Positions 1-64,000 of a stretch of DNA of 64,000 nt are shown here, piece by piece; within the stretch, counting starts at the first letter, position 1; every line of letters begins with the position of its first letter. Origin of the DNA: Cenococcum geophilum (lineage: Eukaryota); NCBI GenBank assembly GCA_050273025.1, contig CP158635.1, positions 2,914,001-2,978,000 of the forward strand. Reading direction: 5' to 3'. The translations under genes and the position numbers were made by a program. The notes beneath the pieces were generated by a model. That model worked only from the letters and a program-made list of their open reading frames with translations, made no database searches and was not told the origin of the DNA.

Positions 1-51
1 GCTATTAGGAATATAGTAGGGACCTAATAGTAGTATATCGCGTGTATATAT

Positions 52-1700
52 AAAGGCTTTGTGTAAAGCTTTATATAGAGCCTCTATATATAGGGCTTTG
101 TGTAAAGCCTCGTATAAAGCTTCGCGCAGAGCCTTATGCAAAGCCTCTATATATAAAGCTTTATGTAGAGCTTTGTAGAGCTTTATATAGAGCTTTGTGT
201 AGAGCTTTATATAGAGCTTTATGCAGAGCTTTATATAGAGCTTCGTGTAGAGCCTCTATATATAGAGCTTTGTGTAGAGCTTTATATAGAGCCTTATATA
301 GAGCTTTATATAGAGCTTTATATAGAGCTTCGTGTAGAGCCTTATATAGAGCCTTTATATATAGAGCTTTATATAGAGCCTTATATAGAGCCTTGTGTAA
401 AGCTTTGTATAAAGCTTTATATAGAGCTTTATACAGAGCTTCGTATAGAGCTTTATATAGAGCCTTATATAGAGCCTCGTGCAAAGCTTTATATAAAGCT
501 TTATATAGAGCTTCGTACAGAGCTTCGTATAGAGCTTTGTATAAAGCTTCGTGTAGAGCTTTATATAGAGCCTTTATACGCAGAGCTTTATATAGAGTAT
601 TATGCAAAGCTTTATATAGAGCTTTGTATAGAGCTTTATATAGAGCCTCGTGCGAGCCTCTATACGCAGAGCTTTGTATAGAGCCTCGTGTAGAGCCTCG
701 TATAAAGCTTTATATAGAGCTTCATGTAGAGCTTTATATAGAGCTTTATGTAGAGCTTTATATAGAGCTTTATGTAGAGCTTTATACAGAGCTTTGTATA
801 CGAATTTGTGTAGAACTTCGTATAGAGCCTTATGCAGAGCCTCTATATATAGAGCTTTGTATAGAGCCTCGTATAAAGCCTCGTGTAAAGCTTTGTGTAG
901 AGCTTCGCGCAGAGCTTTATATAGAGCTTCGTATAGAGCTTCGTGCAGAGCTTCGTATAGAGCTTCGTGCAGAGCCTCTATACGTAGAGCTTTGTGTAGA
1001 GCTTCGTGCAGAGCCTTGTGTAGAGCTTTGTATAAAGCTTTATACAGAGCCTTATATAGAGCCTCTATATATAGAGCTTTATATAGAGCCTTGTGTAGAG
1101 CCTCGTATAAAGCTTCGTATAGAGCTTCGTGTAGAGCTTCGTGTAGAGCTTTATATAGAGCTTCGTGCAGAGCTTCGTGCAGAGCTTTATGCAGAGCTTC
1201 GTGCAGAGCTTCGTGCAGAGCTTTATGCAGAGCTTCGTGCAGAGCTTCGTGCAGAGCTTCGTGTAGAGCTTCGTGTAGAGCTTCGTGCAGAGCTTTATGT
1301 AGAGCTTCGTGCAGAGCTTTATGCAGAGCTTTGTGCAGAGCTTCATGTAGAGCTTCGTGTAGAGCCTCGTGCAGAGCTTCGTGTAGAGCCTCGTACAAAG
1401 CCTCTATACGTAAAGCTTCGTGTAGAGCCTCGTATAGAGCCTCGTGCAAAGCTTCGTGTAGAGCTTCGTGCAGAGCTTCGTACAGAGCTTCGTGTAGAGC
1501 TTCGTGTAAAGCTTTATGCAGAGCTTCGTGTAGAGCTTCGTATAGAGCTTTATATAGAGCTTCGTGTAAAGCTTTATACAGAGCCTCTATACGCAGAGCT
1601 TTATATAGAGCCTTATATAGAACCTCGTGTAAAGCTTCGTATAGAGCTTTATATAGAGCTTTGTATAAAGCTTTATATAGAGCTTTATATAGCGCTTTAT
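52..1700. repeat. 12-bp tandem satellite (ancestral unit about GCAGAGCTTCGT, RIP-decayed to ATAGAGCTTTAT)
   Basis: Direct reading of the array. It creates the spurious long RALY/AELR/EALH ORFs. Confidence 0.95.
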
Positions 1701-1746
1701 ACAGTTTTATGGTATTTTTATTATATTTTTATTGCATTTTTATTAC

Positions 1747-1887
1747 AGCCAAAAATTAGGGTTTGCTTAAGTCGCTTAAGTCGCAATTTTAGCAATTTAT
1801 ATAAAGTAGCCTGCAAATCGCTGCAAATCGCCGCAAATTACCAAAGTTGCGACTTAAGCGAGTTAAGCAGACCCCAATTTTCGGCTG
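1747..1887. repeat. Inverted repeat / hairpin with about 52-bp arms
   Basis: CAGCCAAAAATTAGGGTTTGCTTAAGTCGCTTAAGTCGCAATT... pairs with ...AGTTGCGACTTAAGCGAGTTAAGCAGACCCCAATTTTCGGCTG, with mostly transition mismatches. Confidence 0.85.
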
Positions 1888-1980
1888 CAACAACGCGCCC
1901 AAAAAAAAATCCTGATGGAGGAGAAATAATTATAGCTTTTTAGTTATATATAAGAGGAGATACCTTATATACCTGCCTAA

Positions 1981-2404
1981 TATTATAAACGCTTTAAGTA
2001 TAATATTATAACTACTTAGAGAGGAGTCGGAAGAAGCTAGTTAGTTAATTTAGGCACGGTCTAGAATGGAGCCGATAGAACTATATAACGAGGAATAGTA
2101 ACTAAGGTTATATAATGTAATCTATATAATCTATATAATCTATAAGATCTATAATAGAGTAGATAGAGCACACGTTTATTATATATAAGAAGGATTTTAT
2201 AGGAGTACGGTTGTGTATTTAAGGACCCTTAGTCCCTACCTAGATAGTTCCTTTTTTATAGTAATTCTCAGAATATAATTAGAGTTAATCTATTAGGCAA
2301 CCACTCCACCAGTTATTATTACGTTGTTAACTTTAATTTATATTACCTATACACCTAGCCTATTAATAAGCCTATTATAGTACTTGCTACAAGGTTCCGT
2401 TATA
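1981..2404 (+). repeat. 5' LTR of element A
   Basis: Near-identical to 17447-17870. Confidence 0.95.
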
Positions 2405-2449
2405 TAATTATTACCTAGTTACGGTATTAAATATAGAAAGTTAAATAAC

Positions 2450-4705
2450 ATGCTACTAAAAGCAGCCACTATAACGCTATTAACGGCGGTAACTACTTTA
2501 AGGTTAGGTAACGACACTAGTATAGCAGACACTAACTTATAGCAACCTATAACGGTTGGACAATTATAAGAAATAGTTAACTAGTTAATAACTAACAATG
2601 CAGTATTAGAAGAAAGGGTTAATAGGATAGGAGCGGCGAAGATTAAGTTACCATTAATCGAAAGATACTTAGGAGAGCGATTAAAACTTAAAGGATTTCT
2701 TACGTAAATGCACTTTAAAGTTATATAAGAAGGGGTAAAGCTGCTAACACCTATAGATTGAATAGCGTATGCGGGACTATTCCTATTAGGAAGAGTACTT
2801 AAGTAGTTTAAGCCTTACCTTATAGAAATATAAGTAAATAGAATAACGACCACTAATTAAGAAGTGCGGTTTATATTCTTAAGCTAGGAAGGGTTTACAG
2901 AGCAACTTATATAAATGTTTAGAGACCTAAAGGCAGTAACTATAGCGGAAAGAAGGCTTTAAGACATTATATAATAAACCTTAGCAATTAAGTATATAAC
3001 GTAGTTCTAGACGTTAGTAATATAAATAGAGTAGAATAATAGGGCGCTTATGGCATAGTATAAGTAAGGACTTAAGGCTAAAGTCTAGGACGTAATTATC
3101 CTAATAGAAGATACGGATACCCTAGGGAACTAATAGATTAAGCGATTAAGATTAACAATTAGATCTACTAAAGGGAATAGGCTAAGAGAGGCTAGGATAG
3201 AGTTCTATAGTTATATAAGGCGTAAAGCACATAACGACTAAAGCTAAGTTAAAAACTATAGTATAGCGCAGAGCTAATAGACCTAAGTAGTACTAAAGAA
3301 TCTAGAAGATAAAATAAGAAATTATAGAAACCTAGAGGGTAAGGATTAAGTAATTAAAGACCTAAGGAGCATAGGCTAAACCAGGGATCTTAGTAGTAGA
3401 AGACGTTTAGGCGGACTCTATAATAAGAAAAATGGTTTAAAGAAGGAGCTTATATAAATTGCGGAAAATAAGGTTATTATATTAAAGACTATAAAAGTAG
3501 GTAGAGTTACTATATAGTAAAAGGGATAAGACTAGTAGACGATATATATATACAGAAGGATAATAATATACTACGAGGAATAAAAGAATGTTTAATTAGA
3601 AGTTTTGCGTTCTATTATAATAACACATACCAAATTTATAAGGACGCTAAGTACGGCGTAAGCTATTAGCTATAGGAGCTATACTTAGCAGAATATAGAG
3701 GAACTAATAAACTAGTTCACAGATCGGACATTAGGGACGATAAATTTAATATAGGCGAAACATTCCGTAACAATAAGGTAATAAGAGCGGTTTACTAGAA
3801 ACACATAGCTATTAAAAATATTATACTAGAGGTAGAGGATAATTCCGCTATAGAGTAAGGAATATTAGTAGGGATTAAGACCCTACTAGACATAATGTTT
3901 ATCGCTTCGTAAGACGTAAGAGAAGTAGGACAGCGAGCTACTTTAGCACTTAATAAAGGCAAAAGGCCACAAGCTTAAGACTCTTAAGATAAGATGCGAG
4001 ACGTCTAAGACTTTTAAGACGAGATAAGGCAAGCTTAAGGACTTATAATAGACGATAACCGATAGAGCAGAGCAACGGCTTAGTTTAGTAATATATAAAT
4101 AAGCTTAGGACGAAATTTCCTAAAGGTATAAGACTCTTAAGATAAGATAAGTGAGATTTAAGACTCTTAAAACGAGATAAGAACACTAGTAAAGCCTAGT
4201 TAGACTAAGGCTGGAGCTAAGCTTAAGCTAAAAGCAAGCTTAGGATTAAAGAATTTAAGGGACTAAGAATTTAGAGTATAAATAAGGACACCTATAAGCA
4301 AAAGATAAAGGATTAGAGAATCCGCAATATAAATAGTAGTTAGACTAGGAGACAGATATATGGACCTAGAAGACTTACTAAAAGAACACAGTGTTTGGCC
4401 TAAAGATTAAAATGTTAATACTAAGATTAAGAAGTAAGAAGACTTTAAGGATCTATCTATAAGACGTAAACCAAAAGAAACTATAGAAGAATTTAGGCGA
4501 AGAATTATCGTATAGCAAGAACAGAAACTAGATAAGAGATCTAGTATATTAGGACGTATAAGGGACAGAGCACTAGTATAAAGAATTACTAATAGGCTTA
4601 AGGTAGGCATACTAAGAGCTAAGTGGCTTACTAAACTGGAAAACGAAGAGGATCTAGGGATTCCTACTAGGTTTAAAGAACGACATATAAAGGGCTGTTA
4701 TAACG
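2450..4705 (+). pseudogene. gag and gag-extension of element A
   Basis: Retrotransposon-gag-like remnant (ERYLGERLKLKGFLT) and a degraded CCHC knuckle near 3450-3495; many RIP stops. Confidence 0.7.
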
Positions 4706-4994
4706 TACATCGGCAAAATATGGTACCCTTTCAATGGCCTCAATGGTTGGTGGTTGACGCAATTGGCGCGCAGTTGAGGTCATTTGGCAACTCGACCGAC
4801 TAGCCTATGTCGTGTTTTTTTAACACGCAGCCTGCGCGCAATCTGCGCATTTGGCAACCATAATTATATTTACCTCTTTTATACTAATAGCATATTTTAA
4901 ATAAATAAAAGCTATTTTAAAGCTATTTATAAGGCTAGCAAAATAAATATTATTATTTTAGATAATTTAATATAATATAGCGATAGTTCTCTTC

Positions 4995-5280
4995 TACCTA
5001 TCTACCTATTGACTTACCTACCTGCCTGCATCGCCTACCTGTCTGCATTACCTACCTGTCTGCATTGCCTACCTATCTGCATTGCCTACCTGTCTGCATT
5101 GCCTACCTGTCTGCATTGCCTATCTGTCTGCATTGCCTACCTGTCTGCATCGCCTACCTGTTTGCATCTGCCTACCTGTCTATATCTGCCTACCCGTCAG
5201 CATCTGCCTACCTGTCTGCATCTGCTTGCCTGTCTGCATCTGCTTACCTGTCTGTATCTGCCTACCTGTCTGTGCTACCT
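4995..5280. repeat. 17/18-bp tandem repeat (CCTACCTGTCTGCATTG / CCTACCTGTCTGCATCTG)
   Basis: Direct reading. Confidence 0.95.
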
Positions 5281-5523
5281 TGATTCGATCAATTGATCGA
5301 ATCGTTTATAGTGTTCGCTGGCTAGTCGTTGTCGTCTGGTTCTGGCGACGGTCGTCTGGTTCTAGCGATAGTCATCTAGTTCTAGCAACGGTCCTCTGCT
5401 GGCTGCCGTTCTAGTGCCTCCCTAGGTAGGGAGGATGTAAGGAAGGAAGGAATGGTAAAAAATAAGGCGGCTACATAGGCAGAGACACGTGTAGACGCTA
5501 TCGGGAATATAGCGGGGACCCGA

Positions 5524-6271
5524 TGCAGAGCTTCGTGTAGAGCCTCCGTACGCAGAGCTTCGCGCAGAGCCTTGTGCAGAGCCTCTGTACGTAGAGCTTC
5601 GTATAGAGCTTCGTGTAGAGCTTCGTGTAGAGCCTCCGTATGCAGAGCTTCGCGCAGAGCCTCGTGCAGAGCTTCGTGTAGAGCCTCCGTACGCAGAGCT
5701 TCGCGCAGAGCCTCGTGCAGAGCTTCGTGCAGAGCTTCGTGCAGAGCTTCGTGCAGAGCCTCCGTACGCAGAGCCTCGCGCAGAGCCTCGCGCAGAGCCT
5801 CGCGCAGAGCCTCGCGCAGAGCCTCGTGCAGAGCCTCTGTACGTAGAGCTTCGTGCAGAGCTTCGTGCAGAGCTTCGTGCAGAGCTTCGTGCAGAGCCTC
5901 CGTACGCAGAGCCTCGCGCAGAGCCTCGCGCAGAGCTTCGTGCAGAGCTTCGTGCAGAGCTTCGTGCAGAGCTTCGTGCAGAGCTTCGTGCAGAGCTTCG
6001 TGCAGAGCTTCGTGCAGAGCTTCGTGCAGAGCCTCCGTACGCAGAGCCTCGCGCAGAGCTTCGTGCAGAGCCTCTACGTAGAGCTTCGTGCAGAGCCTCC
6101 GTACGCAGAGCTTCGCGCAGAGCCTCGTGCAGAGCCTCTGTACGTAGAGCTTCGTGTAGAGCTTCGTGTAGAGCTTCGTGTAGAGCTTCGTAGAGCTTCG
6201 TGTAGAGCTTCGTGTAGAGCTTCGTGTAGAGCTTCGTGTAGAGCTTCGTGTAGAGCCTCGTGCAGAGCCTC
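5524..6271. repeat. 12-bp tandem satellite GCAGAGCTTCGT, little RIP
   Basis: Direct reading; same family as 52-1700. Confidence 0.95.
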
Positions 6272-6329
6272 TAAGTAATAAGACTATGTAAGATTATATA
6301 AGATTGCGTAATTGGCATATAACTCTACC

Positions 6330-6610
6330 TTAATTGCATGTCAAGGAATATACAGTTAGCTTTTAAAGTTGTTAATTAGGTTAACTGCGTGTCAAGGAAT
6401 ATGCAGTTAGCTTTTAAAGTTGTTAAGTTAGTTAATTGCGTATTAAGTTAGTTAAATTACATATTAAGTTAGTTAATTGCGTATTAAGTTGGTTAAATTG
6501 CATATCAAGTTGGTCAATTGCGTATTAAGTTGGTTTAATTGTATGTTAAGTTGGTCAATTACGTGTCAAGTTGGTCAATTGCGTGTTAAGTTGGTTAAAT
6601 TGCATGTTAA
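6330..6610. repeat. 20-bp tandem repeat (about GTCAAGTTGGTCAATTGCGT)
   Basis: Direct reading, with RIP variants. Confidence 0.85.
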
Positions 6611-7399
6611 TTACGCGAAACGCGCCACACAAAGTCTACTTGAATCTCATCCTGCGAATATTTTCCCGATGTAGTAATGAGAAGATACTTCCTTATGGAT
6701 AAGCTGTATATACTCTAATAGCTATACTAAAAGTGGTATAGACAGCGACACAATAATAAGTAGGAAGATTTCTATATATAGTTAGATAAACAAGTTATCT
6801 AAGACTACCTAATTACAGAAAAGGCCATAACTTATATTAAAGGAGCCTTAATTATAACATTAAAGGATCTAAAGGAATAATTAGAGAACTAGAGGAGCGA
6901 GAGGCGTATCTTAGTACCTATAAATAAAGTTATAACGTTCAGATTAATATAGTAAAGGTTTAAACTTAAAAATAAAGACGAGTTAAGAGTTAACCTAAAG
7001 CACCTAGCATATTATACGCTATTATGGATTGTATACGTGGACGATATATATAAAATGCATAAAAATCCAAAGGAAAAGAATTGGAAATACCCTATAAGGA
7101 TATATTGGGCGCTAGATAAGCGATAGTATAAGAATGCTAAGTATATACACGGCTAGCATCTAACCAAAGTTTAAGAATTAGGAGATTTAATACTTTAACT
7201 AGGAAGATTCCTTACGGAAGAATGCTTAGACGGATAATAGTAGTAGGAATGCCTAGAGAACACGTATTTATGGTATATTAAAGATAAAAAGTAAACTAGG
7301 TATTAGCTAAAGAGTAAGCTAAGTATAATAGGATTAAGTAGCTAATAGTTAGAAAAAGTAGAGGCCTATAGGACTAGAGGGAGCTAGTAGTAAAGCCTT

Positions 7400-10300
7400 A
7401 GACCCTTAAAGGAATTTAAGGGCAATACCTAAATTTATAAGTTAAATAGCAAGATTAGTAGTTTAAAGCGCTAATAGATAGTAAAGTAACGCGAAACTAT
7501 ATCTTACTAGCAGTAGTTAAGAGAATAGGATTACCTTATAGATAGAAGGAACAACTTTACCTATTAGTTATAATTTTAGGAGATCTAATAGCCTATAGAG
7601 GAGGGATTATTAATCTTAAAACCGGACCTATTTAGTTAACTATTAAAGGGAGACAAATTAAGATATCTTTTAATATCCTACCGTTGGGACGGGATAAGGT
7701 AGTGTTAGGGATGCCTTAGTTATAGGAATATAATTTAAAGATTAATTGGATTATAGGTTAGGTCGATATTAGAGATACTTAACGCTATAAAATACAATAG
7801 TAAACTAAGTTAGAGCGATATACGAAGAAACTGAGTGAGGCTTAAGTTATATACCAAAAAGATACTATAAGTATAGCAAGAAACTATAGTTACTAAAAAG
7901 TAAAAAGCTGTTAAAGTATATAGCATGGGACTATAAGATAGAGTTAGAACTAGGAATAAGTCTAAGGTTCTTTTTAACCTATAAGCTTACTAAAGAAGAA
8001 GGTAGAGCATTAAAAGAGTTTATCTAGGAAAATCTATAAAAGGGATATATTAGACCATCGCAGTTATTAGTGGGTTATCTAGTACTATTTGTACCAAAGA
8101 AAAATAGTAAACTAAGGCTGTGTATTGACTATAAACAGTTAAACAGCATTACTAGAAAGGATAGATATCCTTTACCCTTAATTAGCGAAATTTAAGATAG
8201 AATAGGTAACGTATAAATCTTTACGAAGATAGATCTAAGATAGGCGTACCATTAAATTAGAATTAAGGAAGGTAATAAATAGAAGGCAGCTTTTAGATTA
8301 AAGAAAGGGCTATATAAACTATTAGTTATGTAATTTGGGCTTATAAACGCACTAGTAATGTTTTAGAAGCGTATTAATAATATATTAGGAGAACACTTGG
8401 ATAAATTTGTTATAGTATACCTTAACGATATTATTATCTACTTAATAACTAAGGAAGAATACGGAGAATATATTAAATGGGTTTTAAAGAGATTATAAGA
8501 AGAACAGATGCTAATAGCAATTGAGAAATACGAGTTCTTTACTAAGAAGACTAATTTCGTTAGATTTATTATTAAACTAGGCTGACTTAGCATAGATCTA
8601 AAGAAGATTAAGGCTATAGTGAATTAGTAAGAACTAGAGAACGTTACGCAGTTAAGATTGTTTTTAGGGTTTTATAATTACTATAGAAGGTTTATAGCGT
8701 AATAGTTAAAGAATATTAAACTATTTACGCAATTAACGAAGAAAGAAGAACTATAGGCATGGGGAGAGGAATAGTGGAAATTGTTTAAGAAAGTTAAAGA
8801 ATTGTTTACTTAGGAGCTAGTTCTTAAAATCTATTAACTAGGACTAGAGACGGTTGTAGAAATAGATGCATTAGACTTTATACTAGGGGCGTACTTTATA
8901 TAGAAATATTAAGATAAATAGCACCTAGTAGCATATTACAGTCGGAAGATAATACTACTAGAGTTAAACTATAACATCTACAATAAGGAGTTATTAGGTA
9001 TAGTTATAGCACTAAAGAAATAGAGAGCATTCTTACAAGGTATAGAGAAACTATTTATAGTTAAGACGGATTATAAGAACCTAATAGGATTCCTAATAAT
9101 AAAGGAACTCAACTAAAGATAGGTTAAATGGGTAGAGATGCTTATAAAATACTATTTTAAGATTTAGCACACTAAGGGTATAGACAACACGCGAGCAGAC
9201 GCTTTAAGTTAAAAGGCTAAACTATAAAATGACGAAAAGCCATTAGGGGCTTTACTGCGAAAAGACATAAACGGATTAATTAGGTATAATTATCCGAAAA
9301 TTGTAGCAACTTAAGAAGACGATAAGTTAGGAAAAGTCTACGAGACACTAAAAAGCTTTTGGGTATAAAGAATTCTAAAAATATAGCTAAAAGATCCACA
9401 GACGGAAATATATAAAAATTGAGAAGTAAAGTATATCCTAAGAAGCATAGCAGAGTATTTCGTGGAAGACTTCTATAAGGGAATGACTTAGGGACATAAT
9501 AGGGCCATAGGCTTAGTGTTAAGACTCTAGGAAGAGTATATTATTAACAGAATCTGGAATATTATAAAAAAAGTAATAAAAGAGTATTTAGATTGCTAAA
9601 GGAATAAACTAATAAGGTATAAGCTATATAGAGAGCTACAGCCTATTAAAATACTAGAGAGACCATAGGAAGTTATATTATAGGACTTTATTATTAAGTT
9701 ACTAAAGTTAAGAGACCCTATTACCGGATAAGATTATAACGCGATTTTAGTAATAGTAGATAAGCTTATAAAGTGGGGATACTTTATAGCATATATAGAA
9801 GAAATATTAGCAGAAGATATTGCTAAAATCTATATTAAAGAAGTGTTTATAAGACACGGAGCACTAAGTAAGATTATATTAGATAGAGATTTAAGATTTA
9901 TAGCAGCATTTTAGGAAGTATTCTTAGCAGAATAAGGAGTTTAAATAGCAACTTTTACTATATATTATCTATAGACAGACGGTTAAATAGAAAGATTAAA
10001 TTAGACGCTAGAATAGTATTTAAGGTACTATGTTAATTATATATAGAATAATTAGGTATTACTATTACTAGTTATATAGTTTACATATAATGCAACACCT
10101 TAAGAAGGAATAGGTATATTACTATTTAAGGCAAATTATGGGTATAAGCTAAGAATATTGTTGTTACTATAGTAAGCGAAGAAAATGAGTAGTATAGCTA
10201 AAGAAAGAATAAAGATATTAATAAATCTTTATATAGACCTTATGGAATTAGTAAAGAAAGTATAAGAGAGAATAAAAAAGTACTATAACGTTAAAAGATC

Positions 10301-10638
10301 TAAGGGACCAGATTTTAAGGAGGGAGATAAAGTATGGCTACTATATAAAAATTTTAAGAGTTAACAACTAAGTAAGAAGTTAGACTAAGTTAGACTAGGA
10401 CCTTTTAAAATTATATAAAGGATTTTACTAGTTATATTTAAGTTAAACCTACTAGCTAAGATAAAGATCTACCCTATATAACATATTGTAATGCTAGAGC
10501 TAGTATATAGGAATATTAAGCTACTAGTTTACGAAGTAGATATATATAGAGGATAGAAAGAAAATAAATAGTAAGTTTTAAAGATTGTTAGTTATAAGGA
10601 TATTAATAATAAAATATAGTACGAGGTTAAGTGGATAG
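7400..10638 (+). pseudogene. pol of element A (protease, RT, RNase H, integrase, N-half of chromodomain)
   Basis: ALIDS near 7470; KGYIRPS...[20 protein letters not shown] near 8040-8145; YLNDIIIY near 8420; IYNKELL near 8980; integrase core about 9480-10100; chromodomain YEVKWI|GY split by element B. Confidence 0.9.
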
Positions 10639-13600
10639 TGTTACGGCACTGGCAGAACTTGGCAGAACCACGCACCGGCAAGTTGCCACAGATTGCCGCA
10701 TATTGCGGTCACGTGACGCGAAGATCGTATATAGCTTTGAGCGGCGCTCCCCTTCTTCTCCTTTCCTTTCTTTAGCTTTAGATTCTCGTTTATAGACAAT
10801 CCAATCATATAGGCTTGCGCGACCCTTTTGCCGTGCTTATGTCTCGATTAACTAAGTCGCTAATATTATCTAAAGCTTACTCTACTCTTTCTTCCTAAGA
10901 AGGAACTTAAATATATCTACGAGAACACAGAATAGGACCCTAAGGACATTACTAGGACCATAAAGATAGGACCTAAAAGAAAAGAATAGAACCCTAAGGA
11001 AAGGACCTATAAGATATATATAGACCAGAACCCCTAAAGAAATTACCCGGAATTACCTAATACCCCTACTACTATGCCACGAACCACAGCAGTAGGTAAA
11101 GCAGCTGTAGGACCCTTAAATACTTTAAATGAAGAAATAATTAACGTTTTAACCCCCTAGGCGGAGCTTACGGCTGCTATACCGAAATTAAACGATTGCG
11201 AGAGCTGCTTAAAGCCAGAGATACCCCTGTATCTAATAATGAGTTATTATTAAATAACTAAAGACTTATTATAGTCCTTTAGGCCCTATTTTAGCGCCTT
11301 AGTGGGGGGTCTAAGGTCTATGCCGCACTAAAGCGGTTAGTAAAGGTCGTGAACCCCCTACTACTTATAGACGGAACTAACCCTATATTTAATAATTGGA
11401 AGCTTTAATTACGGGATAAGCTTAAAGTTAATGTAGACTACTTCCCTAACGCCTAAGCTAGAATGGCCTATGTCTTTGGCCGTACTGGCGGAGACGCCCA
11501 GACGTATTTACGCCCGCAATACACTAAAGACTTAGCAGACCCCTTTATCTCTAAAGAAGAAATAATTAAATACTTATCTTTTATTTATAAAGACCCTTTT
11601 AAAGTATAGAACGCCTGCCTTAGCTATAAAAGCCTAAATATAAAAATAACGGAGACCTTTTCGGCCTTCTAAACCCGCTTTCTACACCTGGCCGGACAGG
11701 CCTAGATCCCCTAGGAAGACTTACTACTAGACCTCTTTAACAAGCTTATTTTAGACCTACAGCGGGCCGTATTGCCAGCTTATACTATAGTATAGATATT
11801 AAAGGAACTTATAGACCATTGCCTAGCTATTAACTAAGGCCTCTGTTAAATTAAGGCACGCGCTGACCGGCTAAAAACTAGAAACCTTGTAAACTAGGCC
11901 GCAAGTACTATAAGTATAGCCCGTAGTGCCCCGGCACGATTGGCAACTCCTACAGCCAACCCGGTAGCTAGCCGCGCAGCTACCCTTACTGCGGGCCTAG
12001 TGTACACCCAGCCTATATACAGCGACCCCTGTATACAGGCCCTTAGCGATTAAGAAGCTTACTTCTCGTGCAGTTAAATAGGCTACCCTATAAGGAACTG
12101 CCTAATAAAGGCAAAGATAAATAAGGTCCTGTTAATTTAGGAGGACAGCACGGAGCCGGAAAAAGAGGAACCTTAGAGGAAGACTCCTCTCTAGGGTTAA
12201 AAGGGATCGATATGTTATATATTAATCTAGGTCGGCTAATTAGTAGAAGAAGCTGCACTATCCCTTGTACTTTATTTTGTAATAGATATTAAGTTTTAAC
12301 CTTTGCGTTAGCTAACTTAGGAGTAAATATCTTTACCTTAATTAATATAAAGTGCGCTGTAAAACTAGCTAACTTTTTAAATACACCCTTTAAAGAACTG
12401 CCTAAACTAATCCCTATTTGCGGTTATAACGGATAAATAGGGCTACCTATTATAACTATCTTGCGGATCTACCTCCGCGTTAATAGACAAAGGTAGTATA
12501 ACGTCCCCTTTCTTATTACGGACTTAGGAAGCCACAATATAATCTTAGGAAGAAAATATCTAGCCTATTTAGGCTTGCAGCTTAAAGTACGGAGTAGACG
12601 GCTTATCTAGCCTAAAACTCTACCCCTAACCCCTTCCTTTATAAAAGAAATTAGTATTATAATAGAAAACCTTATACGGCCCTAGATTAATACCATTTAC
12701 TAGGCCGATGCTATACGCAGAGACTAGGCCTTTAAGAAGGACGTATAGCTCGACCCGTAACGGATCCGTATACTACGCCGCCCTTAGACTACCTATATTA
12801 CGCTACCCGCACTAAAGACCTAGAGAGTCGGTAGTAACCTAGCTAAGTTCCCTACGGAGAACCCTATAAAGCCATAAAGGAAAGCTAGGGATATTAGACG
12901 CCCTACTAAACTAATAGATAGGAAGGACAATTTATGAAAAATAGAACGTAAGCTAAGGAAGACTATAAACCCTATACCGCAAACCACGGCCTAACGGACG
13001 CTAAAGAAACCTACGGACCTCCCACCAGTTAATGTCTGCTATATTAGCGCTGTAGGATTCTACCAGAACCTGGTTTAGCCTAATACCGTTACCTTTATAA
13101 CTAGCCTATACAAAATTAACTAAATAATTAAGGAAAAGGAAAGCGAGCTTAGTAGATAGGAAAGTGGGCTTATAGATAAAGAACTAGTGGAGTAAAAACT
13201 GCTTAATTAACACTGGAAATTTAAGGACGTATTCTCTAAGGTAGCGTCTAATATGCTTCTACCCTACTAACTATATAACTATAAGATCGAGATTAAGCAA
13301 GATAAGGGAAGCACCCTTAGCTTTAGCCCTCTCTACCTATAGTCTATTGCCGAATTATAAGCTATAAAGTAGTACCTTATTAACAACCTAAATAAGGGCT
13401 TTATTGAGCCTAGCCAAGCCCCTTTTAACTTACCTATTCTCTTTGTTAAAAAGCTAAATAGAGGACTGCGCTTCTGTATTAACTACCGTAAGCTAAATAA
13501 TATAACCCGTAAGGACCGCTACCCGCTGCCCTTACTTAATGAGACTCTTACCTAAATAAGTAGAGCTAAGGTTTTTATAAAGCTTAATATCCGCTAGGCC

Positions 13601-16600
13601 TTTTACTGAATTAGGATAGACCCTGGGTCTAAGGATTTTACTATATTCTAGACCTATTACAGGACGTATAAATATAAGGTACTTCCTTTTAGACTAACTA
13701 ACGGACTAGCTACGTACCAGCGGTATATAAATAATGTACTCTTTAACTACCTTAACGACTTCTGTACGGCCTATCTAGATAATATTATAATCTACTTAGA
13801 AAATAAACTGGAATACAAGGAGCACGTCTATAAAGTCCTACAACGGCTCTATAAAGCTGGCCTTTAGGCCGATATTAAGAAGTTGGAATTTAGTATTAAG
13901 CGTATAAAGTACCTAGGTTTTATTATTAGTATAGACGGAATTAAGGCCGACCTAGAGAAAACAACCATAATTAACTAGTGGACGCCCCCATAGACCGTAA
14001 AAGGGGTGTAATTGTTTTTAGGTTTCTGTAACTTCTACTAACGCTTTATTAAGAACTATAGCAGGATCGCCTGGCCTCTTAACCGCCTTACTAGGAAAGA
14101 CCAGCCCTTTTACTTTAACGCTATGTGTATATAGGCCTTTAATAAGCTTAAAAAACGGCTAGTATCGGCCCCCCTACTTGCCCACTTTAACCCAGAATGG
14201 CCCTTAATGCTAGAAACTAATACCTTAGATAGCGTAATAGCCGGTGTTTTTTCCCAGAAGCAACCGGACAGAGAATAGCACCCTGTTATATACTATTTAA
14301 AGACTATAATAAATGCTAAACTGAACTACTATATCTATAATAAAGAAATGCTAGCTATTATCTCTAGCTTTTAGCACTGGCGTATACAGCTAGAGGGGAC
14401 CCCTAAACCTATTAAAGTAGTGTTAGATTATAAGGCCCTAGAATACTTTATAATAACTAAGGCCCTTATAGCCCGGTAGGCACGCTAGACGGATATCCTA
14501 TCTTAGTTTAACTTCTTAATTATATATAGACTAGGCGCTACGAACCGTACGGATGCTCTTACTAGGCGCGAATAAGACTTAAGTGACTATATAGCTGCGA
14601 AGATCTTATTACGGACCTAGACGCTACTATAACTAGAGCACCTTAACCCCCGGATATAGGTAGAACTAAGTATAGACTCCTTGGGCGCTAAGATGTATCC
14701 TATTAACCCTTTAGAACTTAACTTAATTAACGAATTACTGCAGATAAACCGTACGGCCCCTTCTCTATAGGAGTACCGTGAAAAGGCAAAGAACGTTACC
14801 AGCCTATGGTCCCTCAAAAATAGATTACTTAAGCATTAGGAACGGCTGGTAGTGGTAGAGGAATAGAACTTAAGGACTTGGCTTATTACTAAAGCATATA
14901 CCTAGGTCTCTACGGCTTACCCTAGAAAGAATAAGACCCGCAGGATTATTGGCAACCGCTACTACTGGCCTGGAATAGTTATAGATATCGACCGCTATAT
15001 ACGGAACTGCAACAACTGCTATAGGTCTATAATTCTACGAGATAAGACCCTAGGACTATTAAAACCCCTCCTAATACCCGACTGCCCCTAGTAATATATC
15101 TCTATAGACTTTTATAAGCTACCTCTAAACCGTAACGGATATAATATAGTTATAATCCTAGTTAACCGCTTTGGCAAGCGCCCGTTTTTAATTCCCTATT
15201 ATAAGAATATTGATGCTAAAGAGGCAGCCTAACTATATATCTACTACGTCTACTAAATTTACGGACTACTAGATACTATTGTATCTAACTACGGGCCGTA
15301 GTTTATATTAGCCTTTTAGAATAAGTTCACCCGGATCCTAGGCATTAAGCTAAAGCTTTCTACGGCATATCACCCAGACAGACGGTTAAACGGAAATTGT
15401 GAATTAATACTTGGACTAGAGACTCCGGCCTTTCGTTAACTACTTCTAGGATAACTAGGCCGAACTATTGCCCTTAATAGACTACGCCTAAGCGACCCTA
15501 CCCTACGACTCTACCGGATTTGCCCCTATTTAACTAGAAATGGGTTACCTACCCTATATAAGCTTTAACTGGGAAAGACTAAAAGGGCCCTAGACCGTAC
15601 GCGAAAAACTATCTTATGAGGAAGCTTAGCAGTACGCTAAGCGCTTAGAAGAAGCTTAGAAAGTAGCCTGTACGAACCTAGAAAAGGCCTAGAAATTAAT
15701 GGAATAGTAGGCAAATAAGTATAGGCGCGAGCCTGACTTTACTGTAGGCGATATGGTCTGGGTTATAATAAAGAACTAGAAGATAGAACGGCCTAGCCGT
15801 AAGCTGGACTATAAGATGGTAGGACCGTATAAGATTCTTAATAAAGTAGGTAACTTATATAAGGTTAAGCTCCCAGACTTAATTAAAGTCCACCCTATTT
15901 TCTTACCGGATAAGCTACGGAAAGCTATAAATAACCCACTACCTGGACAAAAGAATAAACCTCCCCTGTTAATTTAAGTTAATAACAATAATAAATGGGA
16001 AATTAAAGAAATACTGGCCTATAAACTTATAAAGGGAACGTTAAAGTATTGTATTAGTTGGAAAGGATATAACCTAGACCCCACTTAGTACCCTATATGG
16101 AACTTTATAGGTAGCCCCTATAAGCTTTAGAAGTTTTATAGCTATTACCCTAATAAACCCAGACCACTAAAGTACCTAAATAAGTGGATAGAATGCTGGT
16201 ATAATAAAGACGATAAGCTACTAGAAGAATATAAGGATAAAAACGCCCTAGAAATTTCTTAGTTACGTAAGGTGCTAAGATGTCTAGGAACTTTAACCGG
16301 TGGTTAAAGTTGTCTAATTAGTTAGATTCTCTTGCTAAGACTTTTAGCGGCAAAGCCTAAGGGTAGGCTTTTTTGGAGGGGGGGGTAATGTTACGGCACT
16401 AGTAGAACTTGGCAGAACTATGTACCGGTAAGTTGCCACAGATTGCCGTATATTGCGGTTATGTGACGCAAAGATCGTATATAGCTTCGAGCGGCGCTCC
16501 CCTTCTTCTCCTTTCCTTTCTTTAGCTTTAGATTCTCGTTTATAGACAATCCAATTGTACAGGCTTGCGCGACCCTTTTGCCGTGCTTATATCTCGATTG

Positions 16601-16615
16601 ACTAAGTCGCTAACA
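10639..16615 (+). mobile_element. Ty3/Gypsy chromovirus B nested in the chromodomain of A
   Basis: 227-bp LTRs at 10639-10865 and 16389-16615, TSD GATAG, and a G-rich PPT at about 16375-16385. Confidence 0.95.
10930..16260 (+). pseudogene. gag-pol of element B
   Basis: Gag remnant (AYVFGRTGGDAQ); [13 protein letters not shown]...[11 protein letters not shown] near 13395-13500; YLDNII near 13775; IYNKEMLAII; integrase; chromodomain about 15990-16140. Many RIP stops. Confidence 0.9.
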
Positions 16616-16749
16616 GATAGGCTATACTAAGACTACCTAGAAACTACTAGAGAATTTAAAAAATACTATAAAAAAGGTATAGGAGTATCGGAAGAAATTA
16701 GGTTAGGTAGCAGTAATAAAGAAGGATTACTAAAGAATAAGTTACCTAA

Positions 16750-17338
16750 GGGGGACCTAAGAAGAGCAGTTGCCGAACTACTTAGATCTATTTCCTTCTC
16801 TATTAGAAGAGAATCCGTTCTTTTATTACTAAGTTTATATAAACCTTATTTTATAAGTTTCTACTCCTTAAAATAGACCTTTTTACAAACCTTTTTAAGA
16901 TAGATTAACTAAGCGGACGCAATAAGACGAGATTTAAGAGCCCGTTGCTAAGTATTAGTAGCCTCCCGTTTTATATTATAGAAACGGCATAACTCCGCTA
17001 GAGTAATAGATAGTTTATTATCTAGCCGTATAGCAGCAGATTAAATATAAGACCTTAAGACAAATTAATTAGGGAACTAGATAACTATTAAGAGTAATAA
17101 GTTATATATATTTGGTATTAAAGATAAAGCGAATGTTATAGGACGAGCGAATATTTGCTTTAGTGCACTCTAAGTAAAAAGACGGTTATTGCGAAGATGG
17201 ACTCGCTAACATAATATAGGCTAATCCCTCTTTTAAACAGCAAGAATACGGAGATAGTATAATCTCACTAAGAGATAATATTATAGCTATAGTGCGAACA
17301 TAACGAGCAGTTAAAGATAAAGAAATTGCTTTAGGTAT
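16750..17338 (-). pseudogene. Antisense accessory ORF of element A with a Zn(II)2Cys6-like motif
   Basis: Minus strand reads (M)PKAISLSLTARYVRTIAIILSLSEIILSPYSCCLKEGLAYIMLASPSSQ*PSFYLECTKANIRSSYNIR. Reverting four Tyr codons to Cys (G>A RIP) gives C-x2-C-x6-C-x13-C-x2-C-x8-C. The 3' extent is uncertain. Confidence 0.55.
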
Positions 17339-17446
17339 AATAAGTAAAGATATTAACTAAATTAATTAGACGGATACTATACCTTTAGTAAATAACTTAG
17401 AGATACTAAGGATCTTTAAAGACAAAGATAAAGAGGAGGGAGATAG

Positions 17447-17870
17447 TGTTATGGACGCTTTAAGTATAATATTATAACTACTTAGAGAGGAGTCGGAAGA
17501 AGCTAGTTAGTTAATTTAGGCACGGTCTAGGATGGAGCCGATAGAACTATATAACGAGGAATGGTAACTAAGGTTATATAATGTAATCTATATAATCTAT
17601 ATAATCTATAAGATCTATAATAGAGCAGATAGAGCACACGTTTATTATATATAAGAAGGATTTTATAGGAGTACGGTTGTGTATTTAAGGACCCTTAGTC
17701 CCTACCTAGATAGTTCCTTCCTTATAGTAATTCTTAGAATATAATTAGAGTTAATTTATTAGGCAACCACTCCACTAGTTATTATTACGTTATTAACTTT
17801 AATTTACATTACCTATATACCTAGCCTATTAACGAGCCTATTGTAGTACTTGCTATAAGGTTCCGTTACA
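17447..17870 (+). repeat. 3' LTR of element A
   Basis: TGTTATGG...CCGTTACA followed by TSD CCTAA. Confidence 0.95.
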
Positions 17871-18055
17871 CCTAAACACCTAATAAGGTTAGTTTTTACA
17901 AAAAGGATAATAATATAAAAGGCGATATATAAGAGGATATAGTTTAGGCAGGTGTATAAAAAATATACCTTAACTACCTTAGGGACTTGGAAGGCTATGG
18001 TGAAGCTAAGATAAGTTTACTTAAGCTATAGTCGTTTACAGTCATTGACGAAATA

Positions 18056-18816
18056 TCATGAACTCGCTTAGAGCCGTATGTCGCGCATCGCCCACCCTAT
18101 AACTTTATTAATATAGCTTTATATTTTATAAATAGGGCCTTATTTTATAGCCCTCTATTAAAGCTATAAAACTAGCCCCTATTTATATAATTTAGAGCTA
18201 TATTGGTAGGACTATAAGGGGTAGAGCCGAACGTCGCGTATTATCCACCCTATTAAGACAATACACCCCCTATAACTTTACTAATATAGCTCCAATTTAT
18301 ATAAATAGTAGCTGATTTTATAGCTTTATTCTAGAGCTATAAAATAAGACTTTATTTTTAAAATATAAAGCTATATTAGTAAAGCTATAGGGGGTGTCTT
18401 TCTAGGGCTGCGGAAACTTAAATTGAGGCTTTACGCTAACTAATTTTAGCTACCCCACCCCAAAAACTAATACCCATAATACCCTCTATAGTCCTACTAA
18501 TATAGCTCTAATTTATATAAATAAGGGCTATAAAATAAGGCCCTATTTATAAAATATAAAGCTATATTAGTAAAGTTATAGGGGGTATATTGTCTTAATA
18601 AGGTGGATAATATGCGACGTTCGGCTCTACCCCTTATAGTCCTACTAATATAGCTCTAAATTATATAAATAGGGGCTAGTTTTATAGCTTTAATAGAGGG
18701 CTATAAAATAAGGCCCTATTTATATAATATAAAGCTATATTAGTAAAGTTATAGGGGGTGTATTGTTTTAATAGGGTGGGCGATGCGGCTCTTTCGCGTC
18801 CTAAGCGAGTTCACGA
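18056..18816. mobile_element. Foldback/MITE-like element with long internal inverted and subterminal repeats
   Basis: TA|TCATGAACTCGCTTAG ... CTAAGCGAGTTCACGA|TA; about 18095-18290 is mirrored at about 18560-18780. Confidence 0.8.
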
Positions 18817-18841
18817 TATAGTCGTTTTAATAATATCGGTA

Positions 18842-19325
18842 CTGTCGGTTGCAAAAGATAGGAAACTCGCTAAAGAGCCACGACGCGCGCATTTACCTTA
18901 CCATTAAAACAATATACCCCCTATAGCCCTACTAATATAGCTCCAATTTATATAAATAAAGGCTTATTTTATAGCTTTACTTTAAGGCTATAAAATAAAG
19001 TTTTATTGATATAATTTAAAGCCAAATTGGTAGAGCTATAGGGGGTGCTTTATAAAGGCTGTAAAACTCAGATTAAGGCTCTGCGCTAACTAATTTAGGC
19101 ACTCTCCCCCCAAAAACGAACACCCCCTATAGCTCTACCAATTTAGCTTCAAATTATATCAATAAAACTTTATTTTATAGCCTTAAAGTAGAGCTATAAA
19201 ATAAGCCTTTATTTATATAAATTGGAGCTATATTAGTAGGGCTATAGGGGGTATATTGTTTTGATGGTGGGGTGGATACGCGCGTCGTGGCTCTTAGCGA
19301 GTTTCCTATCTTTTATAACCGACAG
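18842..19325. mobile_element. Tc1/mariner-type MITE (almost wholly palindromic)
   Basis: TA|CTGTCGGTTGCAAAAGATAGGAAACTCGC ... GCGAGTTTCCTATCTTTTATAACCGACAG|TA. The TIR start resembles that of the Tc1 element at 19902. Confidence 0.9.
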
Positions 19326-19327
19326 TA

Positions 19328-19899
19328 CAGGGTCTAGGAGGTTCGGTATCCCCCCCCCCCGTGCGCGCAGCAGCGGTGGCATCTAATTTCGCTTGAGCTT
19401 CGCCTAAACTAGTATGTAGAGCTAGCAGGAAGGGGTATAGTACGTGGTTAGGGCTTAAATCACGGCTCTAAGCTCAATCTGAAGCTATTCTGAACTCCTC
19501 TCCGTCACCAAAAGTCGTGGTATTATAAAGCCTCTTTCTCCTATTAATATAAGCTCTAAACGCGGGCATATATATACATACCGGCGCCGGCTATAAGAAG
19601 GATTTAAATTAATGGCGTACTGCTAGTCACCCAATTTAGAGCTATATTAAGGAAGGCAACGGGGTAAAACACCAAGATCTAGAGGTGATATTACAACTTG
19701 GTAGGGGAGAGGAGTTTAGAATAGCTTCAAAATCGAGCTCAGAGCTCCGAATTCGAGGTGGGCCGTGGTTCAAGCCCTAACCACGTACTACACCCCTTCC
19801 TGCTAGCTCTACATACTAGTTTAGGCGAAGCTCAAGCGAAATTAGATGCCACCGCTGCTGCGCGCACGGGGGGGGGGACACCGAACCTCCCGGACCCTA
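19328..19899. mobile_element. MITE with about 140-bp or longer TIRs, TA-flanked
   Basis: CAGGGTCTAGGAGGTTCGGT...CACGGC is mirrored by GCCGTG...ACCGAACCTCCCGGACCCTA. Confidence 0.9.
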
Positions 19900-20017
19900 T
19901 ATTGTCGCTTGCAAAAGATCGGTAAAAATCGCCAAGCTAAAAGAGCCGTATTGCACCCCACCAAAATTCGTATAAGGGGTAATTCTTTTAATTTCAACTA
20001 CCACAATTAAGGTTAAT

Positions 20018-20976
20018 ATGGGTCGCCGCCTTCCTGATGAAGTTATTCATAGAATTAGGATTCGCATTAAAGCCAATCAGGATATAGCGACTATTGCGGC
20101 TGCAGTAAAGGTGGCCAAGAAGACGATTTACAAGATACAATTAAACCTTAATATTTGGGGCGAACTGTACGCGCCTCCTACTATAGTCTAAGGTCGACTA
20201 AGAGCTCTGCTACCTTACTAAGAAATGGTAATATATACAGTTATAGTGTTAAGCTTTTTACTTACTGTTTATGCAGCGCCTTTTTAACTTCCTTAAAGAT
20301 TAGCTAATAGCGTATTTAGATAAGATATAGACTTTCCTATTTAACGAATTTAATATTTAAGTCTCTACTGTAACTGTCTGCCGTACTCTTAAGAGAGCTT
20401 CCTAGTTATAAAAGGCGGTTACAGCTTAGGCGGCGTAAAGGAGCGCTCCCCTCTATAATGCCTAGATTAGTATATAAAAGAGCTAGGTAGTAGAGCAGCT
20501 TATATTTTTTAACAAGTTAGCAGTAAATAAAAGGACTAGTAATAGGAAGTACGGCTAGTTACTAGAAGGGACTATATATAGTATAGCACGCGTACTTAAA
20601 AGGTTAGAGAGGTAGAGTATTCTACTAGCGTTAGCAGTTAATAGATACCTTAGCTACCTTATCTTTTAAGGTTTATTACGTCTATAATATTTAAAGCCTT
20701 TATAGAGGAGTAGGTACTACCTTATTATATACTATATCTAGGGCCACAATTAGTCCTTATTCTTAACAACGCGGCAATTTATAAATTAATACGGCTTTAA
20801 GAGCTTTATAAGCAACACGGCGTCTTACTAAAATTCCTACTACTATACTTACCAGATTATAATCCTATTAAGGCTATATTTAATAACGTTAAGGCTTAGA
20901 TTTAAAGGAACTAGCGGCTAGTTAAGGACTTTAAGAGCTTTAAGAGCTTCTTACATTTTACTGTTAGTTAAGTATA
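20018..20976 (+). pseudogene. Tc1/IS630-family DDE transposase
   Basis: MGRRLPDEVIHRIRIRIKANQDIATIAAAVKV (HTH); intron about 20228-20277; LIFFNK (DE), VLILNNAAIYK (DNA..H), LLLYLPDYNPIK (PYSPDYNPIE). Confidence 0.85.
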
Positions 20977-23900
20977 TATCACGGAACCCTACCGCAGGGG
21001 CCTCTATAGGAGAGCCCCGTGCTCTCGCGTATACCTCGCGTACAGCTTATATCAGCTACGCGTAGGTATATCACCTCCTTACGCCCTTAACCCTTACGAT
21101 CGATCGCGCAACGTCTTGTAGACTCCTCGAATACATACGCTTTGTAGCCACTGCCCCCGTCCCATAACATTACGTTACGCCTTTTTTACCACTAACGCTT
21201 AGCCTACGACCAATTCTACGTCTTTGTAATACTACAGGCGCTGCCAAAAGCAGCATATCTACGAATTACCTCACTTTATACTTCTAAGGAACCTATAATA
21301 GTAAAACAATATCCCTTACTAGCTATTATATTAAACCTAAAGAATAATCTAATACCTATACCTAACCTACAACGCTAATTAATCCCAGGAGAATTTAATT
21401 TATTAGCCCTAGCCTTAACCCCTAAGGAGACGGACACTAATAATATCTTATCTTTTATTAACTATATAACTACGAACAAGTAAACGGAAGGGCTACTACC
21501 TATTAAAATCAAAATACGAGACGCCGAGACGTTTATAAAAATGGTAGCATAAGACCCTAATAAATACTACCGCCTTCTATAGAACTATTACCTAAAGCTT
21601 ATACGAGCCAAGATACATACTGCTTAAGATTACGATATTATCCAAGACCTATAAGCTTGTAAGGCGCTCGCCGATAATACATATTAAGAAACTAAAGACG
21701 ACCTTTGCGTGTCTGAACGCGACGTCTAATAGTTAAAAAAGGCTAAGATTGTACTAATTGCTACGGTTACTAAAAAAGAAGGTATAATTAAATACCTATA
21801 ATCTTAGCTTAATAAGCATATTCGTAACAACGCTAGATACCTCTCTACTATATATAACGCCACCTAAGTCTCTACGCCCCTAGTAACTTTACCTACTTAA
21901 CGCTTAACGGAGGGCTAGCGCTAAGCAGCTTTACCTAATAAAAACCCCTACTAAAGTAGCGATAATAAAAGCTATAATAATCGGACCTAAACTGCTACCG
22001 TAGGGTCTAATATACGCTACCCTAATCCCCTAGTCTTTTAGGGAGACCGTAAGGAATATAGCTACTAAAAGATGCAAATCCATAAGAAACTAACTTAGAG
22101 TGCCTACCTTTTTCCTACAGAAGACACTAAAATCGGCTATATTATTGGGCGAATAAAGGGTACACCATTTAATAGACTCTTCGCCCGATGGGAGACTAGT
22201 GGCCCCTAAAAGTAGTAGTCCTACTAAGAAGTCCTTAACAATCTCGACCTAATATACTGTAACTATAACCTACTGGCCACCAACTAAGCTAAACTACGTG
22301 CCCTAAAGATAAGCCCTACTAAATTATTCGATAAATTCTATATTAAATTCTAAGAATACACCGAAGCCCTCGCCTAAGACGATACTAAAAACCAGAAGGA
22401 CCTCCTTAAAAAAGTTACTTATCGCCTTAGTTACGCAGCCGCCAGCCACAACTATAACAATATTTATAATATGGTAGCAGCTCTATAGAAGATTAAACGA
22501 CAACTAAATTAGATTACTACTACTAACCCTTACCTAAAGACCTCCCTATAGAAGCCCCCCGGGCCTACTAAACCTATATATATTAAGCCACTAACGCCTA
22601 CTACCTTAAGTACTACCGGAACTAATATTAATTTCTCTATATTAACCTTCTCATAGAAACTCCTAGATGGAGAGCGCGAGCTACTCTAGAAACTAGGACG
22701 CTGCTATAAATGCCGTTAAGAAGGCTGTTATCGCAATAACCTAAACTACCTAATGGCTAGGTTTAGTAGCTACCGCCTAATACTTAACCTAATACCCCAA
22801 ACACTAAATACGTTGCTACGCGCCACTACTATATAAGATAAAGACGTAGTAATAGCGGTAGAGTCGGATACGGAAACGGAAAACGCTAAGTCCTAGCCCT
22901 AAGTTATAGGTTGGGATGCCCTAATAACGGAGGGATCTATATATCGGCTTGCTTAATAGATAACTCTATAAAAATAAATAGACGGAAATAGATAGTTTTA
23001 CCTATAATAGGAACTACTACTAAAAAATAATATAAAAGCCGTTCTATAATTAATTACGGAGCTACTAATAAATTTATAGATACCTAATTCGTGCGCACTT
23101 ATAACCTACCTACCTTACCCCTTACTAAAGCCCGCGCCCTATAACTCGCTAACGGTAATTATACCGCATAGAAGATTACCTATATGGTATAACTCTACCT
23201 AGATATAAATAGGCACTAGGAAGAACTCTGGGCCTATATAACACTACTTACTAACTACCCTATTATCCTTAGAATAAACTAGCTCGAATAATATAACCCC
23301 GCTATTAACTAGAAGAAAAAAGAAGTAACCTTTAACTCTAAATACTGTAGAGAGACTTGCCTAGGGCATAGCCTAGCCACCTCTATTTACTCCCTAGGAT
23401 ATCAACCTAAGGAACCCCTTATTACCCCACCTATAACTAACTGCTACTATATAAGTGCCCCGGCCTTCTACTATATAGCATATAAGAAAGGCTAGACCGT
23501 TACTATAGCTTCCTAATTACAACTATATAAGCTTAATAAAGAATAGGACTACGTCCTCTATAGCAATAGGATAGACATAGTTGACCTTTTAGAAGACAAC
23601 GCCCCTACGGAACTCTACAGACTTTTACCTTTAGACTTTAAGAAGTTTATAAAGCTTAAAAAAGGACTTACCAACGAAGAACTCCGCAAGCTCCTCCTTA
23701 AGAGGTACTATAACTTTACCGATATGTGCTTATAAAAGAGTGTAGATACACTCCCCCTATATTAACCTAATAACTATACTATTAATATTAAATAAGGAAA
23801 AATGCTACCTTATAAGAGACCCTACCTAATATTAAAAGACGAGCTTCTAGTTATAAAAAAGTATATTAACAAGCACCTTAATAAAGGATTTATTCGTCCT

Positions 23901-26900
23901 AGCATATTACCAGCAGCCGCCCCTATCCTTCTCGCTAAGAAGCTAGGAGGAGGTATCTAATTCTATATTAACTATAGAGGACTTAACGCTATTACGATTA
24001 AAAACTAATACCTAGTACCGCTTATATATAAGACCCTTAAGCGGCTTAGTTAAGCTAAAATCTATACTAAGCTTGATATTATTGCCGCCTTTAACTATCT
24101 CTAAATACGGGAAGGTAACAAATAGAAAACCGTATTCGCATCGCGCTTCGGCCAATTTAAATATACCGTTATGCCCTTTAGGGTATATAACGGCCTAGGT
24201 ACCTTTTAAAGCTACATTAATAACGCCTTACGGGACTACCTTAACGACTTCTACTCTGCGTACCTGGACGACATACTTATTTATAGCGATAACTCCTCTA
24301 AGTATACTAAACACGTTTAAAAGGTTCTACAGCGCCTTAGGGACGTAGGACTTTATATTAATTTAAAGAAATGCGAATTCTTAGTTATAGAAGTAAAATA
24401 CCTTAAACTAATTATTACTACTAAGGGTGTCTATATAGACCCCAAGAAGGTATATATAATTACTAAATAGTAAGCCCCTAACTGCATTAAGGACGTATAA
24501 GCCTTTCTTAGTTTCGCCAACTTCTATCAGAAATTCATATATAACTTCTTAGGCGTAGTAGCACTACTTATAGCAATAATACGAACGAAGGGCCTTTCTA
24601 TAAAAGGAAGAAAAACGCACCTACGCTTTACCTAGACGCCTAAATGCGAGAAGGCGTTCTAAGACCTTAAAAATGCCTTTACTAAAGCATTTATCTTAGC
24701 TTACTTTACACCAGGATAATAACTCTACCTTAAAACTAACTCCTTAGACCACGTTAATGTAGGCGTCCTTTCTTAGATAGGTAATAACGGTCTCCTTTAC
24801 CCAGTCGCATTTTACTCGTCTAAGCTTATACTATAAGAGTGTAACTATAAGATCTATAATAAAGAACTCCTTATAATTATATAAGCGTTTAAAGAATTCC
24901 AACTAGAACTCTCCTTAGTAGAGCCTAACTAGCCAACTAAAGTCCTTACGGACTATTATAATCTTAAGTACTTTATAACTATAAAGTAGCTAAACTAACG
25001 CCAAGCACGTTAGAACGAGTTCCTCTCTAGTTTTAACTTTAAAATTATATATAGACTAGGAGTATAAGGTACTAAACCTAATAGCCTAATACGCCGCTCG
25101 TAAGACCTTCCTTAGTTTAAAAATAACCCCTGTAATTAGTTCCAATAACAGACAATCCTAAAAGCACGAAATTTGGCCTTAGGTATACTACCTACAATAG
25201 AGCTAACTATACCCTAGCTTTATACTATAGAACTAAAGTTACCTTCTAAAATTAATAAGCTTATTATTACGGTATATAACGCCTCTATTAACCTATTACT
25301 ATATTAACTTATTACCGCAAAGACCGCTAGCGCCCATACGCTGCCTACTAACCTCTAAAGCTTAGGCCAAATTAATATAGTAGCCTTAGAAGTAAAAGAG
25401 AACAGGCTCTATTATAGAGGCCGCCTATTTATCCCTAACTTAGAAAATCTATAACAGCAACTAATCTAAATAGCCTACGACCTCCGATTAAGCGGCCATC
25501 TAGGTAGAAAAGGAACCTATAAGCTTCTTAGCCGATACTACTTCTGGCCAAAAATAATAGACTTAGTTAAACGCTTTATAGGCGCCTGCTATAGTTATAA
25601 GCGCGCTAAGGCCTTTAATATAAAGTACTAAGGACTACTATACCCTCTACTAGTACCTATATAACGATGGGTAGATATCGCTATAGATTTTATTGTTGAC
25701 CTATTACCCTGTAAATGACACGGCCGTACCTATAAGAACATCCTTATAATAATATACCGACTTATAAAAGAGCGCCACTACGTCCCAACTAAAGGCGTAG
25801 CCGTTAGCGACGTTACTAACGCCTTCCGCGAAGTCTACTAACTATATAGGCTACCTAACTTAATTACGTCCGACTGAGGTATATAATTTAACTCTAATAT
25901 ATAGAGACGAATCTACTAACGCCTTAGCATCTCTGTTAAGATGTCTATATCCTTCTACTATAAAACTACTGGGTAACTAGAAAACGCTAATACTAGTATA
26001 AAAGCGTACCTATGACAGGTAGTCGCCTATAATTAAGATGACTGGGTAGATTACCTCCTACTAGGTAAATTCGCAGCGAATAACTACGTCTTAACCACTA
26101 CAGGACTTACCCCGTTCTTCGTGAATAAGGGTTATTACCCCTAATCCGGCATAGAGCCACCAGAACCTATTAATAAGAAACTGCTATATAGAAAACGCTT
26201 TAAGATGCTACTTACCGACCAGTATATAGACTATATAAAAAATCTACTCAACTACTGCAAGGGAGAAATGGCCTAGGCTTAAGCAAAGTAGGCCTACTTC
26301 GCTAACCGTTATAAAACGCTACCACTGGAGATGCGTGTTGGCGACTAGGTATAGCTAGATATACGTAATATCTCTATGCAGAGGCCTATAAAGTCACTCG
26401 ATTATAAGAACCTTAGCCCCTATTTAATTAAACAAGTTATTAATAGGGGAGCCGTATATAAGCTAGAACTCCTACTTACCCTAGCTACCCGCGGGATATA
26501 GCCCATATTTTACCTATAGCTACTATACCTCTATTAGCCTAACCCCTTACCAGGGCAGATATAGCTTAAACCCCTACTAGTACTAATCCGAGATAAGAAT
26601 AAAGACAAAAACTATAAGAAGTGGACCGTTAAACGAATTATTAACTCTAAATACTTTAGTAAAGGCAGAGGACGATGGCTCTACTACAGAGCTATATATA
26701 CAGGATTCGACATAGATTAGCCAGAATGGCAACTATAGGAAGACTTTAAAAATGCAAAGGATCTAATTAGCGACTTTTACTACGCGAACCTATAGAAACT
26801 AGGCCTAAGTAGAGACTTTATACCTAATCCTCTATAGGAGCCCTTATAGAGTTAAACCGTTATATATTACCACGTAAGGGTAAATTGCCGTTAGATTGCC

Positions 26901-27337
26901 GTTAGATTGCGGTAAAGTGCGATTACGTAACTGGAATATCGTTAAGATGTCTAGGAACTTTAACCGGCGGTTAAAGTTATCTAATTAGTCGGATTCTTAG
27001 ATGCCAAGCCCTATTATATAACGTTGTTTTAAGCCTTTAGCAATACCCCCCTTTTTCTTCTTTTCTATACCTTAAGTGTCTCTTCTATATATATATAGTA
27101 ACCATAACGTCGCCAGAGCTCCGCCTCTATAAGAGGGGGGGTAGTATTACGGAACCCTACCGCAGGGGCCTCTATAGGAGAGCCCTGTGCTCTCGCGTAT
27201 ACCTCGCGTACAGCTTATATCAGCTACGCGTAGGTATATCACCTCCTTACGCCCTCGACCCTTACGATTGATCGCGCAACGTCTTGTAGACTCCTCGAAT
27301 ACATACGCTTTGTAGCCACTACCCCCGTCCCATAACA
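20977..27337 (+). mobile_element. Ty3/Gypsy chromovirus C nested in the Tc1 transposase
   Basis: 193-bp LTRs at 20977-21169 and 27145-27337, TSD GTATA, PPT AAGAGGGGGGG; RT KGFIRPS near 23885; AYLDDILIYS near 24260; integrase and chromodomain to about 26830. Confidence 0.95.
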
Positions 27338-27968
27338 GTATATCCCTTTATATAGTAACCGTTTCTTGCACTTTTTGTATATGCACGCCTATAAGCCTAT
27401 CTAGAGGCTTTATACCGTATATAGCTTAGCGTTAAAGCCTCTGGTTAGTGCGGTTACTCGGCGTTAGGGGTGCTGGCGCCTTATTAACACTTAGTAAACA
27501 GCAGCGAAGTGGCTAGGAAGCCTATATAATATTTGGTGTAGTTAATTAAAAAGCTTTAATATTATCGCCGTCTATTTAATCCTTAAATTATTAGCAAAAT
27601 GTTGTCCTTATGCAGCCTGGCAGTAATTTAGTGGACTTTAATAGAAGATTTTCCTATATAATCAGCAGCTGGTTAATAGAAGAAGGGTAGAAATCTACAG
27701 ACATGGCGTTATATATTACGACTTCTTGCTTAACTTCCTCAAATATATATTGGTGTTTTTAGTGGTAGCCTTCTATAATATTTTGTCGGCATCGCAATAT
27801 CGACGTATTTTAGTGGGGATTGCTAATAAAATCGCGCTAGCTAGGGTGCCTATAGCATTCTAACCCAAACAAAAGCGCCAAAGGCGCCTAATACGAAAAG
27901 TGACTTTTGCCGCACGAAGGGATGGTATATACGCAAGAGCCCACTTCTAAGAGGTAGGATATATTATA

Positions 27969-28470
27969 TAGTAATATACACGACCAGCTTCTACCCCCCC
28001 CCTTTAGCAAGTGCTCCAAAATTTTAAATTCGGTACGCGCATCCAATCTCGCCAGTAATTGTAGCGAACGGTTGTGGCTACACGTAAGGACCATTTTGGT
28101 TGCCATAGAGAATTATTCTGGTTAGCCGGGAGAATCAAATTCAGAACTTGCTTGACGACGCTCCCCTAACGTATGTTTCCTTAACGTACGCTTCCTCTTT
28201 TGCTTATACCTCTGCCTCTGCCAAAACGCGAATACAAAGCTGTCTCTGCAATTGCCGATAAAATTTGGCAATATCGTATGGGTGGAAACCTACGATATTG
28301 ACGAAGATTACGACACTGTAGAACTAAAGTTCTTACAGCCAAGCATGCGGCTTCGCTACAATTACTATATACAGTTGGTGGCAACCAAGCGAGATTAGAT
28401 ACGCGTACCGAATTTAAAAATTTAGAGCCCTTGCCAAAGGGGGGGTGGAAGCTGGTCGTGCACATCACTA
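27969..28470. mobile_element. MITE with about 85-bp TIRs starting TAGTG (hAT-like termini; TSD not recognisable)
   Basis: TAGTAATATACACGACCAGCTTCTACCCCCC... is mirrored by ...GGGGGGTGGAAGCTGGTCGTGCACATCACTA. Confidence 0.75.
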
Positions 28471-28489
28471 TAGGGTAATAGATAAATAC

Positions 28490-29985
28490 TATCTTAATCG
28501 CTTAAACTTTAAGATTAGAGGCCTAATTCTAACTAGCGTACTAATCTTAAAGCTATATCTCTCCTATTAATCTAACGTTATCCCTTTACCTAGCTTCTCT
28601 AACTTTAGCGAGTTAATATTCCATTCTTCCTCTACCAGCTTATCCTTAATTGGCTCTAAAGTAGCCCTCTACCTCTTACTACTAAACTATAGCTTATTAA
28701 CTAGCCAGTTAAAGAACTAGCTAAGTAGCTTAACTAGATCTGTTTCCAACTAAACAGGGCTTAAGTTTTAGGGTGCTTTATTATTTAAAGATGCAGTAGA
28801 ATATTGATAAAGGTAAGGATTTTGGGCCATAGAATTGGCCTAGTTTATAACTAATATTACTACTAGCTGCTTAATATATTCTAATATAGGATCTTCCTTC
28901 TCTACCGCCGGCTCCTTCTAGATCTTCTTTCTCCCCTCTCTGCTACTAGCCAAGATCATTATAATATTTTGCAACGGCTGCTTAACTGTAGAGGCGCTAG
29001 AGAGAAGCTCTCTATTCTACCGCTAGAAGTCTACTATATTTACAGGATAATAGTTAATTGCAATATTGGGCGAGTTAGGCAACGGCTTATTCTGCTAGCA
29101 GGTCTTACTTTTATTATAGCAATAGATATTTATATAAGGCCACTAATCTGCAATTACTGGCATTATATTGCCAGAAGCCTCCTTAGCAGCAATTTCGTTA
29201 GGTAAGTTAGTAATTTAAACTTATATAGCTATCCTTCTGCCTATAGGCCTCTCGATAACTTACTGACTTAAAGTTATAACAGGAGGAGCCTAAGACTCTA
29301 GTTCCTTCTCCTTAACTAAATATAAGGTGAAGTTTAAGGAGAGAGACTTAGATGGCTAGTACTTATGCTATTTCTTAATTATTATAAGAGCTTAATATAG
29401 ATCCGCAGGTAACCGAATATCTTAAGGGCAGCAGTCAGCTTGCCGCGCTTTCTCGTAGGAGGCAATAGCTTAGAGGTAAGTAATCTTAAACTTCCATGGT
29501 AGTAGATTTAGTACAGTCTCGTTCTGCCATTACTCTAGCTTAAAGTAGTATATATTTTTAGTATTAAATACTACTAACTTTATGCTAGGAAGAGATACCT
29601 TTTTACTACCTATAACTGCCTTTTAAACACTTGTAAAGCGTGCCGGCGGCGGCGGCGGCGGCGGCGGCAATAAGCCTATATCTTTATCTTCCACCTCTAT
29701 AGGCTCCTTAATATTCTTATCCTCGTCCTTATTAACCTCATCTACAGACGTAGGCTCTGCAGGCGTTGCTGGCGACGGCGGCAACAGCGACGGCGACGGC
29801 GACGGCGACGGTACTGGTATTGTCTTCTACCTCTTCTTTGCCGCCTTCGCCTTCCTCTTTATCTTCTTCTTAGGCGGCTATAAAATAGTAGGGGTAGGTA
29901 CAGATTAAGCCTGCTTTCGTTTAGAAGGCTTTAGAGGACGGCCTAATAATTAAGTAGGTAGCTGCTGCTGTTAGGACAATATAAG
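28490..29985 (-). pseudogene. Second (convergent) gene inside the Tc1 element; Pro-rich N-terminus and Cys/His motif; unknown family
   Basis: Minus-strand frames give PVPSPSPSLLPPSP, PPPPPPPA, WPYINIYCYNKSKTC*QN...NYYP, and FFNWLVNK...IKDKLVEEEWNINSLK...YSFKISTLVRIR. Confidence 0.55.
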
Positions 29986-30181
29986 ATACAACACCAAGAT
30001 TTCTATATAATTGGCTTAACTAGGTAACGCGCTAGCTTCAATATTTGGGCACTTACAGTAGGCAATTAACGCAGTATAGGTGGATAAAATCAAAAGAATT
30101 GCCCCTTATACGAATTTTGGTGGGGTGCGATGCGGCTCTTTCGGCTTAGCGATTTTTACCGATCTTTTACAAGCGACAGTA

Positions 30182-31961
30182 AGGGTACGCCCGCTTAGCC
30201 GCACGGCCCGCCCACTCGCACACACGAACACCAAAATATCACCAATTTTAACAATTAATTACTCCACCAAAATAGGTGATATTTTGGCGCTATAAAATAT
30301 ACTGGCTGATTTATATCTTTAAAAACATTTTAATATATCTAAGATAGCCTAAAAACACAATGTTAAGTAGTTAAAGTTGTCAAAACACTGGCGTGGCATT
30401 TAGGCGTTAATAAAAGAGTATTATAAATCTTAAGACTATATAACCAACAAATAGGTTTAAAGCTTTATAAATTATATAAATCTATTTCTAAATTAAAGGA
30501 TTCCTCCTATACCATTAATAGTTAAATATTTTATTAAGAATATTACTAAAATTAATGTTAAAAAGAACTATATAAAAGTTATAATATTTAGTAAAATTAG
30601 TTTTAAAATTATAAACCTAAACAGTAGCCTACTCTTTTTATTATTTTAAAATATAAGTAAACTAATAATAAAATTGATTATAAATGGTTTTTTATAATTT
30701 TTAACAACTATATTAAATATAAAGCTAGCTTAAATTAAAAATAAGGGCTTTTAACCTATAATAGCTATAACTTTTATTTAAATATAAAAGTCCTTAACTA
30801 ATATTATATAAATAAATTTTTTATAGCCATATTTTCTCTCTATAGTATATATAGACTTTAGTCTTTTAATATTTTAATACTTTTTACTACTAGTAAAGTA
30901 TTATAGCTATAAATTGAATTATTATATAATATATAGCTAATAGTTTATTTTATAGGTAAACAATATTTTTAAAAGGTTTTTAGGCTATATAGAATTCAGC
31001 CTTTATATTAAATAATATTATTAATAAATAAAAAGATTAAAATTTATTTATTTAATTTTAATATTATTTTAGGCTGTTTTTTAAAGTATATATATAAGGA
31101 GTCTTTATTATTTAAAAGCCTATTAAAAATTATTTTATTACTTTAGCCTAATAATAGGATTAGTATATAAAACTTATTAAATACTATAATAATAAAAATA
31201 ATAATAAAAAAGAACTTTAGCTATATTTAACTTTTTAAAATATATAAATTAAGAATAAACTTTTTATAAAAAAAAATAATATACTTAAATTAGCTTTTTA
31301 TAATAAAAATAATAAATAAATAAAAAATATAGGCCTTTTTAATAAGTTATATAATATTAGAGAGCGTAATTTTTAATTTTTAAACTTTATTAAAGTGTAG
31401 TAAGTAAAAGACTTAAAAACTAAGTATAAATAAACTAAAATAGACAAATAATATGCCATTAGAAAGAGGAATATTTAATAAATAATATATTAAAAAATTG
31501 GCTCTATATAGACGCAGAAAAAAAAGTTATTTAATTTATTACTTAAGTATATTAAGCTGTAGAAAAAGTAGTAAAGAAAGCTAAATAATAATAAGTAAAA
31601 GAGGATTATAAAATAGTCTAGTAGCTTATTAAGAGGCTAAAGTAGCTAAAAGGATACTTAGGAAAAAGAATAATAAGGTGTTTAATAAGGAAGTTTAATT
31701 AATTAAGATAGTAGAGGTAAAAGAGGCTGCTACTATACCTCCCCCTTAGGGTACACAAAACAAGGGAAATAAGTCTACTATAGAGGTTTAAGGATTATAA
31801 GCTTTAACTAGCTAGATTCGCAGCTCCTTAAAGCCTTATATACTAGAATTATATAAGTGGTAGGTTTTGTGTGTCGCGGGTAGCCTCAATTTTGCTAAAG
31901 TGGTGATGCTTGATTTGGCCTGTGCGACTGGGCGGGCTGTGCGGCTAAGCGGGCCAACCCT
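30182..31961 (+). mobile_element. Fot1/pogo-type DNA transposon, extremely RIP-degraded
   Basis: 41-bp TIRs AGGGTACGCCCGCTTAGCCGCACGGCCCGCCC and GGGCGGGCTGTGCGGCTAAGCGGGCCAACCCT with TA flanks; 1.78 kb; remnant of the HSTHRLQPLD motif near 30840-30875. Confidence 0.8.
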
Positions 31962-31963
31962 TA

Positions 31964-32183
31964 ACTCGCTTAGAGCCGAACGTCACGCGTTACCCACCCT
32001 CTCAAAACTACATACCCCCTATAACTTTACCAATATACCTTTATATTTTATAGATAGGGCCTTATTTTATAGCCCTTTACTAGGCCTATAAAAGAAGCCC
32101 TTATTTATATAAACTAGAGCTATATTAGTAGGACTATTGGGGGTATTATAAGGTACTAGTTTTTGGGGCGGGGTAGCTAAAAT
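31964..32183. mobile_element. Partial copy of the 18056-18816 foldback family (its TIR begins at 18836, before the transposon train)
   Basis: ACTCGCTTAGAGCCG...CCCACCC...CCCCCTATAACTTTACCAATAT matches 18062 onward. Confidence 0.75.
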
Positions 32184-32185
32184 TA

Positions 32186-32300
32186 ACGTGGGGGATCAGC
32201 TTGTGCACGCGACCGGCTCGTGCACGGTTTTCCCCACCAAAATCTGGCAAAATACACCTTTTTACACCACCTATAATTTAATAACTATAACAGCTATTAA
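32186..32300 (+). mobile_element. Isolated Fot1-like left end
   Basis: TA|ACGTGGGGGATCAGC...CCACCAAAAT. ACGT terminus after TA; no partner end found. Confidence 0.45.
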
Positions 32301-32349
32301 TAACATGCGGAACGTTAGGTACCCTACGTAAACTTTGACCCGAGTTTAA

Positions 32350-35300
32350 AAGCTTTAACTTAGAGCCTTATATATAGAGTTTAATTAATATATTAATATA
32401 TATATAGATATAAGGTTTTCCAGGGGGAGACCCCCTGGACCCCCCCTCTGTAGAGCTTTTACTTAATTTAAAAGTAGTAGTAAGGCTAAGGCGCCTTAGT
32501 TACTACTAAGTAATATTATCTTACTAAGAGGATCTATTACAGTAACAGAGTTTAATTAATATCTATATATATATATAAGGCTTTCTAGGGGGAGACTCCC
32601 TAGACTTCCCCTTATAGAGCTTTTAGAAGTAGTAGTAAAGCTAAGGCGCCTTAGTTACTGCTAGGTAGTATTATCTTATTAAAAGGATCTACTATAGTAA
32701 CTAAGGTGCCCTACTTAAGTTAGGCTTAATTTAGAAGTAATATATATATACCTCCATCGTATTATATTGCGGGGGCTATGTAACGTGGCCCGCCTCCACG
32801 TCGCCATACGGCCAAAAAGACTGAGAGTGCTTGCGAACTTGTCGTAAGCGTGGCGGGATCCAATATATGTACTCTTACAGGCTACTTTATAATAAGGGGT
32901 AAGCTTTAGATAGAGGCTTATATAGAGCTTTAATAGAGGCTTATATAGAGTAGTAATAGAGGCTTATATAGAGCTTTAGTAGAGGCTTATATAGAGCTTT
33001 ATATAGAGCTACGTGCAGAGCTATATACAGAGCTACGTTTAGAGCTACGTGTAGGTGTGTAGGCGTGTAGACGTATAGACGTGCAGACGTTTATACTGGC
33101 GATTAATTATAGAGACGCCTGTAGAGATAGTTGTATGGGCAATTATATAATAATAATAATTCATTGCTTAATATCCGATTTGGATCCCTATTAGGCCTAC
33201 GCGGACTACTCCTTATATACATATAGGGAGAAAACTCTATTAGGCAATTATATAGACGTTTAATTAATCGTTTATACGGGCGTTTATATAGGCAATTAAT
33301 TAATTAATTAATTATATGGACGTTTATAGAGCTATACGTAGAGCCATTTATATAGGCGTTTAATTGATTAACTGTATGGGTATTTAATTAATTAATTATA
33401 TAAGAGTTCGTATAGGCACTTGTATAGGCGTTTGTATAGGCGATTATATAGACATTTATAGAGCCGTTTATAGAGCCTTCCTAGTATATTAGTAGAGCTT
33501 TAGAGCTCTATATTAAGCTTTAAGTAGAGCTTTAAGTAGAGCTTTAAGCTTAAGGGGGAGATCCCCTTAGACCCTCCCTATACACTACGTGCTATATATA
33601 CTATATAGGCAGAGGTCTTATAGAGGCTTTAGTAAAGCTTCTATAGAGCTTTATATAGAGCTTCTATAGAGCTATATATAGGTATACAGACGTTTATACG
33701 GGCAATTAATTGTAGAGATATTTATAGAGGCGATTGTATAGGCAATTATATAGACGTTTAATTATTTATTTATATAGGCGTTCGTATAGGCGTTTGTATA
33801 GGTAATCGTGCAGACGTTTATAGAGCCGTTTGTAGAGCCGTTTATAGAGCCGTTTGTAAAGACAATTATATAGCGATTAATTATATAGACGTTTATATGG
33901 CCAATTGTAGAACCTTCCTAGTATATTAGTACTGCGTATTAGTAGAGCTCTAAGTAGAACTTTAAGCTTAAGGGGGAGACTTCCTTAGACCCCCCCTGCG
34001 TACTATATGCTCTATTTACTATATAGGCAGAGCTCTTATAGAGGCTTTAATAGAGCTTTTAATAGAGATTTATATGGAGCTTTATACGGAGCTTTTATAG
34101 AGCTTAGTATAGAGCTTTAATTAACCTAAATTTTTAATTTAAAGCCTTATAATATAGAGTTTAATTAGTATATATATAGACATAAGGTTTTTTTTAAAGA
34201 AAACCCTCCCTAAACCCCCCCTCTATATATTAGGAGCAGTAGTAAGGTTATTTAATTAAAAAGATTTATTATAATAACTAAAGCATGATATTTAAATTAG
34301 GCTTAATTTAAAGTAATATATAAAATTTTATATATATAAGTAATATTTCTACCTTTAAAAAAAACTTAAGCTTAAGGGGGAGACCCCCTTAGATACCCCC
34401 TACGCACTATATGCTTTATTTACTACGTGGGCAAAGCTCTTATAGAGGTTTTAGTAGAGCGTTTAGTAGAGCGTTTGGTAGAGCTTTATATGGAGGTTTA
34501 TATGGAGCTTTTGTAGAGCTTTTGCAGAGCTCTATATAGAGCCCGGTAGAGCTTCGTATAGAACTTTATATAGAGCTTTAGTAGAGCTTTATGCAGAGCT
34601 TTGGTAGAACTACGTATAGAGCTTCAGTAGAGCTTCGTGTAGAGCTTTAGTAGAGCTTTATATAGAGCTTTAGTAGAGCTTTATGCAGAGCCTTATATAG
34701 AGCCATATATAGGCGTTTACATAGGCGATTAACTGCAGAGACGCTTATAGAGACAATTGTATAGATAATTGCATAGACGTTTAATTAATCGTTTATATGG
34801 GTGTTCGTATAGGTAATTAATTGATTAATTGATTGATTATATAGGCGTTTATACGGGTAATCGTGTAGATATTTATAGAGCTATTTATAAAGCTATTCGT
34901 GTAGATAATTATAGAGCCTTCCTAGTATATTAGTGCTGCGCGTTAGTAGAGCTCTAGAGCTCCGTATTAAGCTTTAAGTAGGGTTTTAAGTAGATCTTTA
35001 AGCTCAAGGGGGAGACCCCCTTAGACCCCCCCTGCGTACTACGTGCTCTATTTACCGCGTGGGCACAGCTCTTATAGAGGCTTTAGTAGAGTGTTTAGTA
35101 AAGCTTTTATAAAGCTTTTATAGAGCTTTTATAGAGCTTTTTGTAGAGCTTTAGTAGAGCTTTTTGTAGAGCTTTGGTAGAGCTTTGGTAGAGCTTTAGT
35201 AGAGCTTCGTGTAGAGCCTTATACGGAGCCATATACAGGCGTTTACACGAGCGATTCGTATAGGCGATTGATCGTTTGTAGAGACGTTTATATGGACGAT

Positions 35301-37085
35301 TATATAGGCAATTATAGAGCCGTTATAGAGCCGTTTGTAAAGACGTTCGTAAAGATAATTATAAGACTTCCTTATATATTAGTGCTGCGTTTTAGTAGAG
35401 TTTTGGAGCTCTATATTAAGCTTTAAGTAGAGCTTTAAGCAGCTTAAGGGGGAGACCCCCTTGGACCCCCCCTACGCACTATATGCTTTATTTACTATAT
35501 AGGCAGAGCTCTTATAGAGGCTTTAGTAGAGACTTTAGTAGAGACTTTAGTAGAGGCTTTAGTAAGGCTTTTGTAGACCTTTGTGTAAAGCTTTATATAG
35601 AGCCTTACGTAGAGCTTCGTATAGGACTTCTATAGAGCTACGTATAGGCGTGCAGGGTATAGACGCTTGGAAGGGTGATTAATTATAGAGACGTTTATAG
35701 AGATAATTATATGGGTAATTGTATAGACGTTTAATTGATCAATCGTATGGGCATTTGTACGGCTAATTATATAATCTTCCTAGTATATTAGTGCTGCGTG
35801 TTAGTAGAGCTTTAGAGCTCCGTATTAAGCTTTAAGTGGAGCTCCGAGTAAAACTTTAAGCTTTAAGTGGAGCTCCGAGTAAAACTTTGAGCTTTAAGTG
35901 GAGCTCCGAGTAAAACTTTGAGCTTTAAGTAGAGCTCCGAGTAAAACTTTGAGCTTAAGGGGGAGACCCCATTGGACCCCCCCTGCGCACTACGTGCTCT
36001 ATTTACTGCGTAGGTAGAGCTCTTGTAGAGGTTTTAGTAGAGGCACCAGTAGAGCTTTTAGTAGAGCTTTTGCAGAGCTTCGTACGGAGGTTTGTGCAGA
36101 GCTTTTGTAGAGCTTCGTACGGAGGTTCGTGCAGAGCTTTTGTAGAGCTTTAGTAGAGCTCCATGCAGAGCTTTGATAGAGCCTTATGTAGAGCTTTGAT
36201 AGAGCTTGTATTTAGGCTTGTTTTTGAAGGCCTTATAAACGACTTTGTATAGAGCTTTGAGCAGAGCTTCGTATAGGCGTTCGTGCAGGCGTTCGTACAG
36301 GCGTTCGTGCAGGTGTTCGTGCAGGTGTTCGTGTAGGCGTTCGTGTAGGCGTTCGTTTAGGCATTCGTACAGACGTTTGTAGAGACAATCGTACAGACGT
36401 CCGTACGGACGATTGTATAGGCGATTGTAGACGCTCGTAGAGACATTTGTAGAGACGTTTGTAGAGACGTTTGTAGAGACGTTTGTAGAGACGTTTATAC
36501 GGGCGTCTGATTGATTGATTGTAGAGCCGACGTAGAGACGATCGTACGGGCGTTTGGTTGATTGATTGTATAAGCAATTGCAGAGACGTTCGTATGGGCA
36601 TTCGTATAGGCAATTGATCGATTGATCGATCGATTGTATGGGCGTTCGCACGGGCGATCGTGTAGACGTTTGTAGAGCCGTTTGTAGAGCCGTTTGTAGA
36701 GCTGTTTGTACGGACGATTGTACGGGCAATTGTAGAGCCGTCGTAGAGGTGTTTGTAGAGAGCGATTGTGAGACTTCCTAGTATATTAGTGCTGCGTGTT
36801 AGTAAAGCTTTGGAGCTCCGTATAGGGCTTCGAGCAGAGCTTCGAGCAGAGCTTCGAGCAGAGCTTCGAGCAGAGCTTCAAGGGGGAGACCCCTTTGGAC
36901 CCCCCTGCGCACTGCGTGCTCTGTTTTACTGCGTGGCCAGTACACTCGGTGGGTAGAGTGTTACAAAGCCATTGATAGAGCTTTTGGTAGAGCTTTTGTA
37001 GAGCTTTATACTAAGCTTTGTGCAGAGCTTTTGCAGAGCTTTTGCAGAGCTTTTGCAGAGCTTTTGCAGAGCTTTGGTGGAGCTC
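32350..37085. repeat. Higher-order satellite: about 400-900-bp units with AGAGCTT microarrays and a GGGGGAGACCCC..GGACCCCCC motif
   Basis: Motif at about 32423, 32588, 33554, 33972, 34376, 35008, 35448, 35959 and 36882. The block TTCCTAGTATATTAGTGCTGCG recurs in most units. Confidence 0.9.
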
Positions 37086-37818
37086 GATGTTTTGAAGTTC
37101 GTCACGTGGATTCTGCCATAGCTTACCGCGCGCACTTTTTTCTAACCAATCAGAAGCCAGCTCTCCAACCAATCAGAAGCAAGCTTGGCGGGGTTTGAAA
37201 TCCAGGACCCGAAAGTAATAGACCACTTGTAAACTCGGGTCAATAAAATCTAATATATAGCTTATTTAGTACTTAAATTATAATTTTATATAAAAATATT
37301 ATAAAATATTATAATAACTATATATTTAAAGTTAAGTTAAAAAGTACTTTTTTAATAAAATATAAAGTAGTTAATAAAGCTATTAATAAAGCTATTATAT
37401 ACCTATATTTTATAGATATAAATATATTTATTCTATAAATAATTGTTTTTAATATATAAGTAACCGGTTTAGCTATGCAATCAGTTTATATATAGTAATA
37501 AAAACTACTTAATAATAATAGTTTTAAAGACTTATAACTTAACTATTATAATAGTTATTAATATAAAAATTAAAATATAGCTTATTATATAATAAATAAA
37601 ATACAATATAATATAAAATTTGGAAAAAATCACTATTTATAATATAAAATAAAAAAATTCACTTTTATATATACTAGAATTGTATAATTATTGCAATAAA
37701 TATAATAATAACATTAATTATATTTTAAATACTTAATCTTACTTATTATAAAGTATTTTATGCATTAAATTTATTATATTAAAAACTTATTTATAGTATA
37801 AATATATAAGTTTAAATT

Positions 37819-40800
37819 TGTAAGGTGAGGATGTGGATAGGGAGTCCAATGATAGAATAATGGGTATATTGTATAGACAGAGACAAATCCTTAAGGGAAA
37901 AGGAGGAGTCTGTGTGCGAGGTAGGAAGGGTTTTCCCTAGGCACGTGCAGAGCACGTGCCTCACGGGCGAGTCACCCCTGGGTTGCCCCAGGGTCGCCCA
38001 TACCTTGCGGCTATATAACTATCTACTTAGGTTTTACCTAACAATGCCCCCCCCTTTAAAAAGGGTCGTCCCCGATCCTTTATATACTTAAGCCTCAATA
38101 AAACCCCATAAAAAACCTTAGTAAGGAAAAAATTTAGAGGGGAAAGAGCGTCTTAATTTTTGCATATAGAGAGACGGGTAGTATATATACACGGCGTAAA
38201 GATATTAAGGAACTTCGACTAGCGGTTAAAGTTGTCTAATTAGTCAGATTTGCCTTACTAAGACTCCCCCGCATTTAACTAAGCCAGTAGCGATTTTATA
38301 TGCCCGGTATAGAAAATCCTAATTAGTCCATTTAATAGGTAGAGCTAGTGGAGCTTAATACCGTCGCCTGAATTTGGTAGACCAGAAATATTCCAAAAGC
38401 TCGCTTGCGTAGGCAGGTCGCTAGTACCTCGCGGGTTAGTCATAGGTTATTTACATACAGCCAGATTTATAGACGGTAAGGCTATATACCTATTAAACCC
38501 GCCGCTGACCCTGCTTTAGCCTTACGCTATACCGGTATAGCGCCGTATATACTTCGCGGGTAGGTTTATAGGTTACTTATATATAGCCAGGTTTAGGACG
38601 GCAAGGCTATATACCCGTTAAATCTGCCGCTAACCCATGCTTTGGCCTTGTGTGTTATCTACGTAGTATATACGTAGAATAGTATAAGTTGTTAGTATAG
38701 GTTACCACCAGCGGGTTACCAGTAGGTTATAGACCCCAGTTAAATAGACCCCGGTTATAAACGGGCGTAGGATATTAATAAATTAAAACTTCACCCCGTA
38801 TATACGCCGCAGTTCTCATAGCAGTCGTTACTTATTCTTTAATCCCTTGGGACGTCCTCTGCTCCGCTTTAATGCAGGTTATATTTTAACAGCAGCGCTT
38901 ACTTTTCGCCTGCGCTTTAGCTATAAGGCTAGGGTGTTCCGCTTGCGGTACTTATCTAGCAGTTATTAACAATTCTTAAGTTCTGTCTCGTATTTTTATT
39001 TATTGTACTTATTTAGCCATCCTAGCCATTTAATAAGGTACTATAGTTATCTAGCACGATCCTAATGGGCGATAATTACTTCTACTTCCCAGCTGCCTTC
39101 CTTGAGCTCTTCCACTGCTAGGGGTTAAAACCCAGGGCGTGACCTATAAGGCTCTAGTAGGGAGATATAAAAGACTAGGTAGAGCCGTGCTATAGTAGGT
39201 AGAAGCTCTAGCTTATATACTTACTACCCTACGCGCTCTAGGATCTAAAACGGTCCTATAAACTTGTAGTTAAGCTTTTTATAAGGACGTTTCGTGCGGA
39301 TGTTCTTGGAGGAAAGCAGGACTCATTCACCGACGGCAAAATGCTTGGCTAGATAGTAACGATTGTAATATTTTACCTAAAGCTTTTAGGCGTATATTAT
39401 CGACGCCGCCGCTACCTTACGTGTAAGGCGTAGGCGTTATAGGTGCGTCTCTGCGAGTTAGATATTTGTCAACTTAGACCCCTCCCCACCTTACTGGGCG
39501 TCTTAGACGCTGTCCAGGACTCTATCCAGGACGTTTAGTAGCTAGCTATAGGCGAGCTTAATAGGGGAACGCTTTATTGTGGTATAGACCTTAGAGTTAT
39601 AGGTAAAGGCTACTTCTTTAAATAGGGAGGCCCAATTAAACTGTTCCCAGTTTATAAATATACGTAGGTATACCTTAAGCTCCTAGTTCTAGCGCTCCGT
39701 CTGCCCATCTATCTACGGGTAAAATGTAGTACTAAGTTTACGTTAAACGCGGAGATAGTAGCACATAGTACTTTAGTACTCGCTTATAAATACACTACCC
39801 CTATTAGAGACAATATTATCTAAAGGCCCTATTTATGCAAAGACTCTAAATAAGAGTTCTGCGAGTTGCGTAGCATTAATTGTCTTACGCACTAGATAGT
39901 AGCGCACTAGCTTTATAAAACGGTCTATAAGGACAAGGACGGAGTTATACTCTACGCCATCAGGAGTCTTAGACTCTGGGAGATCCGTAATAAAGTTAAG
40001 TAAATAATGCCGCTAGGCTTAGGTAGGGGCCTAGAAAGGCTGCAGCTTACCATAGGGTTTATAGCGGCGCGATTTAGAGCGTTAGTAGGTATTATAATTA
40101 TCTAGGTATTTGCGGAGGTCCTAGGTAAGGCCATTCCAAGCGTACTTCCGCGCGATTACCTTAAAGGTACGGTTAAAACCATAGTGGCCGCCTATAGAAT
40201 CGTTATGATTTCGCTTAAGGATCTCCTGTTATAGTAGTATGCAATTCAGCACCTAAACCTTATTATTTTACCTTAGGAGTCCTTAATTATTAAGGGTGTA
40301 ATCCTTATTACCGGCGGGAACTCGTTTCTAGGTTAACTAATCACATATAAAGCGTATAAAGGCGTCCCTTTTTTATACTCTATAAATAAAATTAACTAGT
40401 AACTTAGGGGGTTATTCCGTAAACGCCGTTTCGGCTAAAGCAGCTACTACTACTTCTTGCTATGGCACGAGACTCTACGCAAAGTCGGTGCCAGCAAAGT
40501 AATATATAATGCGCAGGTAACTCGCTAGGTCGTCGCGGGGGACCATAACCTAGGCTAAGGGGTCTTCCCTAGGGTTAAGCGCTATTAGGCTAGTCGAAGT
40601 GGTCTTAAAGAGAATAGTAGGACGCTTTGGTCCGCCGGCGCTAAGTTTATAAAGGTTACTCATATACTACACGTATACTACTTACTAATATAGTATAGTA
40701 GCACCAGGGCCACCCACAAGGCCTATAACCCGCAACTTTTACTATAATATAGGCAGCATAGCATTAAGGAGTATCCTCTTACTGCTATCTTTAAAGCCTT

Positions 40801-43800
40801 TAGCATAATCCGGGCGCCGGGATAGTATATTAGTAGGATTTATCTTGCCTAGCTTATATTTAATCTTAAAATTAAACTTAGCTAGTTCTTTGGCGTACCG
40901 GGCCTAGCAAGCAGATAAGCTCTTAGTAGTTATAAAGTACTAAAGATTATTATAATTATAGAGCACGCGCGTTATATACACGGCGTGTTTAAGGTAATAG
41001 CGCCACGTTTTAAAGCATTGCACTATAGCGAGTAGTTCTTTATTATGCGTATTATACTATACTTCTAGGCTAATAAGCTTCTAACTATAATAAGCAATTA
41101 GGTGCCAGTAGAGTTAATCTCCCTACCCCAAAGGCTGCAGAAGTATACCGCTATAGGTATAGTCGGAAGCGTTAGTAATTACCATTAGGGGTAGATTAGG
41201 GTTAAAGTGGCAAAGTAGAGGAGCTTGCGTAAACGCAGCGCGTAGCTTATAGAACGCCTACTATATATTATCGGGCCAGGACTAGGGTTAATACCATTTA
41301 GTAAGCCCTTTTAACTTACGCTTCCTCTTCTTCTCCCTATCTAATATTAGGTTGTAATATACCCATGCAAGATATACGTGCAGGGGGTATGCAGTATCTA
41401 AGTAGTTCTAAATAAATCGCCTATAGAAGTTGGCAAAGCTAAGGAAGACCTAGATATCCCTATAGGACTTAGGCTCAGGCCATTCCTTAATAGCTTTTAC
41501 GCGGTTAGGGTCCATTATAATACCCCTAGGGGTAATAATAAAGCCTAGGAACTCAACGTTCTTAGTATAAAAGATGCATTTTAACAGTTTGGCGTATAGG
41601 CCCCAAGTGCGGAGCTGTCGTAGTACCTACTTAATATGCTTAACATGCTTGTCCTTATTATTTAAGTAAATAAGAATATTATCTAGGTAGACTATGTAGA
41701 TGGTATCCACTAGGGTTCCTAGAGCTTTATAAATATAGCTCTAGAAAGTTATAGGGGCGTTAGCAAGACCAAAGGGCATCACTAGGTACTTAAAGTAACC
41801 GTAGCGTGTCTTAAATATAGTCTTTTATTTATCTCCCTTTTTAATACGAATTCTATAGTACGCATTACAAAGATCTAGCTTTGTAAATATCTTCGCATAG
41901 CTAAGCCTATTAAAGTGTTCGCCGACCAGCAGTAGGGGGTACCGATTTTTAATCATAATCTTGTTTAGGCGTCTATAGTTAACACATAGCCGTATTATAC
42001 CGTCTGCTTTTGGCATAAAGAGGATAGGCGCTCTAGTAGGCGACTTACTAGGCCTAATCCAGCCCTTTTCAAGAGCACTGTCTAGGTACTCTCGTAAGAT
42101 CTGCAACTCTTTCTATAAGAGGTTATAGAGGGGCATTTACAGTAGCGTCTTACCTTCTTCTAAGTCGATCGCATAGTTGTACTCAGAGTTCTACGGTAGC
42201 ATACTTGCTAGCTTATTAGAAAAGACATTAATTTTCTCCTTATATATATCTAGTAGGCCAGGGGCCACAGAGGTCAAAGCGACTATTATGTGGTAGTATA
42301 CTTCTAGGAGCCAGTAAAGAGAAGGGTGCAGCCAATATGCGTTTCGTAGGTATACTCGCATAGAGAGTATATATAGCTCTACTGTAGTATACTCAATAGT
42401 TTTAGGGTTTCAATTACCTCCCCCTTATGTATAGGTAATCTGCGCCAGCACTAGAGGGTCTCTATAGGTACTCGCTGCTAGTAACGGCAGGTCCTCTACT
42501 ATGTTTACAACCGGTATTTCTACGTCCGGAGGGTCTGTATGGGTACTCGCTGCCAGTAACAACAGGTCCTCTATTATATTTACAACCGGCGTAAAAAAGG
42601 AGTCTTCTAGCTATAGCGAATAGACTGTTTCGCCAGCCTTAATATCTACCAGGAGAGCGTTAAGAGTAATTATCTAAAGGCGTCTAGGGTCCGAAGTACC
42701 CTAGATAAACTATCTAAAACGGAAGCTAATTAATAGATCTGCTTCCGCAAGCCAATCCTATCTAAGAACCATATTATAACCATTAAATAAGCCGCCCTAA
42801 AAGGTCTGCGGGCTAATGGTGTAAGGGGTACCCTAGGAGTCGCTAGTAGTAACCGTTAAATCATAAGCATCCCAGATTGTTATCTAGTTGCTATTAAGGA
42901 AATATACAATAGGTTTACGTAAACGTAGCGCGTAGCGTATAGGCAGGTTAAACCTATAGACGATATCTTAATTAATAAGGTTAATTTGGCACCCATTATT
43001 ATATAAGGCATATAGGCGGACTTCGCCCTAGGGCGTATTTATTATAACGTATACCACAATACGTTTCTTCTCTCCCTCTATATTAGGCCCTAGTTATAGT
43101 TAAGAGAAATACGCTACTAGGGCTTTGGGTTTTCTAAAGCCCGAGCTAACTTCTCTTTGGCCTGCTTCCAGTGTTCCTTATAGTAGCCGCCTGCGGTCCT
43201 TTAACTTGCCTACGTAGCACTAGCGTCTGGGGGGTCCCCTAAGCTATCCGGCTTTTAGGTGGTCTCCCCGGGAGTTTACTTAGAAAAGCATTACCCTTTT
43301 TAGGTTCTGTTCCCTAAGCCTAAGTCTATAAAGCCTATGCTGCGACCGCGCTTTATACGCAATAATTTACCGCTACCACTTACGCGATCTTCCGCGAGCT
43401 TTGTAGTATTAAGCAATTACTCTACATAGCGGATTTCGTTAAAGAGGTCTTTAGTAGTTCTCACCCGTTAGGCAAAGTTCTAGCGGAAGAGCTCTGCTTA
43501 TAGGTGGGCTAGAAGACGTAAGAACTAGAAGTCTACCTATTATTTAGGATTAATAAAAGGGGTATATAAGAAGAGGTCCTCTAAGCTACGCATACGGGCT
43601 AGAAAGACGTCAAACCTCTAGTTCTCCTTTATAATAGCCATATAGTATATTATAGCGTTATTAAAGCGTCTCACTATAGGGTTCCTAATCTAGTCTTGGA
43701 CTATAGTCTTAAATTCGTCCTATAGTAAGGGACCCTTGTCCTTAGTGCCTAACCGGCGATAAACTAGTTAGGTAATTATCTTCTTTTTTATAAGACCTTC

Positions 43801-44590
43801 AATAGCCTAGCGCGTGCGTCGCTTATAGTCATAGTTAGCGTTATTAACCTTAAATCGGTTCTTAACTGCGGCAATCTACTGGTTAAAATACTATTAAGTA
43901 GTACCGCCAATATTAGGTAGTGACTTCTTAACCAGGGCGTTAAGATTTAATCGGCGTATACGTTCGCTATATAACTCGTGCTCTTTACTAGAAAGGCGAC
44001 GGGAGGGCTTTATTAAATTAATAATGCTTTATAAGTTGGCTATTTTCTTAGCTAGCTTATCTAGCTCCTTTATATTAGCGGTATTAGGTAAGACGCTAGT
44101 AACCTTACTAAGCTTCTATTAAGCCTAGGTATATAAGTTAAACTAGTTTTTAGCGTTCGTAGATATCTAATCGTTTTGGGATTTGGAGAATGGCTCAGAT
44201 ACTCCTAATATGCTTTTAGCAGTTTCGTCTACACTAGATCCTAAGGCGTTCTATAGTTGCATTGCTAGCGTATTACCGTCGGGTATAGGCGTCAGTTTTC
44301 TTTTCGGAGGCATTATAGAAAAATTAAACCGGCTATCCTCCTAAGGGGATTAGTAAGGATTTAAATGTAAGGTAAGAATATAGATAGGGAGTCTAATAAT
44401 AGAATAATGGGTATATTGTATAGACAGAGACGAATCCTTAAGGGAAAAGGAGGAGTCTATATACGAGGTAGGAAGGGTTTTCCCTAGGCATGTATAAAGC
44501 ACGTACCTTACGGGCGAGTCACCCCTAGGTTACCCTAGGGTCGCCTATACCTTGCGGCTATATAACTATCTACTCAGGTTTTACCTAATA
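37819..44590 (-). mobile_element. Ty3/Gypsy chromovirus D (minus strand)
   Basis: 225-bp LTRs at 37819-38043 and 44366-44590, TSD AAATT, PPT (C-run at about 38047-38054); gag ATG at 44313; RT fragment EKGWIRPSKSP...IRLCVNYRRLN in ORF 41825-42106. Confidence 0.95.
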
Positions 44591-45164
44591 AAATTTTATT
44601 AAATTTTAATATAACTCCTAGAATCTTGTTGTTGGAGAAGACGCAGCCGGATTTGGAGGTTCCTACCCCCCGTTTTAGGAGGTAGTTTCTCCTCGCTTAG
44701 ACCCATATCTGTCGCCGCTTTTACAACGTGCTAAGCATGCCAAGGGCGGCAGGGTCTCCCTTACTAAACTTAGAAGCGCTGCAGCCCTGCAACGCACCTC
44801 TTAAAGCCCTAAACGTCCCTCGGCGACTATTTAAGAAGCTATAGACCGCCGCCTACCTAATCCTGTCTCCACCTTCGCCCTCATCCTCCGCTAAAAGCAC
44901 TACCCTCACATAACAAAAACTCCTTTTTATACTACGCTCTTTTAACCCTTTTCCCACAGTAGTTACGTATATATTTTCCCCTGCTATTATATCATTCACC
45001 CCTAATACTTAATTTCTAGGTTTCTACTTACGGGGTTTTTTTGCCCTGTCCTATTCTTAAGAACGCCTATCTCCCGTAGAGCCTTTTTTAGCATTCTTAT
45101 TTGCTCTTAAGCTAGGTAACTAGCAGCTGCTAAAGCACACTAAGACACCACGCGTTTAACTACT

Positions 45165-47687
45165 ATGCCCTCTTAAAGCAAGAAATGGCAAAATATAGAT
45201 TTAGCCTCTAGCTTAGACTTGGAACTAGGCAAGCCGTCTTATTCTAAGCTAGCTTCGGACTTAGATTTAAGCTCTAACTCTAGAGCTAGGGAAGACGCCG
45301 ATTCTAAGGGGGAATATTTACGGCAGAGGATTGCGTATTATAAGGACTAAGGAAGAGCGAAGTTAAAATAAAAGCCCTAGTTTACTTCTCTTATTAAGTA
45401 TAAGTTCCAGAACTAGGAAAAGTTCGTTTATATTTAAACTAAGATTTACCTTATAATACTAATGATTTGTATTTAAGTTCTGCCTAAAAGTTAAGTCTAA
45501 CCCAACTAAGGCCCTTTATTAGTATACAGCCGATATATTTAAAACATACCTCAAATAGCGCGTGAAGAATTCTTAAATTAAGAAGGAAAGCGCGATTAAG
45601 GCGTACTAAAGACAAATACTGTGTAAATTTATAGATATAGCAGGCCATAGTATAAATAATAGCGCAGAACTTAATATACAAGATATAGGGCAATCTTTAA
45701 TTTTTTAAAAAAAAAACTTAGCTAATTTGTTATAGTGGATTCTAACCTACTTAACGCTAATATATAAGCTAGATACGTTGGAGAAAGAAAAGAATATAAT
45801 ATATATACAGGACTTGTATATAATTATTAATACCTATTAGATAATGGACGCGAAGCCTTACTATAGTTGTTTTTGAGTATAAATGGGAGCAATCCTCCTC
45901 CTCTTTAGTGCCACAGCAATAAGACCCTAAGCTCTTATTAAAAGTTTAAGCGTAAGAGGCTCTAATAAAGCGCTTTTATATAAATATATTATAATCCTAA
46001 AAGTTTATAATGCGAAAAACTTTAATTAAACCATAACTGTTGCCCTTGTAAGTCTCGTGCATATTAAGAATTCTAAAGGCATAGGTAGACGGTATATAGC
46101 GACGCCGATTAAAGACGGCGCGAATAACGCTAATAGCCCTATAGTAAGAGGTTTATTTTCCATTTTAAAAGTATCCCAGCTTTTTATATCCTATCCTATT
46201 TTATAAGCCTTACCATCGCAAATAATGCATTTTAACGCCATTATACTTCGCTAGAAGAGATTTTTAGACTTAAAATCCTAGCGAATAAAGAGAGTCTTAA
46301 AGTAAAGTTTAAGAAGGAAATAGAGAAACGACCCATCTTTTAAGATATTAAGATAATGGCTAGTTATAGGGGAGTGTTAAATACCAAAGCATTCCCTTAC
46401 CAGAAATGCCGCGATTACTATATATGGTTAGGCTAAGTGGCCGGGTTTAAATAATCGCTTAAACTTTACTAGCTGCGATAAGTGTCCGGAAGGAAATTAA
46501 ATAGTAAGTGTCTAATTTAACATAAGCGCATCTATTAACTAAGCTTTCTAGGCGCCCTTACTCTAGAAGAGCGAAATTAGATAATAGGTTATTACGGCGA
46601 TACCTACTAACGGTTTTATTTACCTAATTTAATTAAGCGCGATTTCTAGTTAATCTACTTCGGGACTCTATTGCAGGACGACCTTATCTAATATACCGCA
46701 CGGATAGGGATCTTAAGGGATAAGCGGGCCCCTATAGGTCTAACCGACGAGTAAAAGCTTAAATTCTAGTTAGAACTTAACCAATACCCTAATATTCTAT
46801 AGCTTTATAAGAAACAAGAGCGATATAAGCGAAAGATTAGGAGCCGGGGATATTACCCTATTACTGCCGCGAAGGGAACGAAACTATATAACCGTTACAA
46901 CGAAGCTAGACGTAAACTTAATAGTGTTATAAACGTCCTGCGTAAACAAAAAGAGGACTAGGTTATTCTTAATTTTTATAACGCCATTAACAATTACAAT
47001 ATTAAAAAATAGCTCAGTGGTAGCGTTAGGACGGATATTTCTACCTATTTAGCTATATAGTATAAATTTCGCGAATGTACTGCTATTGCTAAACTGCTAT
47101 CTTAGCCGCTAAATAAGCTTAAAGAAGGGCACGCTATAAAACTCCGTATAAAGTTTATCTATAATCTTGTTAAGTATTATAATTAATAAAAAAGCTAGTA
47201 GAATAGGATCCTAAGCAAGGCTATTAGATTTTAACTTGGGTCTAAAGTAGACTAAAATATAATAGGCGTAAAAAGAGGTGCAAGTAACACTAATACTAGT
47301 ACCCATTAATAGGTAAAGCGGTAGAAAGAATAGATTAGCTTAGACTTGCCTTTCTAAAAAAACCTAGATAAGACGCGGAGCGCGGTCCTAATTAAGAAAG
47401 AGGGTGTTAAGATAATACAGCCGCCGTATCCTATAACGTTTACTAATCTTATTTGCCTTATCTATATCAGCAATAACTAACTCTTAACGCTAGGGCAGAC
47501 CTGCCTATTTACGAAGAAGGATACACTATAGAAGCATCTCAATAATTACGTTACAGAAGGAGTATTTAGGTAGGGGTTCTACTATAAGCATCCTTATTGT
47601 TTAGAGTGGATTAAAGGACTTAAGCATTTTAAAAATCACGTAGCCCTTATATATAGTATATAGCATCTAATTAAGAGGCACTACTAG
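45165..47687 (+). pseudogene. DUF3435 tyrosine recombinase (Starship captain-like), intron-containing, RIP-inactivated
   Basis: FKTYLK*RVKNS*IKKESAIKAY*; LLFSATAIRP*ALIKS; ALTIANNAF; LPYQKCRDYY...LKLY*LR; RDF*LIYFGTLLQDDLI; and a C-terminal C2H2-like region (LICLIYI...LKHFKNHVALI). Recognised by recalled family motifs, not by a search. Confidence 0.8.
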
Positions 47688-49957
47688 GTAAGTCGCCTTA
47701 CTTATGCGAGAATCCTATGCTAACCCTCTAGTACTAATAGAAAGGCATATAACTAGTAAACTTAGAACTATATATTTCTTATACATAGGACCTTTTCCTA
47801 GTTATTACGCGCTTATCTTATTATTCTTTATCGCTTTTTATTTTATTTTATTATATTAGTCTATTATTATCTAATCCTATTTTAGTATTTAATAGAATAG
47901 ATAGAGATCTTATGGAGCTAATATACCTTAACCAGCGGATCGATCTTATCCGAAATTTTATATAGTTATACTTATATTAAGAGGCTTGGCGACAGAATAC
48001 GCCTCCTAATACGTTAAAAGGGATCGCCATAAAGTATATAACGTTTATTACTTATATAGTTATATTATAGAAGGAATAAAGTAAAGTGGAATAAAATAGA
48101 TGCGATTAATATATTAATATCTGGCTTATACTGCACTATCTTATAAGCTACGTATTAGTTAGGGATTAGCTAAGATTATTATAGTAATATAATCCCCTTT
48201 TTATTTCATTCTATTTTATTCTATCTTTTCTTATTAGCCTTCTAAATGCAAGCTATATAGTAAACTCATAGCTAAGGTGCGCATATAGACAATATGCCTC
48301 GTTTCGCTGCTATATATCCTATAGTACCTATCTTATATACTACATAAATAATATAAATTAGCGATTAGTATATAAGCTATAAGACGCGTTATAGACGAAA
48401 TGGCATATGCCCTATAACTTAACTCCCTCCTATTTATCAATATAAGATATATATCTAACTCCTACGTATAACTAGGACCAGAACTAGGCCCTAGTATATA
48501 GCCCCATACTTTAAGCCTATTACTTAGCTTAAAGTTAGGAGGATATTAGTATAATCTAGTACTCTAATACTTGCTAGCTTAGCTATCCGAACGCCTCTAT
48601 ACCTATAATAGCCTACTAATGAATTTTTTATAGGCAATTAGCGTTTCATTCTCGTTTTTTAGGTTATTTAAAGCCTCTAATTTTAGACCTATATATACTT
48701 TCGTACGAATCTCTTTACTCTTTAATATTTTTAGTCTTTTAATTTATCCGAGTTAAGGTTAAGGATACGGTATACAGTTTAATTAAAGATAGTTATATAT
48801 TTAGCTCTAAGAATACTCCCCTAGCGTTTCTAATATCTATAAAATTATATCCCTAGTAATATGTTCTATATATAATATATAAAACAATTACCAGCCTTTA
48901 TATATAAGTTTTTATAGCTTTATATATTATAGCTAATCTAGCTTCTAACGCTAAAATAAAGTAAAATTAGTAATAACTAAAAGAAGGAATTTAAGAAATA
49001 ACGTAATATTATTTACTCTTATTTTAAAGACTATAGGTTAATAACGGATAATAAAGAAGATAAGGCTTTTTAAAACCTTATTAATTACTATAACGCTTAT
49101 AACGATTTAGAGAAAGTTTAATATTTAAAGGAGATACTGCTTAACCTTATTGGGGTAGAGACCTAATAAGAGATGTTTACTAAGAAAATATTATAGGAAG
49201 GATAGGAGACATTAAGATATAGAATTTAGATATACTGCAGGCCTTAAGAAGCTCCTAGATATAACTTAATAATAGTATAGCGGTACTTAATAGATTATCT
49301 CCCCCGTTATAGCTAAATGTGCAATATAACTTTTATTTAATTTATTTAAAGGGGCATTATCGCCAGGTATACCGTGATATTATTACTTTAAATACTTATT
49401 TTCTATAGCCGGAAAACCCTCCTTTAAAGAGCGACTAAAACCTACCCCTTACTAATTTATTTTAGTAGGCGGAACGCCTAGGTGCCAAAACTGGCCCCTA
49501 ACTATTAGTACTAACAGCGGGCCTAAAAATAGGTCCTATAGGCGCTGGTTTTTTTTTACTAGGTAGTAAGGGATAATAGTACGGGAGAATCTAACTCTAT
49601 AAGCCGTAAGGGCTAAATCGCTTAAACGTTAAAAGGGAAGAAAAACGCCTAATTAGGTATTAGTAAATTAGTATATAGGCATACATAATAGCGAGCTAAG
49701 GTAAAACTGGAAAACTTTAATTAGGGATTGCTCTAAAGCGGACTAATCTAAAGCATAGCGCCCTCTAAATGTATAGCTAGGATCTTAACGGATTTAGCGG
49801 CTGCGGCTTAGGTCTTATAAGCTAGAAGGTTATAGAAGCTAGGGGATTCTATAAGTTAGGTAGTTATATAAATAGGGTAGTCTAACCTAGCGCCCTTTAA
49901 TTAATACCTAGCGTGTAAATAGGGTATTAATAGGTTTAATAACTTCGTGGTTTTAAT

Positions 49958-50498
49958 CCTGCGAGCTAGATACTCGTGCGAGCTAGGCGATCCTATAAGC
50001 TAGGTAATTATACGAGCTAGGTAATTATACAAGCTGGGCGATCGTGCGAGCTAGGCGATCGTGCGAACTGGGTAATCGTGCGAGTGGGGTAATCGTGCGA
50101 GCATGGTGCTTGTGGGAGCTGGGCAATCCTGCGAGCTAGGTGGTCGTGCGAGCTAGGTGATCGTGCGAGCCGGGCGATCGTGTGAGCTGGGCGATCGTGC
50201 GAGCCGGGCGATTGTGCGAGCTAGGCGATCGTGTAAGCTGGGCGATTGTATAAGCTGGGCGATCGTGTAAGCTAGGCGATCGTGTGAGCTGGGCGATCGT
50301 GTAAGCTGGGCGATCGTGTGAGCTAGGCGATCGTGTAAGCTGGGTGATCGTATAAGCTGGGCAATTGTATAAGCTAGGCGATCGTGTAAGCTGGGCGATT
50401 GTATAAGCTAGGCAATTGTGTAAGCGGGGCGATCGTATAAGTGGGGCGATCATGTAAGCGGGGTGATTGTGCGAGTAGGGTAATTGTGTAAGCAGGGT
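49958..50498. repeat. 17-bp tandem repeat (GTGCGAGCTGGGCGATC)
   Basis: Direct reading; bracketed by a direct repeat TCTAACCTAGCGCCCT at 49881 and 50501. Confidence 0.95.
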
Positions 50499-51319
50499 AA
50501 TCTAACCTAGCGCCCTCTATTAACGCCTAGCTTATAAATAATAAAAAGCAAATATTAGGAAAATATTAAAACTATAAAAAAAGGAAATATATAAGTCCTA
50601 AATCTAGAAATATAAAAGAAGTTCCTACATAAAGACTCCTATAAACTTTATAACGACTTAAAGCCCCCTTATATATACTTAGAGAAATTTATACATAAAC
50701 AGCCCTATAAGCGAAGCTATAAGTCTAAGCCCCCTCGCGTAACCTAACTACCCCTCCCCACCACACCGGAATAGATAAACAATCGCTATATATAATAAGT
50801 AGAGAAATAATTTAAATAAAAAGAAAGCACTATAAAATAGCATATTTATATCCTTAAGGTATAAATCTATAAGTACCTTAGTCTTAAATATAACTAATAC
50901 TTACTAAGGTGGCATACGTCCTAGGTCCATAAAAAAATTAAAAAATCCTAGGTCGTTAGCGTAGATTTACCTTTTATTACCGCTTTTAAGGTAGTAAATA
51001 AATTCATCTAAGTAAAAGCATAGATTATCGCGAATACTTTATAGCTCGCTATAAGTTAAGCGGGTAGAGACTTTAGTAGAAATAGTGAAATATTGTTTTA
51101 TTTCGCAATAGGCTAAACAAAAAGAAGCTAAAGTTTTAACCCTTTTACCAGCTTTTATTAGAAATCTTCTTTATATTTATATCCTATACTTATAGATTTA
51201 AGACTATAAAGCTAAGGCCACTATATCCAACCGTCGCCTATATAGCCTTATCGCTTAATATCTCTTTATTACTATCTACCCCTATTTCTTAATCCTTAGT
51301 ATTAAAGTCATTATTATAT

Positions 51320-51760
51320 ATTATTTTTGCGTCCTATTCTTTATTCTCATTACTTAAGTCACTTTCCCAACCAGTCCACGCCTCTACGTTACCGTTATTA
51401 TATTTAAAGTCGGTTTCTCCATCTATAAATACCCACTCACTAGCTAGCAATTTAGGGATAGTATACTTATAGGTACTTAGGGGTTACGGGATACTATTTA
51501 AGGAGTTATAGTTAATGCTATTAGAATATAGAATAAGTCTATAGACCTCTAAGTATTAAATACTTAGCGCCTTAAATAAAAGATCTCCCCTAACGTAAGG
51601 CAGATTAATAGGAGTTAGTATACCACCTATATAAGGCAGAGCGCTTATAAAGGGCTTAGCTAAAATACCAATTAAACCACTCTAAAGGCACTAATACCTC
51701 CTTTGCCATAAATAGGGGGTTAATATATAAGATTAACTGGCTAGGATAAGTCTACTACTT
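51320..51760 (-). pseudogene. Possible degraded gene of unknown function
   Basis: A stop-poor minus frame (SGLIGILAKPFISALPYIGG...EWVFIDGETDFKYNNGNVEAWTGWESD); no family recognised. Confidence 0.25.
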
Positions 51761-54700
51761 AGGCAGTATCTTGCCCCGGGAAGGATAGGCGTTAGAAGTG
51801 GATTATATATACTATTCCTGCTAAGGGAGGCGTTATTAGGGGTTATTGTTAACTTCCAATTCTAATTTATAACTTTATACAAATATCTCTAAACCCTGCT
51901 AAGGTATACGGCGTCCGTTAGGGATCGTTAGCTATTTAAATTTAGTAATAGCTTAGCTAATAGCTACTCCAAATAATGCTTTACTTATAGATCACTTTAG
52001 GCACCTATAGTTTCGGGCGTAGACAATATATAAGCTAAGAGTAATTACAGCCACTAAATATTGTACTATAGACACCACATAAAGTGGAAAAGGGCGGCTA
52101 GTATACTCCGCTTTTCCCTTCTACCTTCTGTTCTAACTCCGCCCTAGAAAAGAAATAGAATATAAACGTTATACCCCTAGTTCTTATATGCCATTAAATC
52201 GACTTACCTTTAAATCTAACCTCTTAACTATATATCCCTTACTATCTTTATAAGAATACTAGACATTATATATATTACCTTAACTAAGCTTAGATACGTT
52301 ACTAATATAACCTATAGGTCCTCAATCGGTACTTATAAAAACATTATAATATACTATCGCCTTAAAGATAATATACCTATTTATTAACTTGCTAAGAACC
52401 TTAAATTATCTTAGAATTATATTAATAATAAAGATATAGTATCTGCTAGCAGGGAGAAGAAACAGTTATAGCTTTCTAACCCTATGTAGAAACAGATGCC
52501 TTATACGCCTGCTTAAACACCTAATAACGTTAATTCTTACGAAAACGATAATAATATAAAGGGCGATATATAAGAGGATACGGAAATGTACCCTAATTAC
52601 CTTAAGGGACTAAAAGGCTACGGTAAAGCAGAGGTAAGCCTATATAAGCCAATAGAGGACAATAATAAGACTAAGATAAACTCGCCTTAACTAAAAGAGA
52701 ACTATATTAAAGGCTTATCCTAGCTAACGGATACTATTATAGGTCCTAAATATATGTCGCTAGTACCTCCAAGTACGTTTATAAAATATCTATATATTGC
52801 TTAGCAATACTAATAATTAAGTAGAGAATGGTTTGGCCAATCCTATAACCTTTTTTAGAGTTATAGCTCCTCTATATAAAGCATTAACAATTTCTAATAC
52901 TATAATTTTAGACAGATAGCTAAAGTATCTCTTATTATAGTTGCTAACTTACTATATAATAAAGGACTTAAAGCGTCTCTAAAACCCTAGATATAGATAT
53001 ATCGTATTTACGTTTAGTCCTATCGTAGTAGTATACTAGTATCCTACCTAGGTTTCACCCGCGGGTATACTATATAAGAGACTTATATCATTCTATACCA
53101 AAAATCCATATCACCTCCATTATTATACTAGGATACACAAACCGCTTAAAGATGTTATAATAGAGATAGCTTAGAGAAGTAAGCAAAGAGACCAACCAGG
53201 AAAGGCACTAGACGATTAATTAGAAGATCTATTAAGGGGAGGGACATATAAGAGAAGGTTAGATTGCACCATAAATAGAGCCTCTAAGAAGCTAAAGAAA
53301 TGAGAAATTTCTTATAAGAAAAGACTTTTATAATCACGTTTTTATTTTCTAGCGTTAAGAATTAAGGCATTAATTAGGATTTCCTTAGCTTAGTATTGTT
53401 TTTCTATCTAGTTACTTCCATATCAAAAGTATCTTATTATTGTTTATATATACGTTAGGTTAAAGTTAAAAACTTATATTATAATAAGCTTAATAAGCGG
53501 AAGGCGTATTATATAATATAAGGAGAATTACTACCTAAAGCTATAGATTATAGGTGCTCTGCATTCTAACTTTATTAAAGTAGTGTAGTTTAAAGCGCCT
53601 TAGTAAGAGGCGGGATAGAAAATCTATAAGTATTTAGGGCGGAAGCCGATTTCGCTAGCGACTATATAGCGGGACCGGTTAACTATAGTCCGATAGCGCT
53701 AATAAAGAATACGCTAAGTATTATTACAATCTAGTAATTAGTATAAGCAGCAAACACTAAAGTATCTGCGTTACTACTTACGCTAATCTAGTTATAAGCT
53801 AGCGAGCCTAGTAGCGTAGGTAATACGGGCTATTAGAATTACGCGGCTGTTAGATTTATATAGCCATTAAATTCTAGTAAAGGTTAACCAAAAAGTAAAT
53901 TACTTAGTGTAGGAAGGGGAGGTATCGGCAAATATTTTATACCAATATATATATAACCTAAAGAAATTCCAAGGAGTCTTAGATAACCTTACGCTTAAAA
54001 TTATCTAGCTTATACCATTACTCGCACCATTACTTACACTATTAACCTTTACCTAATTAACCCTCTATAGCTTCGCCTTTAACTAATATTTTAAGATATT
54101 TAGTACGGGTTCTTATCTAAACTCGCCTAGCCTAACTTTAGAAAATTTATCCTTTTATTAACCAGGCCAATACCAAATTAATTAAAAAACTATTAGTTAA
54201 AATAACCGGCAGCGTTAAAACAACAAATATATACTATCTTATTACAAGGATATTAGATAGGAAGAGATTGGGACAAATAGATATTATTTTTAACTATAGT
54301 GTATATCTAGACGCGCATTAACCTTAGGTTATAGCTTTTAATATAAAAGTTGGCGATTTAAGTTTAATAATTACGGAACTTTTTAATCCAGCTATATGGC
54401 CGAAGGTGAATGAGATAGTAGAGTGGTAAAGGGCAATAAATCTTAAATATAATGTTGATTTCCCAAGTTAAATAGATATTCGGAGGGAAGAATATATTAC
54501 CCTCTTAGTAAGTATTAACGTTTATTTTAAAATTTAAATACTAATATCTTTAATAGTCTTAGGCATCCGCATTATAAGCTTAGTATTATTAGTAACTAAC
54601 TAACACCTAATAACCCACCTATCTATCTACCCTAAATTATTACTACCACCTCCCTCTTCCTAGCTAAACTAATAACTACTTATATACCTAGCAGAGAATA

Positions 54701-57700
54701 ATTTCTTAATTATATATATTAACTTTCCTATTGTTTGTCTAATTTGCGGACTAAATTTTTACGCACCCTCCGAGATATAGTCTATTTAAGATAGCTTTAG
54801 TAAAATTTAAAATTAGCTAAAGGGAGCTACGCGCGGAGCATACTCTTACCTACTTAAAGTTAGTATATACTATTTTAGGTATAGTATATATAACCTACTT
54901 AATTATCGCTTACTAATAAGCTTAGTAGTGTTTTTAGTAAACAACCATAATACCTAGGTTGTAGGGTCCCCTCTACCTACTACACACTCAGGCAGTAATA
55001 TAGATCATCAATATTATCCTAATACTTCTTAGAAACATTACAGTCTACATATTCACATTAGGCCTATTAATAGGTTATTATCTAATATATAGTACGCTAC
55101 TATCCAGCAGTTAGTATGCCCTATTTTAGAAATCCCCCCTACGTTAAGCTTACCCAAATTAGGAATTATAGTAGACTTTATTATAAATGCTAGTCTAGGC
55201 GTTTAGGGGTTAATAAGAATTTATTCTTAGAATTAGAATAGTTTAAGAGTACCTTATAGGCATTTATATCATTTCCACAACTACTTAATATAGATTTCTT
55301 GGCAGCACCATTTAGATAAAAACGGCTGCAGTAATAGTGTCTTAAGAATATACACTAAAATATTAGGACTATTCTACTTTTAGATTTAGTTAGGCGTTTA
55401 AATTTAGCAGATTTACGTATCTTAATGCGGATGTCCGCACAGCGGAAACACTGGTGAGATTATTTTAGCCCTACTAAACGCCTAGCCTTATGCCTCTCCG
55501 CGTATACTAGCGGAATAAAAATGCCAGACTAATCCTAACCCGTCATAACGTTAGAGTTCTTAGGGTATTAGGCATTACTGCCGAATATATAATAACCGTA
55601 GAGGTTAGGCTATAGTTTAGCAGCCTAATAACTTATTATAAGTTAAACGGGGCGGAAAAATAAACTAATGGAAAATAGTGGGGCACGTATAGGACTAATA
55701 CTCGCGCGTCACCTGTTCTTTCCTCACTTTTTCTTACTTATATGCGTTAACTTACTCTCCCTAAACCTTAGAATTAGAAGTTGGTCGGTATATATAAGTC
55801 TATATATATAGTAGCATAAGGCCGTCGAAAACGGACTCTGCACCTGTACGTGGTGACGGCTACGAACCTGGGTCTTCGAAGTTCAGACTTAGAGCCAACG
55901 TAGAGACGTCGTATAGCGTGCGATAGGACCTGGTGGTCGTGGTTGTGAGCGTTGTGGGCGGTGGTGAAAATTTTTTAGATGGTGAGATCTCGAAAACCAC
56001 TACTGTGGCCCTCTACAATTCAGCTACGCTATTCTCCTATCAAGGCACCTATACAATCCAACGTGGATATACGGCATTCGATAGCATCCCCCGACCCCCA
56101 ATAGAAAGCATTAATGACCTCTTATATCGACAAACGAGCGATTGCGAACGAGTAAGCAGACGAATGAGCAAATATACGGCCCCTCCTAACCCCCAGGGCG
56201 ATCGCCCGCGGAGCATGCGGTTACTCGCCGTTTTTTCTACCAAATACTACCTAGCAGCCTGGATTGCGACCCACGGTTTTCCCTGTCTTCTTTTGACGGA
56301 GTAGTGACCCTTAGAAAGGGCCTAGCTGGGGCCTAGGCATAAAAGATACCCAAATATAACATAATATCCCGCTCGCTTATTAGTATTACGGTAGTTAGAA
56401 CGGATGAATCCCCCTTACGCCTTTAATAGGCCCTAGGGGGGGGAAGGCATGGCGTATATAGCAATGGTTAGACAAGAAATAGCATACAGGGGATGGCCAA
56501 GATATGGGAAACAGCAGTACGGTAATTAATTGGCAAGGCCTAGCTGGGACGTAGTGAACCCTAGCTAGGGTAAGCTAGAGAAGGAAGCAGTGGTTCCTAA
56601 GGAGTTCGAACATCTAAGGAGGACAGGACGTAGCCGTAGACCCGTAGGGCCGCCGCTACGGACGGACATGGTAAATCGGGGTTTTTCATCCTACTGAGGT
56701 GGCTCATAGGGTTTTTCCTCCCCCCCAGCAGCAAGGGTTTTTTCCCGTTAATATTACTTTTCCCTTGTGTACGGAGTAGTCTGCGTGGGGCTAGATAGCA
56801 TCCGTATCAGACGTTAATTAAAGAATTATTATTATTATATAGTAGCATAAAGGTATAGATTTTATATTATCTCTAGAAGAGCCTAATTTAGAGGTATATT
56901 CTAGGCCCTATTCTTTTAGCGGGACATCCGTAGTAAAAATATCCTCTTAAAATACCCCTACTAATCCTATAGTAGAAGTAAGCCTTATAGTACTAACAAT
57001 TAAATAGTAAGGCGGTAATATTTTAATAAACCCCCGCCTTTTATTACGTTATTATAGGCTCTTAATCCCTACTTGGATTTTTTAAGTGCCTTTAGTATCT
57101 ATAATCCTCCACTTTCTTAGCTATAAGGCTATAATCTTATTATAAACTAATATCCTCCGGCCCTAAGGAATTGAATTAATATTCTCCGCCTTCTACCGCA
57201 ACAACTCCGCTAGTAAAACCCACGGGCGTACCTTAAAATTAGGCTTCTTAACTCTAATAACTTTATAGCGCTTCTCTCCTCTAATAAACTATATAATATT
57301 ACTATAACTTTAGATAAACCTTATAGGATTAACTTCTTTTAATATCTCCTTAATAATATTGGGATCCGTCTCAGTATAAATAGCTTTAAACTTTCTTTTC
57401 TTTTTATCGTCCCTATATAATAACGCATTAATCCATTTACCAAAAGTAATAGCATTCTCCGCCTTTATATAGTACTTTTAAGTATTCTTAACAAAATTAT
57501 CTAGCTTTTAATTCTGCCGCTTTATAATAAAGTTTATTAAACGCGTATTAACCTTCGTAATGCCATTAACTTTAATATCTATTATAAACTTAAACGCCGT
57601 ATTTGGCTAGTTCGGCCTCTTTGATTTTATAGGCAAATTAAAAACTATAAAAATATAGTAATGTGGATTACTATCTATATAACGCTCTTAACTCCTAAAT

Positions 57701-58091
57701 ATTAACGTATTCTCCGGTATAAGAGCCTTTAACTTTATATAAAACTCTTTATAGTTAACAATTTAACTTTATAACTATATAACTAAAACGTACCGAATAT
57801 AAAGATAGAAAGGTTTTTTAATAACCTCTTCTTTACAATCCAAAGAAAAAATAATAGATTTAGGAGTGGTGGGCGCACTTATTAACCTAGTAATGTATTC
57901 TATAATATTATACCCATATTATAATTAAAAACGTTCACAACTATATACTCCCTATAATAATATAGTAAACATAGCTAATATGGCTAACATCCTACCACCT
58001 ACCTGTAGCGCAGTCTAACCTATAGTATAGACCCTTAAACCTATATCTAACCTACCTCTTTCTTGCTTATATCTCCAAATTCGCTTAAGTA

Positions 58092-58222
58092 AAGTACCTT
58101 TCTACTAAAGGTATTATAGGGAAGTTCATCAACCTATTAACCTAGCTTTTCCTAGGGCCTAGGAAAAGCTAGATCAATAAGTTAATAAACTTTCTTATAA
58201 TACCTTTGGTAGGAAGGTACTT
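58092..58222. repeat. 131-bp palindrome (65-bp arms, 1-nt spacer); third arm copy at about 59537-59603
   Basis: AAGTACCTTTC...CTTTTCCTAGG-G-CCTAGGAAAAG...GAAGGTACTT; mismatches are transitions. Confidence 0.9.
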
Positions 58223-60704
58223 AAGGCCATTAGAAACGGGTATATTAGTAAGAGCATATAGGTCGGCACTAGACGGATTTAGAAGACCTTAGGTTAGACA
58301 CAGCTACGCGCCGTTAGAGAAAAAAAACTAGTGGGTTTTAGACAGGTAGAGAAAGGGCAATAATAGGTTAGAGCATCGGTTAGAGAATGGTCTGGATTAA
58401 TTAAAACAAGTAAAGATATAGAGTATATTGGCCATGTAGTATTAGCGCAGATAGGGAGATAAGGGTTAAGGGATAGAAAAGGACCTTAGGTCATTTATTT
58501 TAATTGTTTTATTTTTTAAAAAATATAATAAATAGTAAGTGTAGTAATACTATATAGGAATAAGTGGCTAGACACAAAAGTAGGAATTAAATAGTCGATT
58601 CTAGGGACAACAGTAAGTTTAGGTTAAAAACTCTCTTCTAAAAATAAAGCTAAACAGTTATAGACTTCTTAACAAGCAATATCGACTCTAAGTCTAGTTA
58701 AGAGATAGCACTTTAAGGGTAATCACACTTAATATTTAACGGTTTATTATAACGTGGCTTGGTTATAGAATAGTATTCTAACTATTAAACCTATTTATTA
58801 TAAAAGTAATAAGGAGGTTAGTCCTCCTAGTTATAATAAAGATTAGAAACTTCATTTAAATATATAGCAATGGTATTGTTAGGCGGATATTAGGCAAGAT
58901 AGCGAAGGGGATATATTGCCTTATAACTCCTCTTAAGAAGTAAAGAAGAGGGAAAAGAGTAGTTTTACTGTTATTATAAAACCATTTCCCCTTAAAGAGA
59001 AAGATTTATTAAGTGTTAGCTTAAATAGTATTATTAGGAAAATAGGGTGGTTTATTAAAGATAGCTCGAGATATTAAGTACGTATTATTAAATTTTAGGT
59101 ATTTAGTTTTATGGTTTTTGGTCATTAGAGTAGTGTTACTAATACTTAATATATAAAGAGTTTTTAATTGTTGTTAGACACAAAAAGTATAAGGAACTCG
59201 ATACTCTTATTAAACTAATATTAATATAGTTATATTCTTAGTATAGAGGTTATATTATAACTATAAAGTATAGAGGTATAAAAACGTAGAGCGGCTCTAT
59301 AATAAGTGAAGTGAGTTAAAGGTACAAAGCAAGGAGAAAAAGGAAGGTAGGACGGTCGTTAGATAGGAATGGTATCATTAAGATTAAAGGAATACTTTAG
59401 GTATATAATAACGGCCTATAGAATACTTAGAGTATATTAGGCGGGGGTTACAGGACTAAAGGTTTTATACGGGCCGCTAGGCCTTATAGAAGAGATCTAG
59501 GTTTTTCTAGGTATAGCATAGCCACAGTTAATATTGCCCTAGGAAAAGCTAGGTCAATAGGTTAACGAACTTTCTAGTATTACCTTTAATAGAAAGGTAC
59601 TTTAGACGAGCGCATTTAGATATATAAGCGAGTGCTAAGGTAGATCGGGCATAGCTATAACCTATCCTACTGCGCCTTTATACTGTGGGAGCAGAATAAA
59701 CCTTATAGGGTTTAAAGAACGTTGCCATTAAGGACGACCTCGTTCTATAAATATTCTAATAGCTCCTTATTTAGAGGATATTACAAGCCAAGAATTAATT
59801 AATGCTCTAGGCGCACTTAGTATATAAATTTTTATGCTACGGATTTACATTTGGATACCTAAGTATATTAAAGCTAATATCTCTAGTAGTCTTAAGCACC
59901 AGTATAAAGCAGTAACTAAACCCTGCTGTCTTTATAGAACCCGGGCTAGCAACCAGCGAGCACTATATAGCTATTACCGACGTCCTAAAGAAAGGTGGTA
60001 CCTTAATAGATAGGATCGAAGACTGCTATAAGGAATTGGAAGGAGGGCCTAAAGCTATTACTCTACGCGCTGCCTATAGCGAGTTCGCAGCGTCTCTAGT
60101 ACGGTATCGCGATATAGTCCTAAAGGATTGCGTGGTGCATATAATATAAGGGAGAGAGAAATCTAAAGGCGTAGTTAAGCCCGCCTAGTAGGGAAACAAG
60201 GACGTATAGGTAAAGGGGAGGAGCTCCACAGGCTTAGTATTAGTAACATCCGGCTCTATAAAGACTTAGACACCCCTTTATAAGAAAGGGCTAAGCAGTT
60301 TAGGTTATATAATAGGGGCGTAAAGCGAGGGATTATGCGTTCCGTGGCTTAAATTAAGGCTATACACTTTTTCTATATTTTGTTAAAAGCCGTATAAGGC
60401 AAAGCGGCTGCAAACGCCTAAGCCGTAAATATAGTATTTTTAATCGGATTAGATAATTAATTGGCTTAGCATTGTCTTAGGCGTAAAGGTCTCCTTTTAC
60501 TTTTGAAAATTCTTATTTATAGCTCGCTTTAACCTTAGTAGTAATCTTTACTTTAAATATATCACTATAATACTAGATAATTAATAGCCTACTAGCGTTT
60601 TATAGGGTAACTAAGGTACAAGTTAGCTCTAAATTATATATTAATAAGGTAGGAATATTAAGAATAAATATAGGATCTACCCGTTAATATTGGCCTAAGT
60701 TTTA

Positions 60705-61010
60705 ACTAAAAACAAGATCTTATTCTAAGAATTAGATCTAATTCTAAAAACTATATTCTAATTCTAAAGGCTATATCCTAATTCTAGGTTCCGGACGTAC
60801 TAAACGTGACTAAAAAGGTATAGTATTGAGCCAAACGGACTATTTTTAGTTCTAGCTTAAATTGCGGTCTAAAAACCAGATCTAGTTCTAGAGACTAGAT
60901 TCTAATCCTAGTTTTAGGACATGGGCCAATTAACTACTATAAAAAGGGCACAATTCTAAAAACCGGATCTAGTTCTGGGAACTAGATTCTGTTTTCGGGG
61001 AACAGGTCAA
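60705..61010. repeat. Degenerate short-repeat cluster (GATCTAGTTCTRG.AACYAGATTCT)
   Basis: Recurs at about 60715-60790, 60877-60905 and 60962-60990. Confidence 0.6.
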
Positions 61011-61465
61011 TTAACCGCTGCGAAAAGAGGTTAACTATATCTATATTTGCATATTAGGTTTAGCTTATTTTAGAACTAGCCACGTAATTATTTATAGGCG
61101 CCTTTTTAGCCTCGCTATATAAGCCTTACGCGTTACAAAATAAACTAAAACCAATAAGTATAATTAGTTAAAGACTAGCATTAACTAAGCCTTATAAAGC
61201 CTTAGTCTAAGCTACATTAGATCAGCTTAACTTTTCCGCGCCCAATCTTTAATCCTCCGTATTCGCTCGTACCTTACTTTCTTCCTTATACTTTCCTCCC
61301 TAACTATTTCCTTATTATAAGACGCGCCCGACGTATACTCGGCCTCCCTACACTTATCTGCTATTATACCGTCCGTTATATACTAGCCTCTTTAATCTCC
61401 CCTTCTTATCTACCTCCCGCCTGCCACGTTAGCTCTTAACGTAGCTCTTAGTGCGTTTGCTTATA

Positions 61466-63845
61466 ATAGCAAATCTCTCCTAATTAGAGATAATTAAAAC
61501 GAAACCTATCGGAGAAGGACTAAATGACTTTTGCAATTTATTTAACTTAGCTTATTAGGATCTAAATATCTTTAGCTCTTTAGACTTATTACACCAGATA
61601 GGTAATAAAGGTAATTATTAATATACCTATTATAAGTTTCTATCTAATGCTTACAGAACTAAAGGATATTTTGCTCGATCTAGTACTAGCTCTACAGAGC
61701 CTTCTAGCTTCTTATTTATTACTATCTAACAGCAGTAATAAAAGCCTTCTTATTAATCTATTAAGACTTAATTTAGCGGTCGGTTCTGATAACTTTAATA
61801 TTAAGCGGTTTCTACCTCTTCTAAATGCGATCCTTCGGATTAAACCTAACAAGGTTATCTAGGAAAAGGTATACGCTACTATTATAGAGTCCACGCCTCT
61901 CCCCTGACTGCTACTATTCTACATTTAAACCCTATATCAACGCAATATAAGCAGCTTCGCCAACTCGTCTAAATATAGGAAATACGTAGATAATATTCTA
62001 AAGGAGGAGCTAGGCCCTCTTTATATGGGGATTCCTGGCTTATATAAAGCATTCTTTAGAGGAGTAAAAGGTCTTAAAGAGGTAAGCGCTGCCGTTTTTA
62101 AGAAATGTAAGGAAGGGGACAATTCACTATATGCTGAGGGCGGCTGGCGTAACTGGCCTGAAGGCGCGAAAGAATGTAAAGTCTTAAAGTGGTTTAATAA
62201 GCTAATTATATCATTTCTAGACTTTATAAAGGAGTACGGGTTCGTTCTAAAGGCACGATAAAGACTAGTAAAGTATACTTAGTAGCCCTTATAAGGATCT
62301 ACGGCCGACTAAAAGCTAGATATCGGCTTTATAAATAATCTAATAGCTAGCGAAAGCTCCTAATGCTATTAGTTGTATATACTTATACTAGGAGAGCTAA
62401 AGAGTAATCTAAACACTAATATAGCCTCAAAAGCATGGTTTGACTTAGGGAAATATATAAGGGAAGTATTTGCCGCTTAGGATAGTCGTTGCTTTATTCT
62501 AAGCTTTACCCTTTATAAATCTATTATGCGGTTATAGGAGTATAACCAGGTAGGAGGTATTATATTATCGCTATTTAATATTAATAAGGACGGACTACAA
62601 TTTACCTTAGCAATATTGGGATTTCTCTAAATAAATAAGGAGCAGCTTGGGTTTAACCCTACAATTTTAATATCGGACGGTAAACGGTATATTAAAATTA
62701 TACGTAACAACTAGACTAAGTGTCTTATCCTTAACGAACTTATAAAACAGGCACGCTATATTGCTAGTCAAGCGACTACTTACTAGAAAGTACACCGTAA
62801 GGGGACACCTAAGATACCCCTTATTATTAAAGACTCGTAGCAGTACTTAGAGCGCAAGGAAGAAGGCAAACTACTACATAAGATATTAGAGAAGGGAGTA
62901 GTTAACGTAGCTAGGTACTATCACTATAAGACTATTCGCGTAAGTGGATAAGATAATAACATCTTTAATATTCGCAAGGGGCTGGATATTACAAAAGCAA
63001 CAAACTATAAGCCAGAAAGTTTAATAATGCCTCTGAGACTAGCTAGAGTATAAGGAAGTATAAGAAAAGGTTAAAGTTCTAGCAGAAAGAGGTCTTCTAG
63101 CTATAGCGCCCTATTACCGCCCGGTAAGCGCCTATATTCGACCTTTTTAACTAAGTACCCTATTATATAGAATCGCGTATACTGACACGTTATTACTAGT
63201 GACTATAGGAAGCCTCTTTATAAGGCAAGCTCTTGGGCTGCAATACTTACTATACTAAAGGGTGGTATTAAAGGATATAAATCTTTATATACGTAGGCCG
63301 GCATTATCTAATATAACATTTTAATAGGCAACCTTATAATAAACGAGGAAGATAACAATCCTTTTTAGCCGGCATTCTTAATTGACTTCAATCTCGCGAT
63401 TAAAGAGAAGTAAGAAGGACCTTTAGGAGTATAGGGTAAGACTAATACGAGAGTGTTTATAGCTATAGGAGTGCTTCTAGGCGAGAAATACTCCTTTAGG
63501 CATAATCTGGAATTGTTCTTTTAGGTGCTTTTCTAAATATGCGTACATTATAATGGGTTAGGTAAAGATATCGGTCTAACTAAGTTTAAGTATTGGAACT
63601 ATAAGAATACTATAAAGCTAGCTAAGTTAAAATCGGGGCTAATAGGTAGAGAAGGCCATTTTCTTAACCGTATAGCTAAGGCATTTATACCCTACTACCA
63701 ACCGCTAAAGCCGTGGGTTAATAGGCTGCGGAAGGTGGTTTTCCTAATAGACGGGAAGTGGGAGAAGGAAGATAGGGCGCTTTATTCCTAGATAAAAGAG
63801 ATTCTTTAGTAAGTATAAAAGGATTTAAAGGTATTAGCAGAGTAG
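61466..63845 (+). pseudogene. FunK1 (fungal-specific Pkinase_fungal) protein kinase, RIP-inactivated
   Basis: GELKSN; DLGKYIREVFAA*DSRCFILSFTL; IASQATTY*K; IIKDS*QYLERKEEG; LIDFNLAI; GKTNTRVFIAIGVLLGEKYSFRHNLELFF*VLF*IC; intron 61611-61656. Confidence 0.88.
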
Positions 63846-64000
63846 ATAAAATAACATTTTATTGCCCTGTACTCTTTCACTACACAAGTTAAAGGTTTGC
63901 AGAGATTTGGGCGGCTAAGGCTAGGTAGCAGCCTTAGTTAAAACGCATATAAAATAGCATAAGGTGGGCTAAATAAACCTAGGAAAGCGGATAACCTATC

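Follow-up and report, generated by a model that had tools for sequence, protein, structure and literature searches.

The U3 region of a retrotransposon LTR serves as promoter and enhancer and holds CCAAT and TATA boxes. The closest analogue of the sequence described here is the set of Sirevirus RM boxes (Bousios et al. 2010, PMC2829016), which are palindromic, non-coding sequences with CGG/CCG cores, lie in the LTR upstream of the TATA box and after pol ahead of an extra ORF, and have a regulatory role that is proposed only. They number 8-32 per element, are family-specific and occur only within a single genus of plant Copia elements. The CHS of GalEa elements (2017, PMC5445492) stands right after the 5' LTR, where it replaces the primer site, and starts with CTGATCAGT; CHSeq1, CTGATCAGT/CTAATTAGT, pairs with CHSeq2 with an A/A mismatch, and the extended CHS is common to families within one species.

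In a window of 64,000 nucleotides from Cenococcum geophilum (the whole stretch analysed here), three Gypsy elements, B, C and D, each carry outside their LTRs a 52-bp module with features of all these systems (Table 1). Like the RM boxes, it is a palindrome with a CGG/CCG core, placed in an LTR before a TATA-like word or after pol, and the half-site CGGTC/GACCG of the Osr10, Osr8 and Vitis RMs recurs in it, with the half-sites in the opposite order. Unlike them, it is present as one near-identical copy per element (one per 3' UTR or per LTR), extends across fungal Gypsy and Copia, is linked to a CCAAT box, occurs in both orientations and is patchy among close kin. It shares with the GalEa CHS, so far as that text describes it, the form of a short hairpin-forming non-coding block, but lies after pol or inside the LTR. 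Identity with the CHS was rejected, as unmutated copies read GTCTGATTGGTCAG, the stem is different and perfect, and the position differs; RIPed copies show CTAATTAGT, whose resemblance to the CHS is a product of RIP. No literature listing that we consulted describes the module, although the sequence may stand unremarked in supplements (such as the file on the extended CHS in PMC5445492) or in TE libraries; in the main text of PMC12910237, palindrom, CCAAT, hairpin, enhancer and solo each occur 0 times.

The three 52-mers are 48/52 (B/C), 43/52 (B/D) and 43/52 (C/D) identical, rising to 52/52, 51/52 and 51/52 when transitions count as matches, and nearly all differences are RIP transitions; the next best match in the window reaches 31-32/52. 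The preliminary description of one ungapped 52-mer in three otherwise unrelated elements is thus borne out. All three pol ends match Pfam SH3_Tf2-1 (E 9e-12, 0.05 and 2e-16 for B, C and D) and D also matches Chromo; the kinship is distant, with pol C-termini 29/29/27% identical, and the only blastn alignments among the three elements are the module and a 56-nt stretch of coding sequence.

Table 1. Coordinates of the three Gypsy elements and of the module features within the window.
Feature	Position	Strand	Remarks
Gypsy B, LTR to LTR	10639..16615	+	LTRs ~10639-10865, 16389-16615; 5-bp target duplication GATAG
Module copy, B 3' UTR	16277..16328	+	60 bp before 3' LTR; CCAAT points back into pol
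B E-box	16263..16270	.	RIP-mutated; TCACGTGA in less mutated copies; within 100-bp block common to B and Copia E2
B 23-bp odd palindrome (11-bp arms, 1-nt centre)	16289..16311	.	RIP-mutated
B CCAAT box position	16317..16321	-	GACCAATCAG in unmutated copies; RIP-mutated here
B GCCAAG word	16334..16339	+	reads GCTAAG here
Gypsy C, LTR to LTR	20977..27340	+	LTRs 20977-21172, 27145-27340; 5-bp target duplication GTATA
Module copy, C 3' UTR	26944..26995	+	~150 bp before 3' LTR; CCAAT points back into pol
C E-box	26923..26930	.	RIP-mutated; ATCACGTGAC in less mutated copies
C 23-bp odd palindrome	26956..26978	.	
C CCAAT box position	26984..26988	-	RIP-mutated
C GCCAAG word	27003..27008	+	
Gypsy D (chromovirus-type), LTR to LTR	37811..44591	-	LTRs 37811-38043, 44360-44591
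Module copy, 3' UTR of minus-strand D	38199..38250	+	~155 bp before 3' LTR; CCAAT points towards that LTR
D 23-bp odd palindrome	38211..38233	.	
D CCAAT box position	38239..38243	-	RIP-mutated
D GCCAAG word position	38257..38262	+	ACTAAG here
D second shared module	38281..38328	.	two inverted CCAAT boxes around GATTTTC..GAAAATC palindrome

The CCAAT box of the module lies on the opposite strand from that first proposed and reads GACCAATCAG. A plus-strand CCAATCAG would require C at both position 39 and position 43 of the module; C is present at either in 0/114 loci, and genome-wide TCTGATT or TTTGATT is kept in 80 matches, with TCCAATT in 3, none of which has C43, which rules that reading out. 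D does oppose B and C, as claimed, but because of the strand of the CCAAT box it is D that is the 'sense' copy in promoter terms, and B and C that are 'antisense'. The palindrome likewise stands, although not as a 10-bp stem with a 3-nt loop: it has 11-bp arms around one variable centre base (core CGACCG-N-CGGTCG), and the outer bases of the supposed loop are fixed, being broken in 3 + 3 matches and kept in at least 2,720. Both G and C occur at the centre within 9 families, a pattern suggestive of physical pairing and flipping of the arms. RIP alters both arms symmetrically (TTCGAC/GTCGAA becomes TTTAAC/GTTAAA), so R-scape covariation on RIPed copies would mislead. The upstream TCACGTGA and downstream GCCAAG proposed earlier are both present in little-mutated natural copies.

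These words offer candidate sites for CBC, PacC and bHLH factors, assigned by motif match. GCCARG is the PacC site; we know of no factor for the 11-bp-arm dyad. CCAATCA fits the CBC consensus CCAATVR (PMC7144946), and Aspergillus reporters driven by TCACGTGAT and CCAAT footprints are described in PMC8419926. The bipartite CBC:HapX site given in the former, CSAAT-N12-RWT, was rejected, the bases 12 nt after CCAAT being ACC.

The module is far better conserved than its surroundings. Among 15 family representatives, transversions stand at 0.012-0.061 in the arms (a value biased low, most copies having been found with arm-constraining patterns) and 0.013 in the CCAAT block, against 0.53 at the centre and 0.48-0.50 in the flanks; pairwise values, 0.01-0.06 for arms and CCAAT and about 0.5 for flanks, run counter to the refuting case named at the outset, a motif no better conserved than its UTR. 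GCCAAG is kept in 12 of the 15, with spacers of 3-7 nt. An arm-free pattern, which is a sample and not an enrichment (its reversed control gave 375 matches), yielded 57 matches, of which 49 are palindromic with transitions only and 5 are background. The other 3 belong to family M, in which the right arm and CCAAT are kept and the left arm is broken; families M and E have no Pfam match and are labelled by domain layout judged by eye, with a CHS word in addition for E. Recent exchange alone could suffice for the high identity of the module.

Two disjoint RIP-tolerant core patterns gave 1,789 and 931 matches in genome G000 and 0 in reversed controls, so the module is not a product of chance. These at least 2,720 copies lie in at least 5 Gypsy lineages and 2 Copia families, and many Gypsy and Copia families have the module immediately downstream of pol, pointing either way; its joints are sharp and its distribution is patchy. 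It is not limited to Gypsy 3' UTRs, forming the core of one Copia LTR and standing in the 3' UTR of a second Copia. Most copies are heavily RIP-mutated, and some, in solo LTRs within gene-like, little-RIPed DNA, are unmutated. A strict pattern found 0 matches in IMG/VR, and 185,579 prokaryote genomes likewise gave 0. In metagenomes, among the matches listed, at least 124 stretches were found: 116 in the families of G000 and 8 from an unrelated element without the CCAAT block. Across these three collections there is no sign of the module outside this fungal lineage.

The clearest view of a promoter-like arrangement comes from the Copia family K (RVT_2 1e-47, rve, gag), which carries the module in both LTRs (about 180-182 bp each) and in two solo LTRs, L127 and L119, with 5-bp target duplications. 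The module is unmutated, in the middle of the 180-bp LTR and 22 bp before a TATA-like word. With the LTR direction set by a polypurine run before and a primer-site-like word after, L127 reads E-box 27, CTTGGC 56, CCAAT 72, palindrome 82-104, TATATAG 127 and end 180, its CCAAT box being sense and upstream of the TATA-like word. This order within an LTR is that of a U3 promoter. Most carriers differ from one in holding the module after pol, outside the LTR and mostly pointing back into pol (as CCAAT does in B, C, E, F, H and I); in most, no TATA was seen at K's spacing.

Two comparisons point to movement between lineages. Gypsy B and the GalEa-type Copia E2 share a contiguous 100-bp block (31 + 52 + 17 bp), and in E2 an apparent relic PPT-LTR joint lies behind the module. 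D and F have the downstream (second) module in common at a pol identity of 28% and in opposite orientation. A local inversion within the D lineage is ruled out: the closest relatives of D in the sample (39%) have no copy of the module, and F is only 28% identical. In family N, whose identity is 87% to H and 73% to B, the module is replaced by 19 other bases; N is young and intact (L359, a 1,404-aa open frame and LTRs 98.7% identical; L366, LTRs 99.6%). The pol C-terminus tree covers 17 of 23 candidate rows (F_L098, Cx, two D-like rows, CCx and G were dropped, with no tblastn match); its long branches meet, and we claim no root or donor.

We consider it somewhat probable (about 0.55), judging from sequence, that the module is a DNA-level promoter or enhancer that has passed from one retrotransposon family to another and been retained by selection. 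The 52-mer would be the central part of a compact RNA polymerase II promoter or upstream-activating module, in which a CCAAT box for the CCAAT-binding complex adjoins a 23-bp dyad for a putative dimeric factor, and a GCCAAG word and often an E-box accompany the pair at loose spacing. Transfer between families would occur by recombination, either at the DNA level or through template switches between RNAs packaged together, and the module would be retained because bound host factors raise or protect transcription of the carrier. It may act on the nearby LTR or a downstream ORF, or as an antisense promoter. It is probably an accessory, not needed for transposition, as the young, intact N does without it. 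The earlier proposal of a cis element exchanged between lineages thus fits the distance of B, C and D and the conservation of module over flanks, and fails in its CCAAT strand and its limit to Gypsy 3' UTRs. Nothing points to a self-mobile cassette, neither terminal repeats nor a target duplication having been seen next to the module.

The strongest competitor, which we nevertheless regard as rather unlikely, is a hitch-hiking recombination hot spot: the palindrome would fold in single-stranded RNA or cDNA, stall reverse transcriptase and promote template switches, so that an LTR piece would spread among families and be homogenised with no benefit to its carriers. The mosaic joints are indeed sharp (48 of 66 family pairs share <10 nt upstream and <12 nt downstream of the module), and the two centre bases within 9 families, the relic joint in E2 and the absence of the module from young N and from 3 of the 4 Gypsy clusters represented in the top 30 SH3 loci would all be expected. 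However, GCCAAG and the E-box persist although their spacing, their side and the spacer sequences vary, something not predicted by passive copying, and family M keeps a half-site and CCAAT without the palindrome.

We find it improbable that the 10-bp stem is an RNA or single-stranded DNA signal serving in packaging, dimerisation or export, or in the priming of plus-strand synthesis close to the polypurine tract. RNAfold gives a perfect stem on both strands of unmutated copies, the hairpin is the same in either orientation, and in B, C and D it is 60-155 bp away from the 3' LTR. Against this, the 49 palindromic arm-free matches show no compensatory change beyond RIP artefacts, the bases at the edges of the loop remain complementary, which a DNA dyad would require (few independent events underlie this), the flanking parts that are not palindromic are preserved whichever way the module points, and N transposed recently without the module. 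In Rfam searches the module had no match, either in the window (E up to 10) or in four loci whose copies are little mutated; nothing points to a ribozyme, with no Rfam match on unmutated copies, and a Pol III B-box or tRNA origin was set aside as a loose likeness by eye with no Rfam tRNA match. Least probable is a chromatin boundary or anti-silencing site, at which the same bound factors would keep a nucleosome-free patch and shield the element or LTR from heterochromatin: orientation independence, the position at the element's 3' edge and CCAAT and E-box words among Aspergillus open-chromatin footprints (PMC8419926) fit it, but most copies are heavily RIP-mutated, which means no protection from RIP, and the K layout is that of an ordinary promoter.

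If the promoter or enhancer reading is right, regulatory DNA moves between Copia and Gypsy independently of their genes, a single host signal can govern families that are unrelated, and at least 2,720 copies, some unmutated, form a source of ready-made promoters for host genes. A broader version, which we offer tentatively, is that both superfamilies share a pool of portable modules whose platform of CCAAT complex and dyad factor co-activates them or shields them from silencing; such a platform would help to explain a joint burst of many families under RIP. The dyad provides a concrete bait for a fungal DNA-binding protein, and the natural pairing of N (without the module) and H or B (with it) makes function directly testable.

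Several observations concern single families. In the Gypsy-like G, including its unmutated copy L255, the module precedes the ATG of an additional ORF by ~255 bp and points the same way as this ORF, and that ORF has no atlas match at >=0.9. Four of the RNA runs listed, which had small word shares, gave 21 reads on L364, a near-intact Gypsy carrier outside family K, all partial and without a start site; L364 is also covered by contigs of RNA libraries, which may be DNA. The second module does not lie inside the LTR of family E, which begins some 350 bp further on; E has a CHS-like word at its 5' LTR, separate from the module ~5.3 kb away after pol. Finally, the second module of D is also present in families E, E2, E3, F, I and Cx.

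The 52-mer that three LTR retrotransposons of the window (B, C and D) carry in their 3' UTRs is, judged by its sequence, genuine and abundant, and its pattern is like that of a functional site. All three copies lie where the preliminary description had placed them, with pairwise identities of 43–48/52 that rise to 51–52/52 when transitions are counted as matches, and the best other place in the window reaches at most 32/52. The hosts are Gypsy elements with LTR pairs, Tf2-type SH3 matches and chromodomain-like ends, and they are as unrelated as had been claimed: C-terminal pol identity is 27–29%, and apart from the module, blastn among them finds a single alignable stretch, 56 nt of coding sequence.

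Coordinates of the module copies and of other features
Feature	Sequence	Position	Remarks
Module, element B	window	16277-16328	element on plus strand
Module, element C	window	26944-26995	element on plus strand
Module, element D	window	38199-38250	element on minus strand
Second module	window	38281-38328	also in L357, L129, L216, L207
Fourth Gypsy pol	window	7900-10500	36% to N in RT; no module copy in window; B inserted at its end
Young Gypsy near B	L359; L366 (G000:C7)	3526-9449; 416-6312	mostly escaped RIP; without module
Module fragment, C-type flank	L099	1500-3000	adjoins end of Mutator-like transposase (by eye); probably reflects nesting
Long arrays of 12-bp unit	window	1-1700; 5500-6200; 32880-37060	AGAGCTTTATAT-like
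Nested inverted-repeat cluster	window	18060-19300; 31960-32190	~130-230 bp; more copies at about 32 kb; MITE-like, or ends of transposons
17-bp unit in tandem	window	49892-50554	~25 or more copies

The CCAAT box had been read on the plus strand; we place it on the opposite strand, as GACCAATCAG, because column counts show no C at module position 39 or 43 among 114 loci, TGATT is kept in 80 genomic matches versus CCAATT in 3, and natural unmutated copies exist (loci L127 and L255). GACCAATCAG fits CCAATVR, the consensus of the CCAAT-binding complex (CBC), and the module's CCAAT region does not match the bipartite HapX site, both as given in an excerpt of PMC7144946. The palindrome is AACTTCGACCG-N-CGGTCGAAGTT. 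Instead of the 3-nt loop first proposed, the outer two 'loop' bases are fixed, being broken in only 3 + 3 matches, and a single centre base varies between G, C, A and T. The module is indeed kept better than its flanks: among 15 family representatives, most of which came from patterns that fix the arms, pairwise transversions are 0.012–0.061 in the arms and 0.013 in the CCAAT block versus 0.48–0.50 in the flanks, with 0.53 at the centre. GCCAAG follows after a spacer of 3–7 nt in 12 of the 15. The fair check on arm conservation is an arm-free search, which returned 57 matches with a loose pattern (reversed control, 375): 49 are palindromic with transitions only, 5 are background and 3, from family M, have a broken left arm with right arm and CCAAT intact.

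The genome containing the window, G000 (178 Mb, 7 contigs), shows strong RIP-type mutation, and two disjoint RIP-tolerant patterns find 1,789 core matches with centre G and 931 with centre C or T, each with no match in its reversed control. The flanks of sampled loci define families B, C, Cx, D, D-like, E, E2, E3, F, G, H, H2, I, K and M. In a tree that took in 17 of 23 candidate pol ends, carriers fall in five Gypsy lineages about 25–35% apart (B/H, C, D, F and I), interspersed with non-carriers. Family G is a further Gypsy-like carrier, and Pfam assigns K to Copia. Family E, for which Pfam gave no match, is probably GalEa-type, since it has a Copia-like layout by eye and, after the 5' LTR, a word like GalEa elements' Conserved Hairpin Site (CHS). 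As identities of the module itself, the CHS (as excerpted in PMC5445492) and any Rfam family, none of which matched, were rejected.

Pattern searches of IMG/VR and of prokaryote genomes gave no match. At least 124 metagenome stretches carry the pattern; among the matches listed, 116 belong to families of G000 and 8 to an unrelated element. The module is so far known from one fungal lineage, and its sharing across superfamilies there is unusual and testable. An unrelated metagenome repeat beginning AGGGCCCGTTTCACC and often preceded by TT/TA (L223, L237, L241, L246, L266, L297, L302, L317) naturally has the RIP-like form of the palindrome and lacks the CCAAT block; it is probably a DNA transposon end from another organism.

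The sharing is mosaic. Gypsy B and Copia E2 have one 100-bp block in common, beginning in the last pol codons. D and F (pol identity 28%) share two pieces, the module itself and another palindrome with twin CCAAT boxes; relative to their elements, these run in opposite directions in the two families. In this second module a GATTTTC..GAAAATC palindrome is flanked by two inverted CCAAT boxes. It comes after the first module in D, E, E2, E3, F, I and Cx, and the two may have either orientation relative to each other. Among the best 30 SH3 loci, the module lies within about 1.5 kb in 22 of 23 in the D cluster and in 0 of 7 in three others. N is a young, active Gypsy that shares 87% identity with H and 73% with B. 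One of its copies has an open frame of 1,404 aa, its LTR pairs are 98.7% and 99.6% alike, and 19 other bases stand in place of the module. N has transposed recently without it. The module has thus been gained and lost, and is dispensable for transposition in that lineage. A recombination hot spot that merely hitch-hikes with the elements is an unlikely account of such exchange.

In family K the module occupies the central part of an LTR of 180 bp. It is present in both LTRs of one full element and also in solo LTRs, which have 5-bp duplications. The order is E-box (27), CTTGGC (56), CCAAT (72), palindrome (82–104) and TATATAG (127). Such an arrangement is that of a U3 promoter. Footprints of TCACGTGATC and CCAAT drove reporters in Aspergillus, according to an excerpt of PMC8419926. 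Elsewhere the CCAAT box points to the 3' LTR in D and back into pol in B, C, E, F, H and I; the module lies ~255 bp ahead of an extra ORF in family G, in the same direction. In M, for which Pfam gave no match, it precedes what by eye is a gag-like frame. We infer factor binding, a transcriptional effect, and the mode and direction of transfer: the module is, with a probability of roughly 0.55, a DNA-level promoter or enhancer that recombination has spread and selection retains. It would act as an in-place promoter in K and, in other families, as an accessory carried behind pol, working as an LTR U3 module does. It also resembles the repeated motif (RM) boxes of Sireviruses but differs from them, as excerpted in PMC2829016, in copy number and clade. 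No description of it was found in the literature searched.

RIP alters both arms equally, imitating covariation. Among 353 distinct copies, nine families include centres of both kinds, G and C; this suggests repeated flips or conversion and is the best argument for physical pairing of the arms. That the module instead serves as a structure in RNA or cDNA is improbable, and a chromatin boundary is the most doubtful reading.

RNA reads from four runs were compared with L364, a family H carrier that is nearly intact: 21 raw reads matched, all of them partially, and no start site emerged. The few reads at the module continue into K-type LTR sequence. The family M setting of L401–L405, in which a module with right arm and CCAAT kept and left arm broken lies ahead of the gag-like frame, is matched by loose ends of contigs from two runs of RNA libraries. 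In family G, L155 and L255 have, behind integrase and module, a long additional ORF that belongs to no known family, and two tandem units 77% identical lie 5.4 kb apart. L255 also has a stretch that by eye resembles a hAT dimerisation fragment. Elsewhere in G000 (L364, L369), AGAGCTTTATAT-like arrays make long open frames.

What the first reader, a model, noticed from the sequence alone, without database searches (positions are those of the whole stretch)
18836..31978. Train of four Tc1/mariner-type elements stacked at one TA inside another element's TIR
Seen: MITE 18842-19325, MITE 19328-19899, Tc1 19902-30179 and pogo 30182-31961 abut one another with exactly one TA at each junction (18840, 19326, 19900, 30180, 31962). 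Removing the 13.1-kb train gives AATATCGG-TA-ACTCGCTTAGAGCCG, which matches the foldback TIR at 18052 (AATATCATGAACTCGCTTAGAGCCG). Inference: four different families hit the same TA or its duplicates in DNA that is full of other TAs. This implies targeting to pre-existing transposon ends, a transposon landing pad.
Basis: partly seen in the sequence, partly recalled or inferred. Interest (0 to 1): 0.75.

Follow-up and report, generated by a model that had tools for sequence, protein, structure and literature searches.

The report
Transposon pile-up inside another transposon's end
Four dead cut-and-paste transposons sit end to end, each pair sharing one TA, inside the end-repeat of a fifth one in a fungal repeat desert, and a few related loci suggest that such transposon ends attract new insertions.

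Summary
Four TIR elements (18842-19325, 19328-19899, 19902-30179, 30182-31961) abut with exactly one TA at 18840, 19326, 19900, 30180 and 31962.

With the train removed, the flanks align to an intact 458-bp foldback MITE in metagenome locus L022. The shared TA falls on nt 22-23 of that element's TIR.

Corrections:
- "Tc1" is a Tc1-like element (DDE_3). It is 10.3 kb long only because it carries a nested gypsy LTR element and a MITE.
- "pogo" is unproven: no Pfam hit at E<=10.
- MITE1, the Tc1-like element and the host MITE have related TIRs, so they are not fully separate families.

The host MITE itself seems to sit at a TA inside the neighbouring foldback's TIR.

Eight related termini came from metagenome contigs. 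Two lie at the same two TIR-internal TAs, one lies in another MITE's TIR, and one lies 7 nt from another terminus. For comparison, 63 of 9,790 window TA sites pass the anchored test. None of the eight shares a TA.

Targeting of transposon ends is therefore supported but not proven. No genome was held, and strain contigs were too short to show empty alleles. MITE multimers, parallel insertion sites and IS30 are close precedents.

The parts
18027..18038 (+). Left flank of foldback F1: TA, then 8 nt that repeat the start of F2's terminus (compare 18819-18826), then TA. Possibly the stump of a further F-type terminus. Unexplained.
   Evidence: Read directly. It did not pass the anchored test.
18039..18816 (+). 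F1, a composite foldback of the F-type (Tc1-like MITE) class. The left terminus starts CAGTC after the TA at 18037-38. The inner part, 18221-18630, is an F-type body lacking about 30 nt at both ends. The right TIR is cut at its nt 16-17 TA (18817-18).
   Evidence: L022 650-1049 matches 18630-18221 at 84.7%; flank of 18819 = inner part of the TIR from nt 18; 15 identical and 3 transitions of 18.
18819..18839 (+). F2 left terminus, nt 1-21 of an F-type TIR. It is degraded by transitions and preceded by the TA at 18817-18.
   Evidence: 13 identical and 5 transitions of 21, ungapped, against the intact L022 element. It is the only one of 1,539 TA-21nt-TA frames to pass.
18840..18841 (.). TA number 1: nt 22-23 of the F2 TIR and the left target duplication of MITE1.
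18842..19325 (+). MITE1, a 484-bp foldback MITE. Its terminus is that of a Tc1-like subfamily seen with a transposase start in L004 and L099.
   Evidence: 97% over 34 nt to the L004 terminus; hairpin, z -32.9.
19326..19327 (.). TA number 2, shared by MITE1 and MITE2.
19328..19899 (+). MITE2, 572 bp, with 138-nt TIRs starting CAGGGTC. Single copy in the window.
   Evidence: (I7).
19900..19901 (.). TA number 3, shared by MITE2 and the Tc1-like element.
19902..30179 (+). Tc1-like element, RIP-dead. The transposase remnant lies at about 20019-20960 on the + strand. The 3' part (27343-30179) holds a further degraded reading frame on the - strand.
   Evidence: DDE_3 at E 2.4e-6, 27.9 bits, just under the 28.6 cut-off. 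The relative in L053 scores 63.1 bits. TIR.
20977..27337 (+). Nested Ty3/gypsy LTR retrotransposon. LTRs at 20977-21169 and 27145-27337; 5-bp duplication GTATA.
   Evidence: RVT_1, RNase H, integrase zinc domain; LTRs differ by 6 transitions in 193 nt.
27964..28475 (+). Nested 512-bp TA-flanked MITE inside the Tc1-like element, not at a TIR end.
   Evidence: (I25).
30180..30181 (.). TA number 4, shared by the Tc1-like element and X4.
30182..31961 (.).
31962..31963 (.). TA number 5, the right copy of the F2 TIR nt 22-23 TA.
31964..32299 (+). Rest of F2, from TIR nt 24 to about nt 344 of 458. The right end is missing.
   Evidence: (I3).

Best explanation
The locus is a stack of separate cut-and-paste insertions by TA-duplicating (Tc1/mariner-type) elements in a RIP-mutated fungal repeat region.

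Proposed history:
- A foldback MITE (F2) landed at a TA 16-17 nt inside the right TIR of a neighbouring foldback (F1).
- A first element then landed at the TA 22-23 nt inside F2's left TIR.
- Three more landed on one of the two TA copies that each insertion leaves behind. The result is a train with one TA at every joint.

Most likely reason: the transposition complexes of these elements prefer TA steps at or just inside the ends of resident foldback elements. I commit to a structural cause. The whole element is a hairpin-forming palindrome, so its base (the termini and their flanking TA) is easily distorted DNA. An alternative cause is transposase sitting on the resident end.

If every newcomer hit the TA next to F2's intact 21-nt terminus, that half-site survives each hit. 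The oldest element would then lie on the right.

Shown: the anatomy, the empty-site match, and recurrence of TIR-internal hits at other loci.
Inferred: the order of events and the cause of the preference.
For: Exact ends and single TAs.

The empty site equals nt 22-23 of an intact F-type TIR found independently in L022.

F2's left flank is the inner part of F1's right TIR from nt 18 on.

Independent events in metagenome loci:
- L027: a MITE at nt 22-23 of a Tc1-type TIR.
- L051: a Tc1-type element at nt 16-17 of an F-type TIR.
- L004: a Tc1-type element in the TIR of the 27964-type MITE (0 of 200 shuffles).
- L053: two termini 7 nt apart.
- L022: the F-type MITE follows 18 nt of a Tc1-type terminus.

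Null expectation: 63 of 9,790 window TA sites pass the anchored TIR test. Two of 8 outside termini pass it (P about 1e-3). Four of 8 count if the two found by other criteria are included.

MITE1 and the F-type element fold as whole-length hairpins with the TAs at the stem base.

Arm transversions rise from left to right: 0 of 199, 0 of 137, 3 of 103, 5 of 45. This fits oldest on the right.
Against: - Only 8 outside termini were usable, out of 118 loci fetched; the other 110 were chance matches. They come from unnamed metagenome contigs assumed to be the same or a related fungus.
- Four of the 8 have flanks I could not place.
- None of the 8 shares a TA with a neighbour, so exact TA re-use is seen at this locus only.
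- The null rate comes from one window and from today's TA count, which RIP has inflated. With a five-fold higher rate, P for 2 of 8 is only 0.026.
- TIRs of autonomous elements need not be identical when they insert, and RIP acts by length, so the age order is weak.
- Elements with three unrelated terminus types hit the site. This argues against tethering by one transposase and leaves the structural cause untested.
Confidence: 0.6

Rival explanations
1. Chance stacking. In a gene-free repeat region where insertions are not removed, random TA choice happened to hit the same TA copies.
For: The window is almost all repeats and very TA-rich, with 9,816 TA sites. TE-in-TE nesting is common there: the gypsy element and the 512-bp MITE lie inside the Tc1-like element away from its ends.
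Against: Each further hit on one of two specific TAs among thousands has odds of about 1 in several thousand, and three are needed. Independent loci also show hits at the same TIR-internal TAs.
Confidence: 0.07
2. Protein-guided end targeting. A transposase bound to the resident end holds the incoming complex, so its active site faces the TA at or near that end. This resembles IS30, which inserts next to its own inverted repeats.
For: The host TIR, MITE1 and the Tc1-like element share one terminus class. In 4 of the 5 placed outside events the target TIR is of that same class. The IS30 precedent is in PMC9333248 (abstract read).
Against: MITE2 and X4 have unrelated termini yet used the same site. 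The outside scan could only find inserts of one class, so it cannot test class matching. No binding data exist.
Confidence: 0.2
3. Composite origin. Part of the train formed elsewhere and arrived as one unit. For example, 18842-30179 could have been moved by the matching outer ends of MITE1 and the Tc1-like element. Fewer hits would then have occurred here.
For: The MITE1 left end and the Tc1-like right end agree in 20 of 24 nt plus 1 transition. They could serve as a pair.
Against: This only moves the abutting insertions to another place. No second copy of any joint was seen in the window or in the 8 loci.
Confidence: 0.1
4. Assembly artefact. The joints are mis-joins of repeats.
For: No contig shown bridges a joint. 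Logan contigs were 120-580 nt long.
Against: Mis-joins would not produce complete TIRs, single TAs and an empty site that matches an independent intact element. Run X5 has zero-difference contigs over several parts of the stretch (table 8).
Confidence: 0.03

Closest known systems
MITE multimers and nested MITEs of rice, maize and mosquitoes. Source: Jiang and Wessler 2001, as summarised in the review PMC5172404 (passages read). The original paper is not held.
   Same: Small TA- or TAA-targeting TIR elements lie next to or inside one another far more often than expected. Independent insertion events were inferred.
   Different: Here the host is a fungus, and the hits fall within the first 16-23 nt of the TIR or on the duplicated TA itself. 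Four elements of three terminus types are lined up with no spare base. Whether the plant cases share single TAs I could not check.
Parallel insertion sites of Stowaway MITEs in carrot (PMC6881990, sections 9 and 17 passages)
   Same: Different Stowaway families use exactly the same TA. Families with more similar TIRs do so more often, which the authors explain by a shared transposase.
   Different: In carrot the elements are alternatives at one site in different plants. Here they are stacked in one genome, and the site lies in another element's TIR.
IS30 of E. coli (PMC9333248, abstract read)
   Same: A transposable element with two kinds of target: hot-spot sequences and the ends of resident copies.
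   Different: IS30 is bacterial, uses copy-out-paste-in through a joined-ends intermediate, and belongs to a different family. No such behaviour is on record for eukaryotic Tc1/mariner elements in the papers my searches listed.
   Same: A Crypton array a few bases inside the end of a small mariner-type MITE, with a second insertion at the same base. It was read as a favoured landing site.
   Different: Another transposon class (tyrosine recombinase) and a sequence-mimicry explanation. Not tested here.

Membership tests
IS630-Tc1-mariner superfamily (all four train members) | TA target-site duplication | tested here: met
   A TA lies on both sides of each element, at 18840, 19326, 19900, 30180 and 31962.
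IS630-Tc1-mariner superfamily (all four train members) | Terminal inverted repeats reaching the element ends | tested here: met
   arm identity is 84-95% over 45-200 nt.
IS630-Tc1-mariner superfamily (element 19902-30179) | DDE/D transposase of the Tc1 type (Pfam DDE_3) with an N-terminal helix-turn-helix | tested here: inconclusive
   With stops read as X: DDE_3 at E 2.4e-6, 27.9 bits against a cut-off of 28.6; HTH_7 at E 0.0028. A relative in L053, which matches the window element at 71% over 258 nt, scores 63.1 bits.
pogo/Fot1 group (element 30182-31961) | pogo-type DDE transposase with a CENP-B-like DNA-binding domain | tested here: inconclusive
   No Pfam family in any of six frames at E<=10. 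The element has 23% G+C, so a ruined gene cannot be excluded. The name rests on length and TA only.
MITE (18842-19325 and 19328-19899) | Short, non-coding, TIR- and duplication-flanked, with related autonomous elements | tested here: met
   The elements are 484 and 572 bp. The MITE1 terminus is 97% identical over 34 nt to the terminus of a transposase-bearing element in L004. No partner was found for MITE2.
End-targeted insertion of the IS30 kind | Transposase-dependent insertion next to a resident inverted repeat | not testable with these tools
   Needs a transposition assay. Sequence shows only where the insertions lie.
RIP-mutated fungal repeat DNA | TpA/ApT high and (CpA+TpG)/(ApC+GpT) low. 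The usual cut-offs of about 0.89 and 1.03 are recalled, not from a call. | tested here: met
   Window values are 1.67 and 0.54. Differences between TIR arms and between the LTRs are almost all transitions.

The most novel reading that the evidence does not exclude
The first 21 nt of this Tc1-like foldback TIR, plus the TA that follows, act as a self-renewing landing pad. Any TA-targeting transposon is drawn to that TA, and the pad survives each hit. Elements therefore pile up in order of arrival. This would be end-directed target choice in eukaryotic Tc1/mariner elements, which are usually treated as near-random at TA.
Probability: 0.25. Interest if true: 0.75.

Novelty: new variant of a known kind. 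Interest (0 to 1): 0.5.

Why it matters
Tc1/mariner elements are widely used as gene-delivery tools. They are thought to pick TA sites almost at random, with only a mild taste for bendable DNA.

A short DNA segment that draws several unrelated TA-targeting elements to one dinucleotide would be a natural example of site-directed integration in this superfamily. It would also help explain how repeat deserts in fungal genomes build up by transposons landing on transposons rather than on genes.

The claim can be tested directly: put the 458-bp foldback, or only its end, on a target plasmid in a transposition assay.

If the full-genome census shows no excess, the locus is only a striking curiosity.

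Tried and rejected

- **Other strains:** 24 runs were listed, and four (X5, X7, X8, X11) were laid on 16000-33500 at 90% likeness.
  - Contigs were 120-580 nt long and mostly paralogues with 8-10% differences.
  - No listed contig bridged a joint and no joint skipped an element cleanly.
  - Nothing can be said about empty or partly filled alleles.
  - The low cover of the X4 interior in X7, X8 and X11 is not evidence of absence.
  - The joints listed there (for example 18586 to 32013) come from paralogous foldbacks.

- **Records behind the metagenome loci:** The genome search could not read them, so only about 1.2 kb per locus was available.

- **Earlier findings by sequence:** MITE2, the Tc1 5' part, and F1 plus MITE1 gave nothing. 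The same was true by place and by words.

- **De novo scan of the window for all TA-flanked TIR pairs:** it gave 1,365 pairs, swamped by foldbacks and 12-bp satellites, and was not usable as a census.

- **Unanchored local alignment of flanks with shuffles:** too blunt for 15-21-nt matches (L027 21 of 200, L051 19 of 200). It was replaced by the anchored test.

- **Target motif:** I looked for a shared motif around the target TAs by eye and found none.

- **F1 inserted into F2's terminus at nt 9-10:** this would explain the repeated 12 nt at 18027 and 18817. I ranked it below the reverse nesting, because it needs F1's right end to lack its last 6-8 nt.

- **Mos1 paper PMC2642840 (passages):** it deals with auto-integration, not with resident ends.
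Full report
**What is there**

The window is AT-rich fungal repeat DNA with the marks of RIP. TpA/ApT is 1.67 and (CpA+TpG)/(ApC+GpT) is 0.54. Differences between repeat arms are almost all transitions. No whole genome is held for it.

**The four elements**

At the coordinates given, four elements with true terminal inverted repeats abut one another.

- MITE1 (18842-19325) is a 484-bp whole-length foldback.
- MITE2 (19328-19899) has 138-nt TIRs.
- The long element (19902-30179) has 103-nt TIRs.
- The fourth element (30182-31961, here X4) has about 45-nt TIRs.

Every TIR runs to the base next to a TA. The three inner joints hold exactly one TA and nothing else. Two terminal bases (19899, 19902) carry transitions of the RIP type.

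**What the members are**

The long element is Tc1-like. With stops read as X, its first 1.1 kb gives DDE_3 at E 2.4e-6 (27.9 bits, cut-off 28.6) and a weak HTH_7. A better-kept relative in locus L053 gives DDE_3 at 63.1 bits.

It is 10.3 kb long only because of two nested inserts.
- A Ty3/gypsy LTR element lies at 20977-27337. It has RVT_1, RNase H and the integrase zinc domain. Its 193-nt LTRs differ by 6 transitions, and its duplication is GTATA.
- A 512-bp TA-flanked MITE lies at 27964-28475.

About 3.4 kb remain, with a degraded second frame on the minus strand. This recalls the two-gene Tc1-like family noted elsewhere in this genome (e1-7826315, an unchecked note).

X4 has 23% G+C and no Pfam hit in six frames at E<=10. 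The name "pogo" is a guess from length and TA.

MITE1's terminus is 97% identical over 34 nt to that of a transposase-bearing Tc1-like element in L004. It differs little from the terminus of the long element. The train therefore holds three terminus classes, not four unrelated families.

**The host site**

A scan of metagenome contigs with the shared 18-nt terminus gave 118 loci. Only 8 are true relatives, with a TA in front and TIR likeness running on: L004, L012, L022, L027, L033, L051, L053 and L099. The other 110 are chance matches.

L022 holds an intact 458-bp foldback MITE with perfect 53-nt TIRs, flanked by TA. I call this the F-type.

The window sequence with the train left out aligns to it at 83%: 186 identical, 22 transitions, 16 transversions. 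The A of the TA falls on nt 23.

The 21 nt at 18819-18839 match F-type nt 1-21 without gaps (13 identical, 5 transitions). They are preceded by a TA. They are the only one of 1,539 TA-21nt-TA frames in the window to pass that test.

The train therefore lies in the TA at nt 22-23 of the left TIR of an F-type element (F2). F2's body runs on from 31964 to about 32299, and its right end is lost.

**One level further out**

The 18 nt to the left of the TA at 18817-18 are the inner part of the right TIR of the neighbouring foldback F1, from TIR nt 18 on (15 identical, 3 transitions). F2 itself therefore seems to sit in the TA at nt 16-17 of F1's TIR.

A rival reading is that F1 sits at nt 9-10 of F2's terminus. 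It would explain a 12-nt repeat (18027-18038 and 18817-18829), but it needs a truncated F1 end. I rank it second and leave the repeat unexplained.

F1 is itself a composite. Its middle (18221-18630) is an F-type body lacking about 30 nt at both ends.

**Is there targeting?**

Within the window, 5 of 6 clear TA-element insertions lie in or at a TIR end: F2, the first train member, and three re-uses of the TA. One does not: the 512-bp MITE.

Outside the window, the 8 termini give these flanks.
- L027: a MITE at nt 22-23 of a Tc1-type TIR, the position homologous to the train's.
- L051: a Tc1-type element at nt 16-17 of an F-type TIR, the position of F2 in F1.
- L004: a Tc1-type element about 30 nt inside the long TIR of the 27964-type MITE (0 of 200 shuffles).
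- L053: two termini 7 nt apart (TA-3 nt-TA).
- L012, L022, L033 and L099: flanks I could not place.

In L022 the F-type MITE follows 18 nt of a Tc1-type terminus.

As a null, I treated every TA of the window as a mock insertion site under the same anchored test. Sixty-three of 9,790 pass (0.64%), and 41 of these lie in annotated TIR ends. Two of 8 outside termini pass that test (P about 1e-3). With L004 and L053, which were found by other criteria, 4 of 8 count.

This supports a taste for TIR ends, with several limits.
- The sample is small and comes from unnamed contigs.
- RIP has inflated today's TA count.
- With a five-fold higher null rate, P for 2 of 8 is 0.026.
- None of the 8 shares a TA with a neighbour. 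The exact re-use of the duplicated TA is so far unique to this locus.

**Mechanism**

Shown: the joints and the empty site are those of successive TA-duplicating insertions.

Inferred, step 1: the ends of these elements are favoured targets. MITE1 and the F-type element fold as whole-length hairpins with the flanking TAs at the stem base (z -33 and -20). Elements of three unrelated terminus types used the site. I therefore favour a structural cause, namely distortable DNA at the base of a palindrome, over tethering by one transposase.

Inferred, step 2: if each newcomer hit the TA next to F2's intact 21-nt terminus, that half-site survives every hit, and the oldest member lies on the right. 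Transversions between arms fit this order weakly: 0 of 199, 0 of 137, 3 of 103 and 5 of 45 from left to right.

**Known relatives of the phenomenon**

- MITE multimers and nested MITEs in plants and mosquitoes (review PMC5172404, passages; the original paper is not held).
- Parallel insertion sites of carrot Stowaways, where families with similar TIRs re-use the same TA (PMC6881990, passages).
- IS30, which inserts next to its own inverted repeats (PMC9333248, abstract).

My searches listed no paper describing TA-sharing trains or TIR-end targeting for eukaryotic Tc1/mariner elements. That is a statement about those searches only.

**What stays open**

- The genome-wide test.
- Alleles in other strains: the contigs laid were too short.
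- Whether the train or part of it exists elsewhere as a unit.
- The family of X4.
- The cause of the preference.

Noticed in passing
window 20977-27337: A Ty3/gypsy LTR retrotransposon nested in the Tc1-like transposase region. It has a 5-bp duplication GTATA, and its LTRs differ by 6 transitions in 193 nt.
   Followed up: partly
window 27343-30179, minus strand: The 3' part of the Tc1-like element is 2.8 kb long. It holds a degraded proline- and lysine-rich frame facing the transposase gene, with no Pfam hit. This fits the two-gene Tc1-like family noted elsewhere in this genome (e1-7826315).
   Followed up: partly
window 18221-18630 within 18039-18816: Foldback F1 is a composite. An F-type MITE body lacking about 30 nt at both ends, cut at the TIR's nt 31-32 TA on each side, sits between two further TIR-plus-hairpin modules. 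The symmetry suggests palindrome formation or arm-to-arm conversion rather than a simple insertion.
   Followed up: partly
window 18027-18038 and 18817-18829: A 12-13-nt direct repeat (TA, 8-9 nt, TA) lies on both sides of F1. It may be the stump of a third F-type terminus or a trace of the order of nesting. Unexplained.
   Followed up: partly
L022 619-1080: An intact 458-bp foldback MITE with perfect 53-nt TIRs and TA flanks, so probably recently mobile in the organism behind that contig.
   Followed up: partly
L053 858-1109, minus strand: An open C-terminal part of a Tc1-like transposase (DDE_3, 63 bits). It ends about 330 nt before a terminus that lies 7 nt from the terminus of a second element.
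   Followed up: partly
window 18842 and 30179: The MITE1 left end and the Tc1-like right end form a matching TIR pair (20 of 24 nt plus 1 transition). The 11.3-kb block between them could in principle have moved as one macro-transposon.
   Followed up: no
window 1-1700 and about 33250-34850: Long arrays of 12-bp units of the TATAGAGCTTTA kind, in both orientations. The same kind of array flanks the MITE in L027.
   Followed up: no
window 29640-29830: Runs of GGC and GACGGC triplets inside the degraded second frame of the Tc1-like element.
   Followed up: no

Follow-up and report, generated by a model that had tools for sequence, protein, structure and literature searches.

The 64,000-nucleotide stretch of Cenococcum geophilum DNA analyzed here (the window) very probably contains the left portion of a 42.9-kb derelict Starship, of the Serenity/Sanctuary type and killed by RIP, from a lineage with at least 49 copies. 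It begins at position 44617 and extends 23.5 kb beyond the window end, with a direct repeat ATAACT on each side; the portion inside the window (44617 to 64000, plus strand) carries the captain first and then the cargo. A Starship-like giant element with this arrangement had been proposed in the initial annotation and is supported by homology with other copies that reaches a common right end, while the length expected then (ca. 16 to 19 kb) was too short. The copies differ in the first two bases after the left repeat, and ca. 50 copies is unusual for a Starship.

Boundaries and copies in the genome

The left boundary lies at 44616/44617, inside the range predicted for it (ca. 44600 to 45100), and the alignments of 35 of the 39 other scored genomic places start at query positions 1080 to 1112 (window 44579 to 44611). 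The left direct repeat (ATAACT, 44611 to 44616, plus strand), target-derived and with the family consensus ATWHCT, is followed by the dinucleotide that varies among left ends (44617 to 44618, plus strand, CC in this copy) and by a conserved left terminus (44619 to 44640, plus strand). The latter carries an arm of an imperfect inverted repeat that is completed at the right end; by eye, the left arm agrees with the reverse-complemented right arm at ca. 12 of 17 bases. The right direct repeat (ATAACT, then TA, four W and AT) is found at extended positions 87513 to 87518 (G000:C1:3001513-3001518; adding 2914000 to any extended coordinate gives the G000:C1 position). A right end at extended 72135 was dropped because other copies continue there, after a 1.1-kb segment that is absent from the window copy. 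The abrupt change noted near 44620, with GC-richer sequence replacing AT-rich debris, turned out to be a local rise of 280 bp and was rejected as a marker of the boundary. GC content is 0.41 at 37811 to 44591, 0.04 in the 25 bp immediately left of the boundary, 0.53 at 44617 to 44900 and 0.35 at 44617 to 64000, so that the Starship is AT-richer than its left flank. This flank, outside the Starship, is an LTR retrotransposon (37811 to 44591, minus strand) with LTRs at 37811 to 38044 and 44360 to 44591 that are 89% identical (967 candidates were among the evidence considered); judged by eye, it would be of the Ty3/gypsy type, with a reverse-transcriptase-like frame at 41825 to 42112.

Searching with an exact degenerate pattern recovered at least 49 left ends and at least 42 right ends in the genome (reversed-pattern controls gave 0 and 0). 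Ends paired by proximity formed 32 same-strand pairs, spanning 27 to 91 kb and 1.42 Mb altogether, leaving 17 left and 10 right ends unpaired. All four copies that were fully read (27 to 33 kb) are colinear with the window copy and finish at the identical base. Copy alignment separates conserved blocks, such as those at 49750 to 53475, from 60580 to beyond the window end, and at extended 64676 to 74150 and 83644 to 87512, from blocks that none of the four fully read copies shares (47903 to 49750 and 53500 to 60480) and from an extra block with an internal duplication at extended 74150 to 83644. The break of the alignment at 47903 and the unshared sequence from 53.5 to 60.5 kb would fit a compact, captain-only transposon ending near 47.9 kb beside unrelated repeats, as would the appearance of cargo blocks in a second family and elsewhere in the genome. 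However, the homology pauses at 47903 only to resume in the same order and orientation up to the common right end with its direct repeat, and for 14 of the 32 pairs, in which the two flanks can be joined into an empty site, such a transposon is refuted. Some of the 17 left ends without a partner could still be of that kind, but as a general reading we regard it as very unlikely. Even less credible is the spread of the block by segmental duplication or ectopic recombination, with no transposition. Several copies do share flanking repeats, and the flanks of one pair (C7:64665) seem mismatched, i.e., apparently not belonging together, but both ends are common to the copies at base level, the flanks are in most cases unrelated, and the existence of uninterrupted flanking repeats (the empty sites) refutes it. 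The Starship insertions are mostly within AT-rich repeats. A second lineage that shares cargo has at least 52 left ends, which brings both lineages together to more than 100.

Captain, cargo and RIP

The captain (45165 to 47690, plus strand) is a RIP-killed DUF3435 tyrosine recombinase, with a match to PF11917 (E=2.1e-29, at ca. 46194 to 47027) in the frame that opens at the ATG at 45165; its introns are predicted from a sister gene. The initial annotation had described an inward-pointing DUF3435-like relic starting ca. 550 bp after 44620, and indeed this ATG is 545 bp from that position and 548 bp inside the left boundary, the captain being the first gene and oriented inward. It aligns to the near-intact sister captain (71% nucleotide identity) over 45165 to 47681, with 38 stops in 671 aligned codons. 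Stops interrupt 42 of 42 aligned captain stretches (28 to 47 of them in each of the 39 in which 570 or more codons aligned), and RIP damage was present in all captain regions examined. The sister captain was ruled out as an undamaged source: after splicing, its transcript is divided between frames of 393 and 374 codons. Across the stretch in question it exceeds 37 of 38 family copies by 1 base. Inspection by eye located candidates for the catalytic R, YxxR, H and Y in the sister captain, while the window captain keeps R and Y..R but carries RIP changes. The sister motif is YQLRR and the matching broken motif of the window captain is of the YxxR type, not HxxR (YxxR being that of clades 1 and 3). 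An AlphaFold model of the sister gene, computed with no alignment, was unusable (pLDDT 35). Captain coverage was absent in the 12% of raw-read run X21 that was read, and neither a circle junction nor an alternative site could be read at the sister boundary because the flanking repeat swamps the reads.

The RIP signature was found across the element in the window, in agreement with the claim of a RIP-killed block. Differences between copies are transitions (9 to 12%) far above transversions (0.3 to 1.2%, with one outlier at 3.4%), mainly at CpA/TpG. The annotation had reasoned that RIP implied a block that was once duplicated; its multi-copy nature stands, with ca. 50 copies in place of a single duplication. 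The copies probably spread in bursts and were killed by RIP afterwards, the window copy acquiring nested repeats later.

The cargo within the window includes a RIP-broken FunK1 fungal kinase (61602 to 63790, plus strand; PF17667 at ca. 62316 to 63542, E=1.9e-79), which confirms the kinase of the initial annotation and belongs to the conserved block that starts at 60580. The conserved block at 49750 to 53475 includes a 17-bp minisatellite (ca. 49955 to 50500), and a Pfam search of 50550 to 53500 gave no match in six of six frames. Among the sequences absent from the fully read copies, 48268 to 49459 matches two other loci (82 to 89%) and 53500 to 55820 has a homologue at C4:18317682 (84%). The statement that the cargo held no recognizable TE was wrong. 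A 1.02-kb dispersed repeat is nested at 55820 to 56838 (plus strand), with a (TAT)n tail, a target duplication of ca. 14 bp and 38 other places listed, at 82 to 96% identity. A 1.57-kb segment with inverted arms of 97 bp at its ends (58062 to 59632; arms 82% complementary) is probably a nested DNA transposon or MITE, and between it and the dispersed repeat lies a broken CRESS/geminivirus-like Rep relic (57157 to 57870, minus strand). The relic had been considered as the copy-number engine of the circle and was rejected as a core trait because, within ca. 1 Mb of fetched loci, it was found in the window copy alone. Pfam gave no match in nine frames covering 53500 to 55820 and 56840 to 58060 (minus strand) and 59630 to 60600 (plus strand). 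No DUF3723, FRE, PLP or NLR was found in 21 frames from parts of the window (one strand only for the captain and kinase stretches) plus three stop-free frames from the 23.5 kb beyond it, with RIP blunting Pfam, and cargo frames sought through homologous copies were only short, noisy stretches.

Target site and the variable left dinucleotide

Judging from the copies in this genome, the Serenity-type target seems to extend to ATWHCT-N6-AT. The columns of the left repeat are A 49, T 49, W 48, H 49, C 48 and T 48 of 49, and those of the target flanking AT are A and T in 49 of 49 each on the left, A in 42 of 42 and T in 35 of 42 on the right. Empty-site homologues were found for 15 of 33 junctions tested, none of them for the insertion of the window copy itself among the homologues searched. 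The right dinucleotide equals the commonest one of the empty site in 14 of these 15, and the remaining case falls in a CG/CA/TA RIP series.

The left side behaves differently. Just inside the repeat, between invariant neighboring bases, the dinucleotide is AC in 27 of 48 left ends and one of eight other states in 21, of which 20 differ from AC by a transversion (the background minor-transversion frequency is 0.005 per column). Even near-identical pairs differ there by a transversion in 8 of 31 cases. Where both sides could be resolved, the non-AC left dinucleotide differs from that of the target in six of six, and in the extra one-sided cases the target dinucleotide is on the left in one of five. 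Nor do the spectra mirror each other (TC 5 and AG 2 on the left versus TC 1 and AG 10 on the right). The second family shows no such variation.

Starting from the circular intermediate of Hephaestus, the captain would have joined both ends into a circle and recombined its junction into the target. From the ends, the circle junction would be arm-AT-AACT-NN-TAGA-AT-arm and the target AT-WHCT-NN-WWWW-AT. With a crossover in or beside the shared CT, the left end would therefore receive the two bases of the circle and the right end would retain those of the target. At excision, the circle would draw two bases from either end, sometimes those of the donor site, as in the crossover region of the Tn916 family. 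Donor-site bases carried via the circle appear the most likely source of the variable left dinucleotide, with about an even chance of being the true one. Counting against it are the negative donor-memory test described below, the left and right spectra that do not mirror each other, and a bias that this reading does not explain: plain heteroduplex resolution predicts the target dinucleotide on the left about half the time, yet it was there in only one of the five extra one-sided cases. Our overall proposal, which we hold to be just as likely right as wrong, is that Serenity-type Starships recombine over a two-base mismatch with fixed polarity at integration and carry the donor dinucleotide onward, as a eukaryotic counterpart of the Tn916 coupling sequence, and that this lineage spread to its ca. 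50 copies of 27 to 91 kb like an ordinary selfish transposon, beside the second cargo-sharing lineage.

A possible but less probable origin of the two bases within a Starship is error-prone or non-templated repair of the junction, with no donor flank involved. A donor-memory test was negative: the left dinucleotide matched the right one of a near relative in 0, 4 and 7 of 15 cases (1, 3 and 5 neighbors) versus 1.5, 3.7 and 5.4 after shuffling, the permutation test being not significant (4 of 15 against 3.7), although its power is low because donors may be gone. Whole-dinucleotide, per-base and uniform replacement models are less than 4 log units apart, the uniform one being just 2.5 to 3.7 units worse, and the left end at C1:23995826 is without both bases. 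On the other hand, all eight non-AC states are also found among the target dinucleotides (most of the absent ones would in any case be lost to RIP), spacing is preserved in 48 of 49 left ends, which error-prone joining does not favor, and the Hephaestus excisions described in the published text consulted leave no footprint. Improbable, and largely refuted, is a left dinucleotide that is a per-base mosaic of the element AC and the present target, or one inherited as founder variants. The majority of AC, the subclade of nine copies that is uniformly AC and the AT/TT and AA/AA cases, compatible with a mosaic, would speak for it. But of the 11 non-AC cases whose empty site is known, 9 do not fit a mosaic with the present target, and the left dinucleotide does not track the copy tree as founder variants should (nearest neighbors agree in 12 of 37 versus 13.4 shuffled, p=0.74).

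Relation to known elements and significance

The direct repeats and the sister captain point to the Serenity family, to which Sanctuary (repeats ATWHCT/ATACCT) belongs according to the text consulted (PMC12506042, PMC12257634). In a published table the sister captain is "n.d.," and the two other members of its 50/80 cluster are fam04 (Serenity); the part of the PMC11162782 supplement that was searched had 0 matches to "Serenity" (table S13 may lie elsewhere). The left repeat columns fit a Sanctuary-like ATWHCT, although such a repeat is not yet an accepted family trait, and a 2025 review considers, in the portion consulted, that the known Serenity members are too few for any particular repeat sequence to be expected (PMC12257634). 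As far as their consulted text goes, Sanctuary and Frontier also have the captain first and inward and imperfect 6-bp repeats, of which the 5′ one varies (ATWHCT) and the 3′ one, borne by the element, is fixed (ATACCT in theirs, ATAACT here) (PMC12506042, PMC12257634). In contrast, the lineage described here has 49 or more left ends within a single genome, RIP damage in all captains examined and a longer target, ATWHCT-N6-AT, and that text mentions no variable dinucleotide inside the 5′ end. No effector was recognized in the cargo of the lineage described here. Hephaestus, in the parts of its accounts available to us (10.1101/2022.08.04.502770; 10.64898/2026.09.21.753150), shares the DUF3435 captain, a conserved A seven bases past the TWAC core (TTAC-N7-A) and vulnerability to RIP, and is the source model for the circular intermediate, but by indirect assignment it is of a different family, and it is active and low-copy, with a junction treated as a fixed TT//AC and clean excision. 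Voyager and Derelict of Macrophomina resemble our lineage, in the sections consulted, in being multi-copy, in sizes that vary via nested TEs and in the persistence of degraded copies; unlike it, Voyager targets 5S rDNA and has 0 to 4 copies per isolate, though called the most active there (10.1101/2021.12.13.472469). Tn916/Tn1549, as outlined in the text seen (PMC5871717), likewise use a tyrosine recombinase and a circular intermediate with inverted arms around a short central region, need no match to the target, and enter an AT-rich, symmetric one (TTTT-n6-AAAA). They are bacterial, however, and have 5 to 7 variable bases rather than 2 next to a matched CT, whereas here the right end keeps the target bases in 15 of 15 resolved cases; by analogy, the likeness would be one of behavior alone, not of kinship.

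Starships have been described as low-copy in the portion of PMC11162782 consulted, and our literature search found, among the papers listed, no report of this Starship family or of such copy numbers. Nor did it find text joining Starships with a coupling sequence, heteroduplex or overlap region, although figures or bioRxiv supplements may show variable bases; the parts of the literature examined do not lay out the cut positions and homology needs of Starships. What seems new here is the pair of variable bases inside the left repeat. The ca. 50 natural insertions of one lineage resemble a saturation experiment and supply a full Serenity target, and the strand-exchange region would be narrowed to 5 bases or fewer, with the variable dinucleotide at its end. 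Should the two bases come from the donor, the ends of an element would allow its insertion history to be read. Finally, with two lineages and their left ends in such numbers, Starships can enlarge a repeat-rich genome by megabases and yet go unnoticed, since a published survey counts 37 captains and 0 elements for Cenococcum geophilum.

Boundaries and copy number of a dead Starship

A RIP signature covers nearly the whole window, which lies at C1:2914001-2978000 of a 178-Mb assembly of seven contigs (G000). The initial annotation had proposed a DUF3435 recombinase (the captain) and a FunK1 kinase, and a Pfam scan, with two of six frames positive, bore out both genes: the frame from the ATG at 45165 matches PF11917 (DUF3435, E=2.1e-29) and the one from 61602 matches PF17667 (FunK1, E=1.9e-79). 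The element occupies 44617-87518 (42.9 kb; positions above 64000 continue along contig C1, where 2914000 is to be added), with direct repeats ATAACT at 44611-44616 and 87513-87518 flanking it. Concerning the switch from AT-rich to GC-richer sequence claimed near 44620, there is a local rise but no such general change, for GC is 0.41 over the left flank, falls to 0.04 across the 25 bp that precede the boundary, reaches 0.53 at 44617-44900 and is 0.35 in the rest of the window. With 43500-47500 as the query and 40 of 1043 candidates scored, the left end was common to 35 of the 39 other places, starting at query 1080-1112 (one started at 1142, and three were interrupted). It was the same in 35 of 36 fetched loci, homology breaking off at the identical base. 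Four copies were read across 40 kb apiece and a further two across 20 kb. The first four are colinear with this one at 44610-47903, 49800-53475, 60590-74150 and 83644-87518, and all four terminate at one identical base; the two read partially share its captain as well as its block at 50.5-53.5 kb. This is a genuine Starship, now dead, and its superfamily is a known one.

Exact degenerate patterns, which give lower bounds, located at least 49 left and 42 right ends in the genome (reversed controls, 0 and 0). Pairing by strand and proximity yielded 32 elements, which measure 27-91 kb and add up to 1.42 Mb, leaving 17 left and 10 right ends unpaired. One pair, C7:64665-104671 (L030, L126), has left and right flanks seemingly from different repeats; this seems to be a mispairing, or recombination between two copies. 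The RIP on conserved blocks is explained by this copy number. Of the 47 copies whose captain region was fetched, the 38 with a single alignment block of >2.7 kb were aligned. Compared with the others, this copy shows 9-12% transitions and 0.3-1.2% transversions (one outlier, 3.4%), while the internal transversion difference of several subclades is ≤0.1%, which suggests that copies spread in bursts. Stops were present in all 42 captain stretches alignable to the protein of a sister element. Starships have been described as low-copy (PMC11162782), and Voyager is reported at 0-4 copies per isolate (10.1101/2021.12.13.472469). For Cenococcum geophilum, the starfish survey lists 37 captains and 0 elements, and in the passages covered of a genome paper on the species (PMC12910237) “Starship” occurs in the reference list only.

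Cargo, nested repeats and a second lineage

Conserved cargo includes a 17-bp minisatellite, the 50.5-53.5 kb block, which has no annotation, and FunK1. The cargo had been described as free of recognisable TEs, which does not hold for 53.5-60.5 kb, an extra stretch in this copy containing a dispersed repeat, a piece bounded by inverted arms and a Rep relic. The 1.02-kb dispersed repeat (55820-56838) has a (TAT)n tail, a 12-15 bp target duplication and nearly fixed 5' and 3' ends, and is probably a young non-autonomous retroelement, since its RIP damage is lower than that of its surroundings. The CRESS/geminivirus-like Rep relic (57157-57870, minus strand) rides in this copy only, among about 1 Mb of fetched loci. 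It has 43 protein matches at E≤0.001 (best 5e-22), Gemini_AL1 or Gemini_AL1_M being found in 11 of the 12 scanned (E≤0.01), and those of its relatives that are named come from Tuber and Phaeosphaeriaceae genomes; fungal Rep relics of this kind have been reported (PMC3198968). The long 12-bp and 23-bp minisatellites at 152-1698, 5524-6268 and 32900-37075 are related arrays of a single family, which also occurs inside some element copies. MITE-like inverted repeats of 130-230 bp are clustered at 18062-19295 and 31971-32159, with a relative just beyond the element's right end.

A second Starship lineage, with its own captain and its own left end (left repeat TTTACT), was present at no fewer than 52 places in the assembly (e.g., L131-L142); its right end was not found. 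Several cargo blocks, including the FunK1 block, are common to both lineages in different order, suggesting exchange of cargo between captains. DUF3435 genes of other lineages, almost without stops, are located at C3:7969165-7970527 and C2:17082788-17083330, with protein kinase frames nearby.

Target site and sister element

The left flank columns of the 49 left ends read A (49), T (49), W, H, C (48) and T (48), and the positions 3' of the right repeat are two that are free, four with mostly A/T, then A (42/42) and T (35/42). From these columns, the target is ATWHCT-N6-AT, symmetric around the two free bases. Within it fall both the TWAC-N7-A spacing described for Hephaestus (10.1101/2022.08.04.502770, 10.64898/2026.09.21.753150) and the ATWHCT repeat of Sanctuary, which has been assigned to Serenity (PMC12506042, PMC12257634). 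At least seven insertions share a single site of one high-copy repeat (L012-L014, L017, L042, L108, L130), which, read by eye, looks like a retrotransposon integrase; other host repeats were struck two to four times.

The sister element (C6:8330455 to about 8407190, minus strand, 77 kb) has the same end structure, and several family copies are inserted at the very repeat site that it occupies. The element (L130, L185-L191) shares little cargo and carries one stop-free 742-codon HET-domain frame; its RIP-free captain is 71% identical in nucleotides. A database protein recorded as coming from Cenococcum geophilum is identical to part of a sister captain in this genome, which makes that ectomycorrhizal species very probably the host. 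In a published table this captain is “n.d.” and heads a cluster whose other two members are fam04; the family is likely Serenity. The sister captain (C6:8403347-8407040, minus strand; L130:3347-7040) is transcribed but frame-broken: metatranscriptome contigs from runs X8 and X18 cover a transcript from which five GT-AG introns have been spliced and carry no letters differing from it, the spliced frame is broken into 393 and 374 codons, and DNA run X5 had no indel at the break.

The variable left dinucleotide

Between the left repeat and a conserved TAGA lie two variable bases (NN; 44617-44618, CC in this copy). Across 48 left ends they are AC (27), TC (5), CT, AA and TT (3 each), AG, CC and TA (2 each) and AT (1); a 49th lacks both. 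RIP cannot produce 20 of the 21 non-AC states, because they require a transversion, the background being 0.005 per column. In a sample not chosen by pattern, NN was non-AC in 13 of 35 ends and the next seven bases were identical in 34. The state is not inherited along the copy tree: nearest neighbours agree in 12 of 37 cases (13.4 when shuffled), and among 31 near-identical pairs, 8 show a transversion at these two bases. For 15 of 33 junctions, the host repeat was also found in an empty version. There, the right dinucleotide is that of the target in 14 (the 15th is compatible through RIP), whereas all six left non-AC states differ from it; in one-sided tests four more differ and one matches. 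In the second lineage, as a control, one of 30 loci examined (of 52) had a transversion in the two bases after TTTACT. It follows that the element itself carries the left dinucleotide, with a high rate of replacement at each jump.

Hephaestus has been reported to transpose via a circle made by its captain (10.1101/2022.08.04.502770, 10.64898/2026.09.21.753150). Here, the circle junction would have inverted arms around AT-AACT-NN-TAGA-AT. As W is variable at the left end (A 29, T 19) but constant at the right, and the four bases after NN on the left are element-derived (TAGA in 47/49), we infer a strand-exchange region that is no longer than five bases and has NN as its end. New states would most simply come from the donor's right flank, picked up at excision, for which Tn1549, a bacterial conjugative transposon with a mismatched crossover region reported in its circle (PMC5871717), offers a model. 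Several points speak against this carry-over: the donor-memory permutation was not significant, the replacement models for NN are inseparable, the left and right NN spectra are unlike, and it leaves the one-way polarity at integration without explanation. We give it about an even chance; error-prone repair is a less likely source of the new bases, and other explanations are less probable still. Among the papers listed by a text search, none reported donor-flank carry-over in Starships. High copy number, an extended Serenity target and a variable two-base junction place this element above an ordinary fossil.
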